Notes under the pieces: generated by a model
What the model was told of the DNA's origin: nothing
Database searches by the model: none
What the model saw: only the letters and a program-made list of their open reading frames with translations
In this document: piece after piece, positions 1-64,000 of the stretch
How positions within the stretch are numbered: the stretch's first letter is position 1
How the letters are laid out: each line of letters begins with the position of its first letter
Made by a program: the position numbers and the translations under genes
Assembly: GCF_002854065.1 (NCBI RefSeq)
Contig: NZ_CP024147.1
Length of the DNA stretch: 64,000 nt
Source: Escherichia coli
GTDB taxonomy: Bacteria; Pseudomonadota; Gammaproteobacteria; Enterobacterales; Enterobacteriaceae
Strand: one strand, 5' to 3'

Positions 1-158
1 GCCGTGCCGATAAACACCCACTGCCAACGGATGTCTGAAGCCGTGTCGACCACCAGTTTGGTGCCATCCAGCTCCAGTTGTACGCCCATAAAGACGCCCG
101 CCAGGACAAAAAACATCGCGGCAGAGAACAACGCCATTGCAATATGCATCGGTTTCAT
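1..158 (-). CDS. livM: Branched-chain amino acid ABC transporter permease LivM, N-terminal end only (gene runs off window start)
   Basis: Minus-strand frame begins MKPMHIAMA; start codon overlaps livH stop (ATGA); synteny with livH/livK. Confidence 0.8.
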   Translation of the reverse strand, partial: MKPMHIAMALFSAAMFFVLAGVFMGVQLELDGTKLVVDTASDIRWQWVFIGT

Positions 159-1081
159 ACTTTCTCTACCTCCGGGCGACCCAGAATACCGGTAGGCATC
201 ACCAGCAGCACCAGAATCAGCAGGGCGAATGAGACCACATCTTTATATTCCGTACTCAGATAGGCAGAAGAGAGCGCCTCCGCAATCCCCAGAATCAGCC
301 CGCCAATCATCGCTCCCGGAATGCTGCCAATCCCACCGAGCACCGCCGCGGTAAAGGCTTTCATCCCGGCCATAAAGCCGATGTAGGGGTTAATTACGCC
401 GTAGAACTGGCCGAGCAGTACGCCCGCCACCGCCGCCATCGCCGCACCAATCACAAAGGTCAGCGCAATCACCCGGTCGGTGTTAATGCCAAGCAGACTC
501 GCCATTTTCAGATCTTCCGCACAGGCACGACACGCGCGCCCCATACGGGAATAACGAATGAAAATCGTCAGCGCCAGCATGGCGAGGAAAGTAACAATCC
601 AGATCACCGCCTGCATGGTAGTAATAGAGGCAGAGAAGTTTTCGCTATGGCCCACCACCCACTGACCGTTAAACAGGCTCGGCAGCGCCACGTCGCGCGA
701 ACCTTCGGTCAGGCTGACGTAGTTTTGCAGGAAGATGGACATACCGATTGCCGAGATGAGTGCAATCAGGCGCTTGGAGTTACGCACCGGGCGATAGGCC
801 ACCCGTTCGATACTCCAGCCGTAGGCGCTGGCAATGACGATTGCGCCGACGAATCCCGCCGCCACCAGCAGCCAGCCGGTATCAATGCCCAGCATCATCA
901 GCGCGGCGATGATCATAAAAGAGACGTAGCTGCCAATCATGTAAACCTCGCCGTGGGCGAAGTTGATCATGCCGATAATGCCGTAAACCATGGTGTAGCC
1001 GATGGCTATCAGCGCGTAGGTACTGCCCAGCGTGACGCCGTTAAACATCTGCTGCAAGAAATATAAAAACTGCTCAGACAT
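155..1081 (-). CDS. livH: Branched-chain amino acid ABC transporter permease LivH
   Basis: 308-aa polytopic membrane protein MSEQFLYFLQQMFNGVTLGSTYALIAIGYTMVYG...; recognised LivH sequence; operon context. Confidence 0.95.
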   Translation of the reverse strand: MSEQFLYFLQQMFNGVTLGSTYALIAIGYTMVYGIIGMINFAHGEVYMIGSYVSFMIIAALMMLGIDTGWLLVAAGFVGAIVIASAYGWSIERVAYRPVRNSKRLIALISAIGMSIFLQNYVSLTEGSRDVALPSLFNGQWVVGHSENFSASITTMQAVIWIVTFLAMLALTIFIRYSRMGRACRACAEDLKMASLLGINTDRVIALTFVIGAAMAAVAGVLLGQFYGVINPYIGFMAGMKAFTAAVLGGIGSIPGAMIGGLILGIAEALSSAYLSTEYKDVVSFALLILVLLVMPTGILGRPEVEKV

Positions 1082-1128
1082 AAGGTAACCTTTCTAAACC
1101 CGCCCGCATTTCACGGGCGGTGGGATTT

Positions 1129-2238
1129 TCACTTGGCTGCCGTGGATGAACCGTCGGCGTGCCACTGGAAGACACCAAAATCAAATCCCTTAAGATCGCC
1201 TTTTTCATCCCAGTTCAGCGGCCCAATCACGGTGTTTGCACCGTTAGCTTTTAAATCTTTCACCAGCGCCAGCGGCTCATCGCTGCCGGTACGTTCAAGG
1301 GCAGTTGCCAGAGATTGCACCGCCGCGTAGGTGATCCAGACATAAGGCCCGGACGGATCTTTCTTGTCTGCTTTCAGCGCATCAACGATGCCCTGGTTTG
1401 CCGGATCCTGGTCATAGCGTTTTGGCATAGTGACCAACATGCCTTCGGCGGCATCACCGGCAATGTTCGACAACGACGCATTACCCACACCTTCCGGCCC
1501 CATAAACTGGGTTTTCAGGCCAACGGAACGGGCCTGGCGCAGCATCTGCCCCATTTCCGGGTAGTAACCGCCGTAGTAAACGAAGTCGATGTTTTCTTTT
1601 TTCAGGCGGGCGATCAGCGCGGAGAAATCTTTCTCCCCGGCGGTAATACCGTCGAAGAAGACGACGTTGGCGTTAGCCGCTTTCAGCCCGTTCTGCACCG
1701 AACGCGCCAGCCCTTCGCCATACTGTTGTTTGTCGTGAATGATGGCGATGCGCTGGGGCTTCACCGTCTCAAGAATGTATTTTGCCGCCGTTGGTCCCTG
1801 GGAAGAGTCCAGCCCGGCAGTACGCATAATGTGTTGATAACCGCGTTGGGTCAGCTCCGGGTTGGTCGCTCCCGGCGAGATCATCAGAATACCTTCGTCT
1901 TCATAGATATCTGACGCAGGCTGGGTAGAAGAAGAACACAGATGACCAATAACGTATTTAATGCCGTCATTAACGATTTTGTTGGCGACCGCAACGGCTT
2001 GTTTCGGGTCGCAGGCGTCGTCATATTCCACGCCAACCAGCTTATCGCCTTTAATTCCCCCTTTGGCATTAATGTCTTTAATCGCCTGACGCGCGCCGTT
2101 AAATTCCATATCGCCCCACTGGGCAATCGGGCCGGACATCGCGCCGACAACGGCAACTTTAATATCGTCGGCTAAAGCGGTGTGTGAAATTGCCAGTGCA
2201 ATCATCCCTGCGATGATAGTTTTCGCATTCCGTTTCAT
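1129..2238 (-). CDS. livK: Leucine-specific periplasmic binding protein LivK
   Basis: ORF 1129..2292 trimmed to internal start [23 protein letters not shown] (signal peptide), giving 369 aa; paralog of the livJ product downstream. Confidence 0.9.
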
Positions 2239-2661
2239 AGTCAAAAATCCCCATTCGTGATGTTGTGTTGCTTTGTTTTTATGTGTTAACAAATCAGACT
2301 GTTCTTTTTTTATACTGCACTGTTTTTGCCTGTCTGATTAAGGGTTTAGCGCAGTATTTTGTGATAATAGCGATTAAAGTCCCTATTTTTCAGTCGATTA
2401 AGAACAGATAATATTCTGAATTTATTGATAGATAAACAGAAAAAAGCGCCTTTGTCAGCATAAAATAACGGCACAAAGGGCGGAATAATTCACTACCATT
2501 CAGGGGATTATGCTGGGTATTTTTCATTCTCTAATGTTTTAACTTTGTAATTATTGCTGTTAAAAAATTAATCACCTGCCAAAAGAAATAAAAAAGAGAA
2601 AGCCTCCGATTAAATTATTTCGCTACACTGGTTCCACTTTTGTGATTTACACGGGTTCCCC

Positions 2662-3045
2662 ATGAAGCTGACCATCATTCGATTAGAAAACTTTAGCGAC
2701 CAGGACCGGATTGACCTGCAAAAGATCTGGCCGGAGTATTCCCCTTCCTCTTTACAGGTTGACGATAACCACCGTATCTACGCCGCGCGTTTTAACGAGC
2801 GCCTGCTCGCGGCCGTGCGGGTAACCTTAAGCTGCACGGAGGGCGCACTGGATTCCCTGCGCGTGCGGGAAGTCACCCGCCGTCGCGGTGTGGGGCAATA
2901 TCTGCTGGAAGAGGTTTTGCGTGATAATGCCAGCGTTTCATCCTGGTGGATGGCGGATGCAGGCGTGGAAGATCGCGGCGTGATGGCGGCGTTTATGCAG
3001 GCACTGGGATTTACGGCACAACAGGGCGGCTGGGAAAAGCGTTAA
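2662..3045 (+). CDS. panZ: PanD maturation factor PanZ (YhhK), GNAT-fold
   Basis: 127-aa ORF MKLTIIRLENFSDQDRIDLQKIWPEY...; sits between livK and livJ as in K-12. Confidence 0.9.
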   Translation: MKLTIIRLENFSDQDRIDLQKIWPEYSPSSLQVDDNHRIYAARFNERLLAAVRVTLSCTEGALDSLRVREVTRRRGVGQYLLEEVLRDNASVSSWWMADAGVEDRGVMAAFMQALGFTAQQGGWEKR

Positions 3046-3084
3046 TCGTCAAGTTTGATTTCAAAAGTGATGACCAACGAGAAA

Positions 3085-3192
<108 letters not shown>

Positions 3193-3244
3193 AACGTACT
3201 CGATATTAGCAATTTGGCGGCAACCCAAAGTTGCCGATTAATGA

Positions 3245-4348
3245 TTACTTCGCATCGGTCGCCGTGCCGTTGGCGTGCCAGTCAAACACACCGAACTCAA
3301 AGCCTTTCAGATCACCTTTCTCATCCCACGTCAGCGGACCCATCACGGTATCAACCGAGTTCGCTTTCAGGTATTTGGCGATCTCAGCCGGATCGTCAGA
3401 CTGATTCAGGCCCGCCTGCAAAGATTGCAGCGCGGCGTAGGTGGTCCAGACGAATGCGCCGCTTGGGTCCTGTTTTTTCGCTTTGATCGCATCAACAATG
3501 GGTTTGTTCGCCGGAACCTGATCGTAGTTCTTCGGCTTGGTCACCAGCAGCCCTTCCGCTGATTCGCCCGCAATGTTAGACAGCGAAACGTTAGCCACGC
3601 CTTCCGGCCCCATAAACTGAGTTTTCAGCCCTGCCGCGCGTGCCTGACGCAGGATTTGCCCCATTTCCGGGTGATAACCGCCGTAGTAAACGAAGTCGAT
3701 ATTCTCTTTTTTCAGACGCGCCACCAGCGTTGAGAAATCTTTTTCCCCGGCGGTGATACCATCAAAGAACACCACGTTAGCATTGCCTTTCTTCAGGCCG
3801 TCCTGCACCGCTCGCGCCAGACCTTCGCCGTATTGCTGTTTGTCGTGAACGATAGCAATACGCTGCGGTTTCACTTTCTCAAGAATATATTTCGCCGCCG
3901 TCGGCCCCTGGTCGGAGTCCAGGCCGGTAGTGCGCAGGATCAGCTGATAGCCACGGGCGGTCAGCTCCGGCGCGGTTGCCGCTGGGGTGATCATTAAAAT
4001 GCCTTCGTCTTCGTAGATGTCAGACGCAGGCTGCGTTGATGAAGAACAGAGGTGACCAATCACATATTTAATGCCGTCGTTAACGACTTTGTTCGCCACC
4101 GCAACCGCCTGTTTCGGGTCACAGGCATCGTCATATTTTACGATTTGCAGTTTGTTGCCTTTAATGCCGCCTTTAGCGTTGATATCCGCAACCGCCTGCT
4201 CTGCGCCGGTAAACTCCTGGTCACCGTACTGCGCAACCGGACCGGACATTGCGCCCACGACCGCGACTTTAATATCTTCTGCCAGAGCCATATTACTGAA
4301 TGCCAGCGCGATACATCCTGCCAGTAACGCTTTACCCTTTATGTTCAT
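3245..4348 (-). CDS. livJ: Leu/Ile/Val periplasmic binding protein LivJ
   Basis: ORF 3245..4405 trimmed to [23 protein letters not shown] (signal peptide), 367 aa. Confidence 0.9.
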
Positions 4349-4561
4349 CCTGAGAATCCCCATTCTTCTGGTTATTACGTGTGTTGTGATGTTGTTGTTC
4401 AGCACTTTATTTCGTTTTATGCATGACTACCCGTGCTTTAGCAGCATACTCTGCTAAAACATACCCGATTTTTATGATATTGGAATAGCTATTTTGACAG
4501 TTTATTAACAATCTGCGTGGGGATTGGCGTTTTGCCGGAGGGGAAATTGATTATTGTAGAG

Positions 4562-4602
4562 GCCCAAAAAACAAAAACCCCGGACTCGCATCCAGGGTTC
4601 TC
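4562..4602 (-). terminator. Probable intrinsic terminator of rpoH
   Basis: On the minus strand a GC stem (cccugg...ccgggg, one G-U pair) is followed by a U-run, immediately after the rpoH stop. Confidence 0.5.
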
Positions 4603-4618
4603 TGCTTAATAGCGGAAA

Positions 4619-5473
4619 TTACGCTTCTATAGCAGCGCGCAGTTTTTTCATCGCGTTCTTTTCCAGCTGGCGTACACGTTCAGCGGAAACACCGTAACGG
4701 TCAGCCAGTTCCTGCAACGTGGACTTGTTGTCTTCGTCCAGCCAGCGCGCGCGGATGATGTCCTGGCTGCGTTCGTCCAGACCCTGCATCGCGTCGGTCA
4801 GACGGTTTGCTGCCTGCTCTTCCCAGTTATCATCTTCAATGCCGTCGGCAAAGTTAGATGATTTATCCTGCAGATAGAGCACCGGTGCCATCGGTTGGCT
4901 GTCGGAATCGTCGTCGGAAGACAGGTCAAAGGTCATGTCCTGTGCCGCCATACGTGATTCCATCTCACGTACGTCTTTGCTGGTTACGCCCAGTTCACGG
5001 GCCACCATTTCGACTTCATCCTGGTTAAACCAGCCCAAACGCTGCTTGGTTTTACGCAGGTTGAAGAACAGTTTGCGCTGCGCTTTGGTGGTCGCAACTT
5101 TGACGATACGCCAGTTACGCAGAACGTATTCGTGGATCTCTGCTTTGATCCAGTGAACGGCGAAGGAGACCAGGCGCACACCCACTTCCGGGTTAAAACG
5201 GCGCACTGCTTTCATCAGGCCGATGTTACCTTCCTGAATCAAATCCGCCTGTGGCAGGCCATAGCCCGCATAATTACGAGCAATATGAACAACAAACCGC
5301 AGGTGAGACAGGATCAGCGTTTTAGCTGCTTCCAGATCGCCATGGTAATGCAGCTTTTCAGCCAGCGCCCGCTCCTCGTCAGCCGACAACATCGGCCACG
5401 CGTTAGCTGCCCGGATGTAGGAATCCAGGTTGCCAACTGGGGCTAAAGCTAAACTTTGCATTTTGTCAGTCAT
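4619..5473 (-). CDS. rpoH: RNA polymerase sigma-32 (heat-shock sigma factor)
   Basis: 284-aa [54 protein letters not shown]...; recognised RpoH. Confidence 0.97.
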
Positions 5474-5560
5474 TCAAATCCTCTCAATCGATATCTTCTG
5501 GCGCTTCAGTGGTAGCAACAACTGTGCCAGAGCTTAAGAGCAACGAGGTTATCATTCACT

Positions 5561-5596
5561 GTTTTATCAGACCGTGATTTTATCCACAAGTTCAAT
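5561..5596 (-). promoter_or_regulatory. rpoH sigma-E dependent promoter (P3)
   Basis: Minus strand reads tGAACTTgtggataaaatcacggTCTGAtaaaac: sigma-E -35 GAACTT and -10 TCTGA with ~16-nt spacer, ~100 nt upstream of rpoH ATG. Confidence 0.6.
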
Positions 5597-5717
5597 GCAA
5601 GCTTGTGAATAAATTACGCACAAAATGTGACATAGAGATGAAATACCGGGAAGAGACAACGGGGTCTCTTTCCCTACTACGGAACCCATTGCAGGGAAAG
5701 AGTATAACACGCTTTTA

Positions 5718-6776
5718 TTATTCAGGCGTAAAGTGGCGTAAATGTTGTACCGTGGCAAGCCACGCTGCCACCCAGCCAATCATCGAGCATACCAGCAGCA
5801 ATAGCAGGCATTCATCGAACGATAAGCCATTGATATCAAACTTCGTTCCGAAAACCTGTGCCACTTCCGCAACCGCCGATGACAATCGCAGTACCAGAAT
5901 TTCTGACAAAATTAGTGACAACAATGCGCCAGAAAACCCCAGCAATGCGCCACCGTACAGGAACGGGCGCAGGATGAAACCATCCGTTGCACCAATCAGT
6001 TTCTGCACGTTAATGGAGTCACGACGAGCAAAGATACTCAGGCGTACACTGTTACCGATGACGAGGAACACTGCCGCCACCATCAACACGCCGATCATCG
6101 CCGAAACGCGCCCGACCAGCCCGGTCAACGCCGCCAGACGAGCAAACCAGCTGTCATCCATCCGCACTTCGTCAATGCCGTTAATCTGCGTGATACGATC
6201 GCGCAGCGTATTCAGTGATTCCGTCCCCTGAAAATCGAGTTTCGGGATCACCACCGCCACTGCCGGAAGCGGGTTTTCTTCCAGCATATCCAGCGCACCA
6301 CCAAAACCAGACCAGTTACGGAACTCACCCAGTGCGTCTTCACGAGAAAGATAATTCACTTTCTCCACGCCTTGCTCGGCCTGCAACTGTGCCACCACGC
6401 CCGCAGCAGCGTCATCGTCCAGCGTTTTTTGCAGATAAACAGTGATTTGCGGTGACGGATAATATTGCGTCGCCGCCTGGTTAACGTTTTTGTACACCAT
6501 ATAACAGACGCTGGGCAGCGTCAGGGAGATGGCGATAACCATCACCGTTAAAAACGTGGCGAACGGTTTGCTTTTCAGATCCTGCAATGCGCCGTGGAAG
6601 GCATAGCGCACCTGTTCGTTGAAAACGTTGGTTTTGCGATTTACCGGTTTTGGCGAGGATTTCGCGCGTTTCGGTGCGTTACGACCGCCGTCGCCTGAGC
6701 CGCCGACCGATTTACGGAAGCGATCAAGACGCCCGCCAAACTGCCGAATATGATTGATTGCATCGCGCTTATTCAT
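5718..6776 (-). CDS. ftsX: Cell division ABC-type permease-like protein FtsX
   Basis: ORF 5718..6803 trimmed to [15 protein letters not shown]... (352 aa); overlaps ftsE stop; ftsYEX operon order. Confidence 0.9.
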
Positions 6777-7437
6777 GGCCCACGCCTCCATGCAAGTGAC
6801 CATCGCTCAGGGTGAGCATGCGATAGGAACGCCGCGAAATCAGGTTGATGTCGTGCGTTGCCATCAATACGGTTACCCCAACGCGGTTAAACTCTTCAAA
6901 CAGACGTAGAATCCCTTCCGACAACGCGTCGTCCAGGTTACCAGTCGGTTCGTCCGCCAGCAGTACCGCGGGCTTATTCACCACCGCGCGGGCAATGCCA
7001 ACACGCTGTTGTTCACCGCCGGAAAGCTGAATAGGAAAGTTCTTCGCTTTGTCCAGTAGCCCGACTTTATCCAGCGCCGCCGACACCCGGCGACGAATAT
7101 CGTCACCGCTGGCACCGGCGATAATCAGCGGGATCGCCACGTTATCGTAGACAGTACGGTCCATCAGTAGATGGTGATCCTGGAAAATCATGCCAATCTG
7201 GCGGCGCAGAAACGGAACTTCACGGTTTTTCAGACGCGTGATGTCATGGCCGCTAAACCAGATTTTCCCGGCGCTGGGCCGCTCAATCCCACAGATCAGC
7301 TTCAGGAGGGTACTTTTCCCTGCGCCGGAATGACCGGTCAGAAACGCCATCTCACCCGGCTGCATATGGAACGTAACGCCCTGCAGCGCCTGTCTCCCAC
7401 CGAGATAAGCCTTGCTGACATGTTCAAAGCGAATCAT
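6769..7437 (-). CDS. ftsE: Cell division ATP-binding protein FtsE
   Basis: 222 aa, Walker [13 protein letters not shown] signature LSGGEQQR, Walker [12 protein letters not shown]. Confidence 0.95.
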
Positions 7438-7439
7438 TG

Positions 7440-8936
7440 TTAATCCTCTCGGGCAAAAAGTGCCTCTATAAAGTCGTCCGCCTTAAACGGACGCAAATCC
7501 TCAATACGTTCGCCGACACCAATGTAGCGGATAGGGATACCAAACTGGTCAGCCACCGAGAAAATTACCCCGCCTTTCGCCGTGCCGTCCAGTTTCGTTA
7601 GCGTGATGCCGGTTAAGCCAACAGCTTCGTGGAACAGTTTGGCCTGGCTTACCGCGTTCTGCCCGGTGCTGGCATCAATAGTCAGCATAACTTCATGCGG
7701 CGCTTCAACGTCGAGTTTCTTCATCACGCGGACGATTTTCTTCAACTCTTCCATCAGATGCGATTTGTTCTGCAGACGTCCGGCGGTATCGGCAATCAGG
7801 ACGTCGATATTACGCGCTTTAGCTGCCTGAATGGCGTCGAAGATAACAGAGGCGGAATCCGCACCGGTATGCTGGGCAATCACCGGAATATTGTTGCGCT
7901 GACCCCAGACCTGAAGCTGTTCAACCGCTGCTGCACGGAAAGTATCGCCCGCCGCCAGCATCACCGATTTACCCTGCTGCTCAAACTGACGCGCCAGCTT
8001 ACCAATCGTCGTGGTTTTACCCACACCGTTGACGCCCACCATCAGGATCACGAACGGCGTTTTACCTTCAACATTCAGCGGCTCATCGACTTTCGCCAGA
8101 ATCTCGCCCATCTCTTCTTTCAGCAGGCCATAGAGCGCCTCGGCATCACGAAGCTGCTTGCGGGATGCGCCTTCCGTCAGATTGGTGATAATTTTACGTG
8201 TGGTTTCCACGCCCACATCGGCGATCAACAGCTGTTCTTCCAGCTCTTCAAAAAGATCATCGTCGATTTTTTTACCGCGGAACAGGCTGATAAATCCGGA
8301 ACCGAGGTTTTCTTTGGTTTTTAACAGGCTGCGTTTCAGGCGCGCGAAGAAACCTTCTTTGGTCGGCTTTTCCTGCTCCTGAGCAATTTCTCCCACCGGC
8401 TGCTCTTCTTCTGCCGGAGGAACCACCATCACCGCCTCTTCTGCCGCTTCGGCAGCCAGCGCCTGTGTTTCCAGCTCTTCGTCGGTGATTTCTTCTTTAG
8501 CCGCTTCTTCTTCCGCCGCTTCGACAATCTCTACGGTTTCCGCTTCAGCCTGCCACTCTTTTGGCGAAACCTCTTCGGCGTTGACGTCTTCCGGCAACGG
8601 CAGTTCTTCACGTTCGATAGCCACTGGCTCCGGCGTTTCTTCTACGACCGGTTCCGGCTGTGCAACGACTTCCGCTTCAGGCTGCGCTTTTTCACTTTCA
8701 GCTACCTGTTCAGTGACTTCCACAACTTCGGCAGCAAAAGTTTCCGCCTCGGCTTCAGTATGCGCCTGCGGCTGCTCTTCAACGGCTTGTTCAGAAGCCT
8801 TCACAGGCTCTTGCGCCTGAACGATTTCTTCTACAACCGGTTGTTCATTCTGAACTTCTGTCTCTTTTTCCGGGGTCTGCTCTTTTTGACCAAAGCCCAG
8901 CCAGGAAAAAAAGCCACGTTTTTTTTCTTTCGCCAT
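7440..8936 (-). CDS. ftsY: SRP receptor FtsY
   Basis: 498-aa ORF with acidic E/A/Q-rich N-terminal domain and C-terminal SRP-GTPase NG domain (GVNGVGKTTTIGKLA, DTAGR). Confidence 0.95.
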   Translation of the reverse strand: MAKEKKRGFFSWLGFGQKEQTPEKETEVQNEQPVVEEIVQAQEPVKASEQAVEEQPQAHTEAEAETFAAEVVEVTEQVAESEKAQPEAEVVAQPEPVVEETPEPVAIEREELPLPEDVNAEEVSPKEWQAEAETVEIVEAAEEEAAKEEITDEELETQALAAEAAEEAVMVVPPAEEEQPVGEIAQEQEKPTKEGFFARLKRSLLKTKENLGSGFISLFRGKKIDDDLFEELEEQLLIADVGVETTRKIITNLTEGASRKQLRDAEALYGLLKEEMGEILAKVDEPLNVEGKTPFVILMVGVNGVGKTTTIGKLARQFEQQGKSVMLAAGDTFRAAAVEQLQVWGQRNNIPVIAQHTGADSASVIFDAIQAAKARNIDVLIADTAGRLQNKSHLMEELKKIVRVMKKLDVEAPHEVMLTIDASTGQNAVSQAKLFHEAVGLTGITLTKLDGTAKGGVIFSVADQFGIPIRYIGVGERIEDLRPFKADDFIEALFARED

Positions 8937-9085
8937 TTGCGACTACACTCCTCGCTGTTGCTTCATGGCACAGCGTTAACGCTATGTACATAGCAGCTAA
9001 AAAAATGATGAAATAGTCTATCACTTAACTTAATTCACATCACCGCCTGCAAGTATGTGTTATCTGGCGGATTGAGCAATTTATC

Positions 9086-9682
9086 ATGAAAAAACCGAAT
9101 CATTCCGGCAGCGGCCAAATCCGCATTATTGGCGGGCAGTGGCGAGGCCGTAAACTCCCGGTTCCTGATAGCCCAGGTCTGCGCCCCACCACCGACCGCG
9201 TACGCGAAACGTTATTTAACTGGCTGGCTCCGGTCATTGTTGACGCCCAATGTCTGGATTGCTTCGCCGGAAGCGGCGCACTGGGGCTGGAAGCGTTATC
9301 ACGCTACGCTGCGGGGGCCACGTTGATTGAGATGGATCGTGCAGTTTCTCAGCAGTTAATTAAGAACCTGGCGACACTAAAAGCAGGCAATGCACGCGTG
9401 GTGAACAGCAACGCAATGTCATTCCTGGCGCAAAAAGGCACACCGCATAATATCGTGTTTGTCGATCCACCGTTCCGCCGTGGCTTGTTAGAAGAGACGA
9501 TAAATTTACTGGAAGATAACGGCTGGCTGGCTGATGAAGCCCTGATTTATGTCGAAAGCGAAGTCGAAAACGGTCTGCCCACTGTTCCGGCAAACTGGTC
9601 ATTACATCGGGAAAAAGTGGCGGGTCAGGTGGCTTATCGGCTGTATCAACGCGAAGCACAAGGAGAAAGTGATGCTGATTAA
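9086..9682 (+). CDS. rsmD: 16S rRNA m2G966 methyltransferase RsmD
   Basis: 198 aa, MKKPNHSGSGQIRIIGGQWRGRKL..., SAM-MTase motifs (LDCFAGSGALGLEA, VFVDPPF). Confidence 0.93.
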   Translation: MKKPNHSGSGQIRIIGGQWRGRKLPVPDSPGLRPTTDRVRETLFNWLAPVIVDAQCLDCFAGSGALGLEALSRYAAGATLIEMDRAVSQQLIKNLATLKAGNARVVNSNAMSFLAQKGTPHNIVFVDPPFRRGLLEETINLLEDNGWLADEALIYVESEVENGLPTVPANWSLHREKVAGQVAYRLYQREAQGESDAD

Positions 9683-9941
9683 TATTGGACGTTTGTTAAT
9701 GCTCTGCGTTTGGGGATTTTTAATCCTCAACCTGGTGCATCCCTTCCCGCGTCCGCTGAATATTTTCGTTAACGTGGCGCTGATTTTTACCGTGCTGATG
9801 CATGGTATGCAGCTGGCGCTGTTGAAATCGACCTTGCCGAAAGATGGCCCGCAGATGACCACCGCCGAAAAGGTGCGGATTTTCCTTTTCGGCGTGTTTG
9901 AACTGCTGGTCTGGCAGAAGAAATTTAAAGTTAAAAAATAA
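9672..9941 (+). CDS. yhhL: Small inner-membrane protein YhhL (DUF1145)
   Basis: ORF 9549..9941 trimmed to MLINIGRLLMLCVWGFLILNL... (89 aa); start overlaps rsmD 3' end by ~11 nt. Confidence 0.8.
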   Translation: MLINIGRLLMLCVWGFLILNLVHPFPRPLNIFVNVALIFTVLMHGMQLALLKSTLPKDGPQMTTAEKVRIFLFGVFELLVWQKKFKVKK

Positions 9942-9943
9942 CC

Positions 9944-10303
9944 TTATTGTTTGCCTACAAAGCTGACAAAGCGCGTTCCTTTATAGCTCAGCGTACCTTT
10001 ATCGCCCACTGTCAGGGCGTGGTACTGCTGGGCGTCGAGGCGAAACGTTTGCTCCATTCCTCCGCTTTGCGGTTTGAAGCTTGCCTCATAGCGTATACTG
10101 GTGCCTGCCGGAGTCACTTCTTGCTGGCGCGAACGGCGATCGTTAATCGGTTTTTCCCGCTTGTTGCTCACCACCACCAGCTTTTGCTGGAGCGGAGCCA
10201 TATCATTATCAGCTTTTTCCCGTCGCTGTTGCATAAAACGAAACGATGCGGCGACGACAATTAAGCCAATGATAACAATAAAGAAAAGAGGTGGTTTGCT
10301 CAT
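9944..10303 (-). CDS. yhhM: Uncharacterised membrane-anchored protein YhhM
   Basis: 119 aa, N-terminal TM helix MSKPPLFFIVIIGLIVVAASF; convergent with yhhL with only ~2 bp between stops. Confidence 0.85.
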   Translation of the reverse strand: MSKPPLFFIVIIGLIVVAASFRFMQQRREKADNDMAPLQQKLVVVSNKREKPINDRRSRQQEVTPAGTSIRYEASFKPQSGGMEQTFRLDAQQYHALTVGDKGTLSYKGTRFVSFVGKQ

Positions 10304-10443
10304 CTTTATCCCTCATCGGAAAATGCGGAATTAAGCATACCCTGCCAGTTATGGTGTTGTCATCCGTCCACCCTCGCCACTAAACTGGAAGCAAGACCGT
10401 AGGCATTCCGCCTACGAAAAAATAACGAATTCAAGGAACTAAG

Positions 10444-11070
10444 ATGCTTTGGTCGTTTATCGCTGTCTGTCTTTCCGCATGGCTATCTGTGGATGCATCG
10501 TATCGTGGGCCAACCTGGCAACGCTGGGTGTTTAAACCGTTAACCCTTCTTCTCCTGCTGTTACTGGCCTGGCAAGCGCCGATGTTCGACGCCATTAGCT
10601 ATCTGGTGCTGGCAGGGCTGTGCGCCTCACTGCTGGGCGATGCGCTAACCCTGTTGCCACGTCAACGTCTGATGTACGCCATCGGCGCGTTTTTCCTCTC
10701 GCACCTGCTGTACACCATCTATTTCGCCAGTCAGATGACGCTCTCTTTCTTCTGGCCTCTGCCACTGGTGTTGCTGGTTCTGGGCGCGCTGTTACTGGCG
10801 ATTATCTGGACGCGGCTGGAAGAGTATCGTTGGCCCATCTGCACGTTTATCGGCATGACGCTGGTGATGGTGTGGCTGGCAGGTGAACTGTGGTTCTTCC
10901 GTCCGACCGCTCCGGCACTCTCTGCGTTTGTCGGCGCTTCGTTGCTGTTTATCAGTAACTTTGTCTGGCTGGGTAGCCACTATCGCCGACGCTTCCGTGC
11001 GGATAACGCGATTGCTGCGGCCTGCTACTTTGCCGGTCACTTCCTCATCGTCCGCTCGCTGTATCTCTGA
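10444..11070 (+). CDS. yhhN: Inner membrane protein YhhN (TMEM86 / lysoplasmalogenase family)
   Basis: 208-aa polytopic membrane ORF; position between yhhM and zntA. Confidence 0.88.
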
Positions 11071-11075
11071 TAAAA

Positions 11076-11109
11076 CTTGACTCTGGAGTCGACTCCAGAG
11101 TGTATCCTT
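11076..11109 (+). promoter_or_regulatory. zntA promoter with ZntR (MerR-family) operator
   Basis: TTGACT -35, then perfect 22-bp palindrome actctggagtcgactccagagt inside a ~20-bp spacer, then TATCCT -10; ~35 nt upstream of zntA ATG. Confidence 0.8.
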
Positions 11110-11143
11110 CGGTTAATGAGAAAAAACTTAACCGGAGGATGCC

Positions 11144-13342
11144 ATGTCGACTCCTGACAATCACGGCAAGAAAGCCCCTCAATTTGCTGCGTTCAAACCG
11201 CTAACCACGGTACAGAACGCCAACGACTGTTGCTGCGACGGCGCATGTTCCAGCACGCCAACGCTCTCTGAAAACGTCTCCGGCACCCGCTATAGCTGGA
11301 AAGTCAGCGGCATGGACTGCGCCGCCTGTGCGCGCAAGGTAGAAAATGCCGTGCGCCAGCTTGCAGGCGTGAATCAGGTGCAGGTACTGTTCGCCACCGA
11401 AAAACTGGTGGTCGATGCCGACAATGACATCCGTGCACAAGTTGAATCTGCGGTGCAAAAAGCGGGCTATTCCCTGCGCGATGAACAGTCCGCCGAAGAA
11501 CCGCAAGCATCACGCCTGAAAGAGAATTTGTCGCTGATTACGCTAATCGTGATGATGGTAATCAGCTGGGGTCTGGAGCAGTTCAATCATCCGTTTGGGC
11601 AACTGGCGTTTATCGCGACCACGCTGGTTGGGCTGTACCCGATTGCTCGTCAGGCATTACGGCTGATCAAATCAGGCAGTTACTTCGCCATTGAAACGTT
11701 AATGAGCGTAGCTGCTATTGGTGCGCTGTTTATTGGCGCAACGGCTGAAGCTGCGATGGTGTTGCTGCTGTTTTTGATTGGTGAACGACTGGAAGGCTGG
11801 GCCGCCAGCCGCGCGCGTCAGGGCGTTAGCGCGTTAATGGCGCTGAAACCAGAAACCGCCACGCGCCTGCGTAACGGTGAGCGGGAAGAGGTGGCGATTA
11901 ACAGCCTGCGCCCTGGCGATGTGATTGAAGTCGCCGCAGGTGGACGTTTGCCTGCCGACGGTAAACTGCTCTCACCGTTTGCCAGTTTTGATGAAAGCGC
12001 CCTGACCGGCGAATCCATTCCGGTGGAGCGCGCAACGGGCGATAAAGTCCCTGCTGGTGCCACCAGCGTAGACCGTCTGGTGACGTTGGAAGTATTGTCA
12101 GAACCGGGAGCCAGCGCCATTGACCGGATTCTGAAACTGATCGAAGAAGCCGAAGAGCGTCGCGCTCCCATTGAGCGGTTTATCGACCGTTTCAGCCGTA
12201 TTTACACGCCAGCGATTATGGCCGTCGCCCTGCTGGTAACGCTGGTGCCGCCGCTGCTGTTTGCCGCCAGCTGGCAAGAGTGGATTTATAAAGGCCTGAC
12301 GCTGCTGCTGATTGGCTGCCCATGTGCGTTAGTTATCTCCACGCCCGCGGCGATTACCTCCGGGCTGGCAGCAGCGGCACGTCGTGGGGCGTTAATTAAA
12401 GGCGGTGCGGCGCTGGAGCAGCTAGGTCGTGTTACCCAGGTGGCGTTTGATAAAACCGGTACGCTGACCGTCGGTAAACCGCGCGTTACCGCGATTCATC
12501 CGGCAACGGGTATTAGTGAATCTGAACTGCTGACACTGGCGGCGGCGGTCGAGCAAGGCGCGACGCATCCACTGGCGCAGGCCATCGTGCGCGAAGCACA
12601 GGTTGCTGCACTCGCCATTCCCGCCGCCGAATCACAGCGGGCGCTGGTCGGGTCTGGCATTGAAGCGCAGGTTAACGGTGAGCGCGTATTGATTTGCGCT
12701 GCCGGGAAACATCCCGCTGATGCATTTGCTGGTTTAATTAACGAACTGGAAAGCGCCGGGCAAACGGTAGTGCTGGTAGTACGTAACGATGACGTGCTTG
12801 GTGTCATTGCGTTACAGGATACCCTGCGCGCCGATGCTGCAACTGCCATCAGTGAACTGAACGCGCTGGGCGTCAAAGGGGTGATCCTCACCGGCGATAA
12901 TCCACGCGCAGCGGCGGCAATTGCCGGGGAGCTGGGGCTGGAGTTTAAAGCGGGCCTGTTGCCGGAAGATAAAGTCAAAGCGGTGACCGAGCTGAATCAA
13001 CATGCGCCGCTGGCGATGGTCGGTGACGGTATTAACGACGCGCCAGCGATGAAAGCTGCCGCCATCGGGATTGCTATGGGTAGCGGCACAGACGTGGCGC
13101 TGGAAACCGCCGACGCAGCATTAACCCATAACCACCTGCGCGGTCTGGTGCAAATGATTGAACTGGCACGTGCAACTCACGCCAATATCCGCCAGAACAT
13201 CACTATTGCGCTGGGGCTGAAAGGGATCTTCCTCGTCACCACGCTGTTAGGAATGACCGGACTATGGCTGGCGGTGCTGGCAGATACGGGTGCGACGGTG
13301 CTGGTGACAGCGAATGCGTTAAGATTGTTGCGCAGGAGATAA
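11144..13342 (+). CDS. zntA: Zn(II)/Cd(II)/Pb(II)-translocating P1B-type ATPase ZntA
   Basis: 732 aa; N-terminal metal-binding GMDCAACARKVE, CPC transmembrane motif, DKTGTLT phosphorylation site, GDGINDAP hinge. Confidence 0.97.
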   Translation: MSTPDNHGKKAPQFAAFKPLTTVQNANDCCCDGACSSTPTLSENVSGTRYSWKVSGMDCAACARKVENAVRQLAGVNQVQVLFATEKLVVDADNDIRAQVESAVQKAGYSLRDEQSAEEPQASRLKENLSLITLIVMMVISWGLEQFNHPFGQLAFIATTLVGLYPIARQALRLIKSGSYFAIETLMSVAAIGALFIGATAEAAMVLLLFLIGERLEGWAASRARQGVSALMALKPETATRLRNGEREEVAINSLRPGDVIEVAAGGRLPADGKLLSPFASFDESALTGESIPVERATGDKVPAGATSVDRLVTLEVLSEPGASAIDRILKLIEEAEERRAPIERFIDRFSRIYTPAIMAVALLVTLVPPLLFAASWQEWIYKGLTLLLIGCPCALVISTPAAITSGLAAAARRGALIKGGAALEQLGRVTQVAFDKTGTLTVGKPRVTAIHPATGISESELLTLAAAVEQGATHPLAQAIVREAQVAALAIPAAESQRALVGSGIEAQVNGERVLICAAGKHPADAFAGLINELESAGQTVVLVVRNDDVLGVIALQDTLRADAATAISELNALGVKGVILTGDNPRAAAAIAGELGLEFKAGLLPEDKVKAVTELNQHAPLAMVGDGINDAPAMKAAAIGIAMGSGTDVALETADAALTHNHLRGLVQMIELARATHANIRQNITIALGLKGIFLVTTLLGMTGLWLAVLADTGATVLVTANALRLLRRR

Positions 13343-13347
13343 GGCAA

Positions 13348-13425
13348 ACCGATCGCAACATTGAGCGCGATCGGTCCCCTCGCTCCTCTGGGGAGAGGGT
13401 TAGGGTGAGGGGAAAAGGCGGCATC
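13348..13425. terminator. Stem-loop plus G-rich palindromic element between convergent zntA and tusA
   Basis: 8-bp stem ccgatcgc/gcgatcgg directly after zntA stop, followed by cccctcgctcctctggggagagggttagggtgagggg. Confidence 0.4.
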
Positions 13426-13443
13426 GAAGCCAATCTGCCCCCA

Positions 13444-13689
13444 TCAACCACCTTTACGAATCAAATAACGATAAGGCAGTCCATCCGTCTCTTTGGCAAC
13501 CAGTTCGTGTTCCATAAAGGTACAAAACCCAGGGATATCGCGGGTCGTCGCCGGATCGTCAGCAATAATCAGCAACGTTTCACCTGGCTGCATATTGCGC
13601 ACTGTTTTGCGCACCATCATTACTGGTTCCGGGCAGCGCAGGCCAAGTGCGTCGAGTGTGTGGTCAGGGCTGGAAAAGAGATCGGTCAT
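13444..13689 (-). CDS. tusA: Sulfur carrier protein TusA
   Basis: 81 aa, [33 protein letters not shown]..., conserved CPxP motif. Confidence 0.95.
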
Positions 13690-13867
13690 TTTCTTCTCAT
13701 CACATAAAAAAACGGCGCTAGTTTACGCCCTGTGAGTCCGTAAGCAAACCAGGTTAACGATTGCGTAAAAATTAACCATTGCATTGTCAACGTAAAGCAG
13801 TATCATGCGGCGGCTCGAAAAAAGGGTAAGCACGTTATTATGTTAAGGTAACAGACGTGTCGTACGT

Positions 13868-13904
13868 ATTGGGTTCCCTCACCCCAATGGTTAATCAAAA
13901 AGGT
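13868..13904 (+). ncRNA. Candidate preQ1-I riboswitch aptamer in the yhhQ 5' leader
   Basis: UUGGG-UUCCCUCAC-CCCAA-UGGUUAAUCAAAAAGG: 5-bp P1 stem, C immediately 5' of the P1 3' strand, A-rich tail ending in AAGG that doubles as the yhhQ SD; near-collinear with the Thermoanaerobacter preQ1-I aptamer as I recall it (CUGGGUCGCAGUAACCCCAGUUAACAAAACAAGG). Confidence 0.45.
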
Positions 13905-13909
13905 ACAAT

Positions 13910-14575
13910 ATGAACGTTTTCTCGCAAACTCAACGCTATAAAGCGTTGTTCTGGTTATCGTTATTTCATCTGCTGGTGATCACCTCCAGTAACTATCTGG
14001 TTCAGCTTCCCGTCTCCATTTTTGGTTTCCATACCACCTGGGGCGCGTTTAGCTTTCCGTTTATCTTTCTCGCTACCGACCTGACCGTACGTATTTTTGG
14101 CGCACCGCTGGCCCGTCGTATCATCTTTGCGGTGATGATCCCGGCATTGCTGATCTCCTACGTCATCTCGTCGCTATTCTATATGGGTTCATGGCAGGGA
14201 TTCGGCGCACTCGCCCACTTCAACCTGTTTGTCGCCCGTATCGCCACCGCCAGTTTCATGGCCTACGCGCTGGGACAGATCCTCGACGTGCACGTTTTTA
14301 ACCGCCTGCGTCAGAGTCGCCGCTGGTGGCTGGCACCGACAGCGTCCACACTGTTCGGTAACGTCAGCGACACGCTGGCCTTTTTCTTCATTGCCTTCTG
14401 GCGTAGCCCGGATGCCTTTATGGCTGAACACTGGATGGAAATCGCGCTGGTCGATTACTGTTTCAAAGTGTTAATCAGTATCGTTTTCTTCCTGCCAATG
14501 TATGGCGTATTACTCAATATGCTGTTGAAAAGACTGGCAGATAAATCCGAAATCAACGCTTTGCAGGCGAGTTAA
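13910..14575 (+). CDS. yhhQ: Queuosine-precursor (preQ0/preQ1) transporter YhhQ, COG1738
   Basis: 221-aa membrane ORF MNVFSQTQRYKALFWLSLFHLLVITSSNYLVQLPV... Confidence 0.95.
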   Translation: MNVFSQTQRYKALFWLSLFHLLVITSSNYLVQLPVSIFGFHTTWGAFSFPFIFLATDLTVRIFGAPLARRIIFAVMIPALLISYVISSLFYMGSWQGFGALAHFNLFVARIATASFMAYALGQILDVHVFNRLRQSRRWWLAPTASTLFGNVSDTLAFFFIAFWRSPDAFMAEHWMEIALVDYCFKVLISIVFFLPMYGVLLNMLLKRLADKSEINALQAS

Positions 14576-14647
14576 AGGTTCGTTATCAGAGTTGTGATAA
14601 GATGGATGAATGAGCCGTTATGGCCGTTTATCGAAAGGAAGAAGTCA

Positions 14648-15205
14648 ATGCGCAATCTGGTTAAATATGTCGGAATTGGCCTGCTGGTTATGGGGCTTGC
14701 GGCCTGTGATGATAAAGACACTAACGCTACGGCGCAGGGTTCGGTCGCGGAAAGTAACGCTACCGGGAATCCCGTCAACCTGCTTGATGGCAAGTTAAGT
14801 TTCTCGCTGCCAGCGGATATGACCGACCAGAGCGGTAAGCTGGGAACGCAGGCCAATAACATGCATGTCTGGTCCGACGCCACCGGTCAGAAAGCAGTCA
14901 TCGTCATCATGGGCGATGATCCGAAAGAAGATCTGGCGGTGCTGGCGAAGCGTCTGGAAGATCAGCAACGTAGCCGCGATCCGCAGCTGCAAGTGGTAAC
15001 CAATAAAGCCATTGAGCTGAAAGGTCACAAAATGCAGCAGTTAGACAGTATTATCTCCGCGAAAGGCCAGACGGCGTACTCTTCCGTTATTCTGGGTAAC
15101 GTGGGTAATCAACTGCTAACCATGCAAATTACGCTGCCAGCTGACGATCAGCAAAAAGCGCAGACAACCGCAGAAAACATCATTAATACGCTGGTTATTC
15201 AGTAA
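14648..15205 (+). CDS. dcrB: Periplasmic lipoprotein DcrB
   Basis: ORF 14594..15205 trimmed to [22 protein letters not shown] (lipobox), 185 aa. Confidence 0.85.
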
Positions 15206-15208
15206 GTT

Positions 15209-16426
15209 TTAAGATGATGAGGCGGCCTCAGGGACGTGTTCCGGAGGCCGTTTTTTTAATCGCCACGTCAGTAATAACGCGATTGCGACCAGTCCCGCCG
15301 CCGCCAGATAAATCACCGGTACGCCCGCCCAGCTCATCACCAGCCCAGCCAGTGGTCCGGTCACGCCAAGCGATAAATCCATAAATACGGTGTAAGTTGC
15401 CAGCGCCGCCCCCTGATTTTGCTGCGGAACCGCTTTTACCGCCACTACACCCAATGCCGGGAACACCAGCGAAAACCCGGCCCCCGCCAGTAAGACGCCG
15501 ATTTTCGCCATCCACGGCATAGTCGCCACGCCAACCAGTAGCAGGCCGATTATCTCAACGCTAAAGCAAATCATCGCTACGTTTAAGCCGCCGATACGGT
15601 TAATGCCGTTAGGGAATAACAAACGCGTACCGACAAACGCACAGCTAAACAGCGTCAGCGCGAAAGCCGCACCGTCCCAACCTTTAGCGTCATAAAACAG
15701 CGTGATAAAGGTGGCGATGACGCCAAATCCGGCGGAAGCCAACGCCAGCGCCATACCGTATAGCCAGACGCGCCCAAGCACCGCGCGAAACGGCAGCGGT
15801 TTGCCTTTACTGGCTTTTACCGTCGGACGCGGGATCGCCAACAAAATGGCCACCAGCGCCACGGCCATAATGATTAACGCTAACGCCTGCAAGCCGCCCC
15901 AGTGATAAAACACGACACCTAACGGCGCACCCATCGCCATCGCCCCATAAGTGACAATACCGTTCCACGAAATCACCCGTCCGATATGCAGCGAGCCAAC
16001 CACGCCAACGCCCCACAGGGTCGATCCCGTTCCGGCAAAACTTTGCCCAATCCCAAGGATGACGCGTCCCAGGCAAAGTAATAACAGGCTGATGACGGGC
16101 AGACTGGCGGTTAATCCTGCCGTCAGATATCCCAGACCGCTCAAAAAGCAGCCGCATAAACCGAAGACGACAATCTTTTTGGGGCCCAGCAAATCGGCGT
16201 AACGTCCGGCATGAGGACGGCTCAGCAAGGTGGCAAAATATTGCAGGCTGATAACCAATCCTGCCCAGAAAGCGCTAAAGCCCATCACATCATGGACATA
16301 GCCCGGTAATACAGCGAGCGGCAACCCGATGGTGAGGTAGCTGGCGAAGTTAAACATGACAATGGAGACAATGCGCAAATTCAGGCGCAATCCGTTTAGC
16401 GCGGGTTCGGCTACGGGTTCGGGCAT
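15209..16426 (-). CDS. yhhS: MFS transporter YhhS
   Basis: ORF 15209..16468 trimmed to MPEPVAEPALNGLRLNLRIVSIVMFNF... (405 aa), 12-TM MFS-like. Confidence 0.85.
   Translation of the reverse strand: MPEPVAEPALNGLRLNLRIVSIVMFNFASYLTIGLPLAVLPGYVHDVMGFSAFWAGLVISLQYFATLLSRPHAGRYADLLGPKKIVVFGLCGCFLSGLGYLTAGLTASLPVISLLLLCLGRVILGIGQSFAGTGSTLWGVGVVGSLHIGRVISWNGIVTYGAMAMGAPLGVVFYHWGGLQALALIIMAVALVAILLAIPRPTVKASKGKPLPFRAVLGRVWLYGMALALASAGFGVIATFITLFYDAKGWDGAAFALTLFSCAFVGTRLLFPNGINRIGGLNVAMICFSVEIIGLLLVGVATMPWMAKIGVLLAGAGFSLVFPALGVVAVKAVPQQNQGAALATYTVFMDLSLGVTGPLAGLVMSWAGVPVIYLAAAGLVAIALLLTWRLKKRPPEHVPEAASSS
15224..15262 (+). terminator. Intrinsic terminator of dcrB (overlaps yhhS 3' end on the other strand)
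   Basis: gaggcggcctc...ggaggccg stem followed by ttttttt. Confidence 0.55.
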
Positions 16427-16557
16427 GAGGATCACCACATTTTTACAACAGTGTTTCATTTTTACCACGTGCTGACGTGAAAATCAGCAGTAAGAATCAG
16501 AATATTGCTGGCGTGACTCCCGCTACACTTAATACAAAAAGTCACAAGGAAGCCCCA

Positions 16558-17607
16558 ATGGAAACCCCTCAACCCGATAAAACGGGCATGCACATTCTGC
16601 TCAAGCTGGCCTCGCTGGTAGTGATCCTGGCGGGCATTCACGCAGCGGCAGATATCATTGTGCAGCTGTTACTGGCGCTGTTTTTTGCCATCGTCCTCAA
16701 CCCGCTCGTCACCTGGTTTATTCGTCGGGGAGTACAACGCCCCGTTGCCATTACGATTGTAGTGGTGGTGATGCTGATCGCACTAACCGCGCTGGTCGGC
16801 GTACTGGCGGCATCGTTTAACGAATTTATCTCTATGCTGCCGAAGTTTAATAAGGAGCTGACGCGCAAACTTTTTAAATTGCAGGAGATGTTGCCTTTTC
16901 TTAATTTGCATATGTCGCCGGAGCGAATGCTGCAGCGGATGGACTCGGAAAAAGTGGTTACCTTCACCACGGCGCTAATGACCGGGCTTTCCGGGGCAAT
17001 GGCGAGCGTGCTTTTGCTGGTGATGACCGTAGTTTTTATGCTGTTTGAAGTGCGCCACGTCCCTTACAAAATGCGTTTTGCGCTGAATAACCCACAGATT
17101 CACATCGCAGGATTACACCGCGCACTTAAAGGCGTTTCGCATTATCTGGCGTTAAAGACGCTACTCAGTTTATGGACAGGTGTCATCGTCTGGCTGGGGC
17201 TGGAGCTGATGGGGGTGCAGTTTGCGCTGATGTGGGCAGTACTGGCGTTTTTGCTTAACTACGTGCCCAATATCGGCGCGGTAATTTCCGCCGTACCGCC
17301 AATGATTCAGGTGCTGCTGTTTAATGGTATTTACGAATGTATTCTGGTCGGCGCATTGTTTTTAGTTGTCCATATGGTCATCGGCAATATTTTAGAGCCA
17401 CGGATGATGGGCCATCGCCTGGGGATGTCCACCATGGTGGTATTTCTTTCATTGTTAATTTGGGGATGGCTGCTCGGCCCGGTAGGGATGCTACTTTCGG
17501 TGCCATTAACCAGCGTGTGTAAAATCTGGATGGAAACGACGAAAGGCGGTAGCAAACTGGCGATTTTACTGGGGCCGGGCAGACCGAAAAGTCGGTTACC
17601 GGGTTAA
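16558..17607 (+). CDS. yhhT: AI-2E/PerM-family inner membrane transporter YhhT
   Basis: ORF 16477..17607 trimmed to METPQPDKTGMHILLKLASL... (349 aa). Confidence 0.85.
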   Translation: METPQPDKTGMHILLKLASLVVILAGIHAAADIIVQLLLALFFAIVLNPLVTWFIRRGVQRPVAITIVVVVMLIALTALVGVLAASFNEFISMLPKFNKELTRKLFKLQEMLPFLNLHMSPERMLQRMDSEKVVTFTTALMTGLSGAMASVLLLVMTVVFMLFEVRHVPYKMRFALNNPQIHIAGLHRALKGVSHYLALKTLLSLWTGVIVWLGLELMGVQFALMWAVLAFLLNYVPNIGAVISAVPPMIQVLLFNGIYECILVGALFLVVHMVIGNILEPRMMGHRLGMSTMVVFLSLLIWGWLLGPVGMLLSVPLTSVCKIWMETTKGGSKLAILLGPGRPKSRLPG

Positions 17608-17624
17608 TAGCACCTCCTGAGCAG

Positions 17625-17665
17625 GCAATGGCCACCGTTTATCTAACAGTGGCCATTTGATTTGA
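17625..17665 (+). terminator. Hairpin downstream of yhhT (possible terminator) at the edge of the AT-rich junction
   Basis: aatggccac...gtggccatt inverted repeat followed by tttgattt. Confidence 0.4.
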
Positions 17666-17986
17666 GGAAATGATGAAACATTATTCAGAAAATTAATTTA
17701 AAAAAACCATTCCTTAAGTCAAATATATATAAACGCCGAATAGCGATTAAATCCTTCTCAAAGAATGCACTGATAACATTGTGTTATTTTTATTGCCTCA
17801 TTTTTCTCACTCACTTATAGTTGGTCCCTGCTGGCAGTAATTTAGTCATTTCAGAGATTTTTACTCTGATGTGCACTTACTGACTTATCTCACAAGTAAT
17901 TTTTTCTCTAAATAAAGAATAGTGATGCCAGCAATTACAGTTAAATCTTGCTTTACTCGTAAAAACAATACTTTAATGGGGTTCTA

Positions 17987-18376
17987 ATGAGACATTACAT
18001 GAAGTGGTTTGCGGCTATTGCTGTTGTGGGTGCTTTAGCAGGTTGCGCGCGTACTGCGCCAATTGATCAGGTTCACTCAACCGTCAGCGCTGGTCATACC
18101 CAGGAACAAGTGAAAAAAGCGATTCTGAAAGCTGGCGTTGAACGCAAATGGATTATGTCCGAAGCCGGACAAGGCATAATTAAAGCACGTCAACAGTCAC
18201 GCGATCATTCAGCGGAAATACGCATTAACTACACGGCATCCAGCTACGATATCAATTATGAAAATAGCCAGAACCTACAAGCGTCAGGCGGACAAATTCA
18301 TAAAAACTACAATCGCTGGGTCCGCAATCTCGACAAAGATATTCAACTGAATTTGTCAGCGGGCGCAGATTTATAA
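17987..18376 (+). CDS. Putative lipoprotein of unknown function; first ORF of the accessory insert
   Basis: 129-aa ORF with signal peptide and lipobox (VGALAGC); preceded by GGGG RBS; alternative start 12 nt downstream (MKWFAA...). Confidence 0.5.
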   Translation: MRHYMKWFAAIAVVGALAGCARTAPIDQVHSTVSAGHTQEQVKKAILKAGVERKWIMSEAGQGIIKARQQSRDHSAEIRINYTASSYDINYENSQNLQASGGQIHKNYNRWVRNLDKDIQLNLSAGADL

Positions 18377-18435
18377 TTCTTCCTAAAGTCGGGCCGTTGC
18401 GGTCCGATAATAATTTAATTCCCTCTTAACAGGTT

Positions 18436-19503
18436 GTGCCCAACATGTACGAACAGGATTCTCTTAGCGCACTGGATGCGATTACCGAAGCTCAACGCAT
18501 TGCCTTTGCCCCTATGCTTTTTCAAACAGCACTCTGCCTACGTAATGCGGGTGTACTTTCATATCTGGATCGGCAAGGCAAACATGGCGCAACGCTGGCT
18601 GATATCACCGAACATAGCCATATCAACGAATATGCTGCCAGCGTTCTGTTAGATATGGGCTTAAGCGGGCGAATTATTACCTGTAAAGAGGGAATTTATT
18701 ACCTGGCGAAAATCGGTCATTACCTCCTGCATGACACTATGACTCGCGTGAATATGGATTTCACCCAGGATGTCTGTTACCAGGGGCTCTTCTTCCTCGC
18801 CGATTCACTCAATGAAGGAAAACCTTCCGGGTTAAAAGTATTTGGCGACTGGTCGACGATATATCCGGCACTTTCGCAATTACCAGACGCCGCTCGTGAA
18901 AGCTGGTTTGCGTTTGATCATTACTATTCAGATGGCGCATTTAACGCCGTACTGCCTTATGTATTCGCCAACAACCCCACAACATTGTACGATGTAGGCG
19001 GCAATACGGGTAAGTGGGCTTTGCGTTGCTGCAAATACAATGAAAACATCGCCGTGACGTTATTAGATCTGCCACAACAAATCGTACTAGCGAAAGAAAA
19101 TATCGCGAATGCAGGTTTTTCTGATCGCATAGATTTCCATGCGGTGGATATGCTAAGCGATGCCCCATTACCGGGCGAGGCTGATATCTGGTGGATGAGC
19201 CAATTTTTAGACTGTTTTTCACCCGAACAAATAATTAGCATACTCAGCAAAATTGCCAGCGTAATGAAGCCTGGCGCAAAAGTTTGCATCATGGAGTTGT
19301 TCTGGGATGCGCAGCGGTTTGAAGCAGCATCGTTTAGCCTGAACGCGTCCTCACTTTATTTTACCTGCATGGCAAACGGTAACAGCCGTTTCTATAGTGC
19401 AGAGAAATTTTACGACTATCTGAATAAAGCAGGATTCCAGGTAGCAGAGCGCCACGATAATTTAGGCGTTGGGCATACACTTTTGATATGCCAAAAGAAA
19501 TAA
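18436..19503 (+). CDS. apeB: SAM-dependent O-methyltransferase (class I), ApeB-like
   Basis: 355-aa ORF with SAM-binding motif YDVGGNTG and LLDLP; track start appears to be GTG, ATG 9 nt downstream (MYEQDSL...). Confidence 0.75.
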   Translation: MPNMYEQDSLSALDAITEAQRIAFAPMLFQTALCLRNAGVLSYLDRQGKHGATLADITEHSHINEYAASVLLDMGLSGRIITCKEGIYYLAKIGHYLLHDTMTRVNMDFTQDVCYQGLFFLADSLNEGKPSGLKVFGDWSTIYPALSQLPDAARESWFAFDHYYSDGAFNAVLPYVFANNPTTLYDVGGNTGKWALRCCKYNENIAVTLLDLPQQIVLAKENIANAGFSDRIDFHAVDMLSDAPLPGEADIWWMSQFLDCFSPEQIISILSKIASVMKPGAKVCIMELFWDAQRFEAASFSLNASSLYFTCMANGNSRFYSAEKFYDYLNKAGFQVAERHDNLGVGHTLLICQKK

Positions 19504-19543
19504 TCGTCACTTAATAATTTTGGTTTACCGCGGGCGCGCGTTG

Positions 19544-20266
19544 ATGAAATTTACATTAAATATTACCGACTGGCAGGCACTGGCGCCTGGACTTAGCGAA
19601 GCGCAGCAATGGCAAGCATGGTCGCGCCAGCCGTGGGCGATTGACCCTGCCGCGCCGTTGGCAAAATTAAGTGAACTGCCAATGATGACCGCCCGCCGCC
19701 TCAGTTCAGGCAGCAAACTGGCTGTTGAATGCGGTCTGGCAATGCTACGCCGCCATCAGCCAGACGCCGTTTTGTATACCAGTCGTCATGGCGAACTGGA
19801 GCGCAATTACCGCATTGTTCATGCACTGGCAACCGAACAGGCGCTTTCTCCGACGGACTTCGCGCTCTCCGTACACAACTCTTCCGTGGGTAACCTGACC
19901 ATTGCGGCCAAACAGCCGATCGTTTCGTCATCGCTTTCGGCTGGTCGCGACACTTTCCAGCAAGGTTTGTGTGAAGTGCTTAGTCTGTTACAGGCGGGCT
20001 ACCAGCGCGTGTTGATGGTCGATTTTGATGGCTTTCTGCCTGAGTTCTATCATCCACAACTGCCCGCAGAAATGCCGACCTGGCCGTACGCCGTCGCGCT
20101 GGTGATTGAAGCTGGCGATGAGTGGCAATGTGGAACGCAGTCAGCCATTGCGGGTAATGAAACAACACTGCCGCAAAGCATGTTGTTTTTACAGCACTAT
20201 TTACAAAATGCGGACACATTTTCACTGCCTGGCGAGCGCGTACAGTGGCGCTGGAGCCGTGGATGA
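19544..20266 (+). CDS. apeC: Ketosynthase-like chain-length-factor protein (KS-beta without active-site Cys), ApeC-like
   Basis: ORF 19520..20266 trimmed to ATG (MKFTLNITDWQ...); KS-like N-terminal fold but SSSLSAG where KS carries the catalytic Cys. Confidence 0.65.
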   Translation: MKFTLNITDWQALAPGLSEAQQWQAWSRQPWAIDPAAPLAKLSELPMMTARRLSSGSKLAVECGLAMLRRHQPDAVLYTSRHGELERNYRIVHALATEQALSPTDFALSVHNSSVGNLTIAAKQPIVSSSLSAGRDTFQQGLCEVLSLLQAGYQRVLMVDFDGFLPEFYHPQLPAEMPTWPYAVALVIEAGDEWQCGTQSAIAGNETTLPQSMLFLQHYLQNADTFSLPGERVQWRWSRG

Positions 20267-21084
20267 GTAAGCTGCTGTCACGTCTGGAGTGGACCTGGCG
20301 ACTGGTCATGACCGGGTTATGTTTTGCCCTGTTTGGTCTCGGCGGCCTGCTGCTTTCTGTCGTGTGGTTTAACATATTGTTAGTTTTGGTGTGGGATACT
20401 TCCCGCCGCCGTCGTTTGGCGCGTCGCAGCATTGCCGCCAGTTTTCGCCTGTTTTTAACTGTCGCGAAAGGGCTTGGCGTGCTGGATTATCGTATTGATG
20501 GCGCTGAAATTTTACGTCAGGAACGCGGTTGCCTCGTCGTAGCCAATCATCCCACGCTGATCGATTACGTGCTGCTGGCGTCAGTCATGCCAGAAACTGA
20601 CTGCCTGGTGAAAAGCGCGCTGTTAAAAAATCCTTTTCTTGGCGGCGTCGTGCGGGCGGCAGATTATTTAATCAACAGCGAAGCTGAAACCCTGTTACCC
20701 CGCTGCCAACAGCGACTGGCACAGGGTGACACTATCCTGATTTTCCCCGAAGGCACGCGAACGAAGCCCGGTGAAAAAATGACGCTGCAGCGCGGGGCGG
20801 CGAATATTGCCGTGCGCTGTGCCAGCGATTTACGCATCGTGACGATCGGCTGTAGCGAGCATCTGCTGGATAAACAAAGTAAATGGTATGACGTTCCACC
20901 TGACCGGCCGTTTTTTACGGTTGCAGTCCATGGTCGGGTTGAAATCAATAAATTTTACGATGCAACTTCACAAGAACCGGCGCTGGCAGCAAGGCAGTTA
21001 AACCGGCATCTTTTGCTTCAATTACAACAAGGTTGTTTACCTCTCTCAGGAATAAATAATGCAAGCGCTTTATCTGGAAATTAA
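20263..21084 (+). CDS. apeD: Lysophospholipid/1-acylglycerol-3-phosphate acyltransferase family protein, ApeD-like
   Basis: HX4D motif (NHPTLIDY), FPEGTR motif, N-terminal TM helix; ATG overlaps upstream stop (ATGA). Confidence 0.8.
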   Translation: MSKLLSRLEWTWRLVMTGLCFALFGLGGLLLSVVWFNILLVLVWDTSRRRRLARRSIAASFRLFLTVAKGLGVLDYRIDGAEILRQERGCLVVANHPTLIDYVLLASVMPETDCLVKSALLKNPFLGGVVRAADYLINSEAETLLPRCQQRLAQGDTILIFPEGTRTKPGEKMTLQRGAANIAVRCASDLRIVTIGCSEHLLDKQSKWYDVPPDRPFFTVAVHGRVEINKFYDATSQEPALAARQLNRHLLLQLQQGCLPLSGINNASALSGN

Positions 21085-21316
21085 AAACCTCATCATCAGC
21101 ACCCTCAATCTGGACGAGTTGACGCCTGATGATATCGATACCGACGCGCCGCTGTTTGGCGACGGTTTAGGGCTGGACTCTATCGATGCCCTGGAACTGG
21201 GACTGGCAGTAAAAAATGAGTACGGCATCGTGCTCTCTGCGGAAAGCGAAGAGATGCGTCAGCACTTTTTCTCCGTCGCCACTCTGGCCTCTTTCATTGC
21301 TGCGCAACGTGCCTGA
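21059..21316 (+). CDS. apeE: Acyl carrier protein 1, ApeE-like
   Basis: 85 aa, phosphopantetheine attachment motif GLDSIDALEL. Confidence 0.85.
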   Translation: MQALYLEIKNLIISTLNLDELTPDDIDTDAPLFGDGLGLDSIDALELGLAVKNEYGIVLSAESEEMRQHFFSVATLASFIAAQRA

Positions 21317-21327
21317 GGAAAGCCATC

Positions 21328-21579
21328 ATGACAGAACAACAAACCGTCTATCAGGAAGTCTCAGCCCTGCTGGTTAAGCTGTTTGAAATCGATCCGCAGG
21401 ACATCAAACCTGAAGCGCGCCTGTACGAAGATCTGGAACTGGACAGCATCGACGCCGTTGACATGATTGTGCACCTGCAAAAGAAAACCGGTAAGAAAAT
21501 CAAGCCGGAAGAGTTTAAAGCAGTGCGTACAGTCCAGGATGTCGTCGAGGCTGTAGAACGCCTGCTACAAGAAGCCTGA
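21328..21579 (+). CDS. apeF: Acyl carrier protein 2, ApeF-like
   Basis: 83 aa, attachment motif LELDSIDAVDMI; GAGGAA RBS. Confidence 0.85.
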   Translation: MTEQQTVYQEVSALLVKLFEIDPQDIKPEARLYEDLELDSIDAVDMIVHLQKKTGKKIKPEEFKAVRTVQDVVEAVERLLQEA

Positions 21580-21583
21580 TCTG

Positions 21584-22165
21584 ATGTCGGGCATTCGCTC
21601 GCTACCGATGATTAAGCTGCTGACTGGATTATTGCTGCTCGCCTGGCCGTTTGTGATTTGGTTTGGCTTAGCGCATAACGGCCTGCACTGGCTGTTGCCG
21701 CTAATAGCGTTGCTGCTTTTGTTGCGCCTGCGCCAGACCCGTCGCCAGGCGGGGCCGCTCCAGGTCGTCACACAAATCGTCGCTGTCGTGGGCATCGCAT
21801 TATGTGTCGCCAGCGTTCTGTTGAAAACACACCAGCTACTGCTGTTTTACCCGGTAGTGGTTAACGCGGTCATGCTGGCGGTTTTTGGCGGTTCGCTGTG
21901 GTCGGCAATGCCGATAGTTGAGCGGCTGGCGCGTTTGCAGGAGCCAGATCTGCCGGAAAAGGGCATGCGCTATACCCGCCGCGTCACGCAAATCTGGTGC
22001 GGCTTTTTCATCATCAACGGTGGAATTGCCCTCTTTACCGCGCTTTATGCCGATATGTCGTTATGGACCGCCTGGAACGGCATGATTGCTTATTTGTTGA
22101 TGGGAACATTAATGGCTGGTGAATGGCTGGTGCGCCGTCAGGTGATGAAAAGAGATCGCGCATGA
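21584..22165 (+). CDS. apeG: Integral membrane protein of unknown function, ApeG-like
   Basis: 193 aa with ~5 hydrophobic helices; translationally coupled to neighbours. Confidence 0.6.
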   Translation: MSGIRSLPMIKLLTGLLLLAWPFVIWFGLAHNGLHWLLPLIALLLLLRLRQTRRQAGPLQVVTQIVAVVGIALCVASVLLKTHQLLLFYPVVVNAVMLAVFGGSLWSAMPIVERLARLQEPDLPEKGMRYTRRVTQIWCGFFIINGGIALFTALYADMSLWTAWNGMIAYLLMGTLMAGEWLVRRQVMKRDRA

Positions 22166-23523
22166 AGCAGACCTTACCGCTTGCACGCTGGCTGACTGCG
22201 CCACGCTCTGATGACACACCCATTGCGTGGCTGGACGAAAGCTTCTGGACGCTGGGCGATTTGCGTCACGATGTCGCGCAACTTATCTGCCGCTTGCAGC
22301 AACAGCCGGGTGAACGCTGGGCGCTGTGCTTTGAGAACAGCTATCTGTTTATCGTTGCCCTGCTCGCCACGCTACACGCCGGAAAAACGCCGGTGCTTCC
22401 GGGGCATAACCGTGTTATCCAGCTTAACGAGCAACGTGAACTTTTTGATGGTGTGCTTAGCGACAGCGAACTTAACTGGCAAGGTTCATTGCTGTTGGTA
22501 GCAAGTTCCCCACAAATCGCGACACAATCCTTCACCTTTGCCGCTATAGCGCCAGAGGCTTTTATCGAGCTGTTTACCTCCGGTTCCACGGGACAGCCGA
22601 AACGGGTGATTAAACCTGTTCATTTGCTGGATCGTGAAGCAGAACTGCTGGCTGAACGATTAGGCGCACGTCTGGCGGGTTGTCGTGTCGTCGGTTCCGT
22701 ATTGCCGCAGCATTTGTACGGCCTGACTTTTCGCGTTTTCCTGCCCATGGCGTTGGGATTACCGCTGCACGCCGCCATGCTCTGGTATGTCGAACAGTTT
22801 GCCGCGTTGAGTCATCAGCATCGCTATATCTTCATCAGCAGCCCGGCATTTTTGAAGCGCCTGGATACCCAGCTTTCTCCGCCACCCGTTCAGGTGCTTC
22901 TCTCTGCTGGCGGTGAGCTGCCGTGGCAGGATGTACAACACACCGCAAGCTGGCTGCGCGTCTGGCCTGATGAAATCTACGGCAGCACGGAAACCGGTGT
23001 CATCGCCTGGCGTTACCGCGAACAAGAGCAACGCCGCTGGCTACCCTTCCCTGGTATGCAGTTCCAGGCCGAAGGTGATTCTTTTCGTCTCTTTTCACCG
23101 CTGATGGCGGAAGATAACGGCCTGTTACTCGACGATCTCTTGCAGTTTAGCCAGGACGGTCAGTTCCATCTGATGGGGCGTCGTGGGCGCATCGTTAAGA
23201 TTGAAGAAAAACGTATTTCACTCCAGGAAGTAGAACAACGTCTGCTGGCGCTGGACGGTATTCGCGAGGCGGCGGCAGTTCCCGTTACGCGCGGCGGGCG
23301 TCAGAGCATAGGCGTTTTGCTGGTGCTGGATGACGAAGCTCATCTGCAATGGCAGAACGGCGGCGGGCATAGCCAGGAAATGACCTGGCGGCGTTTACTG
23401 CGCCCGACGCTGGAGCCAGTTGCTATTCCGCGTTACTGGCGCGTTATTGATGAAATGCCAGTAAACAGTATGAACAAGCGTGTCTATGCGCAATTACAGG
23501 AGTTATTTCATGAAGCCCCATGA
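22162..23523 (+). CDS. apeH: AMP-dependent synthetase/ligase (aryl/acyl adenylating enzyme), ApeH-like
   Basis: ORF 22123..23523 trimmed to ATG overlapping upstream stop (MKQTLPLARWL...); adenylation P-loop FTSGSTGQPKRV. Confidence 0.8.
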   Translation: MKQTLPLARWLTAPRSDDTPIAWLDESFWTLGDLRHDVAQLICRLQQQPGERWALCFENSYLFIVALLATLHAGKTPVLPGHNRVIQLNEQRELFDGVLSDSELNWQGSLLLVASSPQIATQSFTFAAIAPEAFIELFTSGSTGQPKRVIKPVHLLDREAELLAERLGARLAGCRVVGSVLPQHLYGLTFRVFLPMALGLPLHAAMLWYVEQFAALSHQHRYIFISSPAFLKRLDTQLSPPPVQVLLSAGGELPWQDVQHTASWLRVWPDEIYGSTETGVIAWRYREQEQRRWLPFPGMQFQAEGDSFRLFSPLMAEDNGLLLDDLLQFSQDGQFHLMGRRGRIVKIEEKRISLQEVEQRLLALDGIREAAAVPVTRGGRQSIGVLLVLDDEAHLQWQNGGGHSQEMTWRRLLRPTLEPVAIPRYWRVIDEMPVNSMNKRVYAQLQELFHEAP

Positions 23524-23863
23524 AATCGAGCGCCATCAGGCACAAACGAATCACCTTGAAATTGTTCTGCATCTCAGGGCGGATCTGTTCTGGTTTCGCG
23601 GTCATTTTGCCGTGCAACCATTACTCCCAGGAGTTGCGCAAATCGACTGGGCGATGAGCTACGCGCTCAATCTGCTCGCGCCTGGCTGGCGTTTTCACTC
23701 CATTCAGAACATAAAATTCCAGTCTCCGTTGCTGCCGGAAAACCGCGTCACGCTCGCGCTTAACTGGCAGGAAGAACGCCAGATTCTGAGCTTTAGCTAT
23801 CAGCGTCACGACGGTGACGCCCGCCACACCGCCAGTAGCGGGAAGATCCGCCTATGTCGGTAA
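23510..23863 (+). CDS. apeI: Hotdog-fold 3-hydroxyacyl-ACP dehydratase (FabA/FabZ-like), ApeI-like
   Basis: ~117 aa from MKPHEIERHQ...; hotdog-size protein in FAS-like context; start overlaps apeH end. Confidence 0.65.
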   Translation: MKPHEIERHQAQTNHLEIVLHLRADLFWFRGHFAVQPLLPGVAQIDWAMSYALNLLAPGWRFHSIQNIKFQSPLLPENRVTLALNWQEERQILSFSYQRHDGDARHTASSGKIRLCR

Positions 23864-25530
23864 ACTTTTCTCCCTGCGTGTTGATTCCCTGCTATAACCA
23901 CGGCGCGATGATGCCGGGCGTGCTGGCGCGTCTTAAGCCATTTAATCTCCCCTGTATTGTGGTGGACGACGGCAGCGATGCCGCCACGCAACAGCAACTG
24001 GATAATCTGGTTAGCGAACAGCCTGGCGTGACCTTAATTCGCTTAGCAGAAAACGCAGGTAAAGGCGCGGCAGTGATGCGTGGCTTACAGGCAGCGGCAG
24101 ACGCAGGGTTCAGCCATGCGGTGCAGGTGGATGCTGACGGTCAACATGCGATTGAAGATATCCCCAAACTGCTGGCACTCGCTGAACGACACCCTGCGGC
24201 GCTGATCTCCGGCCAGCCAATTTACGATGACTCCATCCCCCGCTCACGGCTTTACGGGCGCTGGGTCACCCACGTCTGGGTATGGATCGAAACGCTCTCC
24301 CTGCAACTGAAAGACAGCATGTGCGGCTTTCGCGTTTATCCGGTTGCGCCAACGCTGCAACTGGCAAAACACGCCACCATCGGCAAGCGGATGGATTTCG
24401 ACACTGAAGTGATGGTGCGCCTCTACTGGCAGGGAAACACCAGCTATTTCGTGCCGACCCGCGTCACCTATCCACTGGACGGGCTTTCGCATTTTGATGC
24501 CCTGAAAGATAACGTCCGCATCTCGCTCATGCACACGCGTCTGTTTTTCGGCATGTTACCGCGTATTCCTTCACTGCTGATGCGCCGCTCTTCCAGCCAC
24601 TGGGCGCGGCAGAGTGAAGTGAAAGGATTATGGGGAATGCGCCTGATGCTGCTGGTCTGGCGTCTGCTGGGAAGAACGGCGTTTAGCGCGCTGCTTTACC
24701 CGGTGGTGGGCGTCTACTGGCTCACTGCTTCTCGTGCGCGCAAAGCGTCGCAAGACTGGCTCGCCCGTGTACGACAGCATCAACCACAGGCGGCAAAACT
24801 CAACAGCTATCAGCACTTTCTACGTTTCGGTAATGCCATGCTCGACAAAATCGCCAGTTGGCGCGGCGAGCTGCAACTGGGGCGCGATGTGCTGTTTGCG
24901 CCAGGCGCAGAAGCGGCACTTAACGTCAGCGATCCGCGCGGCAAATTGCTGCTGGCCTCGCATCTTGGCGATGTGGAAGTGTGCCGGGCGCTGGCAAAAA
25001 TTCAGGGCTACAAAACCATTAACGCGCTGGTGTTTAGCGAAAACGCCCAACGCTTTAAACAGATAATGCAGGAGATGGCCCCGCAGGCCGGCATCAACCT
25101 GATGCCGGTAACGGATATCGGCCCGGAAACCGCCATCCTGCTCAAAGAGAAGCTGGATAACGGCGAATGGGTGGCGATTGTCGGTGACCGCATCGCCGTC
25201 AACCCGCAACGCGGCGGCGACTGGCGCGTCTGCTGGAGTCCGTTTATGGGCCAGCCTGCGCCCTTCCCACAGGGGCCGTTTATTCTCGCGTCTATTTTGC
25301 GCTGCCCGGTGAATCTGATTTTCGCCCTGCGCCAGCACGGCAAGCTGCATATTCACTGCGAAACCTTTGCCGACCCGCTGCTGTTGCCGCGTGGCGAACG
25401 CCAACAGGCGCTGCAAAACGCTATCGACCACTACGCCGCGCGTCTGGAACATTACGCGCTCCAGTCGCCCCTCGACTGGTTTAATTTTTTCGATTTCTGG
25501 CAACTGCCGGAAATTCAGGACAAGGAGTAA
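23854..25530 (+). CDS. apeJ: Two-domain protein: N-terminal family-2 glycosyltransferase fused to a C-terminal domain of unresolved (possibly acyltransferase-like) function, ApeJ-like
   Basis: 558 aa; GT-A signatures CYNHGAMMP, VVDDGSDA, QVDADGQH in the first ~230 aa; remainder has no motif I can assign. Confidence 0.75.
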   Translation: MSVNFSPCVLIPCYNHGAMMPGVLARLKPFNLPCIVVDDGSDAATQQQLDNLVSEQPGVTLIRLAENAGKGAAVMRGLQAAADAGFSHAVQVDADGQHAIEDIPKLLALAERHPAALISGQPIYDDSIPRSRLYGRWVTHVWVWIETLSLQLKDSMCGFRVYPVAPTLQLAKHATIGKRMDFDTEVMVRLYWQGNTSYFVPTRVTYPLDGLSHFDALKDNVRISLMHTRLFFGMLPRIPSLLMRRSSSHWARQSEVKGLWGMRLMLLVWRLLGRTAFSALLYPVVGVYWLTASRARKASQDWLARVRQHQPQAAKLNSYQHFLRFGNAMLDKIASWRGELQLGRDVLFAPGAEAALNVSDPRGKLLLASHLGDVEVCRALAKIQGYKTINALVFSENAQRFKQIMQEMAPQAGINLMPVTDIGPETAILLKEKLDNGEWVAIVGDRIAVNPQRGGDWRVCWSPFMGQPAPFPQGPFILASILRCPVNLIFALRQHGKLHIHCETFADPLLLPRGERQQALQNAIDHYAARLEHYALQSPLDWFNFFDFWQLPEIQDKE

Positions 25531-25533
25531 AGG

Positions 25534-25956
25534 GTGCTTAACGATCCCCGATTTACCGCTGAAGTCGAGCTGACCATTCCCTTTCACGACGTCGATATGA
25601 TGGGCGTGGCCTGGCACGGTAACTATTTTCGCTACTTTGAAGTGGCCCGCGAGGCGCTGCTCAACCAGTTCAATTACGGCTATCGGCAGATGAAAGAGTC
25701 CGGTTATTTGTGGCCAGTGGTCGATGCGCGGGTGAAATATCGCCACGCCCTCACCTTTGAGCAACGCATCCGCGTGCGTGCGCATATCGAAGAGTTCGAA
25801 AACCGTCTGCGGATTGGCTATCAGATTTTCGATGCCGAAACGGGCAAACGCGCCACCACCGGATACACCATTCAGGTCGCGGTCGACGAGCAAAGTCGCG
25901 AACTGTGCTTTGTCAGCCCCGATATTCTGTTTGAACGCATGGGAGTCAAACCATGA
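25534..25956 (+). CDS. apeK: 4HBT/YbgC-type hotdog acyl thioesterase, ApeK-like
   Basis: 140 aa; apparent GTG start after AAGGAG RBS; hotdog thioesterase-like N-terminus (FHDVDMMGVAWHGNYFRYFE). Confidence 0.7.
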   Translation: MLNDPRFTAEVELTIPFHDVDMMGVAWHGNYFRYFEVAREALLNQFNYGYRQMKESGYLWPVVDARVKYRHALTFEQRIRVRAHIEEFENRLRIGYQIFDAETGKRATTGYTIQVAVDEQSRELCFVSPDILFERMGVKP

Positions 25957-26558
25957 AATTTTTACCGCTACTGGCGCTGCTGATTAGCCCGTTTGTGAGC
26001 GCCCTGACCCTGGACGATCTTCAGCAACGCTTTACCGAACAATCGGTGATCCGCGCCCATTTCGATCAAACCCGGACGATTAAAGATCTGCCGCAGCCGC
26101 TGCGATCTCAGGGCCAGATGTTGATCGCCCGCGACCAGGGGCTGTTGTGGGATCAAACCTCACCGTTCCCCATGCAACTATTACTGGACGATAAACGCAT
26201 GGTGCAGGTGATCAACGGTCAGCCGCCGCAAATCATCACGGCAGAAAACAACCCGCAGATGTTTCAGTTTAACCACCTGCTGCGCGCGCTGTTCCAGGCC
26301 GATCGCAAAGTGCTGGAACAAAACTTCCGCGTCGAATTTACCGACAAAGGCGAAGGCCGCTGGACGCTGCGCCTGACCCCAACCACCACGCCGCTGGATA
26401 AAATTTTCAACACCATCGATCTCGCCGGGCAAACCTATCTGGAGAGCATTCAACTTAATGATAAACAGGGCGATCGCACCGATATTGCTCTTACCCAACA
26501 TCAACTGACGCCAGCGCAACTGACCGATGACGAACGCCAACGTTTTGCCGCCCAGTAA
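25953..26558 (+). CDS. apeL: LolA-like periplasmic lipid/lipoprotein carrier, ApeL-like
   Basis: 201 aa with signal peptide MKFLPLLALLISPFVSA; ATGA overlap with upstream gene. Confidence 0.65.
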   Translation: MKFLPLLALLISPFVSALTLDDLQQRFTEQSVIRAHFDQTRTIKDLPQPLRSQGQMLIARDQGLLWDQTSPFPMQLLLDDKRMVQVINGQPPQIITAENNPQMFQFNHLLRALFQADRKVLEQNFRVEFTDKGEGRWTLRLTPTTTPLDKIFNTIDLAGQTYLESIQLNDKQGDRTDIALTQHQLTPAQLTDDERQRFAAQ

Positions 26559-28845
26559 ACGCCCCGCGCTGTTATGGGGGCTAGTCTGCCTGGTCATGGC
26601 GGCGGCGTTGCTGATCCTGCTGCCGCAATCACGGCTGAACAGTAGCGTGCTGGCTATGTTACCCAAACAGGCGATGGGCGATATTCCCCCAGCGCTGAAT
26701 GACGGCTTTATGCAGCGTCTGGACCGCCAACTGGTGTGGCTGGTCAGCCCCGGTAAAGAGGCTAATCCCAGGGTGGCTCAGGAGTGGCTGACGCTGCTGC
26801 AAAAATCCGCTGCGCTCGGCGACGTTAAAGGGCCAATGGATGCCGCCAGCCAGCAAGCGTGGGGCGCGTTTTTCTGGCAGCACCGCAACGGCCTGATTGA
26901 CCCCGACACCCGCGCCCGCCTGCAAAACGGCGGCGAAGCGCAGGCGCAGTGGATCCTCTCCCAGCTTTATTCTGCATTCTCCGGGGTAAGCGGCAAGGAG
27001 CTGCAAAACGATCCGCTGATGTTAATGCGCGGCTCGCAGCTGGCGATGGCAAAAAATGGCCAGCGTTTGCGGCTGATGGACGGCTGGCTGGTGACGCAGG
27101 ATCCCCAGGGCAACTACTGGTATCTGCTGCACGGCGAACTGGCGGGATCGTCGTTTGATATGCAGCAAACCCACCAGCTCATCACGACCCTGAATACGCT
27201 GGAAAAGGATCTGAAAACGCGTTACCCACAGGCGCAGTTGCTCTCGCGCGGCACGGTATTTTACAGCGATTACGCCAGTCAACAGGCGAAGCAGGATATC
27301 TCAACCCTGGGCGTGGCAACGCTGCTGGGGGTGATATTACTGATTGTGGCGGTGTTCCGCTCTTTGCGCCCATTGTTGCTTTGCGTGATTTCCATCGGCA
27401 TCGGCGCGCTGGCGGGAACGGTCGCCACTTTATTGATTTTCGGTGAATTACACCTGATGACGCTGGTGATGAGCATGAGCGTTATCGGCATTTCCGCTGA
27501 CTACACGCTCTATTATCTCACCGAGCGGATGGTGCACGGCAACGACGTTTCGCCGTGGCAAAGCCTGGCGAAAGTACGCAATGCCCTGCTGCTGGCGCTG
27601 CTCACCACCGTGGCGGCATATCTGATTATGATGCTCGCCCCCTTCCCCGGCATTCGCCAGATGGCGATTTTTGCCGCCGTCGGGTTGAGCGCCTCCTGTC
27701 TGACCGTCCTGTTCTGGCATCCGTGGCTGTGCCGTGGCCTGCCGGTGCGTCCGGTTCCGGCGATGGCGCTGATGCTGCGCTGGCTGGCAGCGTGGCGGCG
27801 CAATAAAAAACTGTCGCTGGGTCTGCCCGTCGCGCTGGCGCTGTTTTCGCTGGCGGGGATGTCAATGCTGCGCGTCGATGACGATATCTCGCAGTTACAG
27901 GCGCTGCCGCAGCATATTCTGGCGCAGGAGAAAGCCATTACCGCCCTGACCGGACAAAGCGTCGATCAAAAATGGTTTGTGGTTTACGGCGATTCGCCAC
28001 AGCAAACATTGCGGCGACTGGAGAAATATACCGCCTCACTTGAGTATGCGAAAAAAGAGGGGCTTATCAGCAACTACCGCACCATTCCGCTGAACTCCCT
28101 TGCGCGGCAGGAGGAAGATTTACAACTGCTGAAAACGGCGGCCCCGACAGTAACAAAAGCGCTGCAAAATGCCGGGCTGACGGCAGTGAACCCGGATCTC
28201 AACGCCATGCCAGTGAACGTTGATGAATGGCTGGCAAGCCCTGCCAGTGAAGGCTGGCGTCTGCTGTGGCTGACGCTGGAAAACGGCGAAAGCGGCGTAC
28301 TGGTGCCGGTTGAAGGGGTTAAAAGTAGCGCGTTGATGCAGGAAATCGCCACATATTACCCTTGCGGCATTGCCTGGGTTGATCGCAAAAGCACCTTTGA
28401 TGAGTTGTTCGCGCTTTACCGTTATGTCTTAACCGGCTTGTTGCTGGTGGCGCTGGCGGTGATTGCCTGCGGCGCAGTGGCCCGTCTCGGCTGGCGCAAA
28501 GGGCTTATCAGCCTTGTACCTTCGGTGCTTTCGCTGGGTTGTGGTCTGGCGGTGCTGGCGATGAGCGGGCAGGCGGTGAATCTCTTTTCGCTGCTGGCGC
28601 TGGTGCTGGTGCTTGGCATCGGCATCAACTACACGCTGTTTTTCAGTAATCCGCGCGGCACACCATTAACTTCGCTACTGGCGATCACGCTGGCAATGCT
28701 CACCACCTTGCTGACGCTGGGAATGCTGATATTCAGCGCCACCCAGGCCATCAGCAGTTTTGGCATTGTGCTGGTGAGCGGTATTTTCACCGCCTTCCTG
28801 CTTTCGCCGCTGGCGATGCCCGATAAAAAGAGAACAAAAAAATGA
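26527..28845 (+). CDS. apeM: MMPL/RND-superfamily membrane exporter, ApeM-like
   Basis: 772 aa, two hydrophobic TM bundles separated by soluble domains; start ambiguous (ATG 26527 overlapping apeL, or in-frame start further down). Confidence 0.75.
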   Translation: MTNANVLPPSKRPALLWGLVCLVMAAALLILLPQSRLNSSVLAMLPKQAMGDIPPALNDGFMQRLDRQLVWLVSPGKEANPRVAQEWLTLLQKSAALGDVKGPMDAASQQAWGAFFWQHRNGLIDPDTRARLQNGGEAQAQWILSQLYSAFSGVSGKELQNDPLMLMRGSQLAMAKNGQRLRLMDGWLVTQDPQGNYWYLLHGELAGSSFDMQQTHQLITTLNTLEKDLKTRYPQAQLLSRGTVFYSDYASQQAKQDISTLGVATLLGVILLIVAVFRSLRPLLLCVISIGIGALAGTVATLLIFGELHLMTLVMSMSVIGISADYTLYYLTERMVHGNDVSPWQSLAKVRNALLLALLTTVAAYLIMMLAPFPGIRQMAIFAAVGLSASCLTVLFWHPWLCRGLPVRPVPAMALMLRWLAAWRRNKKLSLGLPVALALFSLAGMSMLRVDDDISQLQALPQHILAQEKAITALTGQSVDQKWFVVYGDSPQQTLRRLEKYTASLEYAKKEGLISNYRTIPLNSLARQEEDLQLLKTAAPTVTKALQNAGLTAVNPDLNAMPVNVDEWLASPASEGWRLLWLTLENGESGVLVPVEGVKSSALMQEIATYYPCGIAWVDRKSTFDELFALYRYVLTGLLLVALAVIACGAVARLGWRKGLISLVPSVLSLGCGLAVLAMSGQAVNLFSLLALVLVLGIGINYTLFFSNPRGTPLTSLLAITLAMLTTLLTLGMLIFSATQAISSFGIVLVSGIFTAFLLSPLAMPDKKRTKK

Positions 28846-29426
28846 TCAAATCCACATTCTGGCGAGCGTTCGCCCTGACCGCTACGCTTATCCTCACCGG
28901 CTGTAGCCACTCGCAACCAGAACAGGAAGGCCGCCCGCAGGCGTGGCTGCAACCTGGCACGCGCATCACGCTGCCGGCACCAGGGATTTCACCCGCAGTC
29001 AATTCGCAGCAACTGTTGACCGGCAGCTTCAACGGCAAAACCCAGTCGCTGTTAGTGATGCTTAACGCCGACGATCAGAAAATCACCCTTGCCGGGCTGT
29101 CGTCGGTCGGCATTCGCCTGTTTCTGGTGACCTACGATGCGCAAGGGCTACGCGCCGAGCAATCCATCGTCGTCCCACAGTTACCGCCCGCAAGTCAGGT
29201 ACTGGCTGACGTGATGCTCAGCCACTGGCCGATTAGCGCCTGGCAACCGCAACTTCCCGCAGGATGGACACTTCGCGACAACGGTGACAAACGCGAGCTG
29301 CGTAACGCCAGCGGCAAACTGGTCACGGAAATCACCTATCTGAATCGCAAGGGCAAACGCGTGCCAATCAGCATTGAGCAGCATGTCTTTAAATACCACA
29401 TCACCATTCAATACTTAGGTGACTGA
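28842..29426 (+). CDS. apeN: Lipoprotein of unknown function, ApeN-like
   Basis: 194 aa, signal peptide plus lipobox LTGC; ATGA overlap with apeM stop. Confidence 0.6.
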   Translation: MIKSTFWRAFALTATLILTGCSHSQPEQEGRPQAWLQPGTRITLPAPGISPAVNSQQLLTGSFNGKTQSLLVMLNADDQKITLAGLSSVGIRLFLVTYDAQGLRAEQSIVVPQLPPASQVLADVMLSHWPISAWQPQLPAGWTLRDNGDKRELRNASGKLVTEITYLNRKGKRVPISIEQHVFKYHITIQYLGD

Positions 29427-29427
29427 T

Positions 29428-30597
29428 ATGATTTATATTTCCGCCGTCGGCATGATCAACGCCCTGGGAAATAACCTTGACGAAATCGCAACCAACCTGA
29501 CTCGCGGTGTTGCTCCCGGCATGCGCCCGCGCGCAGGCTGGTTGCAGGGGCATCCGCAGGCGGTCCTGGCTGGCGTGGATGGCGAGCTTCCGCTTATCCC
29601 GGAAAAATTCGCTGCGCACCGCTCGCGCAACAATCAGATCCTGCTGGCGGCGCTGGCGCAGATCCAGCCGCAGGTTGATGACGCTATCGCGAAATATGGT
29701 CGCGAGCGCATCGCGATTGTACTTGGCACCAGCACCTCCGGCCTGCATGAAGGCGACACGCACGTTAACCTGCGCACCCACGGGCAGCCGAGCACCACAT
29801 GGCACTACGCGCAACAGGAACTCGGCGATCCGTCGCGTTTTCTCAGCCACTGGCTGGCGCTCGACGGCCCGGCCTATACCCTTTCAACCGCCTGCTCTTC
29901 CAGCGCCAGAGCGATAATCAGCGGGCGCAGGCTTATCGAAGCGGGGCTGGTCGATGCCGCCATTGTGGGTGGCGCAGACACCCTGAGCCGGATGCCGATT
30001 AACGGTTTTCACAGCCTCGAATCGCTGTCGCCAACCTTATGTCAGCCGTTTGGTCGTGACCGCGCAGGTATCACCATTGGTGAAGGGGCGGGGCTAATGC
30101 TGCTGACCCGGGAACCGCAGCCCATCGCGTTGCTGGGCGTTGGTGAATCGAGCGACGCTTACCATATTTCGGCCCCGCATCCGCAGGGCGAAGGGGCGAT
30201 CCGCGCCATTAATCAGGCACTGACCGATGCGCAGCTTACGCCAGATGACGTCGGCTATATCAACCTGCACGGCACCGCCACGCAACTCAACGACCAGATT
30301 GAATCGATGGTGCTTAACGCCCTGTTTGGCGAACGCGTACCGTGCAGCTCCACCAAACATTTGACCGGCCACACGCTGGGCGCGGCGGGCATTACCGAAG
30401 CAGCAATCAGTATGTTGATCTTACAGCGTGATTTACCGCTGCCCGCCCAAGATTTCAGCCTGTCGCCACGCGATCCCACGCTGCCACCCTGCGGCATTAT
30501 CGAAAAACCGCAGCCGCTGGCTCGTCCGGTGATCCTGTCCAATTCCTTCGCCTTTGGCGGCAATAACGCCAGCATTCTGCTCGGGAGGGTTTCGTGA
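29428..30597 (+). CDS. apeO: Beta-ketoacyl-ACP synthase (KAS I/II-like), ApeO-like
   Basis: ORF 29419..30597 trimmed to ATG after AGGTGA RBS; catalytic Cys (LSTACSSSA), His (NLHGTAT), GHTLGAAG. Confidence 0.85.
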   Translation: MIYISAVGMINALGNNLDEIATNLTRGVAPGMRPRAGWLQGHPQAVLAGVDGELPLIPEKFAAHRSRNNQILLAALAQIQPQVDDAIAKYGRERIAIVLGTSTSGLHEGDTHVNLRTHGQPSTTWHYAQQELGDPSRFLSHWLALDGPAYTLSTACSSSARAIISGRRLIEAGLVDAAIVGGADTLSRMPINGFHSLESLSPTLCQPFGRDRAGITIGEGAGLMLLTREPQPIALLGVGESSDAYHISAPHPQGEGAIRAINQALTDAQLTPDDVGYINLHGTATQLNDQIESMVLNALFGERVPCSSTKHLTGHTLGAAGITEAAISMLILQRDLPLPAQDFSLSPRDPTLPPCGIIEKPQPLARPVILSNSFAFGGNNASILLGRVS

Positions 30598-31058
30598 GCC
30601 ACTATTTATCCCCCGGCGCTTATCTGCCCCACGACGCGCCCATGTTACTGCTGGAAGACGTGGTGAGCGTCAGCGATGACAGCGCGGTGTGCCGCGTGAC
30701 GGTTTCGCCCAGTGGCGTACTGGCACCGTTTCTCGACCCGGACGGCAATCTCCCCGGCTGGTTTGCCCTTGAACTGATGGCGCAAACCGTCGGCGTCTGG
30801 TCTGGCTGGCATCGCCACCAGCAGGGCAAAAACAGTATTGAGTTAGGGATGATACTGGGCGCGCGTGAATTGCTTTGCGCCGCTGGCATTCTGCCCGCAG
30901 GCCAGACGCTGACCATTACCGTCAAACTGCTGATGCAGGACGATCGCTTCGGCAGTTTTGAGTGCAGCATCAACGACGGCGAGGCGACGGGCCGCATTAA
31001 CACCTTCCAGCCGACCGCGGAAGAACTTACCACCCTGTTTCAACAAGGAGCGTCCTGA
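30594..31058 (+). CDS. apeP: Hotdog-fold dehydratase, ApeP-like
   Basis: 154 aa; apparent GTG start after GGGAGGG RBS, overlapping apeO stop. Confidence 0.65.
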   Translation: MSHYLSPGAYLPHDAPMLLLEDVVSVSDDSAVCRVTVSPSGVLAPFLDPDGNLPGWFALELMAQTVGVWSGWHRHQQGKNSIELGMILGARELLCAAGILPAGQTLTITVKLLMQDDRFGSFECSINDGEATGRINTFQPTAEELTTLFQQGAS

Positions 31059-31789
31059 TGAGTCGTTCAGTTCTGGTTACTGGTGCCAGCAAAGGCATTG
31101 GTCGCGCCATCGCCTGCCAACTGGCGGCAGACGGCTTTAACATTGGCGTTCACTATCACCGTGACGCCACAGGCGCTCAGGAAACGCTGAATGCCATTGT
31201 CGCCAACGGGGGTAACGGGCGTTTGCTCAGTTTCGACGTCGCAAACCGCGAACAGTGTCGGGAAGTGCTGGAGCATGAGATCGCGCAACACGGTGCCTGG
31301 TACGGCGTGGTCAGTAACGCCGGGATCGCCCGCGATGCCGCTTTTCCGGCTTTAAGCGATGACGACTGGGATGCGGTGATCCACACCAACCTCGACAGTT
31401 TCTACAACGTCATTCAGCCGTGCATTATGCCAATGATCGGCGCGCGCCAGGGTGGGCGCATCATCACGCTGTCCTCGGTTTCCGGCGTAATGGGCAATCG
31501 CGGCCAGGTGAATTACAGCGCAGCCAAAGCCGGAATTATCGGCGCAACTAAAGCGCTGGCTATCGAACTCGCGAAGCGCAAAATCACCGTCAACTGCATC
31601 GCGCCGGGGCTTATTGATACCGGGATGATCGAAATGGAAGAGAGCGCTCTGAAAGAGGCAATGTCGATGATCCCCATGAAACGTATGGGCCAGGCGGAAG
31701 AAGTTGCCGGGCTTGCCAGTTATTTAATGTCTGATATTGCGGGTTACGTCACCCGCCAGGTTATTTCCATCAACGGAGGGATGTTATGA
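31058..31789 (+). CDS. apeQ: SDR-family 3-oxoacyl-ACP reductase (FabG-like), ApeQ-like
   Basis: 243 aa; TGASKGIGRAI cofactor motif, catalytic YSAAKAG. Confidence 0.9.
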   Translation: MSRSVLVTGASKGIGRAIACQLAADGFNIGVHYHRDATGAQETLNAIVANGGNGRLLSFDVANREQCREVLEHEIAQHGAWYGVVSNAGIARDAAFPALSDDDWDAVIHTNLDSFYNVIQPCIMPMIGARQGGRIITLSSVSGVMGNRGQVNYSAAKAGIIGATKALAIELAKRKITVNCIAPGLIDTGMIEMEESALKEAMSMIPMKRMGQAEEVAGLASYLMSDIAGYVTRQVISINGGML

Positions 31790-33015
31790 CACGTCGCGTA
31801 GTGATTACAGGAATGGGCGGCGTGACTGCCTTTGGTGAAAACTGGCAGGACGTTTCTGCACGCTTACTGGCGTATGAAAATGCGGTGCGCAAAATGCCGG
31901 AGTGGCAGGTCTACGATGGCCTGCACACCCTGCTTGGCGCGCCTGTTGATGATTTCACGCTACCGGAGCACTATACCCGCAAGCGTATCCGTGCGATGGG
32001 CCGCGTATCGCAAATGTCGACCCGTGCCAGCGAGCTGGCGTTAGAGCAGGCAGGGTTGATTGGCGATCCGATATTAACCAGCGGCGAAACGGGCATTGCG
32101 TACGGTTCATCGACCGGCAGTACCGGCCCGGTAAGCGAGTTCGCCACCATGCTGACGGAAAAGCACACCAATAACATCACTGGCACCACCTATGTGCAGA
32201 TGATGCCGCACACCACCGCCGTTAATACTGGCCTCTTTTTCGGCCTGCGCGGGCGGGTGATCCCAACCTCCAGCGCCTGTACTTCCGGCAGCCAGGCAAT
32301 CGGTTATGCGTGGGAAGCCATTCGCCACGGTTATCAAACGGTGATGGTTGCTGGTGGTGCCGAAGAGTTATGTCCTTCAGAAGCAGCGGTATTTGATACG
32401 CTTTTCGCCACCAGCCAGCACAATGATGCGCCGAAAACCACACCTTCACCGTTCGATGAAAACCGCGACGGGCTGGTGATTGGTGAAGGCGCAGGTACGC
32501 TCATTCTCGAAGAACTGGAGCACGCCAAAGCGCGCGGCGCGACCATTTACGGTGAAATCGTCGGCTTTGCGACTAACTGCGACGCGGCACATATTACCCA
32601 GCCGCAGCGCGAAACCATGCAGTATTGTATGGAGCAATCGCTGAAAATCGCCGGGTTAAGCGCACAAGATATCGGCTATATTTCAGCGCATGGTACGGCG
32701 ACCGATCGCGGTGATATGGCAGAAAGTCTGGCGACAGCAACCATTTACGGTGATAATGTGCCGCTCTCCTCGCTGAAAAGTTATTTTGGTCATACGCTTG
32801 GTGCCTGTGGCGCGCTCGAAGCCTGGATGAGTCTGCAAATGATGCGCGAAGGTTGGTTTGCGCCTACGCTAAACCTGAATAAACCAGACCCGAATTGTGG
32901 CGCGCTGGATTACATCATGCATGAAGCCCGCAAGGTTGATTGTGAGTTTTTGCAGAGTAACAACTTTGCCTTTGGCGGCATTAATACATCCATCATCATT
33001 AAACGTTGGCCCTGA
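31786..33015 (+). CDS. apeR: Beta-ketoacyl-ACP synthase II-like, ApeR-like
   Basis: 409 aa; MTRRVVITGMGG N-terminus, catalytic Cys (SSACTSGS), His (SAHGTAT), GHTLGACG. Confidence 0.9.
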   Translation: MTRRVVITGMGGVTAFGENWQDVSARLLAYENAVRKMPEWQVYDGLHTLLGAPVDDFTLPEHYTRKRIRAMGRVSQMSTRASELALEQAGLIGDPILTSGETGIAYGSSTGSTGPVSEFATMLTEKHTNNITGTTYVQMMPHTTAVNTGLFFGLRGRVIPTSSACTSGSQAIGYAWEAIRHGYQTVMVAGGAEELCPSEAAVFDTLFATSQHNDAPKTTPSPFDENRDGLVIGEGAGTLILEELEHAKARGATIYGEIVGFATNCDAAHITQPQRETMQYCMEQSLKIAGLSAQDIGYISAHGTATDRGDMAESLATATIYGDNVPLSSLKSYFGHTLGACGALEAWMSLQMMREGWFAPTLNLNKPDPNCGALDYIMHEARKVDCEFLQSNNFAFGGINTSIIIKRWP

Positions 33016-33016
33016 T

Positions 33017-33604
33017 ATGTATCGGATAGTTCTGGGGAAAGTTTCGACCTTAAGCGCAGCTCCACTGCCACCGGGTTTACGCGAGCAAGCACCGCAAGGT
33101 CCACGACGCGAACGCTGGCTGGCGGGGCGTGCATTGCTTTCGCACACGCTTTCCCCGCTACCGGAGATCATCTATGGCGAACAAGGCAAACCTGCATTCG
33201 CGCCGGAAACGCCGCTATGGTTCAACTTAAGCCATAGCGGTGACGATATCGCCCTGCTGTTGAGTGATGAAGGCGAAGTCGGCTGCGATATCGAAGTGAT
33301 TCGCCCGCGCGCCAACTGGCGCTGGCTGGCGAACGCCGTGTTCAGCCTCGGGGAACACGCTGAAATGGACGCCGTGCATCCTGATCAGCAACTGGAAATG
33401 TTCTGGCGCATCTGGACGCGCAAAGAAGCCATCGTTAAACAGCGTGGCGGCAGCGCCTGGCAAATCGTCAGCGTAGACAGCACCTATCACTCCTCGCTGT
33501 CAGTCAGCCATTGTCAGCTAGAAAATTTAAGCCTTGCGATCTGCACCCCCACCCCCTTTACGCTCACCGCCGACAGTGTGCAATGGATCGATTCAGTTAA
33601 CTGA
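33017..33604 (+). CDS. acpT: 4'-phosphopantetheinyl transferase AcpT
   Basis: ORF 32897..33604 trimmed to MYRIVLGKVSTLSAAPLPPGL... (195 aa); starts ~1 bp after apeR stop. Confidence 0.9.
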   Translation: MYRIVLGKVSTLSAAPLPPGLREQAPQGPRRERWLAGRALLSHTLSPLPEIIYGEQGKPAFAPETPLWFNLSHSGDDIALLLSDEGEVGCDIEVIRPRANWRWLANAVFSLGEHAEMDAVHPDQQLEMFWRIWTRKEAIVKQRGGSAWQIVSVDSTYHSSLSVSHCQLENLSLAICTPTPFTLTADSVQWIDSVN

Positions 33605-33649
33605 TCCCGCCCACCCGACTGCCCATCTATTGATCCAGAACAGGTAATC

Positions 33650-33679
33650 AGTATGACGAATACTTAAAATCGTCATACT
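33650..33679 (+). promoter_or_regulatory. NikR operator in the nikA promoter
   Basis: GTATGA-N16-TCATAC dyad ~40 nt upstream of nikA ATG; a possible FNR half-site (TTGATccagAACAG) lies just upstream. Confidence 0.8.
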
Positions 33680-33715
33680 TATTTCCGCCATCTATTTTAA
33701 TCCATTGGGGTTACC

Positions 33716-35290
33716 ATGCTCTCCACACTCCGCCGCACTCTATTTGCGCTGCTGGCTTGTGCGTCTTTTATCGTCCATGCCGCTGCACCAGATGAAATCA
33801 CCACCGCCTGGCCGGTGAATGTCGGGCCACTAAACCCGCACCTTTACACGCCTAACCAGATGTTCGCCCAGAGCATGGTTTATGAACCGCTGGTGAAATA
33901 TCAGGCTGATGGTTCGGTGATCCCGTGGCTGGCAAAAAGCTGGACTCATTCAGAAGATGGTAAAACCTGGACCTTCACCCTGCGTGATGACGTGAAATTC
34001 TCCAACGGCGAACCGTTTGATGCAGAGGCGGCGGCAGAAAACTTCCGCGCAGTGCTCGATAACCGTCAACGTCACGCCTGGCTGGAGCTGGCAAACCAGA
34101 TTGTTGATGTTAAAGCACTCAGTAAAACAGAGCTGCAAATCACCCTGAAAAGCGCCTACTATCCTTTCCTGCAAGAACTGGCCCTGCCGCGCCCTTTCCG
34201 CTTTATCGCCCCCTCGCAGTTTAAAAACCATGAAACCATGAACGGGATTAAAGCGCCGATTGGCACCGGGCCGTGGGTTTTGCAGGAATCGAAACTGAAT
34301 CAGTACGATGTCTTCGTCCGTAACGAAAACTACTGGGGCGAAAAGCCGGCAATTAAGAAGATCACTTTTAACGTCATCCCGGACCCGACTACCCGCGCGG
34401 TGGCGTTTGAAACTGGCGATATCGACCTGCTGTACGGAAACGAAGGGTTATTACCGCTCGATACCTTCGCCCGCTTTAGCCAGAACCCGGCTTACCACAC
34501 CCAACTGTCACAGCCGATCGAAACCGTGATGCTGGCGCTCAATACCGCCAAAGCCCCCACCAACGAGCTGGCAGTACGTGAAGCTCTTAATTACGCGGTA
34601 AACAAAAAATCGCTGATTGATAACGCGTTATATGGCACCCAGCAGGTCGCCGACACTCTGTTTGCCCCTTCTGTGCCTTACGCTAATCTCGGCCTGAAAC
34701 CGCGCCAGTACGATCCGCAGAAAGCGAAAGCGTTGCTGGAAAAAGCCGGTTGGACGCTGCCTGCGGGCAAAGACATCCGCGAGAAAAATGGTCAGCCGCT
34801 GCGCATTGAACTGTCGTTCATCGGCACCGATGCGTTAAGCAAATCGATGGCGGAAATCATTCAGGCTGATATGCGCCAGATTGGCGCAGATGTCTCGCTG
34901 ATTGGCGAAGAAGAGAGCAGTATCTATGCTCGTCAGCGCGACGGTCGTTTTGGCATGATTTTCCACCGCACCTGGGGCGCGCCATATGATCCACACGCCT
35001 TCCTGAGTTCAATGCGCGTACCGTCACACGCTGACTTCCAGGCACAGCAAGGATTAGCCGACAAACCGCTGATTGATAAAGAGATCGGCGAAGTGCTGGC
35101 GACCCATGACGAAACGCAACGTCAGGCGCTGTATCGCGACATTCTGACCCGTCTGCATGACGAGGCGGTTTATCTGCCTATCAGTTACATCTCAATGATG
35201 GTGGTATCAAAACCGGAGCTGGGTAACATCCCCTACGCGCCGATCGCCACCGAAATTCCGTTCGAACAGATTAAACCGGTGAAACCTTAA
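33716..35290 (+). CDS. nikA: Nickel ABC transporter periplasmic binding protein NikA
   Basis: 524 aa with signal peptide; recognised NikA. Confidence 0.95.
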
Positions 35291-36230
35291 TGTTGCGTTA
35301 CGTATTACGCCGCTTTCTGCTGCTGCTCCCCATGGTGCTCGCCGCCTCGGTGATCATTTTTCTGATGCTGCGTCTCGGTACCGGCGACCCGGCGCTCGAT
35401 TATTTGCGTCTGTCTAACCTGCCGCCGACGCCGGAGATGCTGGCCTCTACCCGCACCATGCTGGGACTGGATCAGCCGCTGTACGTCCAGTACGGTACCT
35501 GGTTGTGGAAGGCGCTGCATCTTGACTTTGGTATCTCATTCGCCAGCCAACGCCCGGTGCTGGACGATATGCTGAACTTCCTGCCCGCCACGCTGGAACT
35601 TGCAGGTGCCGCGCTGGTATTAATTCTGCTCACTTCTGTGCCGCTCGGTATCTGGGCGGCGCGCCATCGCGATCGTCTGCCGGATTTCGCCGTACGTTTC
35701 ATCGCGTTTCTCGGCGTGTCGATGCCCAACTTCTGGCTGGCATTTTTACTGGTGATGGCGTTTTCGGTGTATCTGCAATGGCTACCCGCGATGGGCTACG
35801 GCGGCTGGCAGCACATCATTTTGCCTGCGGTTTCCATTGCCTTTATGTCGCTGGCGATTAACGCACGGCTGCTGCGCGCCAGTATGCTGGACGTCGCCGG
35901 TCAGCGTCACGTCACCTGGGCGCGGCTACGCGGCCTGAATGACAAACAGACCGAGCGTCGTCATATTCTGCGCAATGCCTCGCTGCCGATGATCACCGCC
36001 GTGGGGATGCACATTGGCGAACTGATTGGCGGGACGATGATTATCGAAAACATCTTTGCCTGGCCCGGCGTCGGGCGCTATGCGGTGTCGGCGATTTTTA
36101 ACCGTGACTATCCGGTGATCCAGTGCTTTACGCTGATGATGGTGGTGGTTTTTGTGGTCTGTAATTTGATTGTCGATTTGCTCAACGCCGCGCTGGACCC
36201 ACGCATTCGTCGTCATGAAGGAGCGCACGC

Positions 36231-36234
<4 letters not shown>
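35290..36234 (+). CDS. nikB: Nickel ABC transporter permease NikB
   Basis: 314 aa; operon position and permease topology. Confidence 0.93.
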
Positions 36235-39038
<2,804 letters not shown>

Positions 39039-39067
39039 GTTATTTCTGAAACGAGGAAAGAAAAGAT

Positions 39068-39104
39068 ATTAACTGAACTTAATTTATAAAATTAAGTTCA
39101 GTTG
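39068..39104. terminator. Perfect 13-bp inverted repeat between convergent nikR and hicB-like gene
   Basis: aactgaacttaat-N7-attaagttcagtt; T-rich flank on the minus-strand side. Confidence 0.5.
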
Positions 39105-39157
39105 CATAGATAGATCCTGTAAAGGCAGATATTCTGCGTAATGTACGCCGCTAAAAT

Positions 39158-39517
39158 TTATAAATGATTCAAACGCTCATTCAGTGTTTCAATAATATAG
39201 GTATTAACAGAGACTTGTTGCTGCGCAGCCGCATTATTAAGGCGTTCACTCAGCGATTCTGGATAGCGTAACGTAAAGGTCTTAATCTTTTCTGTACGCG
39301 CATACGGCTCAATACCCGCAGCTTTACAATCCTCAAGATACTCTCGCAGAGAAAGTTCCCCTTCTTTTTGCAGCCCCTGAATGCTGTCAGAGACAAAATC
39401 ACAATAACCTGACAAGCCCAGGAATTTGCCACGAAATGCATTCAGTTCTGGCACGTAAGTGATAACAGCAGGTTGCCCGGCAATCTCCATAGAGTTTGGC
39501 GTCTTCAGTTTGATCAT
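39158..39517 (-). CDS. HicB-family antitoxin (HicB-like N-domain + C-terminal ribbon-helix-helix)
   Basis: 119 aa; central FRGKFLGLSGYCDFVSDSIQGL...EPYARTEKIKTFTLRYPESL and C-terminal LSERLNNAAAQQQVSVNTYIIETLNERL fit the HicB pattern; overlaps toxin gene by 4 nt. Confidence 0.65.
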   Translation of the reverse strand: MIKLKTPNSMEIAGQPAVITYVPELNAFRGKFLGLSGYCDFVSDSIQGLQKEGELSLREYLEDCKAAGIEPYARTEKIKTFTLRYPESLSERLNNAAAQQQVSVNTYIIETLNERLNHL

Positions 39518-39789
39518 GGTTTTACCCCTATACTTAGTAACCAGTCACGCACGCTTTCTACAGCGCCTTTGTCGGTATCTGGCGACGGATGAGGCCGATG
39601 GAAACACGCAACGCTCATATTTAGTATGAACTTACAACGCGAACCTCTTCCTTCCTTAATTTCTCCGCCTAATGCTTTAACCAGTGACTCTATATCAGAC
39701 CACTTGATCCCTTGAGGAACAGGAGATTTAAATATTTGATCCAATGTATTTTTTTGTTTCTTCCGTAAAGCCTGTACCTTGGTTCTCAT
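39514..39789 (-). CDS. HicA-family mRNA-interferase toxin (YcfA-like)
   Basis: 91 aa; C-terminal ...GSRCKFILNMSVACFHRPHP...VESVRDWLLSIGV resembles HicA (KGSHxxF...P.HP...I...LG); N-terminal extension means the real start may be internal. Confidence 0.6.
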   Translation of the reverse strand: MRTKVQALRKKQKNTLDQIFKSPVPQGIKWSDIESLVKALGGEIKEGRGSRCKFILNMSVACFHRPHPSPDTDKGAVESVRDWLLSIGVKP

Positions 39790-39797
39790 GGCATGTC

Positions 39798-39851
39798 CTT
39801 ATGACTTCACTTTATGACATCAATAGTATGACATCACAGTATGAAGTCAAG
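39798..39851 (-). promoter_or_regulatory. Putative hicAB promoter/operator: four tandem ~13-bp repeats
   Basis: tatgacttca / tatgacatca / tatgacatca / tatgaagtca at ~13-bp periodicity in the 72-bp gap between yhhJ stop and hicA start. Confidence 0.4.
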
Positions 39852-39861
39852 TTTCCCTTCC

Positions 39862-40986
39862 TCACGCCATTGTCCCAATCGTCTTCCTGAATCGCAGCAG
39901 TGCGATGGTGAAAAACGCGCCGCCAATTGCCATCAGCGTCAGGAACTGCGGCCAGACGATTTCGAATCCGGCACCCCGGTAGAGAATGGCCTGCGCGAGG
40001 CTAACAAAGTGTGTCGTCGGCATGGTCAGCATAATGTCCTGCACCATCTGCGGCATACTTTCGCGCGGCGTGGAGCCACCGGAAAGCATTTGCAGCGGCA
40101 GCAGCACCAGAATCACCAGCAGCCCCAGTTGCGGCATTGAACGCGCTATCGTCCCCATAAAAATGCCGATTGACGTGGTGGCAAACAGACTGAGCGCCAC
40201 GCCCAGCATAAACAGCGGGATCGAGCCTTCAATCGGTACGCCCAGCACGCCTTTCACCATCAGCACCAGCGATAATCCCGATACCACCAGCACCACCAGC
40301 CCCATCGACCAGACCTTAGCCATCATGATCTCAAACGGCGTTATCGGCATCACCAGTAAATGTTCCACCGTGCCGTGTTCACGCTCGCGGATCAGCGCCG
40401 ATCCGGTCAATACAATCGCCAGCATGGTAATGTTGTTGATGATTGCCATCACCCCGCCAAACCACGCGGGATCAAGGTTCGGGTTAAAGCGCATCCGGGT
40501 TTCCAGCGATACCAACGGTTCGCTGTTATCGCGGTAGCGCGCGACAAAGCTGTTCACTTCACCGTTGATAATATTCTGGATATACCCGTTGCCGGTAAAT
40601 GCCTGGCTCATGCGCGTGGCATCGACGTTCACCTGAATATCTGGCTGGCGTCCAGCGAGGACATCACGCTGAAAATTAGGCGGAATATTTATCGCGAAGG
40701 TATAGCGTCCGGCGTCCAGTCCGGCATCCATCTCATCGGCGGTGATCATCTCCGGTGGCAAAAACCACGGGCGATAGAAGCTGTTAACGATCCGATTCGA
40801 TAACTGCGATTGATCCATATCGGCAATGGCGATCGGTGCCAGGTTCAACGATCCTGGCGTAACGGTCGCTGACGAATACACCGACACCGTAAACGAGAAG
40901 ACAATCAATGTCAGCATCGCTTTATCACCGAGTAGACTGCGCAACTCTTTGATACCCAGATTAAAAATATTGCGTAAATGGCGCAT
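39862..40986 (-). CDS. yhhJ: ABC-2 type transporter permease YhhJ
   Basis: ORF 39862..41070 trimmed to [30 protein letters not shown]...; start overlaps rbbA stop. Confidence 0.85.
   Translation of the reverse strand: MRHLRNIFNLGIKELRSLLGDKAMLTLIVFSFTVSVYSSATVTPGSLNLAPIAIADMDQSQLSNRIVNSFYRPWFLPPEMITADEMDAGLDAGRYTFAINIPPNFQRDVLAGRQPDIQVNVDATRMSQAFTGNGYIQNIINGEVNSFVARYRDNSEPLVSLETRMRFNPNLDPAWFGGVMAIINNITMLAIVLTGSALIREREHGTVEHLLVMPITPFEIMMAKVWSMGLVVLVVSGLSLVLMVKGVLGVPIEGSIPLFMLGVALSLFATTSIGIFMGTIARSMPQLGLLVILVLLPLQMLSGGSTPRESMPQMVQDIMLTMPTTHFVSLAQAILYRGAGFEIVWPQFLTLMAIGGAFFTIALLRFRKTIGTMA

Positions 40987-64000: not shown

Follow-up and report, generated by a model that had tools for sequence, protein, structure and literature searches.

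Genes at the junction

The stretch of Escherichia coli DNA considered here is 64,000 nt long (RefSeq assembly GCF_002854065.1, contig NZ_CP024147.1) and will be referred to as the window. Its positions are used throughout, and are converted to those of MG1655 (NC_000913.3) by an offset of +3,595,307. At 9086-9682 on the plus strand is rsmD, which specifies the 16S rRNA m2G966 methyltransferase, as judged from the ORF listing, the Pfam match of its product to Cons_hypoth95/RsmD and the RefSeq annotation, and whose TAA stop is read directly at 9680-9682. It is followed on the same strand by yhhL (9672-9941; ORF listing, Pfam and NCBIfam), whose 89 aa product is a DUF1145 small membrane protein and whose stop is also TAA, at 9939-9941. 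Facing them from the minus strand is yhhM (9944-10303; ORF listing, Pfam/NCBIfam and RefSeq), encoding a 119 aa DUF2500 protein with its stop at 9944-9946, TTA as read on the plus strand. On direct reading the spacer between the two convergent stops consists of the 2 bp CC at 9942-9943. An earlier note on this DNA had put the yhhL and yhhM stops about 2 bp apart; the distance is exactly that, and all its coordinates for the three genes at the junction are exact to the base when set against the sequence and the ORF listing.

The RefSeq annotations of the identical strain and of MG1655 have the three genes in matching geometry. Over 9000-10450 the window matches strain 100416 at 100% identity. 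Misannotation of the yhhL or yhhM stop was considered and ruled out: both stops are annotated alike by RefSeq and in MG1655, and 59 of the 60 E. coli genomes sampled are colinear over the region, with no indels. At its other end YhhM begins Met-Ser-Lys-Pro-Pro (MSKPP...; window 10292-10303) and 5′ of the gene, on the minus strand, there is a promoter-like site, ATGACA-18-TATGCT (10334-10363), identified by consensus match only.

A start within the end of rsmD

The claim that yhhL starts within the last 11 or so nucleotides of rsmD is confirmed by both sequence and annotation. From the yhhL ATG to the end of the rsmD TAA the two coding sequences share 11 nt (9672-9682, plus strand; sequence, ORFs and RefSeq), and with respect to rsmD the ATG (9672-9674) is in frame +2. 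A Shine-Dalgarno sequence for yhhL, AAGGAG, is read directly at 9660-9665 on the plus strand, within rsmD codons for Gln-Gly-Glu; it is 6 nt from the ATG and its duplex energy with the anti-Shine-Dalgarno is -8.5 kcal/mol. Two alternative yhhL starts, GTG at 9669 and an in-frame ATG at 9549, are both open, but the homologues align from ATG 9672 and the Shine-Dalgarno spacing also suits ATG 9672.

The arrangement is an old acquaintance, the overlap having been remarked on already in 2012 (PMC3384335), and it is well kept. An alignment of 17 YhhL homologues led to at least 80 species loci across the Enterobacteriaceae. Among the loci listed, rsmD and yhhL are juxtaposed in 80 of 80 and an AAGGAG-like Shine-Dalgarno precedes yhhL in every one. 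Of these loci, 51 have an overlap of 11 nt, 13 one of 17 nt and 5 one of 7 nt, and in the remaining 11 the overlap lies between -11 and +1 nt. Same-strand overlaps are common: approximately 10 are present in the MG1655 counterpart of the window, among them those in liv, ftsEX, nik, rhsB/yhhH and rbbA/yhiI. As in coupled overlapping operon pairs, rsmD and yhhL are co-oriented, the second start is 11 nt before the first stop, there is a consensus AAGGAG in the upstream coding sequence, and the arrangement is conserved across the Enterobacteriaceae; it differs from them in extent, 11 nt as against the commonest overlaps of 1 and 4 nt. To judge from this layout, translation of yhhL would be coupled to termination on rsmD.

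The convergent gap

How unusual is a gap of 2 bp between convergent stops? In the MG1655 stretch matching the window the 11 convergent gaps are 2, 3, 41, 48, 53, 66, 101, 164, 187, 243 and 314 bp. That of yhhL-yhhM is at the low extreme, yet it has a twin in dcrB-yhhS, with 3 bp, just 5 kb away. Within the species the junction is fixed: of 5426 complete E. coli genomes all but one (5425) have the region, and a junction-spanning query of 751 nt is colinear in 5424 of the 5425. The sole non-colinear genome has ISApl1 between yhhL and yhhM. This is E. coli MRY15-131 (NZ_AP017620.1; L085, 1935-3016), where the IS30-family element sits exactly at the junction, leaves yhhL two codons shorter and parts the two genes by approximately 1 kb; in effect it is a natural ‘spacer insertion’ mutant.

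The twin deserves a few words. At dcrB-yhhS (window ~15205-15209), the second ultra-tight convergent pair, the stops are 3 bp apart and dcrB has an intrinsic terminator, a GC stem with a T7 run at ~15221-15257 and -24 kcal/mol, within the last codons of yhhS; a dcrB 3′ end has been mapped at MG1655 3610564 in the TRS study (PMC10687069). Like yhhL-yhhM, the pair is convergent, is on the published excludon list discussed below and has a 3′-end element in the opposite coding sequence. The difference is that the element embedded there is a canonical intrinsic terminator, whereas the yhhL-yhhM hairpins have no U-tract.

Mapped transcript ends

That transcripts of the convergent genes must overlap at their 3′ ends, as had been proposed from the sequence, is borne out by published maps, and 3′ ends lacking such overlap are not what these maps display. 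On the minus strand, the 3′ ends of yhhM mRNA lie at 9839-9851 (MG1655 3605146, 3605156 and 3605158; Term-seq and TRS). In the Term-seq data of Adams et al. (2021; PMC7815308) there is an end at 3605158(-), window 9851, antisense to yhhL, with 26,915 reads, listed as a single entry in a supplementary file spanning three growth conditions; a plus-strand 3′ end antisense to yhhM is absent from their list. The TRS study of 2023 (PMC10687069) puts minus-strand termini of yhhM at 3605156 (window 9849) and at 3605146 (window 9839), with a 3′UTR of 106 nt. It also supplies, in its Supplementary Data 3 and 4, the primary 3′ terminus of the rsmD-yhhL mRNA at 3605347(+), window ~10040 (10040-10041), with a 3′UTR of 100 nt. 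The sequences printed in the TRS study, like the double-stranded RNA reads considered below, were placed by locating them in the window. The yhhL mRNA thus ends about 100 nt into yhhM and the yhhM mRNAs 93-106 nt into yhhL. From ends at 9839-9851 on the minus strand and ~10040 on the plus strand it follows that the transcripts overlap by ~190-200 nt, the region common to both mRNAs being their complementary 3′UTRs at 9839-10040. At 9754 (MG1655 3605061) is the peak of a minus-strand Rho termination region, to which supplementary file 2 of Adams 2021 gives a Rho score of 3.0 with p 2.3e-7.

Two other datasets touch on the overlap. ExcludonFinder (PMC12288877) counts both yhhL-yhhM and dcrB-yhhS in a set of 165 convergent pairs whose transcription overlaps in 50% or more of 58 RNA-seq sets from MG1655. 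Huang et al. (2020; PMC7373196) used p19 to capture RNase III double-stranded RNA and found a cluster in yhhM, at window 10182-10262 (U00096.2 3603511-3603591), which they classed as ‘3′ & Full’. This bears on the suggestion of the earlier note that there is potential for antisense interference: double-stranded RNA of the RNase III type was captured inside yhhM, but the cluster is past the mapped primary yhhL 3′ end and outside the 9839-10040 core overlap. It therefore derives from readthrough or from another antisense RNA and not from the 200-nt core overlap.

Stem-loops in the opposing coding sequences

If the spacer is too short to hold a terminator, what sets such sharp ends? A consensus scan of 8800-10600 found no intrinsic-terminator-like site on either strand between 9110 and 10396. 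A single palindromic bidirectional terminator in the 2-bp spacer is likewise absent, and in its place are two separate hairpins, one in each coding sequence, approximately 75 nt apart and 45-100 nt past the respective stops. The earlier statement that no room is left for separate terminators is true of the spacer, but the 3′-end structures are accommodated inside the opposite coding sequences.

Hairpin A (9851-9909, minus strand; inverted repeat, folding and recoding) is in the yhhM 3′UTR and is encoded within yhhL. Its core is a perfect 11 bp with arms at 9863-9873 and 9884-9894, and the extended arms, 9848-9873 and 9884-9909, form a 26-nt inverted repeat that is 73% complementary. The yhhM 3′UTR of 96 nt, from 9946 down to 9851, has a folding energy of -28.9 kcal/mol with z -4.1, and the Term-seq end at 9851 falls exactly on the base of the extended stem, at its 3′ side. 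Hairpin B (9986-10033, plus strand; -25.7 kcal/mol) is in the yhhL 3′UTR and encoded within yhhM. In a blind sliding-window fold of 9050-10450 it was among the two most stable plus-strand windows; it was found before comparison with the TRS supplement, which prints the same structure just 5′ of the yhhL end, which is ~7 nt past the hairpin. Each mapped end, then, sits just past a stem-loop.

Neither stem-loop is followed by a T-run, the tails being GUCGAGGCG on the plus strand and GGGCCAUCU on the minus, and so each is a stable stem-loop that has no U-tract and is just 5′ of a steady-state 3′ end. On the transcribed strand, stretches with more C than G lie 3′ of each hairpin, as expected for rut sites. 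The junctions of E. coli and E. albertii have no REP palindrome (of the GCCGGATG...CATCCGGC type), and an Rfam scan gave only a chance match below threshold, to sR44, whose 16.7 bits fall short of the gathering score of 45.

Are the hairpins more than what the two proteins require of their codons? Host codons were resampled with codon usage derived from the window and folded on the strand of each 3′UTR. None of 2000 synonymous recodings was as stable as that observed for hairpin A, nor any of 2000 for hairpin B (z -4.9 and -4.6), a test that is partly post hoc as the hairpin regions were picked after scanning. Among the 60-nt windows of the whole 64 kb, hairpin A ranks in the top 1.3% and hairpin B in the top 0.5%. 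Hairpins of comparable stability also occur in rsmD, in the windows 9135-9194 and 9260-9319.

With a convergent pair that has no spacer, and a stem-loop just 5′ of each end, one has to consider the proposal that such ends are set by programmed head-on collision of RNA polymerases at places fixed by nascent stem-loops (Ju 2019; Wang 2022) rather than by Rho and trimming; a stem-loop in the nascent RNA is what that model needs. In it a single bidirectional element lies between the gene boundaries, however, while here there are two hairpins ~75 nt apart. Further, the two transcripts run past one another, with an offset of ~200 nt between their ends, so that each polymerase goes beyond the point at which the other stops, and on the minus strand a Rho termination region is documented. 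The genes are also most likely of low expression, so that collisions would be rare. Collision seems to us a very improbable source of these ends.

Comparison with relatives

Among the loci listed, yhhM is not adjacent to yhhL in roughly 20, and where the two are neighbors the distance between them is anything but fixed. E. coli and E. albertii have 2 bp, Salmonella 21 bp and E. whittamii 137 bp; most of the other loci listed have 17-138 bp, and Buttiauxella, Pluralibacter, Cedecea and Franconibacter have -4 to 7 bp. GC-rich palindromes, many of them REP-like, are usual in the longer spacers, and there the best hairpin after yhhL starts at offset 0-12, within the spacer. As an aside, the spacer is a hotspot for REP-like palindromes of the form GCCGGATG...TTATCCGGCC, found in E. 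whittamii (L005), Salmonella (L007/L010) and Citrobacter (L006-L032), and in several species they extend into the yhhM stop and last codons. In having REP-like GC-rich palindromes the spacers of Salmonella, Citrobacter, Trabulsiella and E. whittamii are akin to REP-type intergenic hairpins elsewhere, and it is likely that these palindromes fill the same 3′-end role that the embedded hairpins have in E. coli and E. albertii, whose junctions differ in having neither spacer nor REP.

At the homologous codons hairpins A and B are strong (-20 to -27 kcal/mol) only in E. coli and E. albertii among the loci listed. In E. whittamii, with its REP-bearing 137-bp spacer, they are weaker, at -17.5 and -13.7 kcal/mol, and in nearly all the other loci listed they are weak or absent, mostly -7 to -18 kcal/mol for hairpin A and -5 to -19 for hairpin B, and this is so even for loci that encode the same amino acids. 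E. fergusonii, E. marmotae and E. ruysiae are outside the 80 loci listed, and the lineage argument is therefore confined to E. coli, E. albertii and E. whittamii. The Buttiauxella genomes with gaps of 0-7 bp lack a strong plus-strand hairpin. In nine Escherichia sequences, a small set with codon position uncontrolled, variable positions number 5 of 68 in the stems, 8 of 39 in the loops and 19 of 114 outside (27 of 153 for non-stem positions together), and 3 of the 5 stem changes preserve pairing. The seven E. coli sequences closest to the window, MG1655 included, vary in the loops only. Such a pattern would fit selection keeping embedded 3′-end structures where a spacer is absent, a reading to which we give only moderate credence.

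Could it all be a neutral by-product of loss of the spacer, the hairpins being due to chance or to codon demands and the 3′ ends mere decay intermediates? The spacer is certainly highly variable in relatives (-4 to 138 bp) and often made of mobile REP-like sequence, similarly stable hairpins are present elsewhere in rsmD, and one E. coli strain, MRY15-131, tolerates an ISApl1 at the junction at a cost to yhhL of two codons. But two independent hairpins, 45-100 nt past the stops, both coincide with mapped 3′ ends; both are outliers with respect to synonymous recodings; they are missing in species with identical amino-acid sequence; and the stems are invariant in the seven E. coli strains nearest to the window. 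We consider the neutral reading unlikely.

At the other extreme the junction may be envisaged as a functional excludon, in which the ~200-nt overlap together with readthrough of yhhM makes YhhL and YhhM mutually exclusive, through interference and RNase III, with the hairpins as selected parts of the device. As is the case for convergent excludons, yhhL-yhhM is on the published list, its transcripts overlap and double-stranded RNA has been captured at the locus; it differs in its spacer of 2 bp, where E. coli excludons average 95 nt. Membership of the E. coli excludome and the ‘3′ & Full’ class of the yhhM cluster speak for such a device, as do the restriction of strong hairpins to Escherichia genomes with the 2-bp gap, their weakness in E. 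whittamii and the lesser variation of the stems (5 of 68 against 27 of 153, with pairing kept in 3 of 5 changes). On the other side, the literature searched reports neither anticorrelated expression nor an rnc-dependent effect for the pair. In other genera the gene pair persists with hairpins in the spacer, which would curtail any overlap, and overlap is thus no conserved requirement; the Buttiauxella genomes with 0-7 bp gaps have no strong plus-strand hairpin; and the comparison of variation is a small one of nine sequences in which codon position is uncontrolled. An excludon in this full sense is doubtful. A bolder historical version, in which Escherichia lost the spacer, selection at synonymous sites built two replacement hairpins, and an obligatory ~200-nt overlap now couples rsmD-yhhL negatively to yhhM by way of RNase III and interference, strikes us as decidedly unlikely.

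A model for the junction

We think it quite probable that the locus is the 3′ end of an rsmD-yhhL operon set against convergent yhhM, where ends come about by readthrough, Rho and trimming to embedded hairpins. On this model rsmD and yhhL would be co-transcribed, and yhhL translated from the ATG 11 nt inside rsmD by means of the embedded AAGGAG. Because both that start and its Shine-Dalgarno are inside the end of rsmD, ribosomes finishing rsmD would act at the yhhL start, by unfolding it, by reinitiating there or both, which would amount to translational coupling. With no intergenic terminator to stop it, each RNA polymerase would cross the 2-bp spacer and enter the opposite gene. Once the ribosome leaves at the stop, the RNA that follows would be untranslated and antisense, and would be ended mainly by Rho. 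For the minus strand there is the Rho termination region of Adams 2021 to point to; for the plus strand, which has no entry in that study, Rho would presumably act in like manner.

From there 3′-to-5′ exonucleases would trim the RNA back to hairpin A in the case of yhhM, or to hairpin B in that of rsmD-yhhL, a step that we take from the model of Dar and Sorek (2018). That work describes precise ends just 3′ of stable stem-loops without a U-rich tail, protected from PNPase and RNase II, with rut sites downstream. Set beside that description, the junction has the likeness of a U-tract-free stem-loop directly 5′ of each mapped end and, on the minus strand, of a Rho region and C-rich sequence downstream; it differs in that its stem-loops are in the opposite gene's coding sequence and not in an intergenic 3′UTR, and in that Rho is documented on the minus strand only. 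Trimming to the hairpins would yield the sharp steady-state ends at 9839-9851 and ~10040, with 3′UTRs of ~100 nt in the partner's coding sequence.

Given readthrough and ends set by hairpins, the two mRNAs would share ~200 nt of perfect complementarity, with some plus-strand readthrough probably running further over yhhM. The complementary 3′UTRs and the yhhM readthrough may form substrates for RNase III. Any regulatory effect of the overlap on YhhL or YhhM is probably modest.

It is as well to keep a sense of proportion. The feature is known and ordinary: its genes, overlap, overlapping transcripts, 3′ ends and double-stranded RNA are all in public annotation or datasets. What is new here is that the mapped ends are tied to hairpins that are Escherichia-specific and encoded at synonymous sites, together with the contrast with the spacer hairpins of relatives. 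The junction serves as a worked example of how, where there is no spacer, structures for mRNA ends can be written into a partner's coding sequence by synonymous codon choice, related genera meeting the same problem with hairpins in the spacer. It is possibly also a small test case for selection at synonymous sites and for how far convergent overlap regulates.

Other features nearby

Two further palindromes flank the three genes. In the first codons of ftsY, on the minus strand at window 8900-8936, the palindrome A8-CGTGGC-T7 comes right after the start codon, and the Term-seq data of Adams 2021 (PMC7815308) have a 3′ end internal to ftsY at MG1655 3604211, window ~8904, past that palindrome; the combination looks like a 5′-proximal attenuator or a short stable fragment. 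The yhhM-yhhN intergenic region has, at 10397-10417, a GC-containing hairpin of 9 bp, CCGTAGGC-ATT-GCCTACGG, with a flanking A-run on the plus strand. It registered as no more than a weak terminator-like site on the minus strand, and 47 nt downstream of it, inside yhhN (window ~10464), is a plus-strand Term-seq end with a low count.

Follow-up and report, generated by a model that had tools for sequence, protein, structure and literature searches.

The convergent genes zntA and tusA of E. coli face each other across a short spacer that is rich in G/C and in dyad symmetry, which raises the question of what this DNA is and whether it ends, or protects, the transcripts that run into it. In the window, the whole 64-kb stretch of E. 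coli DNA that was analysed and to which all coordinates refer unless K-12 is named, the zntA ORF occupies 11144-13342 on the plus strand and the tusA ORF 13444-13689 on the minus strand, with a spacer of 101 bp between them. The same gene order is annotated in the orthologous region of K-12, and the K-12 RefSeq annotation contains no repeat feature in the zntA-tusA spacer. Two mechanically called ORFs that cross the spacer, 13236-13451 (minus) and 13264-13707 (plus), were discarded as out-of-frame translations of the repeat and the neighbouring genes. The features of the spacer and its borders are as follows.

13336-13347, minus strand: partly U-rich tail UUGCCUUAUCUC, 3' of the hairpin on the tusA-sense strand (nT 2.1-2.8, against 5.1 for an 8-U tail).
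13340-13342, plus strand: zntA stop codon TAA, from the ORF end and the K-12 annotation at the orthologous position.
13348-13356, plus strand: left arm of the stem-loop, ACCGATCGC, from the inverted repeat; locus-specific, single-copy and outside the conserved BoxC flank.
About 13356-13417, plus strand (the G-rich strand): full BoxC unit, made up of a 5' flank of ~21 nt, a 36-nt triplex core and the 3' flank GAAAAG.
13357-13366, plus strand: 10-nt loop of the stem-loop, AACATTGAGC, within the conserved BoxC 5' flank.
13367-13375, plus strand: right arm of the stem-loop, GCGATCGGT, which closes the BoxC 5' flank on its 3' side (consensus ..CGgACGGTC, from the flank alignment of 11 copies).
13377-13386, plus strand: pyrimidine (Y) arm of BoxC, CCCTCGCTCC, from the sequence and entry 16 of Table 1 in PMC4666352.
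13378, plus strand: projected 3' end of the zntA mRNA (K-12 3608685; SMRT-Cappable-seq Rich_TTS row 3606421-3608685, forward, b3469).
13384, plus strand: C>T relative to K-12, from the window/K-12 alignment, which turns one C-G pair of the Y/R duplex into T.G (one G.G-C triplet).
13387-13389, plus strand: BoxC loop 1, TCT, from the sequence and the published table.
13390-13399, plus strand: purine (R) arm of BoxC, GGGGAGAGGG, the Watson-Crick partner of the Y arm.
13400-13402, plus strand: BoxC loop 2, TTA, which makes this copy a TMECO 'type A'.
13403-13412, plus strand: third (reverse-Hoogsteen) arm of BoxC, GGGTGAGGGG, a mirror image of the R arm, as in the class II purine-motif architecture.
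13444-13446, minus strand: tusA stop codon TGA, from the ORF end and the annotation.

Judged by its sequence, the G-rich block is a copy of the known E. coli interspersed repeat BoxC (PIT, TMECO), already catalogued in K-12. Its core, CCCTCGCTCC-TCT-GGGGAGAGGG-TTA-GGGTGAGGGG at 13377-13412, reads as Y arm, loop, R arm, loop and mirror purine arm, which is the class II arrangement. Table 1 of Holder et al. 2015 lists 23 K-12 copies, among them TMECO no. 16 (CCCTCGCCCCTCTGGGGAGAGGGTTAGGGTGAGGGG, 'type A mm') at K-12 3,608,684-3,608,719 (PMC4666352). This copy sits in the K-12 zntA-tusA spacer and, with an offset of 3,595,307 between K-12 and window (zntA ends at 3,608,649 in the former and at 13342 in the latter), maps to 13377-13412. 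Over 141 aligned nucleotides the window and K-12 differ at four positions, one of them in the core (C>T at 13384), and they are identical from 13320 to 13383, that is, to ~6 nt beyond the projected 3' end. Because the alignment excludes non-orthology, the window copy is the ortholog of TMECO no. 16, and the family that the original prediction had left as uncertain is BoxC/PIT/TMECO. The element is thus already known: it belongs to a catalogued family whose description dates from the 1990s and which was taken up again in 2000-2015, and the zntA-tusA copy itself stands in a published table. According to PMC4666352, BoxC was first found in the 1990s, renamed 'potential intrastrand triplex' (PIT) by Hoyne and Maher, and named TMECO by Holder; the names attached to the family, known since 1992, are Bergler 1992, Bachellier in the 1990s, Hoyne & Maher 2000/2002 and Holder et al. 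2015.

Ten other K-12 copies, with no. 16 left out, were made into a profile HMM, whose sole window match was at 13352-13428 (64.9 bits, E = 1.5e-19), with the nhmmer posterior high from about 13356 to 13417. Eighteen K-12 BoxC loci were fetched, all of them intergenic on inspection, and eleven copies, the window copy and ten from K-12, were aligned in register. Conservation in this alignment spans -21 to +6 around the 36-nt core, with the 5' consensus cAAaAacG.Gc.CGgACGGTC and the 3' consensus GAAcAg; the conserved core plus flanks of the K-12 copies fits the length of 56 bp given for BoxC in the literature. Furthermore, BLAST against 5,426 complete E. coli genomes found the 39-nt core in 5425 of them. 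The number of places per genome ranges from 1 to 33 with a median of 18, and nearly all are on the chromosome (64 of the 90826 places lay on plasmids). The proposal of a short interspersed enterobacterial repeat was thereby borne out. The G/C-rich string that had been singled out, cccctcgctcctctggggagagggttagggtgagggg, is present exactly as described at 13376-13412, and the 22-mer forming its 3' part, GGGAGAGGGTTAGGGTGAGGGG, was found a single time in the window, where shuffles predict 0.00 occurrences.

The stem-loop that had been noticed directly after the zntA stop is equally real, but it is longer than the 8 bp assigned to it: 13348-13356 and 13367-13375 form a perfect 9-bp stem (6 of 9 pairs G-C, arms 100% complementary) that starts 6 nt past the stop codon. 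The predicted RNA fold on the plus strand has -14.8 kcal/mol and z = -4.46, with none of 200 dinucleotide shuffles as stable, and the fold on the minus strand has -18.1 kcal/mol. In the same 5,426 genomes the stem-loop segment 13343-13376 (34 nt) was found at one place per genome; by copy number, uniqueness in the genome therefore holds for the stem-loop only, whereas BoxC is multi-copy. Nevertheless, the stem-loop and the G-rich block, both non-random, are not the two separate elements they had been taken for. The flank conservation and the HMM match place the loop (13357-13366) and the right arm (13367-13375) within BoxC, and the complement upstream of the flank that allows a hairpin to form is found at zntA-tusA only and is absent from the other K-12 copies. 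Among the copies compared, then, the composite hairpin appears as a peculiarity of the zntA-tusA locus, in which the left arm alone is locus-specific.

We also considered the substitution that distinguishes the window core from its K-12 ortholog. Holder et al. searched with a strict pattern, CCCTCNCCC N3-6 GGGNGAGGG N3 GGGNGAGGG, which had no match in the 64-kb window; the pattern is a search heuristic, and membership in the family rests on homology and orthology. With one position relaxed, the pattern matched at 13377-13411, and the K-12 ortholog passes its strict form; the window copy fails it because of the single C>T at 13384. This change weakens the predicted RNA and DNA folds by 1.5-3.6 kcal/mol relative to the K-12 allele, in folding programs that allow Watson-Crick and G.U pairs only. 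Since the exact 39-mer with T was the best match in 2,718 of 5,466 records, the T allele is a common one and no sequencing oddity. The intrastrand-triplex data (CD/NMR) presented in PMC4666352 cover consensus oligonucleotides rather than the T allele.

To locate the ends of transcripts, we turned to published K-12 data. SMRT-Cappable-seq (Yan et al. 2018, PMC6131387, Supplementary Data 1, Rich_TTS) gives a forward-strand zntA unit with its start at 3,606,421 and its 'novel TTS' at 3,608,685, which corresponds to window position 13378, 3 nt past the last base of the stem, as measured in K-12. The table records 184 reads at the TSS and 15 ending at the TTS; its two columns for read-through hold 38 and 64, with 187 nt as the median length of read-through (PMC6131387). 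Among the 117 reads reaching the TTS, 13% (15) stop there, 32% stop within the next 50 nt, in BoxC, and 55% (64) go on into antisense tusA, a split between the last two classes that assumes that, in the Rich sheet, the headers 'passing' and 'within 50 bp' have changed places. The swap was judged from internal consistency: the large eighth column goes with large medians, and zero with a median of 0. Support for this end comes from one dataset, in rich medium, with 15 reads, and in M9 the same method called no zntA TTS. SMRT-Cappable-seq cannot separate termination from processing, and its libraries leave out RNAs below 1 kb, which places the monocistronic tusA mRNA outside their reach. Adams et al. 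2021 (PMC7815308) provide curated Term-seq 3' ends, in files that are complete, and none of these lies at 3,608,600-3,608,799; the TERMITe supplements contain no entry for zntA, tusA or the spacer coordinates. The mapping of 3' ends thus returned one end, K-12 3608685 or window 13378, from the long reads and none from Term-seq. The zntA end beside the stem has been published in the long-read data, yet undiscussed.

On the opposite strand, the bicyclomycin data list a Rho termination region at K-12 3,607,955 (minus), antisense to zntA, with a score of 2.9 and p = 2.8e-5; the score derives from 800-nt windows, of which the upstream one extends to the spacer (PMC7815308). The region lies ~730 nt beyond the spacer on the tusA strand. 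Its sensitivity to bicyclomycin suggests that some minus-strand transcription crosses the hairpin, to be halted by Rho over the following ~730 nt. It may instead reflect an antisense promoter in zntA rather than read-through from tusA.

Next to the transcript data, the variation of the spacer bears on what the hairpin and the repeat might do. At least 80% of the 101-bp spacer is covered in 5,098 of 5,426 E. coli genomes, and a single 101-bp allele, here called A, accounts for about 93-94% of genomes. A 301-nt query, with alleles fetched from a spread listing of its matches and aligned, revealed at least four structural alleles in E. coli, of which three depart from allele A.

Allele B: a two-REP BIME between zntA and BoxC.
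Allele C: an extra ORF and a BIME; the BoxC 5' flank is kept and the three-arm core is gone.
Allele D: an extra 102-codon ORF (frameshifted) and one REP; BoxC is truncated in its third arm.

The extra ORF is present in 318 of 5426 genomes (5.9%) and has no Pfam match. We considered whether allele C might be an 'empty site' that preceded the insertion of BoxC; this was ruled out, because the conserved 5' flank ..TTGAGCGCGATCGGTC remains, which points to a core deletion.

A TusA scan of 100,044 species genomes returned 80 loci, and in 45 of these zntA and tusA are convergent, with spacers of 0 to 1,251 bp that are occupied by unrelated palindromes. The Citrobacter spacer holds REP-like units, and those of Enterobacter soli and of a further locus (L068) hold two-arm CCCTCTCCC/GGGAGAGG hairpins. 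In E. albertii the spacer contains an extra ORF, a REP, a degenerate BoxC and the stem, whose loop is 17 nt long there (ACCGATTGC...GCGATCGGT), and another locus from the scan (L034) has the stem and a full BoxC. Because E. albertii and L034 carry them, the hairpin and BoxC predate E. coli. Reconstructed from these aligned alleles, the common allele arose by loss of the ORF and the BIME, deletion in the loop and a T>C change that perfected the stem. The alternative that the stem of the common allele is a deletion junction or the product of quasi-palindrome correction was rejected, since E. albertii and L034 share the stem with a longer loop, which makes it ancestral. In the Escherichia alleles, the RNA of the plus strand is predicted to retain the hairpin at -9.6 to -14.8 kcal/mol, partly by means of G.U pairs; on the minus strand alleles B, C and D fold less stably (-5.6 to -10.1 kcal/mol), because the G.U pairs of the plus strand become C.A mismatches. 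On the basis of two variable stem positions, these modelled folds weakly favour a role in the zntA transcript.

Collectively, these findings make it probable that the ortholog of TMECO no. 16 and its locus-specific complement together provide a leaky hairpin for zntA 3' ends, a structure other than a canonical terminator, and that the BoxC core is a tolerated passenger. The 9 locus-specific nucleotides at 13348-13356 are exactly complementary to the last bases of the BoxC 5' flank and pair with them, giving a stable hairpin that lies 6 nt beyond the zntA stop, and this hairpin would act as a leaky structure that defines the 3' end of the zntA mRNA and protects it. Its main action would be that of a barrier that stops 3'-to-5' exonucleases once transcription has ended further downstream; it might perhaps also serve as a weak, non-canonical site of pausing or termination. 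Exonucleolytic trimming back to the hairpin fits the data better than intrinsic termination, given an end 3 nt past the stem, the lack of a U-tract and the heavy read-through. On the tusA strand, termination would probably be completed by Rho within antisense zntA, as the bicyclomycin-sensitive region suggests. The role of an mRNA-stability element, one of the two that had been proposed, accordingly stays plausible for the hairpin part. The BoxC core, in turn, would be a passenger tolerated in a convergent spacer and the mark of a structurally unstable locus. It has no demonstrated cellular function, and the one property documented for it is that its single strands form a triplex in vitro: in PMC4666352, the three-arm core folds in vitro as an intrastrand purine-motif DNA triplex, PIT elements lacked promoter and terminator activity in earlier assays (Hoyne & Maher, as cited there), and in vivo DMS footprinting revealed no triplex. 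In the literature searched, we found no work on BoxC function after 2015.

The alternative that survives best places the role of the element in DNA only: the arms, when single-stranded, would fold as an intrastrand purine-motif triplex, stall polymerases and promote rearrangements, making the locus an instability hotspot without a role in RNA. The Y-R-H architecture is indeed intact, with 10 triplets, among them the G/A mismatch usual in the family and a T.G specific to this allele, and both oligonucleotide triplexes in vitro and an excess of variability around TMECO loci have been published. The four or more structural alleles, which include the truncation of the third arm and the deletion of the core, and the 318 genomes with the extra ORF would likewise suit such a hotspot. 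However, the in vivo footprinting reported in PMC4666352 showed no triplex, the REP/BIME copies in the variant alleles could equally drive rearrangements, and the great majority of genomes share one 101-bp allele. Moreover, a function confined to DNA accounts neither for the conservation of the hairpin nor for the RNA 3' end mapped beside it, and we regard it as unlikely.

A second alternative makes BoxC itself an orientation-dependent RNA element of convergent gene pairs. When transcribed in the G-rich sense, it would add a second strong, exonuclease-resistant hairpin that protects the 3' end (here joined by the co-opted complementary flank); in the C-rich sense, it would be a G-free, YC-rich and thus rut-like loading site for Rho. 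The C-rich, tusA-sense strand does contain a G-free run of 23 nt, CCCCUCACCCUAACCCUCUCCCC, proposed to stop convergent read-through, although 23 nt is little for a rut site, and some bases of the run are able to pair with the G-containing arm. At four of the seven convergent K-12 loci, a Rho region lies less than 800 nt downstream in the C-rich direction (hemB 165 nt, frlR 80 nt, ilvC 335 nt and tusA 730 nt), against about 9% of random 800-nt strand segments that hold one, and at zntA-tusA no plus-strand Rho region, the G-rich direction, is listed between 3606645 and 3610794. Yet the distances scatter from 80 to 730 nt, two convergent loci show no Rho region and one shows it 1350 nt off; convergent antisense read-through is commonly terminated by Rho in any case, and the control in the opposite direction exists for one locus only. 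Convergent genes flank 7 of the 18 K-12 BoxC loci, co-directional genes 9 and divergent genes 2; with an assumed background of 12-20%, the convergent excess has a binomial P of 0.003-0.05. Called TTSs lie in or beside BoxC at argF (289240) and hemB (388690) as well; SMRT-Cappable-seq TTSs coincide with BoxC at three of 18 loci (zntA, hemB and argF), which are too few, and the null too uncertain, for a claim of enrichment. Earlier reporter assays, as PMC4666352 relates them, found no terminator activity. We hold an orientation-dependent RNA role of BoxC to be quite improbable.

Finally, we compared the hairpin with what is expected of an intrinsic terminator. The 9-bp stem exceeds the minimum of a GC-rich stem of at least 5 bp; the loop of 10 nt falls outside the 3-8 nt of a short terminator loop, and a U-tract follows the stem on neither strand. 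On the plus strand the tail is CCCCUCGCUCC (nT 0.15), as had been anticipated for the zntA strand, where no canonical U-tract was expected. A d'Aubenton-Carafa-type score, in our own implementation of the formula, gave a d-score of -63 on the plus strand and of -13 to -27 on the minus strand (tail UU(U)GCCUUAUCU), whereas the same stem with 8 U scored +27. A scan for consensus promoters and terminators found nothing in the zntA-tusA spacer, and an Rfam search of both strands gave no match reaching the gathering threshold. The two sub-threshold matches were set aside, Hrs13 (RF02631; 19.7 bits against a threshold of 52), whose match is confined to hairpin, stems and U-run, as a generic hairpin/terminator likeness, and ylbH (14 against 50 bits) as a generic resemblance. 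The hairpin is no canonical intrinsic terminator on either strand. A bidirectional Rho-independent terminator, in which the GC-rich hairpin would free RNA polymerase in both the zntA and the tusA transcript, might draw on the stability of the hairpin on both strands, the A-containing stretch upstream that reads UUUGCCUUAU on the tusA strand, the zntA 3' end adjoining the stem and the weak but full-length match to the terminator-bearing sRNA model Hrs13, but we judge it very improbable in view of the negative d-scores, the 10-nt loop, an end only 3 nt past the stem and outside any U-tract, the 15 of 117 reads that end there while about 87% go on, the lack of a Term-seq 3' end, the Rho-dependent region further along the minus strand and the earlier assays that found PIT/BoxC without terminator activity. 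That part of the original prediction is accordingly unsupported.

The present analysis adds local detail to a known element: the loop and right arm of the stem-loop come from the flank of the repeat, the zntA 3' end lies beside the stem, and the spacer is polymorphic. With its natural allelic series, the zntA-tusA spacer is a convenient place to probe an RNA-level role of BoxC after the negative reporter assays of 2002. An orientation-dependent RNA role, if true, would be the first cellular function for a repeat family known since 1992.

Compared with the BoxC/PIT/TMECO family, the window copy is alike in its three arms, the TTA second loop of 'type A', the internal G/A mismatch, the conserved flanks, the intergenic location and the multi-copy occurrence; it differs in the C>T at 13384 and in having its 5' flank recruited into a 9-bp hairpin with a unique upstream sequence. 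With bidirectional intrinsic terminators it shares a single GC-rich hairpin between convergent stops that folds on both strands and has a transcript 3' end adjoining it. Unlike these, however, the spacer hairpin is without flanking A- or U-tracts, has a 10-nt loop and negative d-scores, and is read through by most transcripts.

Closer parallels come from hairpins that act after transcription. Dar & Sorek (2018) reportedly described stem-loops at which exonuclease trimming sets the 3' ends of Rho-terminated transcripts. The zntA hairpin resembles these in being a stable hairpin without a U-tract at a mature 3' end, with read-through and a bicyclomycin-sensitive region near by, and differs in that the sole Rho signal found at zntA-tusA is on the opposite strand.

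REP/BIME units are likewise short, GC-rich palindromic repeats that are concentrated past the 3' ends of genes and between convergent genes. They have no sequence similarity to the element studied here, and the GCCGGATG-type unit of 35-40 nt is absent from window positions 13343-13443; apart from Citrobacter, it is just the minority alleles B, C and D that have REP/BIME copies in the zntA-tusA spacer. REP hairpins protect upstream mRNA from 3' exonucleases, and this protection is the very role that we infer for the zntA hairpin.

Among E. coli strains, the spacer between the convergent genes zntA and tusA takes at least four structural forms, measuring 101, 268, 484 and 555 bp (window 13343-13443 compared with strains L002, L003, L004 and L005). 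What distinguishes these alleles is a BIME, an additional ORF, a shortened BoxC third arm, or loss of the BoxC core with its 5′ flank retained. A C>T substitution in the pyrimidine arm of BoxC (window 13384) is common to the 101-bp allele and to allele B, which bears a two-REP BIME between zntA and BoxC. The exact 39-mer with the T allele was the best match in approximately half of all records, and K-12 and O145 carry C at this position. The extra hypothetical ORF was located in two of the strains as follows:

L004, 433-741 (-): 102-aa ORF (WP_000385055/56)
L005, 1633-1941 (-): 102-aa ORF (WP_000385055/56)

Of 5426 E. coli genomes, 318 carry this ORF in the zntA-tusA spacer; it also occurs in E. 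albertii (L006, L007), and a Pfam search of its product returned no match. Downstream of the ORF, a strong hairpin (GCCTGATAGCC-TCT-GGCTATCAGGC) adjoins the zntA stop. The ORF was probably ancestral and subsequently lost from most E. coli. Separately, a mechanical 71-aa ORF at window 13236-13451 (-) spans the BoxC repeat, which is translated as ...PLTLTLSPEERGD...; at any BoxC copy, false gene calls are likely for such ORFs.

Across other Enterobacterales, zntA and tusA were convergent in 45 of the 80 TusA loci returned (L006-L085), with spacers of 0 to 1251 bp, the minimum occurring, for example, in some Pantoea and Kosakonia. Different palindromes have entered the spacer independently: Citrobacter has REP-like units, for instance, and the spacers of Enterobacter soli (L010) and of locus L068 contain the two-arm hairpins CCCTCTCCC/GGGAGAGG. 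The tusA-sense strand of the window itself carries a hairpin resembling a terminator, GGCGTAAACTAGCGCC and then GTTTTTTTAT, at 13714-13729 (-) with a tail to approximately 13704. Located within the tusA/yhhQ divergent region, this hairpin precedes the tusA start codon (13689) by only approximately 25 nt and could act as a leader or an attenuator, or have arisen by chance.

Transcript 3′ ends were mapped relative to other K-12 BoxC copies by SMRT-Cappable-seq (PMC6131387). At argF and hemB (loci L087 and L086), the argF end fell 6 nt beyond BoxC no. 4 (NC_000913.3 289240 (-)) and the hemB end 10 nt inside BoxC no. 5 in both media (NC_000913.3 388690 (-)). The adk end was situated 60 nt past BoxC no. 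6. In the Rich_TTS sheet of Supplementary Data 1, the column ‘reads passing through TTS’ has apparently been interchanged with the column ‘reads within 50 bp downstream’, relative to the header and the M9 sheet. The read-through medians follow the eighth column in the Rich_TTS sheet.

Bicyclomycin-sensitive Rho regions (PMC7815308) were found 80-730 nt downstream of the repeat, in the direction of C-rich-strand transcription, at four of the seven convergent K-12 BoxC loci, a comparison for which the opposite-direction control covers one locus:

K-12 388499 (-): Rho region, bicyclomycin-sensitive
K-12 3504972 (+): Rho region, bicyclomycin-sensitive
K-12 3959826 (+): Rho region, bicyclomycin-sensitive
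K-12 3607955 (-): Rho region, bicyclomycin-sensitive

At BoxC no. 20, between the convergent genes ilvC and ppiC (L102), Term-seq placed one 3′ end per gene, at K-12 3959499 (-) and 3959531 (+). Between these ends lies a bidirectional hairpin of canonical type, AAGGCCTTCTCC-NGG-AGAAGGCCTT, immediately adjoining the repeat; at this locus, BoxC accompanies a real terminator rather than substituting for one.

Follow-up and report, generated by a model that had tools for sequence, protein, structure and literature searches.

Type III riboswitches of the preQ1-I class lie upstream of yhhQ in Pseudomonadota, among the gamma-proteobacteria (PMC10622847, PMC11625349, PMC5372724), and YhhQ transports queuosine precursors (PMC5372724). 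The subtype was defined by McCown et al. in 2014, as that paper is cited in PMC10622847 and PMC11625349, and its defining features are taken here second-hand from PMC10622847 and a 2024 review (PMC11625349). Both sources describe a UU after the 5' strand of P1, a pyrimidine-rich loop and an AC at the specificity base, together with a variable linker, a poly-A run and an AAGG that pairs into P2 (PMC10622847, PMC11625349). The review lists the regulatory mode of type III as "Full SDS Occlusion" (PMC11625349).

The E. coli representative is the subject of a study by Schroeder, Kiliushik, Jenkins and Wedekind (J Biol Chem 2023;299:105208; PMC10622847), which we found by full-text search. Ligand binding, the three-dimensional fold (on a linker-shortened 30-mer) and reporter repression are all established there for the sequence considered here. 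The wild-type Eco 36-mer binds preQ1 with a KD of 57.9 nM by ITC (1:1, N about 0.9), and SPR on the same RNA gives a KD of 120 nM for preQ1 versus 15,970 nM for preQ0—a 133-fold preference that the structure accounts for, since the methylamine forms a salt bridge with a phosphate (PMC10622847). The co-crystal structure of the 30-mer was solved at 2.30 A (PDB 8fza), shorter linkers giving better affinity (PMC10622847). The cytosine numbered C15 in the 36-mer and C14 in the crystal recognises preQ1 at its Watson-Crick face, and the C15U mutant binds the ligand 64,017-fold more weakly; a contact between A27 and preQ1 is described as well, and P2 consists of the pairs U11-A28, C10-G29 and C9-G30 (PMC10622847). 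A GFPuv reporter in E. coli delta-queC is repressed 6.1-fold by preQ1 with an EC50 of 291 nM, and its regulation is abolished in U7C, C15U, C16U and A33C (PMC10622847). The reporter was engineered: it carries a heterologous plasmid promoter, a P1 closing pair changed to C-G and a Shine-Dalgarno (SD) sequence extended to AAGGAGG (PMC10622847).

The same two sources cover the other preQ1 riboswitches. Type II, represented by Thermoanaerobacter tengcongensis (Tte) and the Bacillus subtilis (Bsu) queC leader, shares with the E. coli element an H-type pseudoknot with a short P1, the 'AC' motif with its specificity cytosine and an A-rich L3 tail, and its alpha-site pocket is nearly the same (PMC10622847, PMC11625349). 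It differs in its longer, purine-containing loop and shorter tail. In Tte no more than the first two bases of the SD are buried, Bsu acts by transcription termination, and discrimination between preQ1 and preQ0 is 17-fold, which is weaker than in type III (PMC10622847, PMC11625349). The genes that type II typically controls are queT or queCDEF, not yhhQ. Type I from Carnobacterium antarcticum ('Can') belongs to the same fold class and also has UU after the P1 5' strand, but binds two stacked preQ1 molecules, carries 'UC' in place of 'AC' and occludes the SD only indirectly (PMC10622847, PMC11625349). PreQ1-II (RF01054), found in Streptococcaceae/Lactobacillales upstream of queT, has the ligand and complete SD occlusion in common with type III, whereas its HLout pseudoknot fold is unrelated and its binding mode is another one (PMC11625349).

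The preQ1-I riboswitch upstream of yhhQ

The window, meaning the whole 64-kb stretch of DNA that was analysed, carries the 36-mer ATTGGGTTCCCTCACCCCAATGGTTAATCAAAAAGG directly upstream of yhhQ, as read from the sequence (Table 1). It is identical in 36/36 bases to the "WT Eco riboswitch 36-mer" AUUGGGUUCCCUCACCCCAAUGGUUAAUCAAAAAGG in Table S1 of the published study (PMC10622847). Position n of the 36-mer corresponds to window position 13867+n and, in the 5' half, crystal position n to 13868+n; the closing P1 pair U1-A19 of the paper lies at 13869-13887 (PMC10622847). The type III features of sequence, layout and location are all present in the window. We therefore identify the element as the class I preQ1 riboswitch of type III that E. 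coli carries in the yhhQ 5' leader, with a probability of about 0.96. This figure covers the best explanation as a whole, feedback by SD occlusion included, with the native transcript start and the regulation of chromosomal yhhQ as its inferred parts. The E. coli aptamer itself is already known: its subtype was published in 2014 and the E. coli element in 2023.

Table 1. Features of the yhhQ leader and gene in window coordinates
Feature	Position	Strand	Remarks
PreQ1-I type III riboswitch, aptamer and expression platform	13868..13903	+	36/36 identity, Table S1 of PMC10622847
P1 5' strand UUGGG	13869..13873	+	Pairs with 13883-13887
Pyrimidine-rich loop UUCCCUCAC	13874..13882	+	Roles from crystal structure and mutants
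Loop UU	13874-75	+	Contacts ligand and A-tail
CCU, anti-SD strand of P2	13877-13879	+	
'AC' motif A13881-C13882	13881-13882	+	C13882 is the preQ1 specificity base
P1 3' strand CCCAA	13883..13887	+	
L3 linker, variable: U + GGUUAAUC	13888..13896	+	GGUUAAUC (13889-13896) is the linker named in PMC10622847
Conserved A-run	13897..13901	+	A-minor contacts along P1 minor groove per literature; A13900 touches preQ1
SD AAGG, 3' strand of pseudoknot P2	13900..13903	+	Pairing mapped from crystal structure
yhhQ, preQ0/preQ1 transporter (Vut_1/COG1738)	13910..14575	+	221-codon ORF; RefSeq product name
Putative yhhQ promoter	13779..13806	+	-35-like TTGCAT 13779-13784, 16-nt spacer, -10-like TATCAT 13801-13806

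The original prediction, made from the raw sequence, had called a preQ1-I riboswitch before yhhQ while doubting whether the element was known for E. coli. The call is supported by the exact identity to a published type III RNA; the element had, however, already been published and crystallised. The likeness to the Thermoanaerobacter aptamer that it invoked is sound for the shared fold and pocket, but that aptamer is type II and the window element type III. Reading the letters alone nevertheless recovered a real 36-nt riboswitch with its functional bases correctly assigned. The order of P1 5' strand, loop, P1 3' strand and tail (UGGUUAAUCAAAAAGG, 13888-13903) is as proposed, with UACAAU between the tail and the yhhQ ATG. 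The string placed in the 40 nt before the ATG is present; it is 35 nt long and starts 41 nt, not 40, before the ATG. The AAGG, rightly taken for the SD, stands 6 nt from the start codon. The proposed 5-bp P1 consists of five Watson-Crick pairs and is the RNAfold minimum free energy helix, which includes A13868-U13888 as a possible sixth pair. The cytosine 5' of the P1 3' strand, suspected of pairing with the ligand, is indeed the specificity base by structure and mutants (C15 of the 36-mer), and the A-rich tail ending in AAGG acts as both SD and P2 pseudoknot strand in the published structure.

The window holds a single copy of the 36-mer, with 0 mismatches, and 100 shuffles contain none; a single match, versus 0 expected, is likewise all that the looser descriptor GGGTTCCCTCACCCC-N(4-15)-AAAAGG yields. 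Eight of the nine loop bases are pyrimidines. The RNAfold energy (-5.5 kcal/mol, z = +1.1) is no better than that of shuffles, as expected of a small pseudoknot aptamer, a structure beyond the reach of nested-structure folding. The aptamer itself is the same as the published representative; the window adds native surroundings that the published constructs lack, namely the SD context AAGGUACAAU-AUG, where the reporter has AAGGAGG, a U-A pair closing P1, and the upstream leader with its promoter. RefSeq names the identical E. coli gene yhhQ, 7-cyano-7-deazaguanine/7-aminomethyl-7-deazaguanine transporter, and its neighbours are zntA, tusA (minus strand, 13444..13689), dcrB and yhhS.

The Rfam PreQ1 model (RF00522) does not recover the element. 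Infernal, the check suggested by the original prediction, gave no RF00522 match at E<=10 on 13500-14200 (701 nt) or 13850-13920 (71 nt), and cmscan against Rfam 15 found nothing at any family's gathering score in the whole window; E-values are multiplied by 4227 families, so that a weak RF00522 score would go unlisted. When RF00522 is forced onto a short-linker orthologue, that of Phytobacter massiliensis (L022), the alignment is collinear, with P1, GGUUC, CCC and the A-rich tail lining up, but the score is only 10.0 bits where the threshold is 39. In practice the model does not pick up type III elements, whose pyrimidine loop is shorter and whose linker is longer. The missing match is not evidence against the riboswitch, given that a preQ1-bound structure has been solved for this very sequence; treating the lack of a significant covariance-model hit as refutation, as had been proposed, gives a false negative at this locus, and a negative result of this kind should not count as refutation. 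The one RefSeq E. coli record that we inspected has no riboswitch feature here, only tusA and yhhQ. Annotation based on Rfam gathering thresholds will therefore miss some of the type III preQ1-I riboswitches of Enterobacteriaceae.

Proposed switching mechanism and its ligand

In the mechanism that we propose, the A-rich tail and the AAGG would be accessible when the ligand is absent, and yhhQ would be translated. PreQ1 pairs with C13882, stacked above P1 (13869-13873/13883-13887), and is also read by U13874/75 and by A13900, the first SD base, while the A-run docks into the P1 minor groove. P2 (A13901-U13879, G13902-C13878, G13903-C13877) closes the H-type pseudoknot and the whole SD is buried, steps that the literature shows for this sequence; ribosome binding would thereby be blocked. 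The outcome would be negative feedback: with ample preQ1, the importer of queuosine precursors would be turned off. A feedback loop through SD sequestration had been part of the original prediction, and it agrees with the published structure and the preQ1-dependent repression of the reporter. We infer a native transcript start upstream of 13868 and regulation of the same kind for chromosomal yhhQ; our literature search found no report of regulation from the native chromosomal yhhQ leader or of a mapped transcription start.

It is improbable that the riboswitch, real as it is, has preQ0 and not preQ1 as its physiological ligand. YhhQ imports preQ0 in preference to preQ1, and an earlier in-line probing study, on one type III representative, reportedly suggested a preference for preQ0, both points as relayed in PMC10622847. 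The exact 36-mer, by contrast, prefers preQ1 in the SPR measurements quoted above, the salt bridge involves the methylamine, and the reporter responds to preQ1 with a submicromolar EC50 (PMC10622847). These data argue for preQ1 as the ligand of the yhhQ riboswitch.

Conservation of the aptamer and covariation of P1

To the sequence identity and genomic context the present analysis adds an extreme conservation of the element and covariation of P1. Of 5426 complete E. coli genomes, 5425 contain the 56-nt stretch 13860-13915, 4883 of them without a change and 542 with one mismatch; the mismatch in the one such strain inspected (G749) is T -> C at 13863, outside the aptamer. In E. coli MSB1_8B (L083, NZ_LR890536.1) the place of the native upstream leader is taken by the 3' portion of a group II intron element, an ltrA reverse transcriptase/maturase gene. 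The intron element ends ~2 nt upstream of the aptamer (the equivalent of window ~13866) and leaves the 36-mer intact; for the riboswitch to be transcribed here, a promoter within the intron or beyond its upstream end would be required.

A scan with the YhhQ protein, one genome per species, gave 80 Enterobacteriaceae loci, all with at least 88% protein identity. All 80 species carry the core GGGTTCCCT(C/A)ACCCC, a variable linker and AAAAAGG, 6-7 nt before the yhhQ ATG. The AAAAA run is invariant in 80/80 species, and so is the loop UUCCCUCAC except for C13880, which is A in two of them; TTCCCT is invariant in the 80 species and in five distant leaders described below, and A13881-C13882 in every aligned sequence. 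The invariant runs reach 9 and 5 nt in the aptamer core and 7 nt in the tail. As a baseline, 18 of 200 third-codon positions of yhhQ (9%) are invariant in the same 80 species, and within the first 600 nt of the coding sequence invariant runs extend to 6 nt at most. The aptamer core and the tail with the SD are the most constrained nucleotides of the yhhQ locus across the 80 species.

The linker, counted with the two P1 partner bases that follow CCCC, varies in sequence, as does the upstream flank, and measures 6-11 nt in 77 species and 47-73 nt in the remaining three. Long linkers were seen in Klebsiella (L096-L098, ~220-303; L077:60-141), Raoultella terrigena (L080:496-603) and Enterobacter sp. 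10-1 (L076:496-603), where 47-73 nt with a predicted hairpin part the type III core from AAAAAGG, as against the 6-11 nt found elsewhere. The predicted hairpin is not consistent among these loci: in L076, L077 and L080 the base of the insert, CCC(G)...CGGG, would put the tail beside P1, whereas in L096-L098 the base reads CGGA and RNAfold gives a different, weaker fold. We found no description of the long-linker variant in the type III literature covered. That these relatives represent a functionally distinct type III architecture and that native yhhQ is under combined control by PurR at transcription and preQ1 at translation is a tentative proposal, and one that we regard as rather unlikely.

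Within Enterobacteriaceae the P1 helix is maintained with little covariation. The inner four pairs can form in 80/80 species, the three G-C pairs among them never varying. The fourth pair (13870-13886) changes from U-A to A-U in four Buttiauxella species and remains paired in all 80, and the fifth (13869-13887) is paired in only 48/80 species. Pairing of the enterobacterial leaders, which the original prediction expected to be conserved, is therefore kept for the inner pairs, but the covariation among them is weak and amounts to one compensatory change.

A homologue search that listed only proteins with at least 87% identity gave no phylogenetic depth, and we used YhhQ representatives at 41-71% identity instead, taking the upstream regions from their contigs. 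The TTCCCTnAC loop and the tail of an A-run ending in GG are found upstream of 5/5 usable homologues at 53-71% identity, with P1 strands UGGG/CCCA (L085), GAGG/CCUC (L086), CGGCGG/CCGCCG (L088), GAGGG/CCCUC (L094) and UUUGGG/CCCAAA with one extra C (L095). In the combined alignment, four of the six P1 pairs show double changes. The covariation score of P1 is 0.257 versus 0.065 +/- 0.025 in shuffles (0/500), above every slid register; with so small a sample, chosen moreover through the loop pattern, the score is supporting evidence for P1, not independent proof. These changes support the view that P1 is kept by compensatory substitutions in more distant homologues.

MAFFT alignments misplaced the A-tail owing to the varying linker length, and the tail and P2 counts were therefore made with anchored regular expressions; only P1 was put through the structure-pair covariation counts. 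P2 and the SD never vary, and the complementarity of A13901-G13903 to U13879-C13877 is present, so that covariation is silent on P2. Such invariance is expected if the GG must also pair with 16S rRNA.

In the leader of L095, whose YhhQ is 71% identical, the extra C lies between the AC motif and the P1 3' strand (L095:156-176, TTCCCTCAC-C-CCCAAA), which implies either a 10-nt loop or a bulge adjoining the specificity base. The type III motif is absent upstream of four YhhQ/Vut_1 homologues at 41-51% identity (L090-L093). The genes of these four lie in different neighbourhoods. In this small sample the riboswitch follows only the closer YhhQ clade (at least 53% identity).

The upstream leader and transcription of yhhQ

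We aligned the tusA-yhhQ intergenic region across 17 genera. Three blocks are conserved: GTTAACGATTGCGT (13753-13766), AACCATTGCA (13773-13782) and AAAGCAGTAT(C/G/T)ATGCGGCGG (13794-13813). The part of the last block that reads AAAGCAGTAT(C/G/T)AT is kept across genera and contains the -10-like hexamer (Table 1), which appears as TATCAT, TATGAT, TATTAT and TAATAT in different genera—a pattern that would be typical of a -10 element. A start near 13813, as predicted from this hexamer, would place the aptamer in the 5' UTR. A scan for consensus sigma-70 promoters gave no match at this site, because the -35 element matches only three of six bases, and a literature search for a yhhQ promoter, PurR site or transcription start returned nothing usable. 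In many genera the promoter-like block lies within roughly 10 nt of P1.

The PurR operator has the consensus ACGCAAACGTTTGCGT. Plus-strand positions 13751-13766 (AGGTTAACGATTGCGT) match it at 12/16 positions by manual count. The core of this PurR-like sequence, GTTAACGATTGCGT, is conserved across the compared genera, and the version in L085, GTTAACGTTTGCGT, comes nearer to the consensus. Regulation by PurR is annotated for COG1738/YhhQ (PMC5372724). Together these observations suggest that yhhQ may be under dual purine and preQ1 control, through what would be a putative PurR site.

It might be argued that the aptamer plays a minor part in the native control of yhhQ, either because transcription dominates, for instance through PurR near 13751-13766, or because the mRNA starts in or downstream of the aptamer. 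The silent promoter scan, the annotated PurR regulation with its PurR-box-like conserved block, and the engineered promoter, SD and P1 closing pair of the published reporter (PMC10622847) all lend themselves to this argument. Against it, the core and the tail with the SD are the most conserved part of the locus in 80 species, and distant homologues show covariation of P1; it is difficult to account for purifying selection of this kind unless the aptamer functions in cis. The -10-like block, moreover, is conserved upstream of the aptamer in all compared genera. We consider a minor role very improbable. The prospect that the likeness to a riboswitch is due to chance or low complexity, or that the conserved stretch is a binding site for a protein or another DNA-level element and not an RNA structure, is practically negligible: the lack of an Rfam match and the unremarkable folding energy would allow it, but it is refuted by the 36/36 identity to an RNA with a solved ligand-bound structure and the P1 covariation in distant leaders, where P1 is kept by compensatory changes while loop and tail stay fixed, and it is at odds with the zero shuffle matches and the constant distance to the start codon.

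The spacing between the promoter-like block and the aptamer differs among species. E. coli and E. albertii have ~50 extra nt (window 13814-13867), in which RNAfold predicts a hairpin at 13830-13860, and an unrelated insertion of ~130 nt precedes the aptamer in Citrobacter amalonaticus (L010) and a Kosakonia species (L041).

Both terminator-like matches returned by our scan are in or near the tusA start region. The one on the minus strand, at 13704-13729 (GGCGTAAACTAGCGCC GTTTTTTTAT), combines a hairpin and a T-run in the manner of a terminator and lies a short way upstream of where tusA starts. Reading the alignment, we see the block TAGTTTACGCC conserved in other genera, while its pairing partner is not kept by compensatory changes. 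This minus-strand TAGTTTACGCC block could be a promoter element of tusA, with TAAACT as its -10-like hexamer, rather than a terminator.

Follow-up and report, generated by a model that had tools for sequence, protein, structure and literature searches.

Between yhhT and acpT, the 64,000-nucleotide stretch of Escherichia coli DNA analysed here (the window) carries a long run of co-directional genes that K-12 lacks, which raises the questions of what this gene set makes and how it came to occupy the site. We are highly confident that it is the E. coli aryl polyene (APE) lipid biosynthesis and export operon, located at its ancestral position and corresponding to O-island 138 (OI-138) of O157:H7. 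The cluster is real and intact, but it has already been described and is not new.

Organization of the locus

The first-pass annotation counted 17 co-directional, mostly stop/start-overlapping open reading frames (ORFs). The shared direction stands, but RefSeq annotates 18 coding sequences between the two flanking genes, the small lipoprotein gene apeA having been overlooked. Neighbouring genes overlap, by 1 to 32 nt, at 11 of the 17 internal junctions; intervals of 1 to 11 nt separate them at four others, and the last two junctions have spacers of 40 and 68 nt. The phrase 'mostly overlapping' is therefore correct. Translation revealed no internal stops in any of the 18 ORFs, and acpT is likewise intact. 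The span originally proposed, which ran to 33604, contains the cluster but also takes in acpT, a piece of core E. coli DNA that begins 1 nt past the stop codon of apeR and effectively forms the nineteenth gene of the operon. The flanking and non-coding features are:

16558..17607 (+), yhhT, AI-2E family transporter, conserved left flank (annotation)
17604..32996 (+), 15,393 bp of DNA missing from K-12/CFT073-type yhhT–acpT sites (comparison with empty-site genomes)
17627..17657 (+), hairpin with 13-nt arms followed by TTTGATTT, 3' of yhhT, a putative terminator (sequence)
17658..17986 (+), AT-rich non-coding leader, about 42% GC (sequence)
33017..33604 (+), acpT, Sfp-type phosphopantetheinyl transferase (NF007676, 396 bits)

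The leader is the presumed site of the operon promoter. Its sequence lacks conservation across genera, and a promoter scan of it returned a single sigma-70-like match (17793-17821), no better than expected by chance.

Chain-building genes

19544..20266 (+), apeC, chain-length factor of 240 aa with a ketosynthase N-terminal-type domain only (PF13723; 6QSP_B, E 1.4e-92)
23510..23863 (+), apeI, hotdog dehydratase subunit (6QSR_A)
25534..25956 (+), apeK, YbgC/FadM-type hotdog thioesterase (profile match)
29428..30597 (+), apeO, elongating ketosynthase, partner of ApeC (6QSP_A, E 5.6e-175)
30594..31058 (+), apeP, hotdog dehydratase subunit, partner of ApeI (6QSR_B)
31058..31789 (+), apeQ, FabG2-type ketoreductase (TIGR01831, 476 bits; cutoff 339)
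31786..33015 (+), apeR, FabB/F-like ketosynthase (NF006587, 778 bits; cutoff 470)

Like known APE clusters, the operon pairs a ketosynthase (ApeO) with a truncated chain-length factor (ApeC) that lacks the catalytic cysteine, reading 'SLSAG' at the site of ApeO 'STACS' when aligned by eye. Both ketosynthases show the Cys/His/His motifs in the same type of by-eye alignment, which in ApeR, the second ketosynthase, are ACTSG, HGTAT and GHTLG. A heterodimeric dehydratase (ApeI/ApeP) and a FabG2 ketoreductase (ApeQ) are also present. The top solved-structure matches of ApeO, ApeC, ApeI and ApeP are chains of the Xenorhabdus APE crystal structures 6QSP or 6QSR, the former being ApeO:ApeC of Xenorhabdus doucetiae, in agreement with the earlier likening of the cluster to that of Xenorhabdus; our direct sequence comparison with X. 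doucetiae covered these four crystallised proteins only.

Head-group, starter and carrier genes

17987..18376 (+), apeA, small lipoprotein with lipobox LAGC (translation, homologue alignment)
18445..19503 (+), apeB, FlxJ-like SAM methyltransferase, predicted to act on the aryl head group (PF00891 plus dimerisation domain; role from the literature)
21059..21316 (+), apeE, carrier protein 1, GLDSID (NF006617, 90.8 bits; cutoff 70)
21328..21579 (+), apeF, carrier protein 2, ELDSID (NF003757, 146 bits; cutoff 65)
22162..23523 (+), apeH, predicted adenylate-forming aryl-ACP synthetase for starter loading (AMP-binding family, homology)

RefSeq starts apeA at 17999, while 17987 lines up with the starts of its homologues and their GGAG-type Shine–Dalgarno sequences; ApeA matched no Pfam or NCBIfam family. 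ApeB had been called an O-methyltransferase, which is right as a Pfam family name but not as chemistry: known APE products carry ring C-methyl groups (4-hydroxy-3-methylphenyl). The operon has two dedicated acyl carrier proteins, ApeE and ApeF; the score of each exceeds its NCBIfam cutoff, and each has the DSID serine motif. ApeH has kept its AMP-binding fold together with every core motif.

Lipid attachment and export genes

20263..21084 (+), apeD, LPLAT/PlsC-type acyltransferase (HPTLID = HX4D, by eye)
21584..22165 (+), apeG, COG4648 membrane protein (annotation, comparison with CFT073)
23854..25530 (+), apeJ, GT2 glycosyltransferase (residues 8-131) joined to a predicted PatA/LpxM-fold acyltransferase (residues about 235-558)
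25953..26558 (+), apeL, LolA-like periplasmic carrier with a signal peptide (annotation, translation)
26527..28845 (+), apeM, MMPL/RND (HAE3/HpnN-like) lipid exporter (annotation, profile match)
28842..29426 (+), apeN, LolB-like DUF3261 lipoprotein with lipobox LTGC (annotation, translation)

The operon thus contains genes for lipid attachment (the LPLAT ApeD and the GT2-acyltransferase ApeJ) together with the thioesterase ApeK, and a dedicated export set composed of ApeM, ApeL, ApeN and ApeG. The C-terminal half of ApeJ has no Pfam match but models as a PatA/LpxM-type acyltransferase (pTM 0.79, with E values of about 1e-9 for its matches to PatA and LpxM) and bears an invariant HLGDVE, an HX4E motif. 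The modelled fold and the motif fit a proposal from the literature that ApeJ acylates the 6-OH of GalNAc. Every enzyme and export function listed in the first-pass annotation was verified, and the COG4648 membrane protein had been left unnamed there. What ApeA, ApeG, ApeL and ApeN do is a matter of conjecture in the literature.

Relationship to described clusters

The closest described counterpart is OI-138 of O157:H7 EDL933 (Z4850 onward), which has the same yhhT–island–acpT–nikA locus, the same 18 genes and the same apeH–apeI allele, and which differs from the window by only about 2% in sequence. Alignments to O157:H7 genomes span 100% of the island, take in the flanks without a break and show 98.1% nucleotide identity over 15.4 kb, so that the carrier-protein island beside acpT, with which the location had been equated, is identified as OI-138. 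The backgrounds differ: the window strain (100416, NZ_CM128593.1, which the window matches at 100% identity) is a Gambian human stool isolate, whereas OI-138 belongs to enterohaemorrhagic E. coli (EHEC). An island adjoining acpT in O157:H7 is attributed to De Lay & Cronan 2006 in later work, which also cites a demonstration that AcpT modifies the O157 homologues of ApeE and ApeF.

Experimental knowledge of the pathway comes from two further clusters. The APE_Ec cluster of CFT073 (c1186-c1204; Cimermancic 2014; Johnston 2021, PMC8253772), a proven APE producer, has the same gene order from apeA to apeR, and the window matches c1204-c1186 gene for gene, as the first-pass reading of content and order had anticipated. 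K-12 carrying the CFT073 cluster makes pigment with no further genes needed, and CFT073 deletion mutants have been characterised. The ape cluster of X. doucetiae (Grammbitter 2019; bioRxiv 10.1101/2020.12.19.423268) has the same gene set as the window and supplies the biochemical mechanism and the final lipid structure (APEL: bioRxiv 10.1101/2020.12.19.423268); its product includes dimethylated head groups, and the lipid anchor of APE is established for Xenorhabdus alone.

Orthologous yhhT–ape–acpT loci with the same flanks and order also occur in Citrobacter, Superficieibacter, Enterobacter, Kosakonia, Leclercia and others, although some lack apeB, or apeA and apeB. Protein identity to the window is 74-93% for the Citrobacter amalonaticus locus and 81-94% for most proteins of other Citrobacter loci.

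An ancestral arrangement lost from most E. coli

Among 5,426 complete E. coli genomes, 840 contain island DNA, which in 576 of these 840 lies at the yhhT–acpT locus; about 85% of complete genomes are without it. In empty-site genomes, the match to the window stops at 17603, within yhhT, and a 38-bp filler stands in for the 15,393-bp segment, after which the last 19 nt of apeR are still present. Across genera, at least 15 further enterobacterial species have yhhT about 280-570 nt 5' of apeA, and about 43 species have an acpT homologue no more than about 12 nt beyond apeR. On the basis of the apeR remnant and this synteny, the yhhT–ape–acpT arrangement is ancestral, and the K-12 state is a deletion rather than a pre-insertion site. 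The same two observations, together with borders at which no integrase, insertion sequence or tRNA and no flanking direct repeats were found, lead us to reject a mobile or horizontally inserted island, and with it the earlier description of the cluster as 'inserted'.

Two mosaic versions of the cluster in E. coli

CFT073, which had been named as a comparator, shares the gene order of the window, but its copy lies at a different locus and diverges sharply in apeA and in apeG-apeH-apeI. The CFT073 copy, which has no adjacent phosphopantetheinyl transferase gene whereas the window copy adjoins acpT, sits next to dgcT in a genomic island that carries an integrase, at a distance of about 2.9 Mb; the yhhT–acpT site of CFT073 itself is empty. 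We take this genomic island to be PAI-CFT073-serX. The upstream regulatory DNA of the two clusters is unrelated. Between the window and CFT073, identity is 94–100% for 14 of the 18 proteins (ApeK 100%, ApeR 99.8%, ApeO 99.5%, ApeC 94.6%, ApeB 94%), and far lower for the other four (ApeA 65%, ApeG 81%, ApeH 66%, ApeI 72%). Sharp breakpoints lie at about 18650 and about 23800 (23799, inside apeI), and the 3' part of apeG falls within the divergent block. The two E. coli versions of the cluster are mosaics. Each allele was paired with its own locus in every genome whose context was examined, and the genome counts for the two alleles (567 versus 259) are roughly consistent with this pairing.

Such a pattern could mean that OI-138-type clusters use the same machinery to make a polyene chemically different from that of APE_Ec in starter, chain length or methylation, since apeA and the apeG'-apeH-apeI segment belong to a deeply diverged allele and ApeH is the starter-loading enzyme. 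We regard this as unlikely. Every core ANL motif, along with a long series of invariant residues, is common to both ApeH alleles and to the ApeH sequences of 11 further enterobacteria; moreover, ApeH is in general the least conserved Ape protein between genera, so that low identity need not signal a new specificity. The ketosynthase/chain-length-factor pair that sets chain length and the methyltransferase ApeB all belong to the well-conserved part of the cluster.

Product and expression

Gene content, intactness, homology, synteny, evolutionary history and the fold of ApeJ were established by the present analysis, whereas a yellow membrane-bound aryl polyene lipid is the product expected of the window strain by analogy. 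Equating this product with that of CFT073 is an assumption, because ApeH and ApeI are the diverged versions of the characterised CFT073 proteins.

The cluster might instead be an intact-looking but silent relic heading for deletion, as in most E. coli. APE clusters have no regulator gene and are silent or weakly expressed in laboratory culture, the promoter search gave no convincing candidate, and most complete genomes have already lost the island. Against this, all 18 ORFs and acpT are intact with translational coupling preserved, island identity is 96-99% across >570 genomes, and OI-138 transcripts have been detected in O157:H7, where they respond to RpoS and are induced by host-cell contact; we therefore consider a relic very unlikely.

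A paralogous housekeeping-type fatty-acid synthase, or a cluster of the flexirubin/xanthomonadin type, which shares related aryl polyene type II PKS logic and LolA/MMPL-type export, is practically excluded, being already refuted by the exact synteny with CFT073 apeA-R and by family scores: the matches to FabF, FabZ and FabG models and to flexirubin families are weak, with fabF (TIGR03150, 212 and 353 versus 494), fabZ (22-25 versus 155), FlxJ (473 versus 560), FlxB (266 versus 340) and LolA2_flexi (57 versus 125) all below curated cutoffs, and no dialkylresorcinol DarA/DarB, halogenase or tyrosine ammonia-lyase gene is annotated in the cluster. Neither outcome that the first-pass annotation had named as counting against it, best matches to housekeeping fab genes lacking APE synteny or a different annotated pathway, occurred.

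Proposed pathway and implications

Work on the CFT073 and X. doucetiae clusters suggests the following route for the APE operon of the window strain. AcpT, encoded by the adjoining downstream gene, would convert ApeE and ApeF into their holo forms, and 4-hydroxybenzoate supplied by UbiC would be adenylated by ApeH and loaded directly onto ApeE. ApeR and the ApeO:ApeC pair would then extend the chain by malonyl units, with each beta-keto group reduced by ApeQ and dehydrated by the ApeI:ApeP heterodimer to give a conjugated hexaene, and ApeB would C-methylate the ring. ApeK, ApeD and the bifunctional ApeJ would free the polyene and join it to a lipid via a sugar-phosphate-glycerol scaffold, and ApeG, ApeM, ApeL, ApeN and possibly ApeA would carry the polyene lipid to the outer membrane, where it may quench reactive oxygen and promote biofilm.

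It is unlikely that E. coli keeps two deeply diverged cassettes for the starter-loading and dehydratase module (apeG'-apeH-apeI) and for the lipoprotein ApeA, each bound to one chromosomal location, and that the OI-138-type lipid differs chemically or functionally from the CFT073 product. If so, the difference could lie in the aryl starter or in the interaction with the export or host interface, and a surface lipid would then be under diversifying selection.

A complete aryl-polyene operon between yhhT and acpT

The chromosome of strain 100416, a Gambian human stool isolate to which the window is identical in sequence, carries 18 co-directional, RefSeq-annotated genes, apeA to apeR, located as follows:

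16558-17607, yhhT
between yhhT and acpT, apeA to apeR
33017-33604, acpT

None of the 18 genes contains an internal stop when translated. Neighbouring genes overlap by 1 to 32 nt at 11 of the 17 internal junctions and are separated by 1 to 11 nt at four; only apeA/apeB (68 nt) and apeB/apeC (40 nt) are wider, and junction analysis indicated that translational coupling is conserved along the genes. The first-pass annotation had counted 17 genes, having left out the first, which encodes the small lipoprotein ApeA. When upstream regions from 15 species are aligned, the true apeA start appears to lie at 17987 (129 aa) and not at the annotated 17999; upstream of apeA in these species the SD/start region aligned, with no further conserved regulatory motif, and ApeA itself had no family match in Pfam or NCBIfam. 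A promoter and terminator scan of 17400-33800 gave counts not above shuffled expectation, with no operon promoter assignable, and an Rfam scan of the entire window returned no match.

Family and structure searches confirmed all of the protein functions that had been named from sequence alone. The best solved-structure matches of ApeO and ApeC were chains A and B of 6QSP, the Xenorhabdus doucetiae ApeO:ApeC complex, and those of ApeI and ApeP were chains A and B of 6QSR.

Table. Family and motif assignments of Ape proteins
ApeB: methyltransferase domain (PF00891) and dimerisation domain
ApeC: KS N-terminal-type domain PF13723 only; active-site Cys absent by eye
ApeD: LPLAT; HX4D motif read by eye
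ApeE, ApeF: carrier proteins with DSID motifs; both above curated cutoffs
ApeH: AMP-binding enzyme
ApeK: YbgC/FadM-type thioesterase
ApeL: LolA-like
ApeM: MMPL/HAE3-like transporter
ApeN: DUF3261 lipoprotein
ApeO, ApeR: ketosynthases; Cys/His/His motifs present
ApeQ: FabG2; 476 bits against a cutoff of 339

The same gene order is found in APE_Ec, the aryl-polyene (APE) cluster of CFT073 (c1204-c1186), and the island at yhhT-acpT in O157:H7, O55:H7 and O145 genomes, named O-island 138 (OI-138) in O157:H7, is 98.1% identical to that of the window. These two likenesses support the initial reading of the locus as an APE cluster and place it within a known system: it is a real, intact aryl-polyene operon that has previously been described in the literature. 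APE_Ec has been described as 18 genes spanning 15.5 kb that suffice for pigment production in K-12, and a deletion phenotype has been published for each gene. Its product is a 4-hydroxy-3-methylphenyl hexaene. In published O157:H7 transcriptomes, OI-138 genes show regulated expression, being RpoS-responsive and induced by epithelial-cell contact, and both O157 carrier proteins are reported, in the account given by Johnston 2021 (PMC8253772, citing De Lay & Cronan 2006), to be modified by AcpT. The pathway comes from published studies of the CFT073 and X. doucetiae clusters and, by homology and synteny, would operate likewise in strain 100416. Among 5,426 complete E. coli genomes, 840 carry island DNA, 576 of them at the yhhT-acpT locus.

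Predicted fold of the ApeJ C-terminal half

The GT2 domain of ApeJ covers residues 8-131, and the C-terminal 320 residues had no match in Pfam or PDB sequences. An AlphaFold model of the C-terminal half, based on 37 orthologues (pLDDT 77, pTM 0.79), matched the mycobacterial PIM acyltransferase PatA and the lipid A acyltransferase LpxM in Foldseek (E about 1e-9, probability 1.0); with sequence searches null, the fold was thus identified through the structure model and Foldseek. This half carries an invariant HLGDVE (HX4E) motif, with H370 and E375. The modelled fold agrees with a published proposal in which ApeJ would glycosylate first and then acylate the sugar with the polyene. Separately, an in-frame stop was seen within the apeJ C-terminal region of Superficieibacter sp. 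1612_C1 (locus L010, 12383-13369), which could reflect a pseudogene or a sequencing error.

An ancestral arrangement lost by deletion

The first-pass annotation had described the cluster as inserted between yhhT and acpT, a reading that comparison with genomes lacking the operon at this locus (empty sites) reverses. In genomes with an empty site, CFT073 and a K-12-like isolate among them, alignment to the window ends at 17603 and resumes at 32997, the 15,393 bp between these positions being swapped for a 38-bp filler. The right-hand piece kept at empty sites consists of the final 19 nt of apeR (…ATTAAACGTTGGCCCTGA), whose sequence and frame are conserved at the apeR end in Citrobacter, Superficieibacter, Raoultella and others. 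The filler, ATGAGGCGACAAGTGATACGATACGCACTTTCATTTTC, is located at 2706-2743 in the K-12-like locus (L002) and at about 11566-11603 in the CFT073 yhhT-acpT region (L003), and had no significant match within the window. Its near-identity between these two genomes, which differ by one SNP, suggests one old deletion allele.

An ApeH profile scan of one genome per species yielded 80 loci, whose flanks were read by tblastn with the window proteins. An AcpT homologue starts within about 12 nt of the apeR end in about 43 species from many genera, and apeA is preceded by yhhT at about 280-570 nt in at least 15 species. The yhhT-ape-acpT locus has no integrase, IS or tRNA and no flanking repeats. Based on the apeR remnant, the cross-species synteny and this lack of mobility genes and repeats, the yhhT-ape-acpT arrangement is ancestral and the common E. 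coli empty site, on these comparisons, is a deletion. Synteny also shows the linkage of the ape operon with acpT, which would in effect be its nineteenth gene.

In several otherwise complete ape clusters of other species, L020, L024, L025, L029, L031 and L045 (Raoultella and relatives), L027, L033, L034 and L080, tblastn found no match at ≥50% coverage to the methyltransferase gene apeB; products of clusters without apeB should, as predicted from gene content, have unmethylated head groups. The Enterobacter cloacae locus (L080) is without both apeA and apeB, and its yhhT lies 129 nt from apeC.

A second location and mosaic alleles in CFT073

CFT073, the suggested comparator, has the same gene order at a different position: its yhhT-acpT site is empty, and its ape genes lie at 1.144-1.159 Mb, within an integrase-bearing island adjoining dgcT and flanked by decayed hemagglutinin and garD genes. 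Nissle 1917 shares this layout. In CFT073 (NC_004431.1) the cluster (1.15 Mb) and its presumed PPTase gene acpT (4.05 Mb) are about 2.9 Mb apart. The island-borne cluster is probably served in trans by the 'orphan' acpT that remains where the operon was lost, as cosmid-borne ape clusters probably are by acpT of their K-12 hosts. An island-type ape cluster has left a vestige in strain CFIAFB20190167 (L086, 4000-4098): 99 bp of the apeR 3' end, labelled a 'beta-ketoacyl-ACP synthase IV' pseudogene, remain in an island close to iha and an additional btuB gene.

The window cluster and that of CFT073 (L005, 1143727-1158748) share 96-100% nucleotide identity over most of their DNA, with sharp transitions to two blocks of 58-76% identity:

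17604-18649 (upstream of about 18650), leader, apeA and the first 200 nt of apeB
about 21650/22000 to 23799, apeG 3' end, apeH and apeI

At the protein level, identity to CFT073 is 65% for ApeA, 81% for ApeG, 66% for ApeH and 72% for ApeI, compared to 94-100% for the remaining fourteen. This pattern suggests that two old lineages have exchanged DNA by recombination or gene conversion. The two ApeH alleles share 66% identity, and each is about 72-75% identical to Citrobacter proteins, so both date back to the genus split; outgroup comparison did not single out a 'native' apeH allele. The window-type apeH allele occurs in 567 genomes and the CFT073-type allele in 259, and the allele matched its locus in all genomes whose context was examined. 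One candidate CFT073-type allele at yhhT-acpT (H76) was rejected, being an island-type copy with an 18-bp insertion. A change of ApeH substrate between the alleles was also considered and is unlikely, since all ANL core motifs and many residues are invariant across the two E. coli alleles and 11 other enterobacterial ApeH proteins, and ApeH is generally the least conserved Ape protein between genera.

Other accessory DNA in the window

Three further segments differ from CFT073:

39158-39789, - strand, hicA/hicB toxin-antitoxin pair between yhhJ and nikR; a GntR/PTS/aldolase sugar cluster in CFT073
45151-48624, - strand, two tandem DUF4049-domain genes (about 530-540 aa each) between yhiY and yhiM; absent from this interval in CFT073
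61777-64000, - strand, DNA adjoining gorA with a DEAD/DEAH helicase, an overlapping hypothetical gene and truncated XRE/HTH regulator fragments; dinQ/arsC in CFT073

Implications

APE lipids shield Gram-negative bacteria against oxidative killing and favour biofilm formation, so which strains carry an intact cluster is of some relevance to pathogen fitness; the window cluster is a textbook example that adds little new in this respect. Its modest added value is evolutionary, and the points worth recording are the history of ancestral deletion, the place of acpT in the operon, the different location of the CFT073 cluster and the deep divergence of the apeA and apeH-apeI alleles between the window and CFT073 clusters. 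The CFT073 cluster, in wide use as the reference, is a second copy carried on an island, and its starter-loading module carries a different allele from that of O157:H7-type strains, so results from CFT073 need checking before transfer to EHEC-type strains. Ancestral in Enterobacteriaceae, the ape operon with acpT has been lost by deletion from most E. coli, which explains the 'orphan' AcpT of K-12.

Follow-up and report, generated by a model that had tools for sequence, protein, structure and literature searches.

The closest described relatives of the locus analysed here are two aryl-polyene (APE) clusters of Escherichia coli: O-island 138 (OI-138) of O157:H7 EDL933, which is discussed together with the orphaned AcpT of K-12, and the cluster of CFT073, in which apeA (c1204) is the first gene (Johnston 2021, PMC8253772). 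Earlier publications already cover the OI-138 APE biosynthetic cluster, apeA as its first gene and the orphaned state of acpT in K-12. In the account that Johnston 2021 (PMC8253772) gives of De Lay and Cronan 2006, AcpT activated the O157:H7 homologues of ApeE and ApeF in vitro. A CFT073 apeA deletion strain retained its pigment, lost the HPLC peak of the mature APE lipid and accumulated early intermediates, and a localisation role was proposed for ApeA (Johnston 2021, PMC8253772).

We examined a 64-kb stretch of E. coli DNA (the window) that is 100% identical to strain 100416 and 99.7–99.8% identical to O157:H7, the O157 differences lying in recombination patches (e.g. 91% identity in 19500–19799). 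The genes run in the order apeA-apeB-...-apeR (17987–33015), followed by the phosphopantetheinyl transferase gene acpT, and the RefSeq annotation at the locus reads lipoprotein, methyltransferase, CLF, LPLAT, two ACPs ... KS, acpT. We take this stretch to be where the E. coli APE cluster natively begins; the cluster is OI-138 of O157:H7, from which it does not differ in kind. The CFT073 cluster resembles it at the front: ApeA there also has 129 residues, with the lipobox at the same position, and its gene is likewise first, upstream of apeB and followed by a stem-loop. It differs in that the CFT073 apeA is only ~65% identical to that of the window while most of the cluster is 95–99% identical, and in that the sequence preceding apeA shows no relation; the two cluster types become homologous exactly at the Cys20 codon (18044).

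Our overall reading, to which we give a probability of roughly 0.8, is that the region forms the front end of a native APE cluster, with ApeA as an outer-membrane lipoprotein, an old intergenic spacer before it and a deletion edge at yhhT. The finding itself is ordinary and the value of the analysis is mainly corrective: it recasts the edge as a probable deletion breakpoint, the spacer as a presumed ancient regulatory gap and the lipoprotein as a constant cluster member. Feature coordinates are collected in Table 1.

Table 1. Features at the yhhT–apeB junction and at the right edge of the variable segment (window coordinates).
Feature	Position	Strand	Details
yhhT, AI-2E family transporter, backbone gene left of the variable segment	16558..17607	+	Pfam PF01594, E 3.8e-85; RefSeq annotation of strain 100416
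AT-rich intergenic spacer	17608..17986	+	379 bp, GC 0.332; presumably regulates apeA and perhaps the entire cluster
Terminator-like hairpin after yhhT	17627..17657	+	AATGGCCACCGTT / AACAGTGGCCATT then TGATTTG; inverted repeat I3
Best candidate sigma-70 promoter	17793..17821	+	TTGCCT-17 nt-TATAGT; 9/12 consensus matches; suggestive only
Shine-Dalgarno sequence	17978..17981	+	GGGG; other genera have GGGAG; 5 nt upstream of the 17987 ATG
apeA, 129-aa lipoprotein precursor, first APE cluster gene	17987..18376	+	64% identity to CFT073 ApeA/c1204
Conserved stem-loop	18388..18408	+	GTCGGGCCG-TTG-CGGTCCGAT; 11 nt past the apeA stop; 9-bp stem
apeB, FlxJ family-type O-methyltransferase, leading enzyme gene of the cluster	18445..19503	+	Pfam Methyltransf_2, E 5.8e-18
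Right edge of the variable segment	32997..33016	+	3′-terminal 20 nt of apeR with its stop codon (cattaaacgttggccctga) and the spacer base ahead of the acpT ATG at 33017; kept in cluster-less E. coli

The edges of the cluster

The original prediction took the AT-rich segment after yhhT to mark an insertion boundary, so that the 15.4-kb cluster would be a horizontally acquired island inserted between yhhT and acpT, with foreign DNA at its junction. Several features of the locus would fit such an origin. The cluster is polymorphic, being present at yhhT in 569 of 5426 complete E. coli genomes; it counts among the O-islands, a class usually described as horizontally acquired; and its GC content (0.558) exceeds that of yhhT (~0.51). 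Homology with cluster-less genomes breaks off sharply at window position 17603, that is, at the yhhT stop codon (TAA, 17605–17607). Furthermore, a second copy of the cluster, that of CFT073, lies in a true integrase-bearing island beside cdiBA remnants and not between yhhT and acpT.

Against this origin, the order yhhS-yhhT-AT-rich spacer-apeA recurred in ~26 loci from a dozen genera. Genera in which apeB follows as well were Citrobacter, Klebsiella, Lelliottia, Leclercia, Enterobacter, Kosakonia, Huaxiibacter, Superficieibacter and Pluralibacter, together with a cryptic Escherichia. The sequence that follows the yhhT stop codon could itself be aligned between genera over its first ~20 nt. At the other edge, a single K-12-type empty site was common to 4856 of the 5426 E. 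coli genomes, and it retained the 3′ end of apeR with its stop codon as an exact 20-nt match to the window, to strain 100416 and to O157. Island-bearing genomes matched a query across the K-12 junction from position 134 on, in sequence annotated as 'beta-ketoacyl-ACP synthase', and one further locus (L039) partly showed the intact outgroup apeR-acpT junction in the same register as the K-12 remnant. Because the last 20 nt of apeR remain before acpT, we read the empty site as a deletion scar; had the cluster been inserted instead, the island's last gene would have had to end in recipient DNA.

An island should be absent from the syntenic site in relatives and should leave an empty site free of island sequence, and we found neither, given the ~26 syntenic loci and the retained 20 nt of apeR. 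We found no integrase and no tRNA between yhhT and acpT, and no flanking direct repeats linking the two junctions. Composition gave a mixed picture: the cluster's GC content lay slightly above that of the backbone, which would count for an island, but the spacer (GC 0.33) was equally AT-rich in every genus. acpT, which is kept everywhere, encodes the cluster's own phosphopantetheinyl transferase, and K-12 and O157 share one YhhT protein accession. The notion of an insertion boundary is therefore not supported by the synteny, the apeR remnant or the search for mobility hallmarks, and we consider insertion of the cluster as an island highly improbable.

In the history that we favour instead, a single ancient deletion would have had its left breakpoint at the yhhT stop codon and have taken out the spacer, apeA and everything that follows, up to almost the end of apeR. 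It would have happened in a common ancestor of ~90% of E. coli, K-12 among them, and have left acpT orphaned. The cluster may then have been re-acquired in some lineages by homologous recombination via its flanks. An independent internal deletion was seen in Enterobacter asburiae, where apeE is fused to the 3′ half of apeR, with acpT following. The K-12 site also carries 33–34 nt of filler between yhhT and the apeR remnant, for which we found no source in the cluster. A borderline match (E 0.12) of 14 exact nucleotides (20/21 with one gap) linked this filler to additional sequence that follows apeA in Citrobacter koseri and that itself had no match in E. coli.

The AT-rich spacer and the candidate promoter

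An AT-rich gap of about 380 bp had been described after yhhT, and its composition was borne out: its GC content (Table 1) compares with 0.51 in yhhT, 0.46 in apeA, 0.558 in the rest of the cluster and a mean of 0.523 over the 64-kb window, in which just 2.2% of all 379-bp windows were equally or more AT-rich. The accompanying description of the gap as laden with A/T tracts held for runs of at least 5 bases (6 vs 2.0 ± 1.3 in composition-matched shuffles, P ~0.01), but runs of at least 4 and of at least 6 bases were not enriched over such shuffles. Within E. coli the spacer sequence occurs at this locus alone, and 12.7% of its positions were variable among six Escherichia alleles. No ORF longer than 27 aa and no notable small ORF was found in 17608–17986. 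An Rfam search of 17400–18600 (E up to 1) gave no match in the spacer, its sole match being a chance snoRNA within yhhT.

In other genera, each of the 26 loci linked to yhhT had an AT-rich spacer of 265–696 bp (GC 0.30–0.43) between yhhT and apeA. We footprinted two sets of spacers, one of 27 yhhT-linked loci and one of 19 loci from different genera, and found that conservation between genera was confined to the two ends, namely the hairpin region after the stop codon and the Shine-Dalgarno sequence with the ATG. We regard the spacer as an old, syntenic intergenic region and not as a scar of foreign DNA.

At the left end of the spacer, the hairpin after yhhT has 13-nt arms that are 92% complementary (predicted fold −22.8 kcal/mol, z −1.7). 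Two substitutions in Escherichia sp. E1V33 maintain or strengthen its pairing, and in its place other genera have another hairpin, ACCTACC...GGTAGGTTTT. This terminator-like structure is the predicted terminator of yhhT. A second inverted repeat (I2, 17655–17669 / 17710–17724) was rejected, its pairing being lost in E1V33.

The original prediction also placed the operon promoter in this segment. The constancy of the AT-rich spacer across the 26 loci and the terminator-like hairpin at its start agree with that placement, whereas the search for the promoter itself yielded one weak sigma-70-like site at chance level. This candidate was the single plus-strand match to the consensus (3 sites on both strands vs 2.9 expected from shuffles), and match counts in the promoter and terminator scan as a whole equalled shuffle expectation. 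Its predicted transcription start would lie at ~17828, giving a leader of ~158 nt. It sits in a 47-nt block (17782–17828) with zero variable sites among the six Escherichia alleles, and the footprinting of both sets revealed no promoter block conserved between genera. The AT-richness and the excess of A/T runs of at least 5 bases are features expected of DNA silenced by H-NS, but the H-NS high-affinity motif (tCGATAAATT) had no match with up to 2 mismatches in 17608–17986, and the IHF consensus had one 1-mismatch site at 17963–17975, which is uninformative in AT-rich DNA. A promoter for apeA in the spacer, perhaps serving the whole cluster, is plausible, and the spacer would then combine a yhhT terminator with an apeA promoter.

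The start of apeA and its linkage to APE genes

The original prediction described a 129-aa lipoprotein ORF followed by the first biosynthetic gene. Both are present: the ORF has the lipobox LAGC, and the methyltransferase gene apeB comes next. PGAP annotates a product of 125 aa. The Shine-Dalgarno sequence and the ATG at 17987 were kept in 19 of 19 aligned loci from at least 12 genera, while an internal ATG at 17999 was not conserved. We therefore prefer the 129-aa start, which the conservation of the Shine-Dalgarno sequence and first ATG across the family indicates to be the true one. By BLASTP, the product aligned with CFT073 ApeA over 129/129 residues (64% identity, E 3e-68); the CFT073 match was named c1204 by its position beside the methyltransferase gene c1203. 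For apeB, the ATG is at 18445, and the ATGTACGAA start is kept in other loci; the mechanical ORF opens at a GTG at 18436, directly after the end (18435) of the segment that the original prediction had covered. The apeB product scored 473 bits against the NCBIfam model FlxJ_fam_MTase, under the 560-bit cut-off.

Whether the lipoprotein belongs to the cluster or is a hitch-hiker had been left unclear. apeA was present in all E. coli genomes with apeB-apeC (824/824); our E. coli searches, which covered both cluster types, matched apeA in 825 records at 832 places, with the same numbers for apeB-apeC, and each record that matched apeB-apeC also matched apeA. Across Enterobacterales, apeA adjoined apeB, apeC or apeD in 66 of 67 genome loci, and this adjacency survived the loss of apeB and inversion relative to apeC/apeD, since the 66 include loci without apeB as well as Serratia loci with divergent apeA. 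It also held outside Enterobacterales, where relatives at 46% and 32% identity directly preceded ApeC-D-E-F-G-H-I-J homologues. The conservation of the ORF in other APE-type clusters, proposed as a check, was thus found.

We weighed these counts against the idea that apeA stands by itself, with a promoter and a terminator of its own, as a mere neighbour with no APE role. A terminator-like stem-loop does follow apeA directly, and it is canonical, with a T-run, in Xenorhabdus, Morganella and one further locus (L055). The silent APE cluster of Xenorhabdus doucetiae was activated via a promoter placed before apeB and not before apeA. When the two E. coli clusters are compared, identity is ~65% for apeA and the beginning of apeB, against 95–99% for most of the rest. 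One apeA is an orphan, in Tenebrionibacter, beside genes for an Ail/Lom outer-membrane protein and a BapA-like adhesin, and one distant family member (~29% identity) has no visible APE context, the next protein appearing by eye, from its translation, to be serine hydrolase-like and not an APE enzyme; several other distant members lie on contigs too short to reveal their context. The pigmentation of the CFT073 deletion strain could likewise be cited for this idea, but in the same strain the peak of the mature APE lipid is missing and early intermediates build up (Johnston 2021, PMC8253772), and the adjacency of apeA to APE genes persists across loci, across E. coli genomes and down to 32% identity. 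An independent role is thus improbable, and by its homology to c1204 and its genomic distribution the 129-aa ORF is ApeA, a constant member of the cluster. A search with ApeI homologues for APE clusters without apeA returned, among the matches listed, close Enterobacterales only, which is uninformative on this point.

The stem-loop between apeA and apeB

The stem, which is GC-rich, accounted for nearly all of the predicted folding energy (−16.3 kcal/mol) of the 76-nt stretch that contains it. We folded the corresponding region of 34 other loci and found that a stem-loop started ~10–20 nt past the apeA stop in almost all of them, including Xenorhabdus and Morganella, whose stem sequences are unrelated to that of E. 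coli. RNAalifold on a 27-sequence alignment recovered 9 pairs in the stem, 5 of them with compensatory changes, and polymorphisms within E. coli fell in the loop or yielded a G-U pair. Directly 3′ of the stem, E. coli has no U-tract (the tail is AUAAUAAUUUAAUU), and our scan called no terminator here. Read-through is therefore likely in E. coli, and the element is possibly an attenuator, a partial terminator or an RNA-stabilising element.

In view of the conserved stem-loop, apeA and apeB-R might not form one simple transcription unit. Transcription from the spacer would pass the stem-loop into apeB-R by read-through, which could set the level of apeA expression apart from that of the enzymes. 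One could suppose instead that the spacer drives apeA only, and that apeB-R have a promoter of their own, lying within the final part of apeA or in the 68-bp gap before apeB. Besides the stem-loop, inspection of the sequence offered a GATAAT at 18406–18411 as a possible −10 element, overlapping the 3′ arm of the stem. Yet the hexamer 17 nt upstream of it is just CTAAAG (2/6), not an acceptable −35, and a scan of 18000–18445 gave no promoter-like site on the plus strand. The apeA-apeB gap is moreover short, conserved in length and operon-like, and the missing U-tract makes read-through likely. A separate apeB promoter is thus rather unlikely, and passage of transcription through the stem-loop remains our preferred reading.

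Predicted lipidation and fold, and possible role of ApeA

ApeA has the marks of a lipoprotein, with a basic N-terminus, a hydrophobic core and a lipobox [LVI][ASTVI][GAS]C within the first 35 residues. The signal peptide covers residues 1–19 (MRHYMKWFAAIAVVGALAG, followed by C), and Cys20, encoded at 18044–18046, was invariant in 18 close homologues and conserved in 90% or more of a diverse set of 95. By the +2 rule of E. coli, lipoproteins with no Asp at +2 are sorted to the outer membrane. Because residue +2 of ApeA reads as Ala (+3 is Arg), we infer that the protein should be lipidated on Cys20 and delivered to the outer membrane through the Lol pathway.

Searches of Pfam, NCBIfam and PDB sequences with ApeA and 95 family members gave nothing above cut-off, and the family, for which neither Pfam nor NCBIfam has a model, comprised 2328 clusters at 50% identity (E up to 1e-3). 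The AlphaFold model of ApeA was confident (pLDDT 91.4). The mature domain of ~109 residues is predicted to have a beta-alpha-beta4-alpha topology, as in the KA1/helix-grip (TBP-like) fold, and could be superposed on solved KA1 domains or on the N-terminal helix-grip domain of BamC, a likeness that is seen through the predicted model, at sequence identities of 5–14%. The model thus points to membrane- and lipid-binding folds, and binding of a ligand or membrane by ApeA is a prediction from it.

Since the CFT073 apeA deletion strain stays pigmented, ApeA is dispensable for the chromophore, and we infer its part in APE biology from the remaining evidence. Most likely it would act late, in the assembly of the APE lipid or its placement in the outer membrane, alongside ApeL (LolA-like), ApeM (an MMPL transporter) and ApeN. 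A more specific proposal, modelled on the predicted fold, is speculative and on balance doubtful: ApeA would define a large but uncurated group of small lipoproteins at the outer membrane, and its KA1/helix-grip-like domain would serve there as an acceptor or membrane-binding factor for aryl-polyene lipids delivered by ApeL, with its dosage uncoupled from that of the enzymes by an attenuator stem-loop. The 129-aa start, the cross-genus stem-loop and the structural model of ApeA offer handles on the transport of APE lipids to the outer membrane and on the regulation of clusters that are usually silent. As a functional analogy only, ApeA resembles acceptor lipoproteins of the LolB type in being a small, predicted outer-membrane lipoprotein encoded with a LolA-like protein (ApeL) and an inner-membrane exporter (ApeM). 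We detected no homology of ApeA to LolB, and its fold is not the unclosed barrel of LolA and LolB; the LolB-like candidate of the cluster is ApeN (DUF3261).

Layout of the yhhT–apeA junction

The original prediction described an AT-rich, A/T-tract-laden gap after yhhT, followed by a 129-aa lipoprotein ORF and the first biosynthetic gene. The gap has a GC content of 0.332 (yhhT, 0.51; downstream cluster, 0.558), a richness in AT equalled by only 2.2% of all 379-bp segments in the 64 kb, and it contains six A/T runs of at least five against 2.0 ± 1.3 in shuffles. It has no Rfam match, no ORF longer than 27 aa and no second copy across 5426 E. coli genomes. With this size and composition, the description holds as written. 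Three other segments of the window (~2168-2740, 45325-49140 and 61544-62760) match or exceed the spacer in AT content (GC down to 0.29), and the ~3.8-kb stretch at 45-49 kb is long enough for a foreign gene block.

Features of the yhhT–apeB region (window coordinates)
Feature	Position	Strand	Remark
yhhS	15209-16426	minus	
yhhT	16558-17607	plus	
Non-coding gap yhhT–apeA	17608-17986		379 bp
Hairpin after yhhT	17627-17657		13-nt arms, then TGATTTG
Sigma-70-like site	17793-17821	plus	TTGCCT-17-TATAGT; sole plus-strand match in consensus scan
apeA	17987-18376		129-aa ORF
Stem-loop	18388-18408		GTCGGGCCG-TTG-CGGTCCGAT; 11 nt 3' of apeA stop
O-methyltransferase gene	from 18445		68-bp gap after apeA

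The window is E. coli chromosome, and gene order was taken from the RefSeq annotation of strain 100416, which over the region is 100% identical to it (O157:H7, 99.7-99.8%). It runs lipoprotein, methyltransferase, KS chain-length factor, lysophospholipid acyltransferase, two ACPs, COG4648 protein, AMP-binding enzyme, FabZ/ApeI-type dehydratase, GT2 glycosyltransferase, thioesterase, LolA-family protein, MMPL transporter, DUF3261 protein, KS, ApeP dehydratase, FabG2 and KS, then acpT and nikA-E. The aryl-polyene (APE) BGC, OI-138 and ApeA are already known, and the region is part of this published system; the observed junction is real and was described correctly, but is ordinary, and our additions are minor, namely a start-codon correction, a conserved stem-loop, a fold assignment and the mosaic structure of two clusters.

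The lipoprotein ORF is apeA

The lipoprotein had been considered either a cluster member or a hitch-hiker. The ORF product shares 64% identity across its full 129 residues (E 3e-68) with that of the first gene of the paralogous CFT073 cluster. The gene list of Johnston et al. (2021; PMC8253772) gives apeA/c1204 as "lipoprotein", and in that study deletion of CFT073 apeA left the pigment in place and abolished the mature APE-lipid HPLC peak. An E. coli search for apeB-apeC returned 825 records at 832 places in 824 genomes, and apeA gave exactly equal numbers; the ORF is not missing from otherwise identical islands. By this identity and constant linkage, the ORF is ApeA, a cluster member rather than a hitch-hiker.

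In a scan with one genome per species, apeA adjoined apeB, apeC or apeD in 66 of 67 Enterobacterales loci, including Raoultella-type loci without apeB and Serratia proteamaculans-group loci with apeA divergent from apeC/apeD. The sole unlinked copy, in Tenebrionibacter intestinalis (L029 611-4662), is flanked by genes for an Ail/Lom-type beta-barrel outer-membrane protein and a BapA-like adhesin. A beta-barrel outer-membrane protein gene also lies immediately upstream of apeA in a distant APE cluster (L076, 5325-5936). Outside the Enterobacterales group, relatives at 46% and 32% identity directly precede ApeC-D-E-F-G-H-I-J homologues. One family member at ~29% is followed by a protein that, on reading its translation by eye, resembles a serine hydrolase and not an APE enzyme. 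The family comprises 2328 clusters at 50% identity (E up to 1e-3), and searches of Pfam, NCBIfam and PDB sequences returned no match to it.

All aligned genera keep the ATG at 17987 and, before it, a Shine-Dalgarno sequence (GGGG in the window, GGGAG elsewhere); the second ATG at 17999, the PGAP start for the 125-aa WP_001301470.1 (O157-type lipoprotein), is not conserved. Since the first ATG is conserved family-wide and the second is not, the predicted length of 129 aa stands, and the pattern indicates that the PGAP form is too short by segment 17987-17998. The precursor reads MRHYMKWFAAIAVVGALAG/CAR, with lipobox LAGC and an invariant Cys20; the Ala at +2 predicts outer-membrane sorting via the Lol pathway under the E. 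coli +2 rule. Neighbours of the AlphaFold-predicted fold include TBP-like and START/Bet v 1 folds, and sequence identity to structural neighbours is just 5-14%, so the likeness is one of fold only. The modelled fold is compatible with, rather than proof of, a lipid- or membrane-binding role. Such a role would suit ApeA beside LolA-like ApeL, the MMPL transporter ApeM and ApeN, in line with the suggestion of Johnston et al. (PMC8253772).

The left edge of the cluster is a deletion breakpoint

The AT-rich gap had been taken to mark an insertion boundary. The cluster is present at the yhhT site in 569 of 5426 genomes, and 4856 share a single K-12-type junction, the empty yhhT-acpT site, at 97.6-100% identity. 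Among the cluster-less genomes listed, homology to the window ends at 17603, inside the last yhhT codons. Within the 54-bp junction, unexplained filler accounts for 33-34 nt and is joined to cattaaacgttggccctga, the 3'-terminal 20 nt of apeR including its stop; in the window, the apeR end overlaps the acpT start as TGAtATG. That the empty site keeps the apeR 3' end argues against insertion, because the last gene of an inserted island would not end in recipient DNA. The order yhhS-yhhT-spacer-apeA-apeB recurs in ~26 loci, from Citrobacter, Klebsiella, Superficieibacter, Lelliottia, Huaxiibacter, Leclercia, Enterobacter, Kosakonia, Pluralibacter and a cryptic Escherichia lineage; every one has a spacer of 265-696 bp with GC 0.30-0.43, and ~20 nt directly 3' of the yhhT stop can be aligned across genera. 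No integrase, tRNA or junction repeat was found at the cluster edges. On the apeR remnant, the recurring order and these bare edges, the insertion reading is to be reversed: the edge at the yhhT stop is a deletion breakpoint. Some lineages may nevertheless have re-acquired the cluster by homologous recombination through its flanks. Enterobacter asburiae INSAq146 (L039 6001-10570), in which apeA-B-C-D-E is fused to the apeR 3' half (residues 218-408) with acpT directly after, is an independent internal deletion, and shows both that synteny extends to the right-hand side and that the cluster tends to suffer deletions.

No source for the K-12 filler (L002 4110-4142) was found within the cluster. 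The filler has a borderline match (E 0.12) to Citrobacter koseri (L017 6391-6478), with 14 nt exact and ~20/21 with one gap; the matched segment is an extra ~85 nt inserted after apeA and has no match in E. coli. Citrobacter amalonaticus S646 (L015) has an unusually long 696-bp spacer upstream of apeA, containing sequence ending ...CTGAAGTATGACGAGTATAA, which resembles the ERIC consensus and is a candidate ERIC (IRU) repeat element.

Transcription signals around apeA

The hairpin after yhhT is most likely the yhhT terminator; other genera carry a different, more canonical hairpin at the same spot (ACCTACC...GGTAGGTTTT). Promoter-scan matches were as numerous as expected from shuffles. The sigma-70-like candidate lies within 17782-17828, the longest block without a variable position among six Escherichia alleles (12.7% of spacer positions vary), and such invariance is a ~1-in-12 event after multiple testing and thus only suggestive of a promoter. 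The spacer contains no promoter block conserved between genera and no H-NS high-affinity motif, and its only IHF-like site has one mismatch. Published arrays show expression and co-regulation of the OI-138 genes in EDL933, with stationary-phase levels 2-6-fold higher when rpoS is mutated; for the paralogous CFT073 cluster, expression at 37 °C exceeds that at 23 °C. A promoter somewhere in the spacer, its position unproven, is therefore a reasonable expectation.

The 76-nt stretch holding the stem-loop after apeA has a predicted fold of -16.3 kcal/mol. Of the 34 other loci folded, almost all have a stem-loop starting ~10-20 nt past the apeA stop, among them the second E. coli cluster and, with unrelated stem sequence, Xenorhabdus and Morganella. 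Compensatory changes affect 5 of 9 stem pairs in a 27-sequence alignment, and the positions that vary within E. coli are either in the loop or yield a G-U pair. A T-run directly 3' of the stem makes a canonical terminator in Xenorhabdus, Morganella and locus L055; the E. coli tail is AUAAUAAUUUAAUU. The stem-loop may act as an attenuator or terminator of transcription between the two genes, apeA and apeB, or it may serve to stabilise the apeA mRNA. Its presence is in keeping with the silent Xenorhabdus doucetiae cluster, which was switched on by inserting a promoter in front of apeB. The predicted operon promoter is thus supported only in part: a spacer promoter can be expected, but apeA and the genes after it may not simply be co-transcribed.

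Mosaic structure of the two E. coli clusters

One E. coli APE cluster lies at yhhT-acpT, whereas the other occupies an integrase-bearing island adjoining cdiBA. We compared window 18044-33015 with NZ_CP027312.1 (L003/L080) and CFT073 (L085). For most genes nucleotide identity is 95-99%, and both clusters encode the same last KS protein, WP_000198472.1; identity falls to ~64-68% over apeA and the apeB 5' end (18044 to ~18650) and again over 21900-23700 (apeG 3' end, apeH). Homology between the two clusters is confined to the stretch from the Cys20 codon to the end of apeR. This mosaic points to gene conversion between the loci or to a chimeric origin. Against O157:H7 (L081), the window is 99.7-100% identical over 17400-19499, 91% over 19500-19799 (apeC 5' part) and 95-100% beyond; these patches inside the cluster are due to recombination. 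Between panM and livJ, O157:H7 also carries the toxin-antitoxin pair ataR-ataT (L081 1688-2488), which the window strain lacks.

Follow-up and report, generated by a model that had tools for sequence, protein, structure and literature searches.

The phosphopantetheinyl transferase gene acpT is very probably the last gene of the aryl polyene operon of Escherichia coli, orphaned by deletion where the island is missing

Here, we propose that acpT very probably completes the aryl polyene (APE) operon of Escherichia coli as its 19th gene, that its product is the 4'-phosphopantetheinyl transferase (PPTase) for the carrier proteins ApeE and ApeF, and that deletion of the island encoding these carriers orphaned it. 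The gene identities, the geometry of the locus, the conservation of the apeR-acpT junction and the deletion scar were computed here from the window, i.e., the whole stretch of 64,000 nucleotides that was analyzed, and from its comparison with other genomes; the activity of AcpT on both carriers is reported in the literature (PMC8253772, citing De Lay & Cronan 2006).

Results

The region under study, O-island 138 of O157:H7, is the E. coli APE cluster apeA-apeR and is flanked by yhhT on one side and by acpT-nikA on the other. The window is 100% identical to the record of strain CUWW06, and several gene products were taken from the PGAP annotation of that record; together with Pfam matches, these products give 18 genes in the order published by Johnston et al. 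2021 (PMC8253772), from which the ape names were assigned. All features below lie on the + strand unless stated otherwise. The island, which comprises the cluster and its upstream intergenic region, spans 17604..32996 as delimited by blastn against K-12 MG1655. Over 15,393 bp, it is 98.1% identical to that of O157:H7, with like flanks; CFT073 shares 96.9% identity with it over the two carrier genes. The locus is the same as O-island 138 with acpT of O157:H7 EDL933, including the carrier genes, as far as that work is recounted (De Lay & Cronan 2006, Mol Microbiol 61:232), with no substantive difference in the window except for the strain.

In the AT-rich gap 5' of apeA, a consensus scan alone gave a putative sigma-70 promoter for the cluster (TTGCCT-17-TATAGT, 17793..17821; 9 of 12 matches), a match that does not by itself indicate function. 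The first genes encode a lipoprotein (apeA, 17999..18376; PGAP), a SAM-dependent methyltransferase (apeB, 18445..19503; PF00891 and PGAP), a ketosynthase chain-length factor (apeC, 19544..20266; PF13723, E 1e-66, and PGAP) and a lysophospholipid acyltransferase (apeD, 20263..21084; PF01553 and PGAP). Beyond the two carrier genes, apeG (21584..22165) encodes a membrane protein that is hypothetical in PGAP, had no match in a Pfam search and is assigned to COG4648 by Johnston et al. (PMC8253772), and apeH (22162..23523; PF00501) encodes an adenylating enzyme that, to judge from its Xenorhabdus and Acinetobacter baumannii orthologues, loads 4-hydroxybenzoate onto a carrier protein (PMC8253772, PMC12624758). 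The genes apeI-apeN (23510..29426), all with open reading frames, encode a dehydratase, a glycosyltransferase, a thioesterase, a LolA-like protein, an MMPL/RND transporter and a DUF3261 protein according to PGAP. They are followed by apeO for the elongating ketosynthase (29428..30597; PF00109 and PF02801; NF006618, 556 bits), apeP for a second dehydratase and apeQ for a FabG2-like ketoreductase (together 30594..31789; PGAP), and apeR for the last ketosynthase (31786..33015; PF00109 and PF02801; NF006587, 778 bits).

The apeA-apeR cluster of the UPEC strain CFT073 shares all 18 genes with the window, identically arranged, and its heterologous expression yields APE pigment (PMC8253772). This pigment was made from the 18-gene cluster without acpT in a K-12-derived host, which has a chromosomal acpT, and the result does not discriminate between an APE pathway with and without a need for AcpT.

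The two acyl carrier proteins that the earlier note had read at 21059..21579, both with a DSID motif, are borne out by the open reading frames and by two sets of family models. ApeE (21059..21316; 85 aa) and ApeF (21328..21579; 83 aa) are encoded 11 nt apart and match the Pfam PP-binding family PF00550 with 33.3 and 50.4 bits, respectively, both above the gathering score of 20.8, as well as the NCBIfam carrier-protein families NF006617 (ApeE, 90.8 against a cut-off of 70) and NF003757 (ApeF, 146 against a cut-off of 65). Both translations show, where helix 2 begins, the attachment serine in its conserved Asp-Ser-(Leu/Ile) context, and the predicted phosphopantetheine attachment sites are Ser41 of ApeE (GLDSIDALE) and Ser40 of ApeF (ELDSIDAVD); in A. 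baumannii, the attachment site of ApeE is Ser41 (PMC12624758). With a mutual identity of just 30%, ApeE and ApeF are old paralogues rather than products of a recent duplication. The A. baumannii APE cluster likewise has two adjacent, non-identical carriers with split roles, ApeE carrying the starter and ApeF the malonyl units (Lee et al. 2025, PMC12624758).

AcpT (33017..33604; 195 aa) is an Sfp-type (group II) PPTase. It matches the NCBIfam AcpT equivalog NF007676 over residues 1-195 of 195 with 396 bits (cut-off 174) and the ACPS superfamily domain PF01648 with 44.1 bits (cut-off 25). The closest solved structure is that of Sfp from Bacillus subtilis (1qr0, E 6e-9), and in the alignment with Sfp, residues D91, E93, E137 and K141 of AcpT correspond to D107, E109, E151 and K155, i.e., the Mg-binding triad and the catalytic lysine are present. 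D91 and E137 are invariant in 51/51 AcpT orthologues from island-bearing genomes. Similarly to Sfp and to EntD of the enterobactin pathway, AcpT is encoded beside a pathway whose carriers it reportedly serves; however, it is shorter (195 aa compared to 224-228), is 28% identical to EntD (PMC4103896) and, unlike both, persists in most genomes without its pathway.

Several observations place acpT within the ape operon. First, the apeR/acpT junction (33013..33019) reads CCC TGA T ATG, with the apeR stop codon at 33013-33015, a single T at 33016 and the acpT start codon at 33017-33019, just as the earlier note had it when it set the start of acpT about 1 bp past the final ketosynthase stop. This gap equals that between apeN and apeO, and all 19 genes from apeA through acpT share a strand, their intergenic distances ranging from -32 to +68 nt. 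Second, consensus scans of the + strand found no promoter-like site between 28787 and acpT and no terminator-like site between 31756 and acpT (33017); the absence of an acpT promoter inside apeR at the level of 9 of 12 consensus positions is weak negative evidence. Third, the distance from the apeR stop codon to the acpT ATG is 1-3 nt at 54/54 scored junctions in the Enterobacteriaceae, 50 island-bearing species among them. This gene arrangement, with one strand, short gaps and such a spacer at all scored junctions, is not due to chance. Because the spacer is 1 nt, promoter- and terminator-like sites were absent from the scanned intervals and the tight junction recurs in 50 island-bearing species, co-transcription of apeR and acpT is strongly implied. 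The TGA-T-ATG arrangement is probably a termination-reinitiation site that couples translation of the two genes, and AGGA, GGAG and GAGG are all absent from the 20 nt upstream of the junction. On the far side of acpT, a script-based pattern search found a strandless palindrome, GTATGA-N16-TCATAC (33651..33678), in the 111-nt gap before nikA. This palindrome resembles a NikR operator and would mark where the nik operon, with a regulation of its own, begins.

The proposal that acpT is orphaned in K-12 because the island is missing there holds in the genome comparison. In MG1655, homology to the window ends at 17603 and resumes at 32997, so that 38 bp replace the 15,393-bp island; acpT is present, starts 54 bp past yhhT and is still preceded by the final 19 nt of apeR. 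Among 5426 complete E. coli genomes, 820 (15%) have the island at ≥80% coverage and 824 have the carrier pair, whereas acpT is full length in 5425.

The same pattern extends to other Enterobacteriaceae. Among 80 species-level loci with an AcpT orthologue, ape genes lie directly upstream of acpT in 52, and no AcpT orthologue was found at any other locus. The remaining 28 loci are island-less, four of them with long apeR fragments and several others with short or decayed apeR 3' remnants. These remnants range from 19 nt to 191 codons and define at least four junction types; their differing lengths among island-less species indicate that the island was lost several times by deletion and not gained by insertion. 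In K-12, the residual sequence forms an 18-codon open reading frame whose ATG overlaps the yhhT stop codon and which ends at the apeR stop codon 1 nt before acpT. This frame is retained in four of five Escherichia and two of two Salmonella, whereas a stop codon interrupts it in the Citrobacter freundii group and several Enterobacter lack it; we make no claim that it serves as a relay in the translation of acpT in island-less strains.

Despite the loss of the carriers, acpT is intact in 28/28 island-less species loci (192-206 codons). Within island-less clades that have a deletion junction in common, dN/dS values range from 0.04 to 0.13 and depart from neutrality (binomial p < 1e-9), and the median is 0.07 for island-less pairs compared to 0.11 for island-bearing pairs, i.e., constraint is not relaxed without the island; these pairwise NG86 estimates are rough, and for the Enterobacter clade dS approaches saturation. 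In the C. freundii group, the apeR remnant has decayed, with an in-frame stop codon, next to an intact acpT. Three island-less Enterobacter species have a D91S substitution, and one of the three also has E137G; both residues belong to the triad that group II PPTases reportedly cannot do without (PMC4103896). The open reading frames with D91S are nevertheless under purifying selection (dN/dS 0.08-0.12). The association of catalytic changes with island loss has a Fisher p of 0.015, a value that ignores phylogeny and rests on only about two independent events.

Discussion

The junction of 1 nt and its conservation argue for counting acpT among the genes of the ape operon, and we propose the following scheme. 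acpT would be transcribed together with apeA-apeR, and its translation would probably rely on reinitiation, one base past the apeR stop codon, by ribosomes that have just finished apeR. AcpT would then move the 4'-phosphopantetheine arm from coenzyme A to Ser41 of ApeE and Ser40 of ApeF. Following the literature on APE synthesis, holo-ApeE would receive the 4-hydroxybenzoate starter from ApeH, holo-ApeF would carry the malonyl extender units, and the polyene would be assembled with ApeR and ApeO/ApeC as ketosynthases, ApeQ as reductase and ApeI and ApeP as dehydratases. Deletion of the 15.4-kb island up to a point 19 nt before the apeR stop codon stranded acpT without its known substrates in K-12 and most other E. 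coli.

In the earlier note, the arrangement was said to fit AcpT as the dedicated PPTase of these carriers. The assignment itself is supported by the conserved junction and by the in vitro activation of the EDL933 ApeE and ApeF homologues by AcpT, as relayed by Johnston et al. (PMC8253772, citing De Lay & Cronan 2006). By contrast, "dedicated", if taken to exclude any other role, is too strong, because acpT remains intact and constrained where the carriers are gone and because an AcpS-type enzyme loads the orthologous carriers of A. baumannii (PMC12624758).

The retention of acpT in island-less genomes, and the constraint on it there, mean that it probably serves more than the APE pathway. That AcpT has a second, island-independent role, with the APE carriers as one of its jobs, would add to the main explanation rather than replace it, and we give it somewhat less than an even chance. 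The retention of acpT in all but one E. coli genome and in every island-less locus, its survival beside the decayed apeR in the C. freundii group and the constraint on the Enterobacter open reading frames with altered triad residues all point in this direction, within the limits of the selection estimates and of the small number of catalytic changes noted above. Candidates for such a role are LpxC/LPS homeostasis without a need for transferase activity and backup modification of AcpP or of other carriers. In support of the former, overexpression of AcpT leads to suppression of yejM mutants and to higher LpxC, and catalytic activity is not needed for this effect (PMC7240159, PMC7773988); however, this is an overexpression phenotype, which may reflect FtsH titration according to the authors (PMC7240159). 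The more specific proposal that an island-independent and at least partly transferase-independent function sustains purifying selection on acpT without the island, i.e., in ∼85% of E. coli genomes and about one third of the sampled Enterobacteriaceae species, and explains the D91 and E137 changes in Enterobacter, is tentative, and we consider it rather doubtful.

It is improbable that ApeE and ApeF are physiologically activated by AcpS or EntD, with AcpT redundant and its position a historical accident. Housekeeping AcpS of A. baumannii served to generate both holo-orthologues in vitro (PMC12624758), and the gene list of Johnston et al. has no PPTase within the cluster (PMC8253772), but the 1-3 nt junction in 50/50 scored island-bearing species, the invariance of catalytic residues in the island-bearing sequences, the confinement of AcpT orthologues to this one locus and the reported activity of AcpT on the EDL933 carriers speak against this idea. 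That the island instead inserted beside a pre-existing, unrelated acpT, with K-12 as the ancestral state, would fit the low share (15%) of complete E. coli genomes that have the island and the homologous island-less junction common to Escherichia, Salmonella and Citrobacter, but is highly improbable given the apeR 3' ends of varying length before acpT in island-less genomes and a base composition that bears no foreign mark, island (G+C 0.549), acpT (0.571) and nik (0.575) being equally G+C-rich.

Returning to AcpT as the PPTase of the APE operon, what is new relative to the work on EDL933 is the conservation of the junction across species and the selection analysis. The title of the 2006 paper by De Lay and Cronan makes the claim of the earlier note, that AcpT serves these carriers and is an orphan in K-12, in nearly the same words. 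Accordingly, the AcpT-carrier link and the loss of the island in K-12 are already known, as that paper is represented in Johnston et al. 2021 (PMC8253772). In the published description of the CFT073 cluster, however, the cluster ends at apeR, and AcpT is an orphan enzyme outside it, whereas the 1-nt junction in the window argues that acpT is inside the operon.

These findings support extending the APE cluster as far as acpT, a boundary not in use in the APE literature, and heterologous expression of the cluster may require the acpT of the host. The practical value of this is small. An "orphan" enzyme that is universally retained and constrained suggests an undiscovered job and, if a second function of AcpT as outlined above is true, it could, given the published interaction of AcpT with YejM and LpxC, tie the production of APE lipids for the outer membrane to the control of LPS synthesis.

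Results

The aryl polyene (APE) cluster lies in a part of the E. coli chromosome that is 100% identical to strain CUWW06 (18000-36000). From 17999 to 33015, 18 genes are all encoded on the + strand with intergenic gaps of −32 to +68 nt and, based on Pfam and NCBIfam assignments and PGAP product names, they match gene for gene the apeA-apeR order of the aryl polyene cluster described for E. coli CFT073 (PMC8253772). The two DSID-containing carrier proteins of the earlier note were located as it had placed them, i.e., apeE (21059-21316, + strand; 85 aa) and apeF (21328-21579, + strand; 83 aa). Both score above the PP-binding gathering threshold, and Ser41 of ApeE and Ser40 of ApeF are, based on the motif, the expected attachment sites. 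Because ApeE and ApeF share only 30% identity, they represent distinct carriers and not a recent duplication.

acpT (33017-33604, + strand) scores 396 bits against the AcpT equivalog model (cut-off 174), and all Mg-binding and catalytic residues are present in an alignment to Sfp. The proposed start of acpT ∼1 bp past the stop codon of the last ketosynthase gene, apeR, is exact: the TGA at 33013-33015 is followed by a single T and the acpT ATG at 33017. In the window sequence, no Shine-Dalgarno-like run was detected in the 20 nt 5' of this ATG, and scans of the window revealed no + strand promoter-like site between 28787 and acpT and no terminator-like site between 31756 and acpT. On the best reading of this arrangement, acpT would be transcribed together with the APE cluster and translated by termination-reinitiation at the apeR stop. 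A scan of 33605-33715 also detected no terminator-like site between acpT and nikA, and transcription could read through from the APE operon into nik. By pattern match, the acpT-nikA gap contains the palindrome GTATGA-N16-TCATAC (33651-33678), which we take to be a putative NikR operator. Further downstream, the annotation of an identical record places a hicAB toxin-antitoxin pair after nikR (39158-39789) and two DUF4049 paralogues, yhiJ and its neighbour, at 45151-48624; these paralogues explain why G+C drops to 0.35-0.41 at 46-50 kb. The same annotation has an IS2 copy (63282-64000) that is truncated by the end of the window.

Scanning one genome per species, we found AcpT orthologues (59-98% identity) at 80 loci. 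Within the 10-kb flank, genes of the ape cluster (apeM to apeR) are directly 5' of acpT in 52 of these loci and yhhT in the remaining 28; none of the 80 has the orthologue elsewhere than at the yhhT/ape locus. At every scorable junction, i.e., 50 island-bearing loci and four with long apeR remnants, 1-3 nt separate the apeR stop from the acpT ATG. Almost all record titles are Enterobacteriaceae, the exceptions being one unclassified Proteobacteria MAG and one Chryseobacterium label. The latter record (L066, CACSKA010000004.1, ‘Chryseobacterium sp. 18061’) has an ape-acpT locus of Enterobacteriaceae type, with match coordinates and identities nearly equal to those found for Citrobacter sp. 18056 (L068) from the same project; the L066 assembly is probably mislabelled or contaminated.

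As the earlier note had held, the island is missing in K-12 with acpT left behind. In MG1655, acpT starts 54 bp after yhhT; homology to the window ends at 17603, at the yhhT stop codon, and restarts at 32997, such that 15,393 bp are replaced by 38 unrelated bases while the last 19 nt of apeR (CATTAAACGTTGGCCCTGA) are kept before the acpT start. This remnant shows that the island-less state came by deletion. Of the 5426 complete E. coli genomes examined, 820 have the island at ≥80% coverage, including O157:H7 (98.1% identity), CFT073, Nissle 1917 and NC101; 824 have the carrier-gene pair, and 5425 have full-length acpT. Thus, the carriers, which are the known substrates of AcpT, are absent from ∼85% of E. 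coli genomes and acpT is near-universal. Separately, E. coli CFIAFB20190167 (NZ_CM143724.1) has a 99-bp pseudogene fragment of the apeR 3' end (L083:3000-3098; 98.7% over 79 bp) away from acpT, flanked by a btuB copy and a LacI-family regulator and near iha.

At least four junction types are present among the island-less loci, arguing for several independent deletions, each of which left acpT in place. An apeR remnant of ∼19-25 nt is found in Escherichia, Salmonella and Citrobacter, remnants of 126-147 nt (42-49 codons) in some Enterobacter and in Leclercia, a 191-codon fragment, separated from yhhT by ∼3.8 kb of other DNA, at locus L071, and no remnant in other Enterobacter. At L037, L045 and L052 (42-49 codons) and at L071, the apeR 3' fragments after yhhT are longer and the deletion endpoints differ from that of E. 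coli. Just 5' of acpT, island-less Escherichia, Salmonella and Citrobacter share a homologous junction sequence (L004-L007, L011, L013, L016, L014-L024, L026, L027), yet Escherichia and Citrobacter also have island-bearing genomes; either both alleles have coexisted for very long, or one has moved between species by recombination at the yhhT/acpT flanks. Within island-less clades sharing one common junction, the deletion is probably older than their divergence.

The K-12 scar in the yhhT-acpT gap (L002:5912-5968) forms an 18-codon ORF (MRRQVIRYALSFSIKRWP), the ATG of which overlaps the yhhT stop (ATGA) and which ends at the former apeR stop codon, 1 nt short of the acpT start. It is kept in four of five Escherichia and both Salmonella, is shorter in some Citrobacter and, in the C. 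freundii group, is interrupted by a stop codon. This ORF may relay translation from yhhT to acpT. Read by eye, a TGnTAC(G/A/C)AT-like element is conserved in the 38-bp filler of island-less junctions (K-12, TGATACGAT; Salmonella, TGCTACAAT), at L002:5925-5933 and at the same position in L004-L007, L011, L026 and L027. It resembles an extended −10 promoter ∼35 nt 5' of the acpT ATG and may be the promoter of acpT where the island is absent.

Discussion

The observation that acpT adjoins the APE cluster is confirmed and its interpretation, in which AcpT activates the two carriers, is supported; both are known from the literature. De Lay and Cronan reportedly also noted in 2006 that acpT is adjacent to O-island 138. 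The reading of the earlier note is the already published conclusion of De Lay & Cronan 2006, as cited by Johnston et al., and for that reason holds little interest in its present form. According to Johnston et al. (PMC8253772), the “orphan” AcpT of O157:H7 EDL933 activates ApeE/ApeF homologues in vitro. This supports AcpT as a carrier transferase; however, “dedicated” goes too far, because acpT is kept and constrained without the island.

Several results argue against AcpT being an APE enzyme only. First, acpT is near-universal in E. coli although most genomes lack the carriers, survived each of the inferred deletions and is intact (192-206 codons) at 28 of 28 island-less species loci, and in the Citrobacter freundii group it is intact next to an apeR remnant that has decayed and contains a stop codon. 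Second, by pairwise, crude estimates, with dS near saturation in the Enterobacter clade, acpT has a dN/dS of 0.04-0.13 inside single-junction island-less clades (neutrality rejected, binomial p < 1e-9), and the median is 0.07 for island-less versus 0.11 for island-bearing pairs (dS 0.1-0.8), i.e., the former are no more relaxed. Third, in vitro, the AcpS of A. baumannii yields the holo forms of both the ApeE and the ApeF orthologue (PMC12624758).

Fourth, D91 and E137 occupy the first and third triad positions, which are reported to be essential in group II transferases (PMC4103896), and neither varies among the 51 island-bearing AcpT sequences. Three island-less Enterobacter species, E. sichuanensis, E. 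soli and E. wuhouensis, have Ser in place of D91 (GCSLE versus GCDIE; L075, L077 and L082, acpT at 10001-10621, ORFs intact), and E. soli also has Gly in place of E137 (RKGA), together about two events only; these genes still have a dN/dS of 0.08-0.12. Fifth, overexpression of AcpT suppresses the defects of yejM mutants and increases LpxC, with catalytic activity being dispensable (PMC7240159, PMC7773988), an effect that may be an overexpression artefact.

The present work makes two small additions. It extends the APE operon boundary in Enterobacteriaceae so that acpT becomes the final gene, whereas the usual drawings of the cluster leave it out. Moreover, the “orphan” acpT is under selection in the absence of its known substrates, which points to a plausible additional role of AcpT.

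Follow-up and report, generated by a model that had tools for sequence, protein, structure and literature searches.

Lipid attachment and proposed export of aryl polyenes by the apeJ-apeN region of an Escherichia coli gene cluster

Known aryl polyene clusters

An aryl polyene (APE) cluster in Escherichia coli CFT073 was reportedly described by Cimermancic in 2014. It is this cluster that has been studied genetically, with the deletion of apeD or apeJ leading to late intermediates and the deletion of apeM leaving no APE metabolites (Johnston et al. 2021, PMC8253772). The model proposed from that work is that ApeD and ApeJ fix the APE to a lipid anchor and that ApeM, an RND protein, exports it, with the LolA/LolB-like ApeL and ApeN then localising it to the outer membrane (PMC8253772).

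The product structure that has been solved is that of the Xenorhabdus doucetiae cluster. An earlier description of the Xenorhabdus cluster is attributed to Grammbitter 2019, and its authors call it "highly similar" to that of CFT073, with a glycosyl/acyltransferase annotation for ApeJ, an RND exporter annotation for ApeM and a likeness to LolA and LolB noted for ApeL and ApeN (Grammbitter 2020, bioRxiv 10.1101/2020.12.19.423268). In this product an ester bond joins the APE to the GalNAc of a glycerol-phosphate-GalNAc backbone; when apeJ is deleted, a diacyl-G3P intermediate builds up (10.1101/2020.12.19.423268).

The cluster in the window

The stretch of DNA analysed here (the window, 64,000 nucleotides) is part of an E. 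coli chromosome in which an APE cluster is inserted between yhhT and acpT, the site being like that in O157:H7, whereas the CFT073 cluster lies in an integrase-flanked island adjoining dgcT and pga. The 18 genes, their order and their RefSeq product names are identical to those of apeA-R (c1204-c1186) in CFT073, and the genes of interest, apeJ, apeK, apeL, apeM and apeN, form the half concerned with lipid attachment and export (Table 1). The proteins from ApeJ to ApeR share 97-99.8% identity with their CFT073 counterparts (ApeJ 98.0, ApeK 99.3, ApeL 98.0, ApeM 96.8 and ApeN 96.9%), whereas ApeA, ApeG, ApeH and ApeI share only 64, 82, 65 and 73% and so represent a second allele class. E. coli CUWW06, in which the same genes are annotated by RefSeq, differs at just 4 of 26,992 positions across a 27-kb stretch around the region, and the cluster is found in 825 of 5426 complete E. 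coli genomes.

Between positions 23854 and 28845 there are four plus-strand genes. The first encodes a GT2 fusion protein, the next two a hotdog thioesterase and a LolA-family protein, and the last an MMPL/RND protein. Neighbouring genes either share 4-32 nt or are separated by 3 nt, a spacing that fits a single operon. The first-pass annotation had read the same series, ending in a lipoprotein and with an LPLAT acyltransferase earlier in the operon; all of these are supported by Pfam, with E-values far past chance level, and the lipoprotein gene begins at the very end of the span given above and lies just beyond it. The same gene order is seen again in unrelated metagenomic and genomic loci, with the succession 4HBT, LolA-like, MMPL, a tailoring gene in some cases, and DUF3261 kept in all seven of the loci that had enough flanking sequence. 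The phosphopantetheinyl transferase AcpT, encoded directly downstream, is reported as the activator of the O157:H7 homologues of ApeE and ApeF (De Lay & Cronan 2006, as cited in PMC8253772).

Table 1. Positions in the window of the aryl polyene cluster and of the genes and domains discussed
Feature	Position	Strand	Basis
whole apeA-apeR APE cluster	17999..33015	+	RefSeq annotation of near-identical strain; gene-by-gene match to CFT073 c1186-c1204
apeD, LPLAT (PlsC-type) acyltransferase	20245..21084	+	Pfam PF01553, E=1.3e-19
apeJ, N-terminal GT2 (GT-A) glycosyltransferase domain	23854..24570	+	Pfam PF00535
apeJ, C-terminal predicted LpxL/LpxM/PatA-type (PF03279-like) acyltransferase domain	24571..25530	+	profile, homologues, AlphaFold2 model
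apeK, hotdog-fold (4HBT/YbgC-type) thioesterase	25534..25956	+	Pfam 4HBT_2, E=1.1e-16
apeL, periplasmic LolA-family carrier	25953..26558	+	Pfam LolA and LolA_3, E about 2e-11
apeM, RND/MMPL-type inner-membrane exporter	26527..28845	+	Pfam MMPL, E=3.6e-8, 33.2 bits (cut-off 20.5)
apeN, DUF3261 lipoprotein	28842..29426	+	Pfam DUF3261, E=2.5e-39
acpT, phosphopantetheinyl transferase	33017..33604	+	annotation; start 2 nt past apeR

The two halves of ApeJ

ApeJ is a protein of 558 aa (23854-25530, plus strand) in which a GT-A glycosyltransferase domain had been recognised at first pass, and this is borne out by a match of Glycos_transf_2 (PF00535) to residues 8-131 (E=1.5e-20). It carries the motifs DDGS (residues 38-41) and DADGQH (residues 93-98), and both the DXD and DDGS motifs are invariant. 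The closest solved structures are DPMS, ArnC and GtrB, with DPMS reaching 1.4e-12 when a profile is used, and the top NCBIfam match is PpgS, a polyprenyl-P-GalNAc synthase, at a score well under the PpgS cut-off. The GT2 half is closest to the glycosyltransferases that act on lipid phosphates (DPMS, GtrB, ArnC), a likeness that is not exclusive: chondroitin synthase scores similarly. GtrB and ArnC also have TM helices at the C-terminus, which are absent from ApeJ.

The C-terminal half, left without an assignment in the first-pass annotation, is predicted to be an acyltransferase of the LpxL/LpxM/PatA type. There is no Pfam match for E. coli ApeJ over about residues 240-558, and in an NCBIfam search the only direct match of this half is a weak one to PatA (E=0.0017), so the assignment rests on the family profile and the predicted structure. 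Profile A1 of the family matches LpxM (5KN7) with E=2.7e-7 and PatA with E=0.03, and in the former the HX4E motif HLGDVE of ApeJ (residues 370-375, 24961-24978 of the window) is aligned on HFGTWE, the catalytic motif of LpxM. PF03279 itself is matched by 64 of 73 homologues, in all 73 of which the histidine is invariant and the motif SHLGxxE near-invariant. The AlphaFold2 model of this half has a pLDDT of 89.7 and gives 14 strong Foldseek matches in the PDB, every one of them PatA or LpxM (E 3e-11 to 1e-9), with the next match only at E=5e-3.

PatA, a phosphatidylinositol mannoside acyltransferase that acylates the mannose 6-OH on a phosphatidyl-sugar, and LpxM/LpxL, the lipid A secondary acyltransferases of PF03279, share their fold with the model of the ApeJ half (TM 0.55-0.70) at 15-19% identity, the E. 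coli domain falling below Pfam detection. PatA and LpxM/LpxL each place an acyl chain on a hydroxyl of the sugar in a membrane glycolipid, as the ApeJ half would, and the PatA reaction is the closest known chemistry to the acylation of GalNAc on phosphatidyl-GalNAc. Unlike PatA and LpxM, the ApeJ half is fused to a GT2 domain and its presumed donor is aryl-polyenoyl-ACP, whereas theirs is fatty acyl-ACP or acyl-CoA. The fusion varies among related loci: the GT2 and acyltransferase are encoded by separate adjacent genes in L005, L007-L010, L013 and L014, are fused in L011 and L012, and in protein P0127 are further fused with ApeH and ApeI, arrangements that would count in favour of a functional coupling of the two halves.

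ApeD, ApeK and the export module

ApeD has a single TM segment, at its N-terminus, and an HX4D motif (HPTLID) at residue 102; in the RefSeq coordinates its gene takes up 20263-21084. ApeK falls under the cut-off of TIGR00051, the YbgC/FadM subfamily (E=1.3e-16, 61 bits against 68.7). ApeL begins with a hydrophobic segment, a signal peptide of type I whose cleavage site reads FVSA|LTLDD, and matches the NCBIfam models lolA and flexirubin LolA2, each under the equivalog cut-off.

A hydropathy scan of ApeM gives about 12 TM segments and two large loops, spanning roughly residues 33-257 and 448-633. It matches the NCBIfam models HAE3, HpnN and BstA, all under cut-off, and the solved structure closest to it is HpnN (5KHN, E=1.7e-6). 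HpnN, the hopanoid RND transporter, and the MmpL-type lipid exporters likewise have about 12 TM segments and two periplasmic loops, and HpnN like ApeM is encoded inside a lipid biosynthesis cluster. Scores with the HpnN models are very low (47 bits, where the cut-off is 752), ApeM has 772 aa and HpnN about 880, and unlike HpnN and MmpL, ApeM presumably works with dedicated LolA/LolB-like partners.

ApeN has a lipobox (LTG|C) with serine at +2, the cysteine being invariant in alignments A2 and A3. By sequence it is identified solely as DUF3261, LolB giving no match. Its AlphaFold2 model (pLDDT 83.9) finds LolB (8CM1) as the first Foldseek match with E=1.6e-5, followed almost entirely by LolA, LolB or ependymin-type structures. 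The TM-scores to LolB are modest (0.45-0.48), and the model points to a fold of the LolA/LolB type. A secreted LolA-family protein with a lipid-anchored partner of LolB fold is the arrangement of the LolA/LolB relay and of LolA2/LolB2 in flexirubin loci of Bacteroidota, where, as with ApeL and ApeN, the pair is encoded in a locus for an aryl-polyene-type pigment (PMC11885536). In 2025 the LolA2/LolB2 authors still treated cargo binding and outer-membrane delivery of this kind as a hypothesis (PMC11885536). The APE route is not a true Lol pathway, because the cluster has no ABC extractor of the LolCDE type and an RND/MMPL pump occupies its place; the presumed cargo of ApeL and ApeN is also a glycolipid, whereas that of Lol is protein.

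A proposed route to the outer membrane and its alternatives

The reading we favour, with a probability of about 0.75, is that ApeD and ApeJ attach the APE to a lipid which ApeM, ApeL and ApeN relay to the outer membrane. ApeD would load an acyl chain made by the cluster on an acceptor of the lysophosphatidic acid type in the inner membrane, and the GT2 half of ApeJ would then glycosylate the lipid phosphate from a nucleotide sugar, probably UDP-GalNAc, giving a phosphatidyl-sugar by the chemistry of DPMS, GtrB, ArnC and PpgS but with a glycerophospholipid in place of polyprenyl phosphate as acceptor. The acyltransferase half would move the finished aryl polyene from the carrier protein ApeE to a sugar hydroxyl, with ApeK possibly helping in release or proofreading. 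The APE lipid would then be extracted from the inner membrane by ApeM, driven by protons, passed to ApeL in the periplasm and delivered to ApeN, a LolB-like lipoprotein anchored in the outer membrane. What we infer is which nucleotide sugar serves as donor, which ApeJ reaction comes first in E. coli, and the transport relay from end to end, export to the outer membrane included.

Lipid A, or a glucosamine glycolipid like it, could instead be imagined as the anchor. The LpxL/LpxM-like half of ApeJ would then add the APE as its secondary acyl chain, and the finished lipid would travel to the outer membrane with LPS via Lpt. LpxM is the best sequence relative of the ApeJ half in the PDB, and lipid A or a derivative was named as a possible anchor by Johnston et al. 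(PMC8253772). However, the closely related Xenorhabdus cluster makes a glycerol-phosphate-GalNAc lipid and not lipid A (10.1101/2020.12.19.423268), the ApeJ model fits PatA at least as well as LpxM, and neither a fused GT2 nor a dedicated RND/LolA/DUF3261 module would be needed if Lpt were the carrier, making this unlikely. Slightly less probable again is that ApeL and ApeN move a lipoprotein and not a free lipid, the APE being part of the lipid anchor of ApeA or ApeN. Proteins with LolA and LolB folds are known to carry lipoproteins, the cluster encodes two lipoproteins (the lipobox of ApeA being LAG|C), and the alternative has been raised both for APE (PMC8253772) and for flexirubin loci (PMC11885536). 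Against this the deletion of apeA leaves pigmentation near wild-type (PMC8253772), ApeA is the least conserved protein of the cluster with only 64% identity between the two E. coli alleles, a gene of its size precedes the cluster in only some related loci, and the purified Xenorhabdus products are lipids free of protein (10.1101/2020.12.19.423268).

The position of a thioesterase gene directly 5' of the transporter genes would also suit a scheme in which ApeK frees the APE acid and ApeM pumps it out like any other efflux substrate, leaving the LolA-like protein and the DUF3261 protein accessory or unrelated; the export of small molecules is common for RND pumps, and for years only hydrolysed APE acids and esters were known (10.1101/2020.12.19.423268). 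Yet the pigment stays bound to the cell and, when intact, the products are 1.2-1.3 kDa lipids (10.1101/2020.12.19.423268), whilst early APE acids persist when apeK is deleted (PMC8253772). With two acyltransferases and a glycosyltransferase conserved in the cluster, and with the nearest relatives of ApeM being lipid transporters (HpnN, BstA, MMPL) and not multidrug pumps, we regard this as the least probable of the three.

Significance

The idea reached at first pass, that the acyl chain is transferred onto a glyco- or phospholipid carrier and trafficked to the outer membrane in the manner of Lol, was right in that its lipid carrier agrees with the model of Johnston 2021 (PMC8253772) and with the APE lipid of Xenorhabdus (10.1101/2020.12.19.423268). 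It is supported as essentially the published model for the APE cluster, and the system was thus already known. What is added here is the prediction that the C-terminal domain of ApeJ is an acyltransferase of the PatA/LpxM type, that ApeN has a predicted fold of the LolA/LolB type and that ApeM is closest to HpnN.

Cluster identity and location

The four open reading frames at 23854-28845 all lie on the + strand and overlap or abut one another, and with apeN downstream and the acyltransferase gene apeD upstream they bear out every element of the gene list in the first-pass annotation, both in the placing of the ORFs and in their Pfam assignments, including the LPLAT domain upstream. In the RefSeq annotation these genes are inside an 18-gene operon-like block that runs from yhhT to acpT and is followed by nikABCDE-nikR. 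The block begins with a lipoprotein, methyltransferase, chain-length factor, LPLAT, two ACPs, COG4648, an AMP-binding enzyme, the ApeI dehydratase and the GT2 protein, and continues with the thioesterase, LolA-family, MMPL and DUF3261 genes, a KS, the ApeP dehydratase, FabG2 and a second KS. It is the aryl polyene (APE) cluster apeA-R.

Features of the APE cluster in the window, with the mosaic segments relative to CFT073
Feature	Position	Strand	Assignment
mosaic segment, apeA	17999-18376		
apeD, upstream LPLAT acyltransferase	20245-21084		PF01553, E=1.3e-19; HX4D motif
mosaic segment, apeG	21584-22165		
mosaic segment, apeH-apeI	22162-23863		
apeJ, 558 aa	23854-25530	+	Pfam Glycos_transf_2 (PF00535), residues 8-131, E=1.5e-20
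apeK, 140 aa	25534-25956	+	Pfam 4HBT_2, E=1.1e-16
apeL, 201 aa	25953-26558	+	Pfam LolA / LolA_3, E about 2e-11
apeM, 772 aa	26527-28845	+	Pfam MMPL, E=3.6e-8
apeN, 194 aa, downstream of the four ORFs	28842-29426		Pfam DUF3261, E=2.5e-39

The core of an APE cluster is taken to be two KS (apeO, apeR), a CLF (apeC), two ACPs (apeE, apeF), two DH (apeI, apeP), a KR (apeQ) and the transporter apeM (Grammbitter 2020, Fig. 1). This core set is complete in one locus here, with Pfam matches to ApeI-like at E=1e-39 and to Ketoacyl-synt_2 at E=1.2e-66 and RefSeq products for all genes, and by all testable criteria the system belongs to the APE cluster family. All 18 proteins match their counterparts in the uropathogenic strain CFT073 in the same order, with identities of 98.0, 99.3, 98.0, 96.8 and 96.9% for ApeJ, ApeK, ApeL, ApeM and ApeN respectively. 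E. coli strain CUWW06 has the region of the four ORFs at 100% identity, and differs in the surrounding 27-kb stretch at 4 of 26,992 positions. Upstream of apeA, a scan for promoters and terminators gave sites no more numerous than in shuffled sequence.

Of 5426 complete E. coli genomes, 825 have the cluster, O157:H7 strains included, and it is chromosomal in every case. Two different sites are occupied by it in E. coli. In the window, O157:H7 and ECA64 it is flanked by yhhT and acpT (window 17608-33604), and the CFT073 copy (c1186-c1204, 1143727-1158748), the one studied by experiment, is beside dgcT and pgaABCD in an island flanked by integrase and IS sequences, without an adjacent acpT. The differing locus raised the thought that the CFT073 cluster is a divergent paralogue, which is rejected as apeJ-R are 97-99.8% identical. 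The APE product itself is known from CFT073 by its pigment and by HPLC (PMC8253772) and from Xenorhabdus by NMR (Grammbitter 2020), that is, from strains other than that of the window.

The cluster is a mosaic when compared with CFT073, with protein identities of 64% for ApeA, 82% for ApeG, 64.6% for ApeH and 73% for ApeI, and 94-99.8% for the other Ape proteins. Two DNA classes of the apeH-apeI segment are seen in the E. coli records that have the cluster: 567 records share at least 95% identity with the window and 256 share about 68%. With a differing adenylating enzyme (ApeH), the aryl starter or the ACP pairing could differ too.

A number of features in and around the cluster may be noted in their own right. 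The gene acpT (window 33017-33604) begins 2 nt past the apeR stop, such that the 'orphan' phosphopantetheinyl transferase of K-12 adjoins its cognate carrier-protein genes; the same arrangement was described for O157:H7 by De Lay & Cronan 2006, as cited in PMC8253772. In strain P393-F10 (NZ_CP076274.1, 3380261-3383277) a decayed APE remnant directly adjoins a contact-dependent inhibition module, cdiA-o11/cdiI-o11, that is itself truncated. In this remnant apeK and apeL are intact and apeP is also present; apeJ is cut down to its final 124 nt, apeN is truncated, apeO has a frameshift and apeM is deleted. Further along the window there is a hicA/hicB toxin-antitoxin pair between nikR and yhhJ (about 39157-39788). 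At about 46000-50000, where yhiJ and a neighbouring DUF4049 paralogue lie on the - strand, GC falls to 0.35-0.41, and the two genes look like an old horizontally acquired pair. Past gorA, at the window end (about 62776-64000), there is a DEAD/DEAH-box helicase gene and then a copy of IS2.

The two halves of ApeJ

The C-terminal part of the GT2 protein could not be assigned in the first-pass annotation, which looked to domain analysis of this half to check its reading. The C-terminal ~320 residues have no Pfam match at E<=0.01 and only a weak NCBIfam match to PatA (E=0.0017); as direct scans gave nothing usable, a profile was made from a whole-library HMMER search with ApeJ residues 240-558 as query. 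The search returned 3035 relatives, both stand-alone proteins of ~310-330 aa and GT2 fusions of ~555-595 aa, and 72 of the stand-alone relatives were aligned with the query. Across these 73 sequences the His and Gly of a SHLGxxE motif and the D-R of a GDR motif are invariant. The profile matches Acinetobacter LpxM (5KN7) at E=2.7e-7, with the motif lying over the catalytic HFGTWE, and PatA at E=0.03. The catalytic HX4(D/E) dyad is present in ApeJ as H370-LGDV-E375, its His being invariant in all 73, and PDB entry 5KNK is the LpxM E127A mutant of a catalytic residue. PF03279 (Lip_A_acyltrans) is matched by 64 of the 73 sequences, with a best E=2.9e-19, and not by the E. coli domain alone.

Structure prediction points the same way. 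Simple homologue searches for ApeJ and ApeN gave almost only relatives of 80-90% identity, too shallow for modelling, and diversity was added from a search of a 50%-cluster library and from neighbouring genes on the contigs of relatives. The AlphaFold2 model of the C-terminal domain has a pLDDT of 89.7 and pTM of 0.89, and Foldseek against the PDB gave 14 strong matches, all of them PatA or LpxM (E 3e-11 to 1e-9, TM 0.55-0.70), with the next match at E=5e-3, a gap of 7 orders of magnitude. Residues 474-492, which hydropathy flags as a TM helix, fall inside a helix/strand region (model residues 235-255) of this confident model and are rejected as membrane-spanning. Because of the profile match, the presence of PF03279 in homologues and the modelled fold, the C-terminal half of ApeJ is a predicted LpxL/LpxM/PatA-type acyltransferase with H370/E375 as its predicted catalytic dyad, which agrees with the literature label of ApeJ as 'glycosyltransferase/acyltransferase'.

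The N-terminal half carries the GT2 signatures DDGS (38-41) and DADGQH (93-98), invariant in ten orthologues, as are D93-A-D95 and D39. Its nearest solved structures are dolichol-phosphate mannose synthase (DPMS), which is the top PDB match, GtrB and ArnC, and its best NCBIfam match is PpgS, a polyprenyl-phosphate GalNAc synthase; DPMS, GtrB, ArnC and PpgS are all enzymes that place a sugar on a lipid monophosphate. Orthology to such a named member is not indicated by NCBIfam, where the equivalog cut-offs for PpgS (52 bits against 370) and ArnC (24 against 529) are missed. The likeness is also not exclusive, as chondroitin synthase scores similarly, and unlike GtrB and ArnC the protein has no C-terminal TM helices after the GT domain by hydropathy (residues 225-300), only a moderately hydrophobic linker. 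In the Xenorhabdus APE-lipid the anomeric carbon of GalNAc is linked to the phosphate of diacylglycerol phosphate (Grammbitter 2020, 10.1101/2020.12.19.423268). A lipid-phosphate-type glycosyltransferase, as a matter of inferred chemistry and not of family membership, would be consistent with this product.

The two halves also appear apart. Contigs were gathered for nine relatives that have diverged to 34-47% identity in the acyltransferase domain, seven of which had enough flank, and all seven (7/7) carry the order AMP-ligase, ApeI, GT2, acyltransferase, (ammonia-lyase), 4HBT, LolA-like, MMPL-like, (halogenase or methyltransferase), DUF3261, KS, ApeP, KR, KS. GT2 and acyltransferase are separate, usually overlapping genes on some of the relatives' contigs (L005, L007-L010, L013, L014) and fused on others (L011, L012), so that the E. 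coli 558-aa ApeJ is a fusion of two adjacent, cooperating genes. A further protein from the 50%-cluster library, P0127 (1185 aa), unites AMP-binding (ApeH), ApeI dehydratase, GT2 and LpxL-like acyltransferase domains in one chain, a Rosetta-stone fusion that would link starter loading to lipid attachment.

The export genes

At its N-terminus ApeL carries a hydrophobic Sec signal peptide that looks cleavable (…FVSA|L) and a LolA domain (PF03548) at 44.4 bits with a cut-off of 23.6. It falls below the equivalog cut-offs for both LolA (TIGR00547, 61 against 112 bits) and the flexirubin LolA2 (NF053544, 57 against 125). Lipoboxes are found in ApeN (LTG|C, with Ser at +2 and the Cys invariant in the alignment) and in ApeA (LAG|C). 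By sequence ApeN does not belong to the LolB family, with DUF3261 its sole Pfam match and none in NCBIfam. The AlphaFold2 model of ApeN, made from a 19-sequence alignment, has a pLDDT of 83.9, and Foldseek places Vibrio cholerae LolB first (E=1.6e-5), with a TM of only 0.45-0.48; the later matches are almost all LolA, LolB and ependymin-type folds. ApeN therefore joins a lipobox to a predicted unclosed beta-barrel of the LolA/LolB fold.

ApeM has about 12-13 TM segments with large loops at residues 33-257 and 448-633 by hydropathy, and matches PF03176 at 33.2 bits (cut-off 20.5). Among solved structures it is closest to the hopanoid exporter HpnN (E=1.7e-6), and NCBIfam likewise gives HAE3, HpnN, BstA and MMPL. 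The system is not a canonical Lol pathway, because no LolCDE-type ABC transporter is annotated by RefSeq within apeA-R; the RND/MMPL protein ApeM occupies that role, and the whole looks like an HpnN/MmpL-type lipid exporter combined with a LolA/LolB relay.

Proposed pathway and significance

The pathway would proceed by assembly of the lipid, addition of GalNAc, acylation with the APE by ApeJ and then transport from ApeM to ApeL to ApeN. The enzymatic half is well supported. Grammbitter et al. 2020 (10.1101/2020.12.19.423268) determined the product structure, found that a diacyl-G3P intermediate accumulates in an apeJ deletion, and proposed that ApeJ adds GalNAc first and then acylates it with the ApeE-bound APE. 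In E. coli, deletion of apeD or apeJ gave late intermediates and of apeK early acids, and deletion of apeM led to the loss of all APE metabolites (Johnston et al. 2021, PMC8253772). For the transport half we infer the order of ApeM, ApeL and ApeN from folds, targeting signals and conserved synteny, and for the analogous LolA2/LolB2 pair of flexirubin loci such a role was still a hypothesis for its authors in 2025 (PMC11885536). That ApeM, ApeL and ApeN together make up a self-contained route, driven by protons, from inner to outer membrane for a glycolipid, and not for a lipoprotein, with an RND pump, a LolA-like carrier and a LolB-like receptor, is put at a probability of about one half. This route has already been stated as a hypothesis in the literature. 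The first-pass annotation, in proposing that the acyl chain is moved onto a lipid carrier and trafficked in a Lol-like manner to the outer membrane, reproduced a published model from sequence alone. What it found was therefore known before, and the window adds nothing new on the APE system.

If the proposed route is true, it would give the first demonstration in Proteobacteria of LolA/LolB-fold proteins whose dedicated cargo is a lipid and not a protein. APE clusters have been counted among the most widespread families of biosynthetic gene clusters in Gram-negative bacteria, and in uropathogenic E. coli their pigment-lipids protect the cells from oxidative stress and promote the formation of biofilms (PMC8253772, PMC12871727). 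The destination of the product is set by the genes for its attachment and export, which are therefore natural targets for anti-virulence work and for the study of non-canonical lipid traffic to the outer membrane.

Follow-up and report, generated by a model that had tools for sequence, protein, structure and literature searches.

Non-ATG starts and stop/start overlaps in the aryl polyene operon of Escherichia coli

We have analysed a stretch of 64,000 nucleotides of the Escherichia coli chromosome (the window), which carries an aryl polyene (APE) island, apeA-apeR, at 17999-33015 between yhhT and acpT-nikA. With a probability of about 0.9, this is the known E. coli APE operon, its genes start where they had first been proposed to start and where RefSeq/PGAP places them, and its architecture is an ordinary one in which neighbouring genes would be translationally coupled. 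The GTG starts and the stop/start overlaps of the operon are real, but they are not enriched over the background of the window.

The gene content of the island identifies it as an aryl polyene biosynthetic cluster that appears to be of the known apeA-apeR type. The genes follow one another closely in a single orientation, the E. coli CUWW06 record matches the island at 100%, and the gene order is that of the published apeA-R table (PMC8253772). Both the RefSeq annotation of this identical record and a Pfam scan (ApeI-like PF22818 at 1e-39; ApeP-like PF22817 at 9e-41) agree with Table 1 of that paper.

17999-33015, one strand: apeA-apeR, in the order lipoprotein, methyltransferase, chain-length factor (CLF), LPLAT, two ACPs, COG4648 protein, adenylating enzyme, dehydratase (DH), GT2, thioesterase, LolA-like, MMPL/RND, DUF3261, KS, DH, KR, KS

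The ApeI-like/ApeP-like dehydratase pair and the KS:CLF pair are homologous to characterised Xenorhabdus doucetiae proteins, matching the structures 6qsr_A (1e-38), 6qsr_B (2e-47), 6qsp_B (1.5e-92) and 6qsp_A (3e-175). Among 5426 complete E. coli genomes, 825 (~15%) carry the island, and a blastn search of the same genomes for distant copies found no second, diverged APE island. Since identity over apeK-apeN is 96.8% or higher in each of the 825 copies, within-species paralogues cannot serve as independent orthologues; start-site conservation was assessed over 80 orthologous loci. The window departs from the reference record past position 61934, and an apparent TAT start of a helicase gene in the background table was rejected as a coordinate artefact of this divergence.

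Two genes of the operon, those of the thioesterase and of the second dehydratase, start with GTG behind a strong Shine-Dalgarno (SD) sequence, as a preliminary description of the window had proposed. They are located as follows.

25534-25956, + strand: apeK, 4HBT/YbgC-type thioesterase of 140 amino acids, GTG start
25522-25536, + strand: apeJ/apeK junction, with SD AAGGAG, TAA stop, 3-nt spacer AGG and the apeK GTG
30594-31058, + strand: apeP, ApeP-type hot-dog dehydratase of 154 amino acids, GTG start
30583-30597, + strand: apeO/apeP junction, with SD GGGAGGG, 4-nt spacer and GTGA overlap

The apeK GTG (25534-25536) lies 6 nt after AAGGAG (25522-25527), which constitutes the last two sense codons of apeJ, and it is separated from the apeJ TAA (25528-25530) by the triplet AGG. 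The overlap with the upstream stop that had been claimed for both GTGs is thus present at apeP and absent at apeK, where a gap of 3 nt is found. The duplex of the apeK SD amounts to -8.0 kcal/mol, in the top 1% of the 841 GTG trinucleotides of the window, and that of apeP to -10.8 kcal/mol, in the top 0.1%; neither can therefore be ascribed to chance. The apeK GTG is the first possible start past an in-frame stop one codon upstream, the TAA of apeJ, and the next ATG is found at +21 codons. The motif formed by AAGGAG, TAA, two or three nucleotides and GTG is nearly invariant in 80 species, and in 80 orthologous loci the apeK start codon is GTG in 74, ATG in five and TTG in one, a non-start codon never being found; the homologous position holds a start codon in 79 of 79 species. 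The third base of this codon never changes and the variation is confined to GTG, ATG and TTG, while the internal valine codon at +24 varies freely as GTN. The orthologues of ApeK are uniformly 140 amino acids long and begin at the same alignment column, with residues 1-21 conserved, and a start at the ATG 25597 would cost the protein Asp21, the residue aligned with the conserved aspartate of the 4HBT/YbgC thioesterases. In Enterobacterales GTG is the ancestral apeK start; it gave way to ATG on three or more occasions and to TTG on one, with the gene retained. An antisense ORF of 357 amino acids (24820-25893) was dismissed as a candidate overlapping gene, since it matches no Pfam family and is interrupted by stops in 75 of 80 species.

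The apeP GTG (30594-30596) follows GGGAGGG (30583-30589) by 4 nt and overlaps the apeO stop TGA (30595-30597) as GTGA; it is the first possible start past an in-frame stop nine codons upstream, the next ATG being at +16 codons. At this position other species have ATG in 59 of 60 ungapped projections, and four E. coli alleles all carry GTG. The GTG is an Escherichia-specific transition from ATG and leaves the amino acid encoded in the overlapping apeO frame unchanged (TCA to TCG). Residues 7-152 of the protein align with positions 7-154 of the Pfam ApeP-like profile, the FabA-like domain begins at residue 11, and the alignment with 6qsr_B begins at residue 3. Initiation at the ATG 30642 would remove the PH motif (His13), the opening of the FabA-like domain.

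The preliminary description had further proposed that the six-frame ORFs of apeC, apeD, apeH, apeI and apeO should be trimmed to internal ATGs overlapping the preceding stop; four of these five genes lie outside the interval 25534-30597 to which it had assigned them. The starts concerned, together with that of apeM, are given below.

19544-19546, + strand: apeC ATG, chain-length factor; six-frame ORF from TTG 19520; 40-nt gap after the apeB stop
20263-20266, + strand: apeC/apeD, ATGA overlap; six-frame alternative GTG 20245
22162-22165, + strand: apeG/apeH, ATGA overlap; six-frame alternative ATG 22123
23510-23523, + strand: apeH/apeI, 14-nt overlap with the apeI ATG inside the apeH end; six-frame alternative GTG 23480
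29417-29430, + strand: apeN/apeO, SD AGGTGA (29417-29422), apeN TGA (29424-29426) and apeO ATG 29428, with a 1-nt gap (TGAtATG)
26527-26558, + strand: apeL/apeM, 32-nt overlap with the apeM ATG inside the apeL end, without SD

The orthologues support all five ATGs (19544, 20263, 22162, 23510 and 29428) and indeed every start that had been named, with 96-100% of species having a start codon at the corresponding site and the upstream six-frame alternatives lacking such conservation. The overlap with the preceding stop holds for apeD and apeH (both ATGA) and for apeI (14 nt), and fails for apeC and apeO, which are separated from it by 40 nt and 1 nt, respectively. At apeC the ATG is found in 76 of 76 loci and the TTG at -8 is a reachable start in two of them; residue 1 of the crystallised X. 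doucetiae ApeC (6qsp_B) aligns at ATG 19544. The apeD position holds a start codon in 55 of 57 loci and that of apeH in 66 of 66, where the alternative 22123 is a start in 38 and lies beyond an in-frame stop in 27. For apeI the start is ATG or TTG in 77 of 77 loci, compared with 42-49 of 77 for the alternative 23480, and ATG 23510 is aligned both with the first position of the Pfam ApeI-like profile and with the first residue of 6qsr_A. The apeO ATG is found in 75 of 75 loci. In SD strength the annotated start beats its alternative at every gene except apeM, which has no recognisable SD upstream of its start. This start is nevertheless ATG in 67 and TTG in three of 70 loci, and the apeL codon that provides the AT of the apeM ATG is always NAT and never the synonymous NAC, which indicates that the apeM start is held in place by a synonymous-site constraint in apeL. 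An NCBIfam scan of the maximal ORFs said little about the N-termini for the most part, with no matches for ApeC, ApeI, ApeN and ApeP and one full-length match, NF006618, to ApeO.

It had also been predicted that automated annotation of the island would carry wrong N-termini. This does not apply to RefSeq/PGAP, where every start is correct in four of four records (CUWW06, NCTC10444, GN06156 and O157:H7 2-6-2), PGAP calls being partly informed by homology and thus in part dependent on the same evidence as the orthologue comparison; the prediction is borne out by the records of other pipelines. Wrong-start forms were counted by exact-sequence look-up of public records (GenBank, ENA, JGI and Logan). 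ApeK truncated to 119 amino acids (ATG 25597) occurs on 79 contigs (e.g. BEC48917.1 and EMW00628.1) and ApeP truncated to 138 (ATG 30642) on 27 (e.g. EFJ87580.1). Extended forms were found for ApeC (248 amino acids, 38 contigs), ApeH (466, one contig), ApeI (127, e.g. CAR15092.1 of UMN026 and CAQ90934.1 of E. fergusonii) and ApeD (279), the last on three contigs for the allele of the window and on at least 1000 for a sister allele. The correct 140-residue ApeK and 154-residue ApeP are each present on at least 1000 contigs and hence the wrong records of these two proteins are a minority. The shortened forms lack Asp21 and His13, respectively, which are catalytic by homology, and are therefore predicted to be probably inactive. 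For cloning or expression of the E. coli proteins the GTG-initiated forms of 140 and 154 amino acids should be used. The current RefSeq calls for the island are reliable, and caution is needed with annotations that are older or were provided by submitters, among them the 279-residue ApeD and the 127-residue ApeI.

Eleven of the 17 junctions between apeA and apeR overlap, five more are separated by 1-11 nt and the remaining one is the gap before apeC. The overlaps comprise six ATGA, one GTGA and one TGATG, and longer ones of 10, 14, 26 and 32 nt, and most SD sequences sit within the last codons of the preceding gene. Further junctions are the following.

23854-23863, + strand: apeI/apeJ, 10-nt overlap with the apeJ ATG inside the apeI end; ATG in 66 of 77 loci
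25953-25956, + strand: apeK/apeL, ATGA overlap of the apeK stop and the apeL start
28842-28845, + strand: apeM/apeN, ATGA overlap of the apeM stop and the apeN start
31056-31060, + strand: apeP/apeQ, TGATG, 1-nt overlap of the apeP stop and the apeQ start

In the rest of the window nine of 12 tight junctions overlap and four of 45 genes start with GTG, compared with 11 of 17 and two of 17 in the ape operon. Internal promoter- or terminator-like signals in the operon showed no excess over shuffles. The spacing of the junctions is conserved across species, with -14 at apeI in 69 of 79 orthologous operons, -10 at apeJ in 67 of 77, +3 at apeK in 66 of 80, -4 at apeL in 63 of 68, -32 at apeM in 62 of 73, +1 at apeO in 72 of 75, -4 at apeD in 50 of 75 and -4 at apeR in 70 of 72. 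Such overlapping junctions are normal bacterial operon packing and co-translation, already known, and imply no new biology; overlapping ORFs and a polycistronic message have been described for the APE cluster by Johnston et al. 2021 (PMC8253772).

A different view of the two GTGs would be that they are selected settings of expression, the weak start of apeK behind a consensus SD fixing a low output of thioesterase compared with the adjacent genes and Escherichia having recently down-tuned ApeP; if true, start-codon choice would be a control of stoichiometry in a type II PKS operon. The retention of GTG at apeK in 74 of 80 species, the nearly invariant AAGGAG and the fixation of the apeP GTG in four E. 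coli alleles speak for this possibility. By major-allele frequency, the first base of the apeK GTG stood above 20 of 21 and then, in a larger set, above 97.7% of 310 fourfold-degenerate sites in ape genes. Since a C at this base would abolish the start, however, G should properly be compared with A alone, and on this comparison selection was rejected: of 104 neutral sites with G as the major base, 14% show an equal or greater bias towards G, which places the retention at apeK within neutral expectation. The replacements by ATG and TTG without loss of the gene, and a GTG frequency equal to that of the background, also oppose it. We thus consider selected settings unlikely in general, and the particular version in which the apeK GTG is kept as a thioesterase attenuator and the apeP transition is an adaptive re-tuning of the ApeI:ApeP ratio rather more doubtful.

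Use or co-use in E. coli of alternative starts, giving a longer ApeD (279 amino acids) or ApeO (392 amino acids) or the shorter ApeK and ApeP, is improbable. The apeD codon at -6 is a start in 40 of 57 species and ATG in two E. coli lineages (O157:H7 and GN06156), and several pipelines call the 279-residue form, the one found on at least 1000 contigs; however, it is CTG or another non-start codon in 17 of 57, and its conservation is accounted for by the overlapping Gln-Trp codons of apeC. A 279-residue isoform of ApeD may exist in E. coli. In the case of apeO, the GTG 29419 at -3 is a start codon in 61 of 75 species and NF006618 aligns from residue 2 of the GTG-extended protein, probably reflecting old annotations in its seed, but this GTG falls inside the SD AGGTGA, and no separate SD precedes it (-1.2 kcal/mol with the full 16S tail, against -8.1 for ATG 29428). 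The conservation of the annotated ATGs, and the conserved residues that shortened ApeK and ApeP would lose, are further arguments against such forms. A fusion of ApeJ and ApeK by read-through of the TAA deserves almost no credence: the two genes share a frame (25534 - 23854 is divisible by 3), a single sense codon, AGG, stands between the stop and the GTG, and apeK is preceded in frame by the stop of apeJ itself, yet the spacing is 2 nt in 10 of 80 species, which breaks the frame, and different in four more. It is on this absence of frame preservation in 14 of 80 species that the fusion is rejected; the consensus SD and the start-class codon conserved at the junction also count against it, and TAA is the most efficient stop of E. 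coli.

Retaining the ordinary operon with the starts given above, we propose that ribosomes ending one cistron would re-initiate at, or pass on to, the next start. Such coupling would tie together the synthesis of partner subunits, ApeO with ApeC and ApeI with ApeP, and the apeM start, having no SD, would be served by ribosomes translating apeL. Classical coupled junctions, exemplified by trpE-trpD and trpB-trpA, show ATGA, GTGA or TGATG overlaps and an SD that lies within the coding region of the preceding gene, as does the ape operon, which differs from them in unusually long overlaps (26 and 32 nt), that of 32 nt (apeL/apeM) being without SD. In the same window, nikB and nikC likewise overlap by GTGA, nikC starting with GTG.

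Among related clusters, the X. doucetiae proteins of the structures 6QSP (ApeO:ApeC) and 6QSR (ApeI:ApeP), attributed in PMC8253772 to Grammbitter et al. 2019, are close homologues (E-values 1e-38 to 3e-175), and the expressed N-termini of Xenorhabdus coincide with the E. coli ATG 19544 (ApeC) and ATG 23510 (ApeI) and, to about one residue, with GTG 30594 (ApeP). Xenorhabdus differs in starting apeP with ATG, and apeK with ATG behind a weaker SD, AAGGAA, where E. coli has GTG and AAGGAG. The APEEc cluster apeA-apeR of CFT073 (c1204-c1186; Cimermancic 2014, PMC8253772), which produces a cell-bound yellow aryl polyene pigment (PMC8253772), has the same 18-gene order, predicted functions and single orientation as the island of the window. 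The latter differs from it in adjoining acpT-nikA, which is the arrangement of the O157:H7 O-island: O-island 138 is the same island directly upstream of the phosphopantetheinyl transferase gene acpT (De Lay & Cronan 2006, as cited in PMC8253772). At 98% identity, the O157:H7 copy shares its annotated starts with the window, the sole difference relevant to start sites being the apeD codon at -6, which is ATG in O157:H7 and GTG in the window.

The starts and junctions of the aryl polyene (APE) island were found to be essentially as the preliminary description, made from the sequence alone, had put them, with the exception of three supposed overlaps with upstream stops, at apeK, apeC and apeO.

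17999-33015, plus strand, APE island apeA-apeR, inserted between yhhT and acpT
19544, plus strand, apeC ATG, 40 nt 3' of apeB
20263, plus strand, apeD ATG, ATGA overlap with the preceding stop
22162, plus strand, apeH ATG, ATGA overlap with the preceding stop
23510, plus strand, apeI ATG, 14-nt overlap with the preceding stop
25522-25527, plus strand, AAGGAG, followed by the apeJ TAA (25528-25530) and a 3-nt spacer (direct reading)
25534, plus strand, apeK GTG, first start codon after the in-frame stop (direct reading)
26527, plus strand, apeM ATG, 32 nt inside apeL (overlap 26527-26558), without a Shine-Dalgarno sequence (SD)
29428, plus strand, apeO ATG, 1 nt 3' of the apeN TGA
30583-30589, plus strand, GGGAGGG, SD 5' of the apeP GTG
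30594-30596, plus strand, apeP GTG, first start codon after the in-frame stop

The thioesterase gene apeK and the second dehydratase gene apeP had both been described as starting with GTG behind a strong SD and overlapping the upstream stop. For apeP direct reading bears out every element, the start overlapping the apeO stop as GTGA, while for apeK the GTG and its SD hold but the start abuts the apeJ TAA across the spacer. The SD duplexes amount to -10.8 kcal/mol for apeP and -8.0 kcal/mol for apeK, within the top 0.1% and 1%, respectively, of the 841 GTG trinucleotides of the whole window. Starting apeP at ATG 30642 would remove the PH motif opening the FabA-like domain, which begins at residue 11; the ApeP-like profile reaches residue 7 of the GTG-initiated protein, and 6qsr_B its residue 3. 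Starting apeK at ATG 25597 would remove Asp21, aligned to the conserved Asp of 4HBT/YbgC thioesterases, which is catalytic in that family. The ApeK orthologues all have 140 aa, with residues 1-21 conserved.

Conservation was analysed in 80 orthologous loci, each from a different species, spanning Citrobacter to Xenorhabdus and Hafnia, with 10-kb flanks and an ApeK identity of 76-93%, onto each of which the E. coli starts were projected by tblastn. Alignments favouring other sites would have spoken against the proposed starts; they support them, the alternatives being less conserved.

Loci in which the homologous codon is a start codon (alternatives in codons upstream of the annotated start)
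apeC: annotated 76/76; -8 only 2/76
apeD: annotated 55/57; -6 only 40/57
apeH: annotated 66/66; -13 only 38/66
apeI: annotated 77/77; -10 only 42/77, -8 only 49/77
apeK: annotated 79/79
apeM: annotated 70/70
apeO: annotated 75/75; -3 only 61/75
apeP: annotated 59/60

The six-frame ORFs of apeC, apeD, apeH, apeI and apeO each begin 5' of an ATG to which they were to be trimmed, and all five ATGs agree with the orthologues; the predicted overlap with the preceding stop exists in apeD, apeH and apeI but not in apeC and apeO. ATG 19544 aligns with residue 1 of ApeC (6qsp_B), and ATG 23510 with both position 1 of the Pfam ApeI-like model and residue 1 of the crystallised X. doucetiae ApeI (6qsr_A). 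Conservation of an upstream alternative is accounted for by the overlapping preceding gene or by the SD: in apeD, codon -6 spans the Gln-Trp codons of apeC, and the apeO -3 GTG sits within the SD AGGTGA, which pairs with UCACCU of the 16S tail and scores -8.1 kcal/mol for the ATG versus -1.2 for the GTG. The apeD -6 codon (20245-20247; 1446-1448 in the compared loci L083/L084) is GTG in the window and ATG in O157:H7 and GN06156. The apeG start (21584-21586 and orthologous loci) is ATG in 29 species, E. coli included, and GTG in 22.

The two GTG codons differ in their distribution. That of apeP is an Escherichia-lineage transition, since all other Enterobacterales examined have ATG at the homologous ATGA overlap or one codon off, and in Kluyvera georgiana an identical gggagggtttc is followed by ATG; the change is silent in the apeO frame (TCA to TCG), and GTG is fixed among the E. 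coli alleles compared, four in number and including O157:H7. The apeK start is GTG in 74, ATG in 5 and TTG in 1 of the 80 loci, its third base constant and the start class never left, unlike the Val codon +24, which varies freely as GTN. AAGGAG-TAA-N2-3-GTG is near-invariant among these loci, and the sequence directly 5' of it has diverged. Selection rather than descent might retain the GTG, and conservation of its first base (0.92) indeed exceeds that of 97.7% of 310 fourfold sites; however, in the fair comparison, G versus A, 14% of the G-major neutral sites show an equal bias, so the fourfold-site tests give no good evidence for selection. Around this junction, apeJ and apeK (23854-25956) share a reading frame with TAA and one codon between them; a read-through fusion is unlikely, the spacing not preserving the frame in 14 of 80 species. 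A 357-aa antisense ORF across it (24820-25893, minus strand) is spurious, lacking a Pfam match and carrying stops in 75/80 orthologous loci.

The apeM start is ATG in 67 and TTG in 3 of 70 species, mostly preceded by an in-frame stop one codon 5', and the -32 geometry is kept in 62/73 loci. The apeL codon providing its 'AT' is GAT (52), CAT (14) or AAT (1), and the synonymous GAC, CAC or AAC was never found in the 70 species. NAT always and NAC never, across three amino acids, is thus a clear dual-coding constraint, in which the apeM start codon holds a site synonymous in apeL.

Wrong N-termini had been forecast for automated annotation of the island. This is partly supported. It fails for the main reference annotation, since all four RefSeq/PGAP records inspected carry exactly these starts; the warning is valid only for records outside RefSeq, where an exact-sequence look-up in about 15 billion proteins recovered mis-called forms.

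Mis-called protein forms
ApeK: 119 aa, truncated; 79 contigs
ApeP: 138 aa, truncated; 27 contigs
ApeC: 248 aa, extended; 38 contigs
ApeD: 279 aa, extended; 3 contigs with this allele and at least 1000 with a sister allele
ApeH: 466 aa, extended; 1 contig
ApeI: 127 aa, extended; found in several genomes, among them UMN026 and E. fergusonii ATCC 35469

Correctly started ApeK and ApeP each occur on at least 1000 contigs. Given the abundance of the 279-aa form, gene callers disagree more about apeD than about any other start. Clusters at 90% protein identity mix unrelated neighbours (ApeK with LolA-like ApeL, methyltransferase ApeB with ApeC, ApeG with ApeH), presumably because fused or mis-called ORFs spanning the overlapping junctions link them.

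In the order and functions of its genes the island agrees with Table 1 of Johnston et al. 2021 (PMC8253772), where apeA-R are c1204-c1186, which confirms the gene names used. In that table c1195 is missing between apeI (c1196) and apeJ (c1194), a gap suggesting that the original annotation of CFT073 called an additional ORF where apeI and apeJ overlap. AcpT is the phosphopantetheinyl transferase of the O157:H7 island copy (De Lay and Cronan 2006, as cited in PMC8253772). One flank of the window runs from livHK, rpoH, ftsYEX and zntA through yhhT, the other from acpT and nikABCDER up to gorA. The apeK-apeN segment is carried by 825 of 5426 complete E. coli genomes, every copy at 96.8% identity or more, and the reference record CUWW06 is 100% identical to a 16.8-kb query around apeK-apeP. 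The window is collinear with CUWW06, with few mismatches, to 61934 and then diverges (61934-64000). The break falls within a DEAD/DEAH helicase gene and near an IS2 copy whose annotation starts at about 63282, an indication of strain-specific rearrangement at this end of the window. Elsewhere lie a hicA/hicB type II toxin-antitoxin pair with a 4-nt overlap between nikR and yhhJ (39158-39789, minus strand), a low-GC stretch (45151-48624; 0.35-0.41 versus about 0.53 elsewhere) with two paralogous DUF4049 genes, yhiJ and its neighbour, and, in the reference record, two overlapping 17-codon 'hypothetical protein' CDSs between uspA and dtpB (54605-54689, minus strand).

Beyond the observed start positions, SDs and junction geometry, conserved across species, we propose that translation is coupled along a single message; this would keep production of the partner proteins ApeO/ApeC and ApeI/ApeP, and of the export module ApeL/M/N, coordinated. 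Ribosomes already on apeL would translate apeM, for which an SD-less start within the upstream gene would then be expected. Promoter-like and terminator-like matches within the operon show no excess over the shuffled expectation. Within such a coupled arrangement, a GTG start offset by a strong SD is a routine variation.

Nothing here is unusual, and it has been described before: Johnston et al. 2021 (PMC8253772) reported overlap among several ORFs and inferred a polycistronic transcript. Eleven of the 17 operon junctions overlap (by 1, 4, 10, 14, 26 or 32 nt) and 5 of the remaining 6 are spaced by 1-11 nt, and of 12 tightly spaced junctions in the rest of the window 9 overlap as well. GTG accounts for 2/17 starts inside the operon versus 4/45 annotated starts elsewhere in the window, and nikC, in the adjoining operon, has a GTGA overlap like that of apeP.
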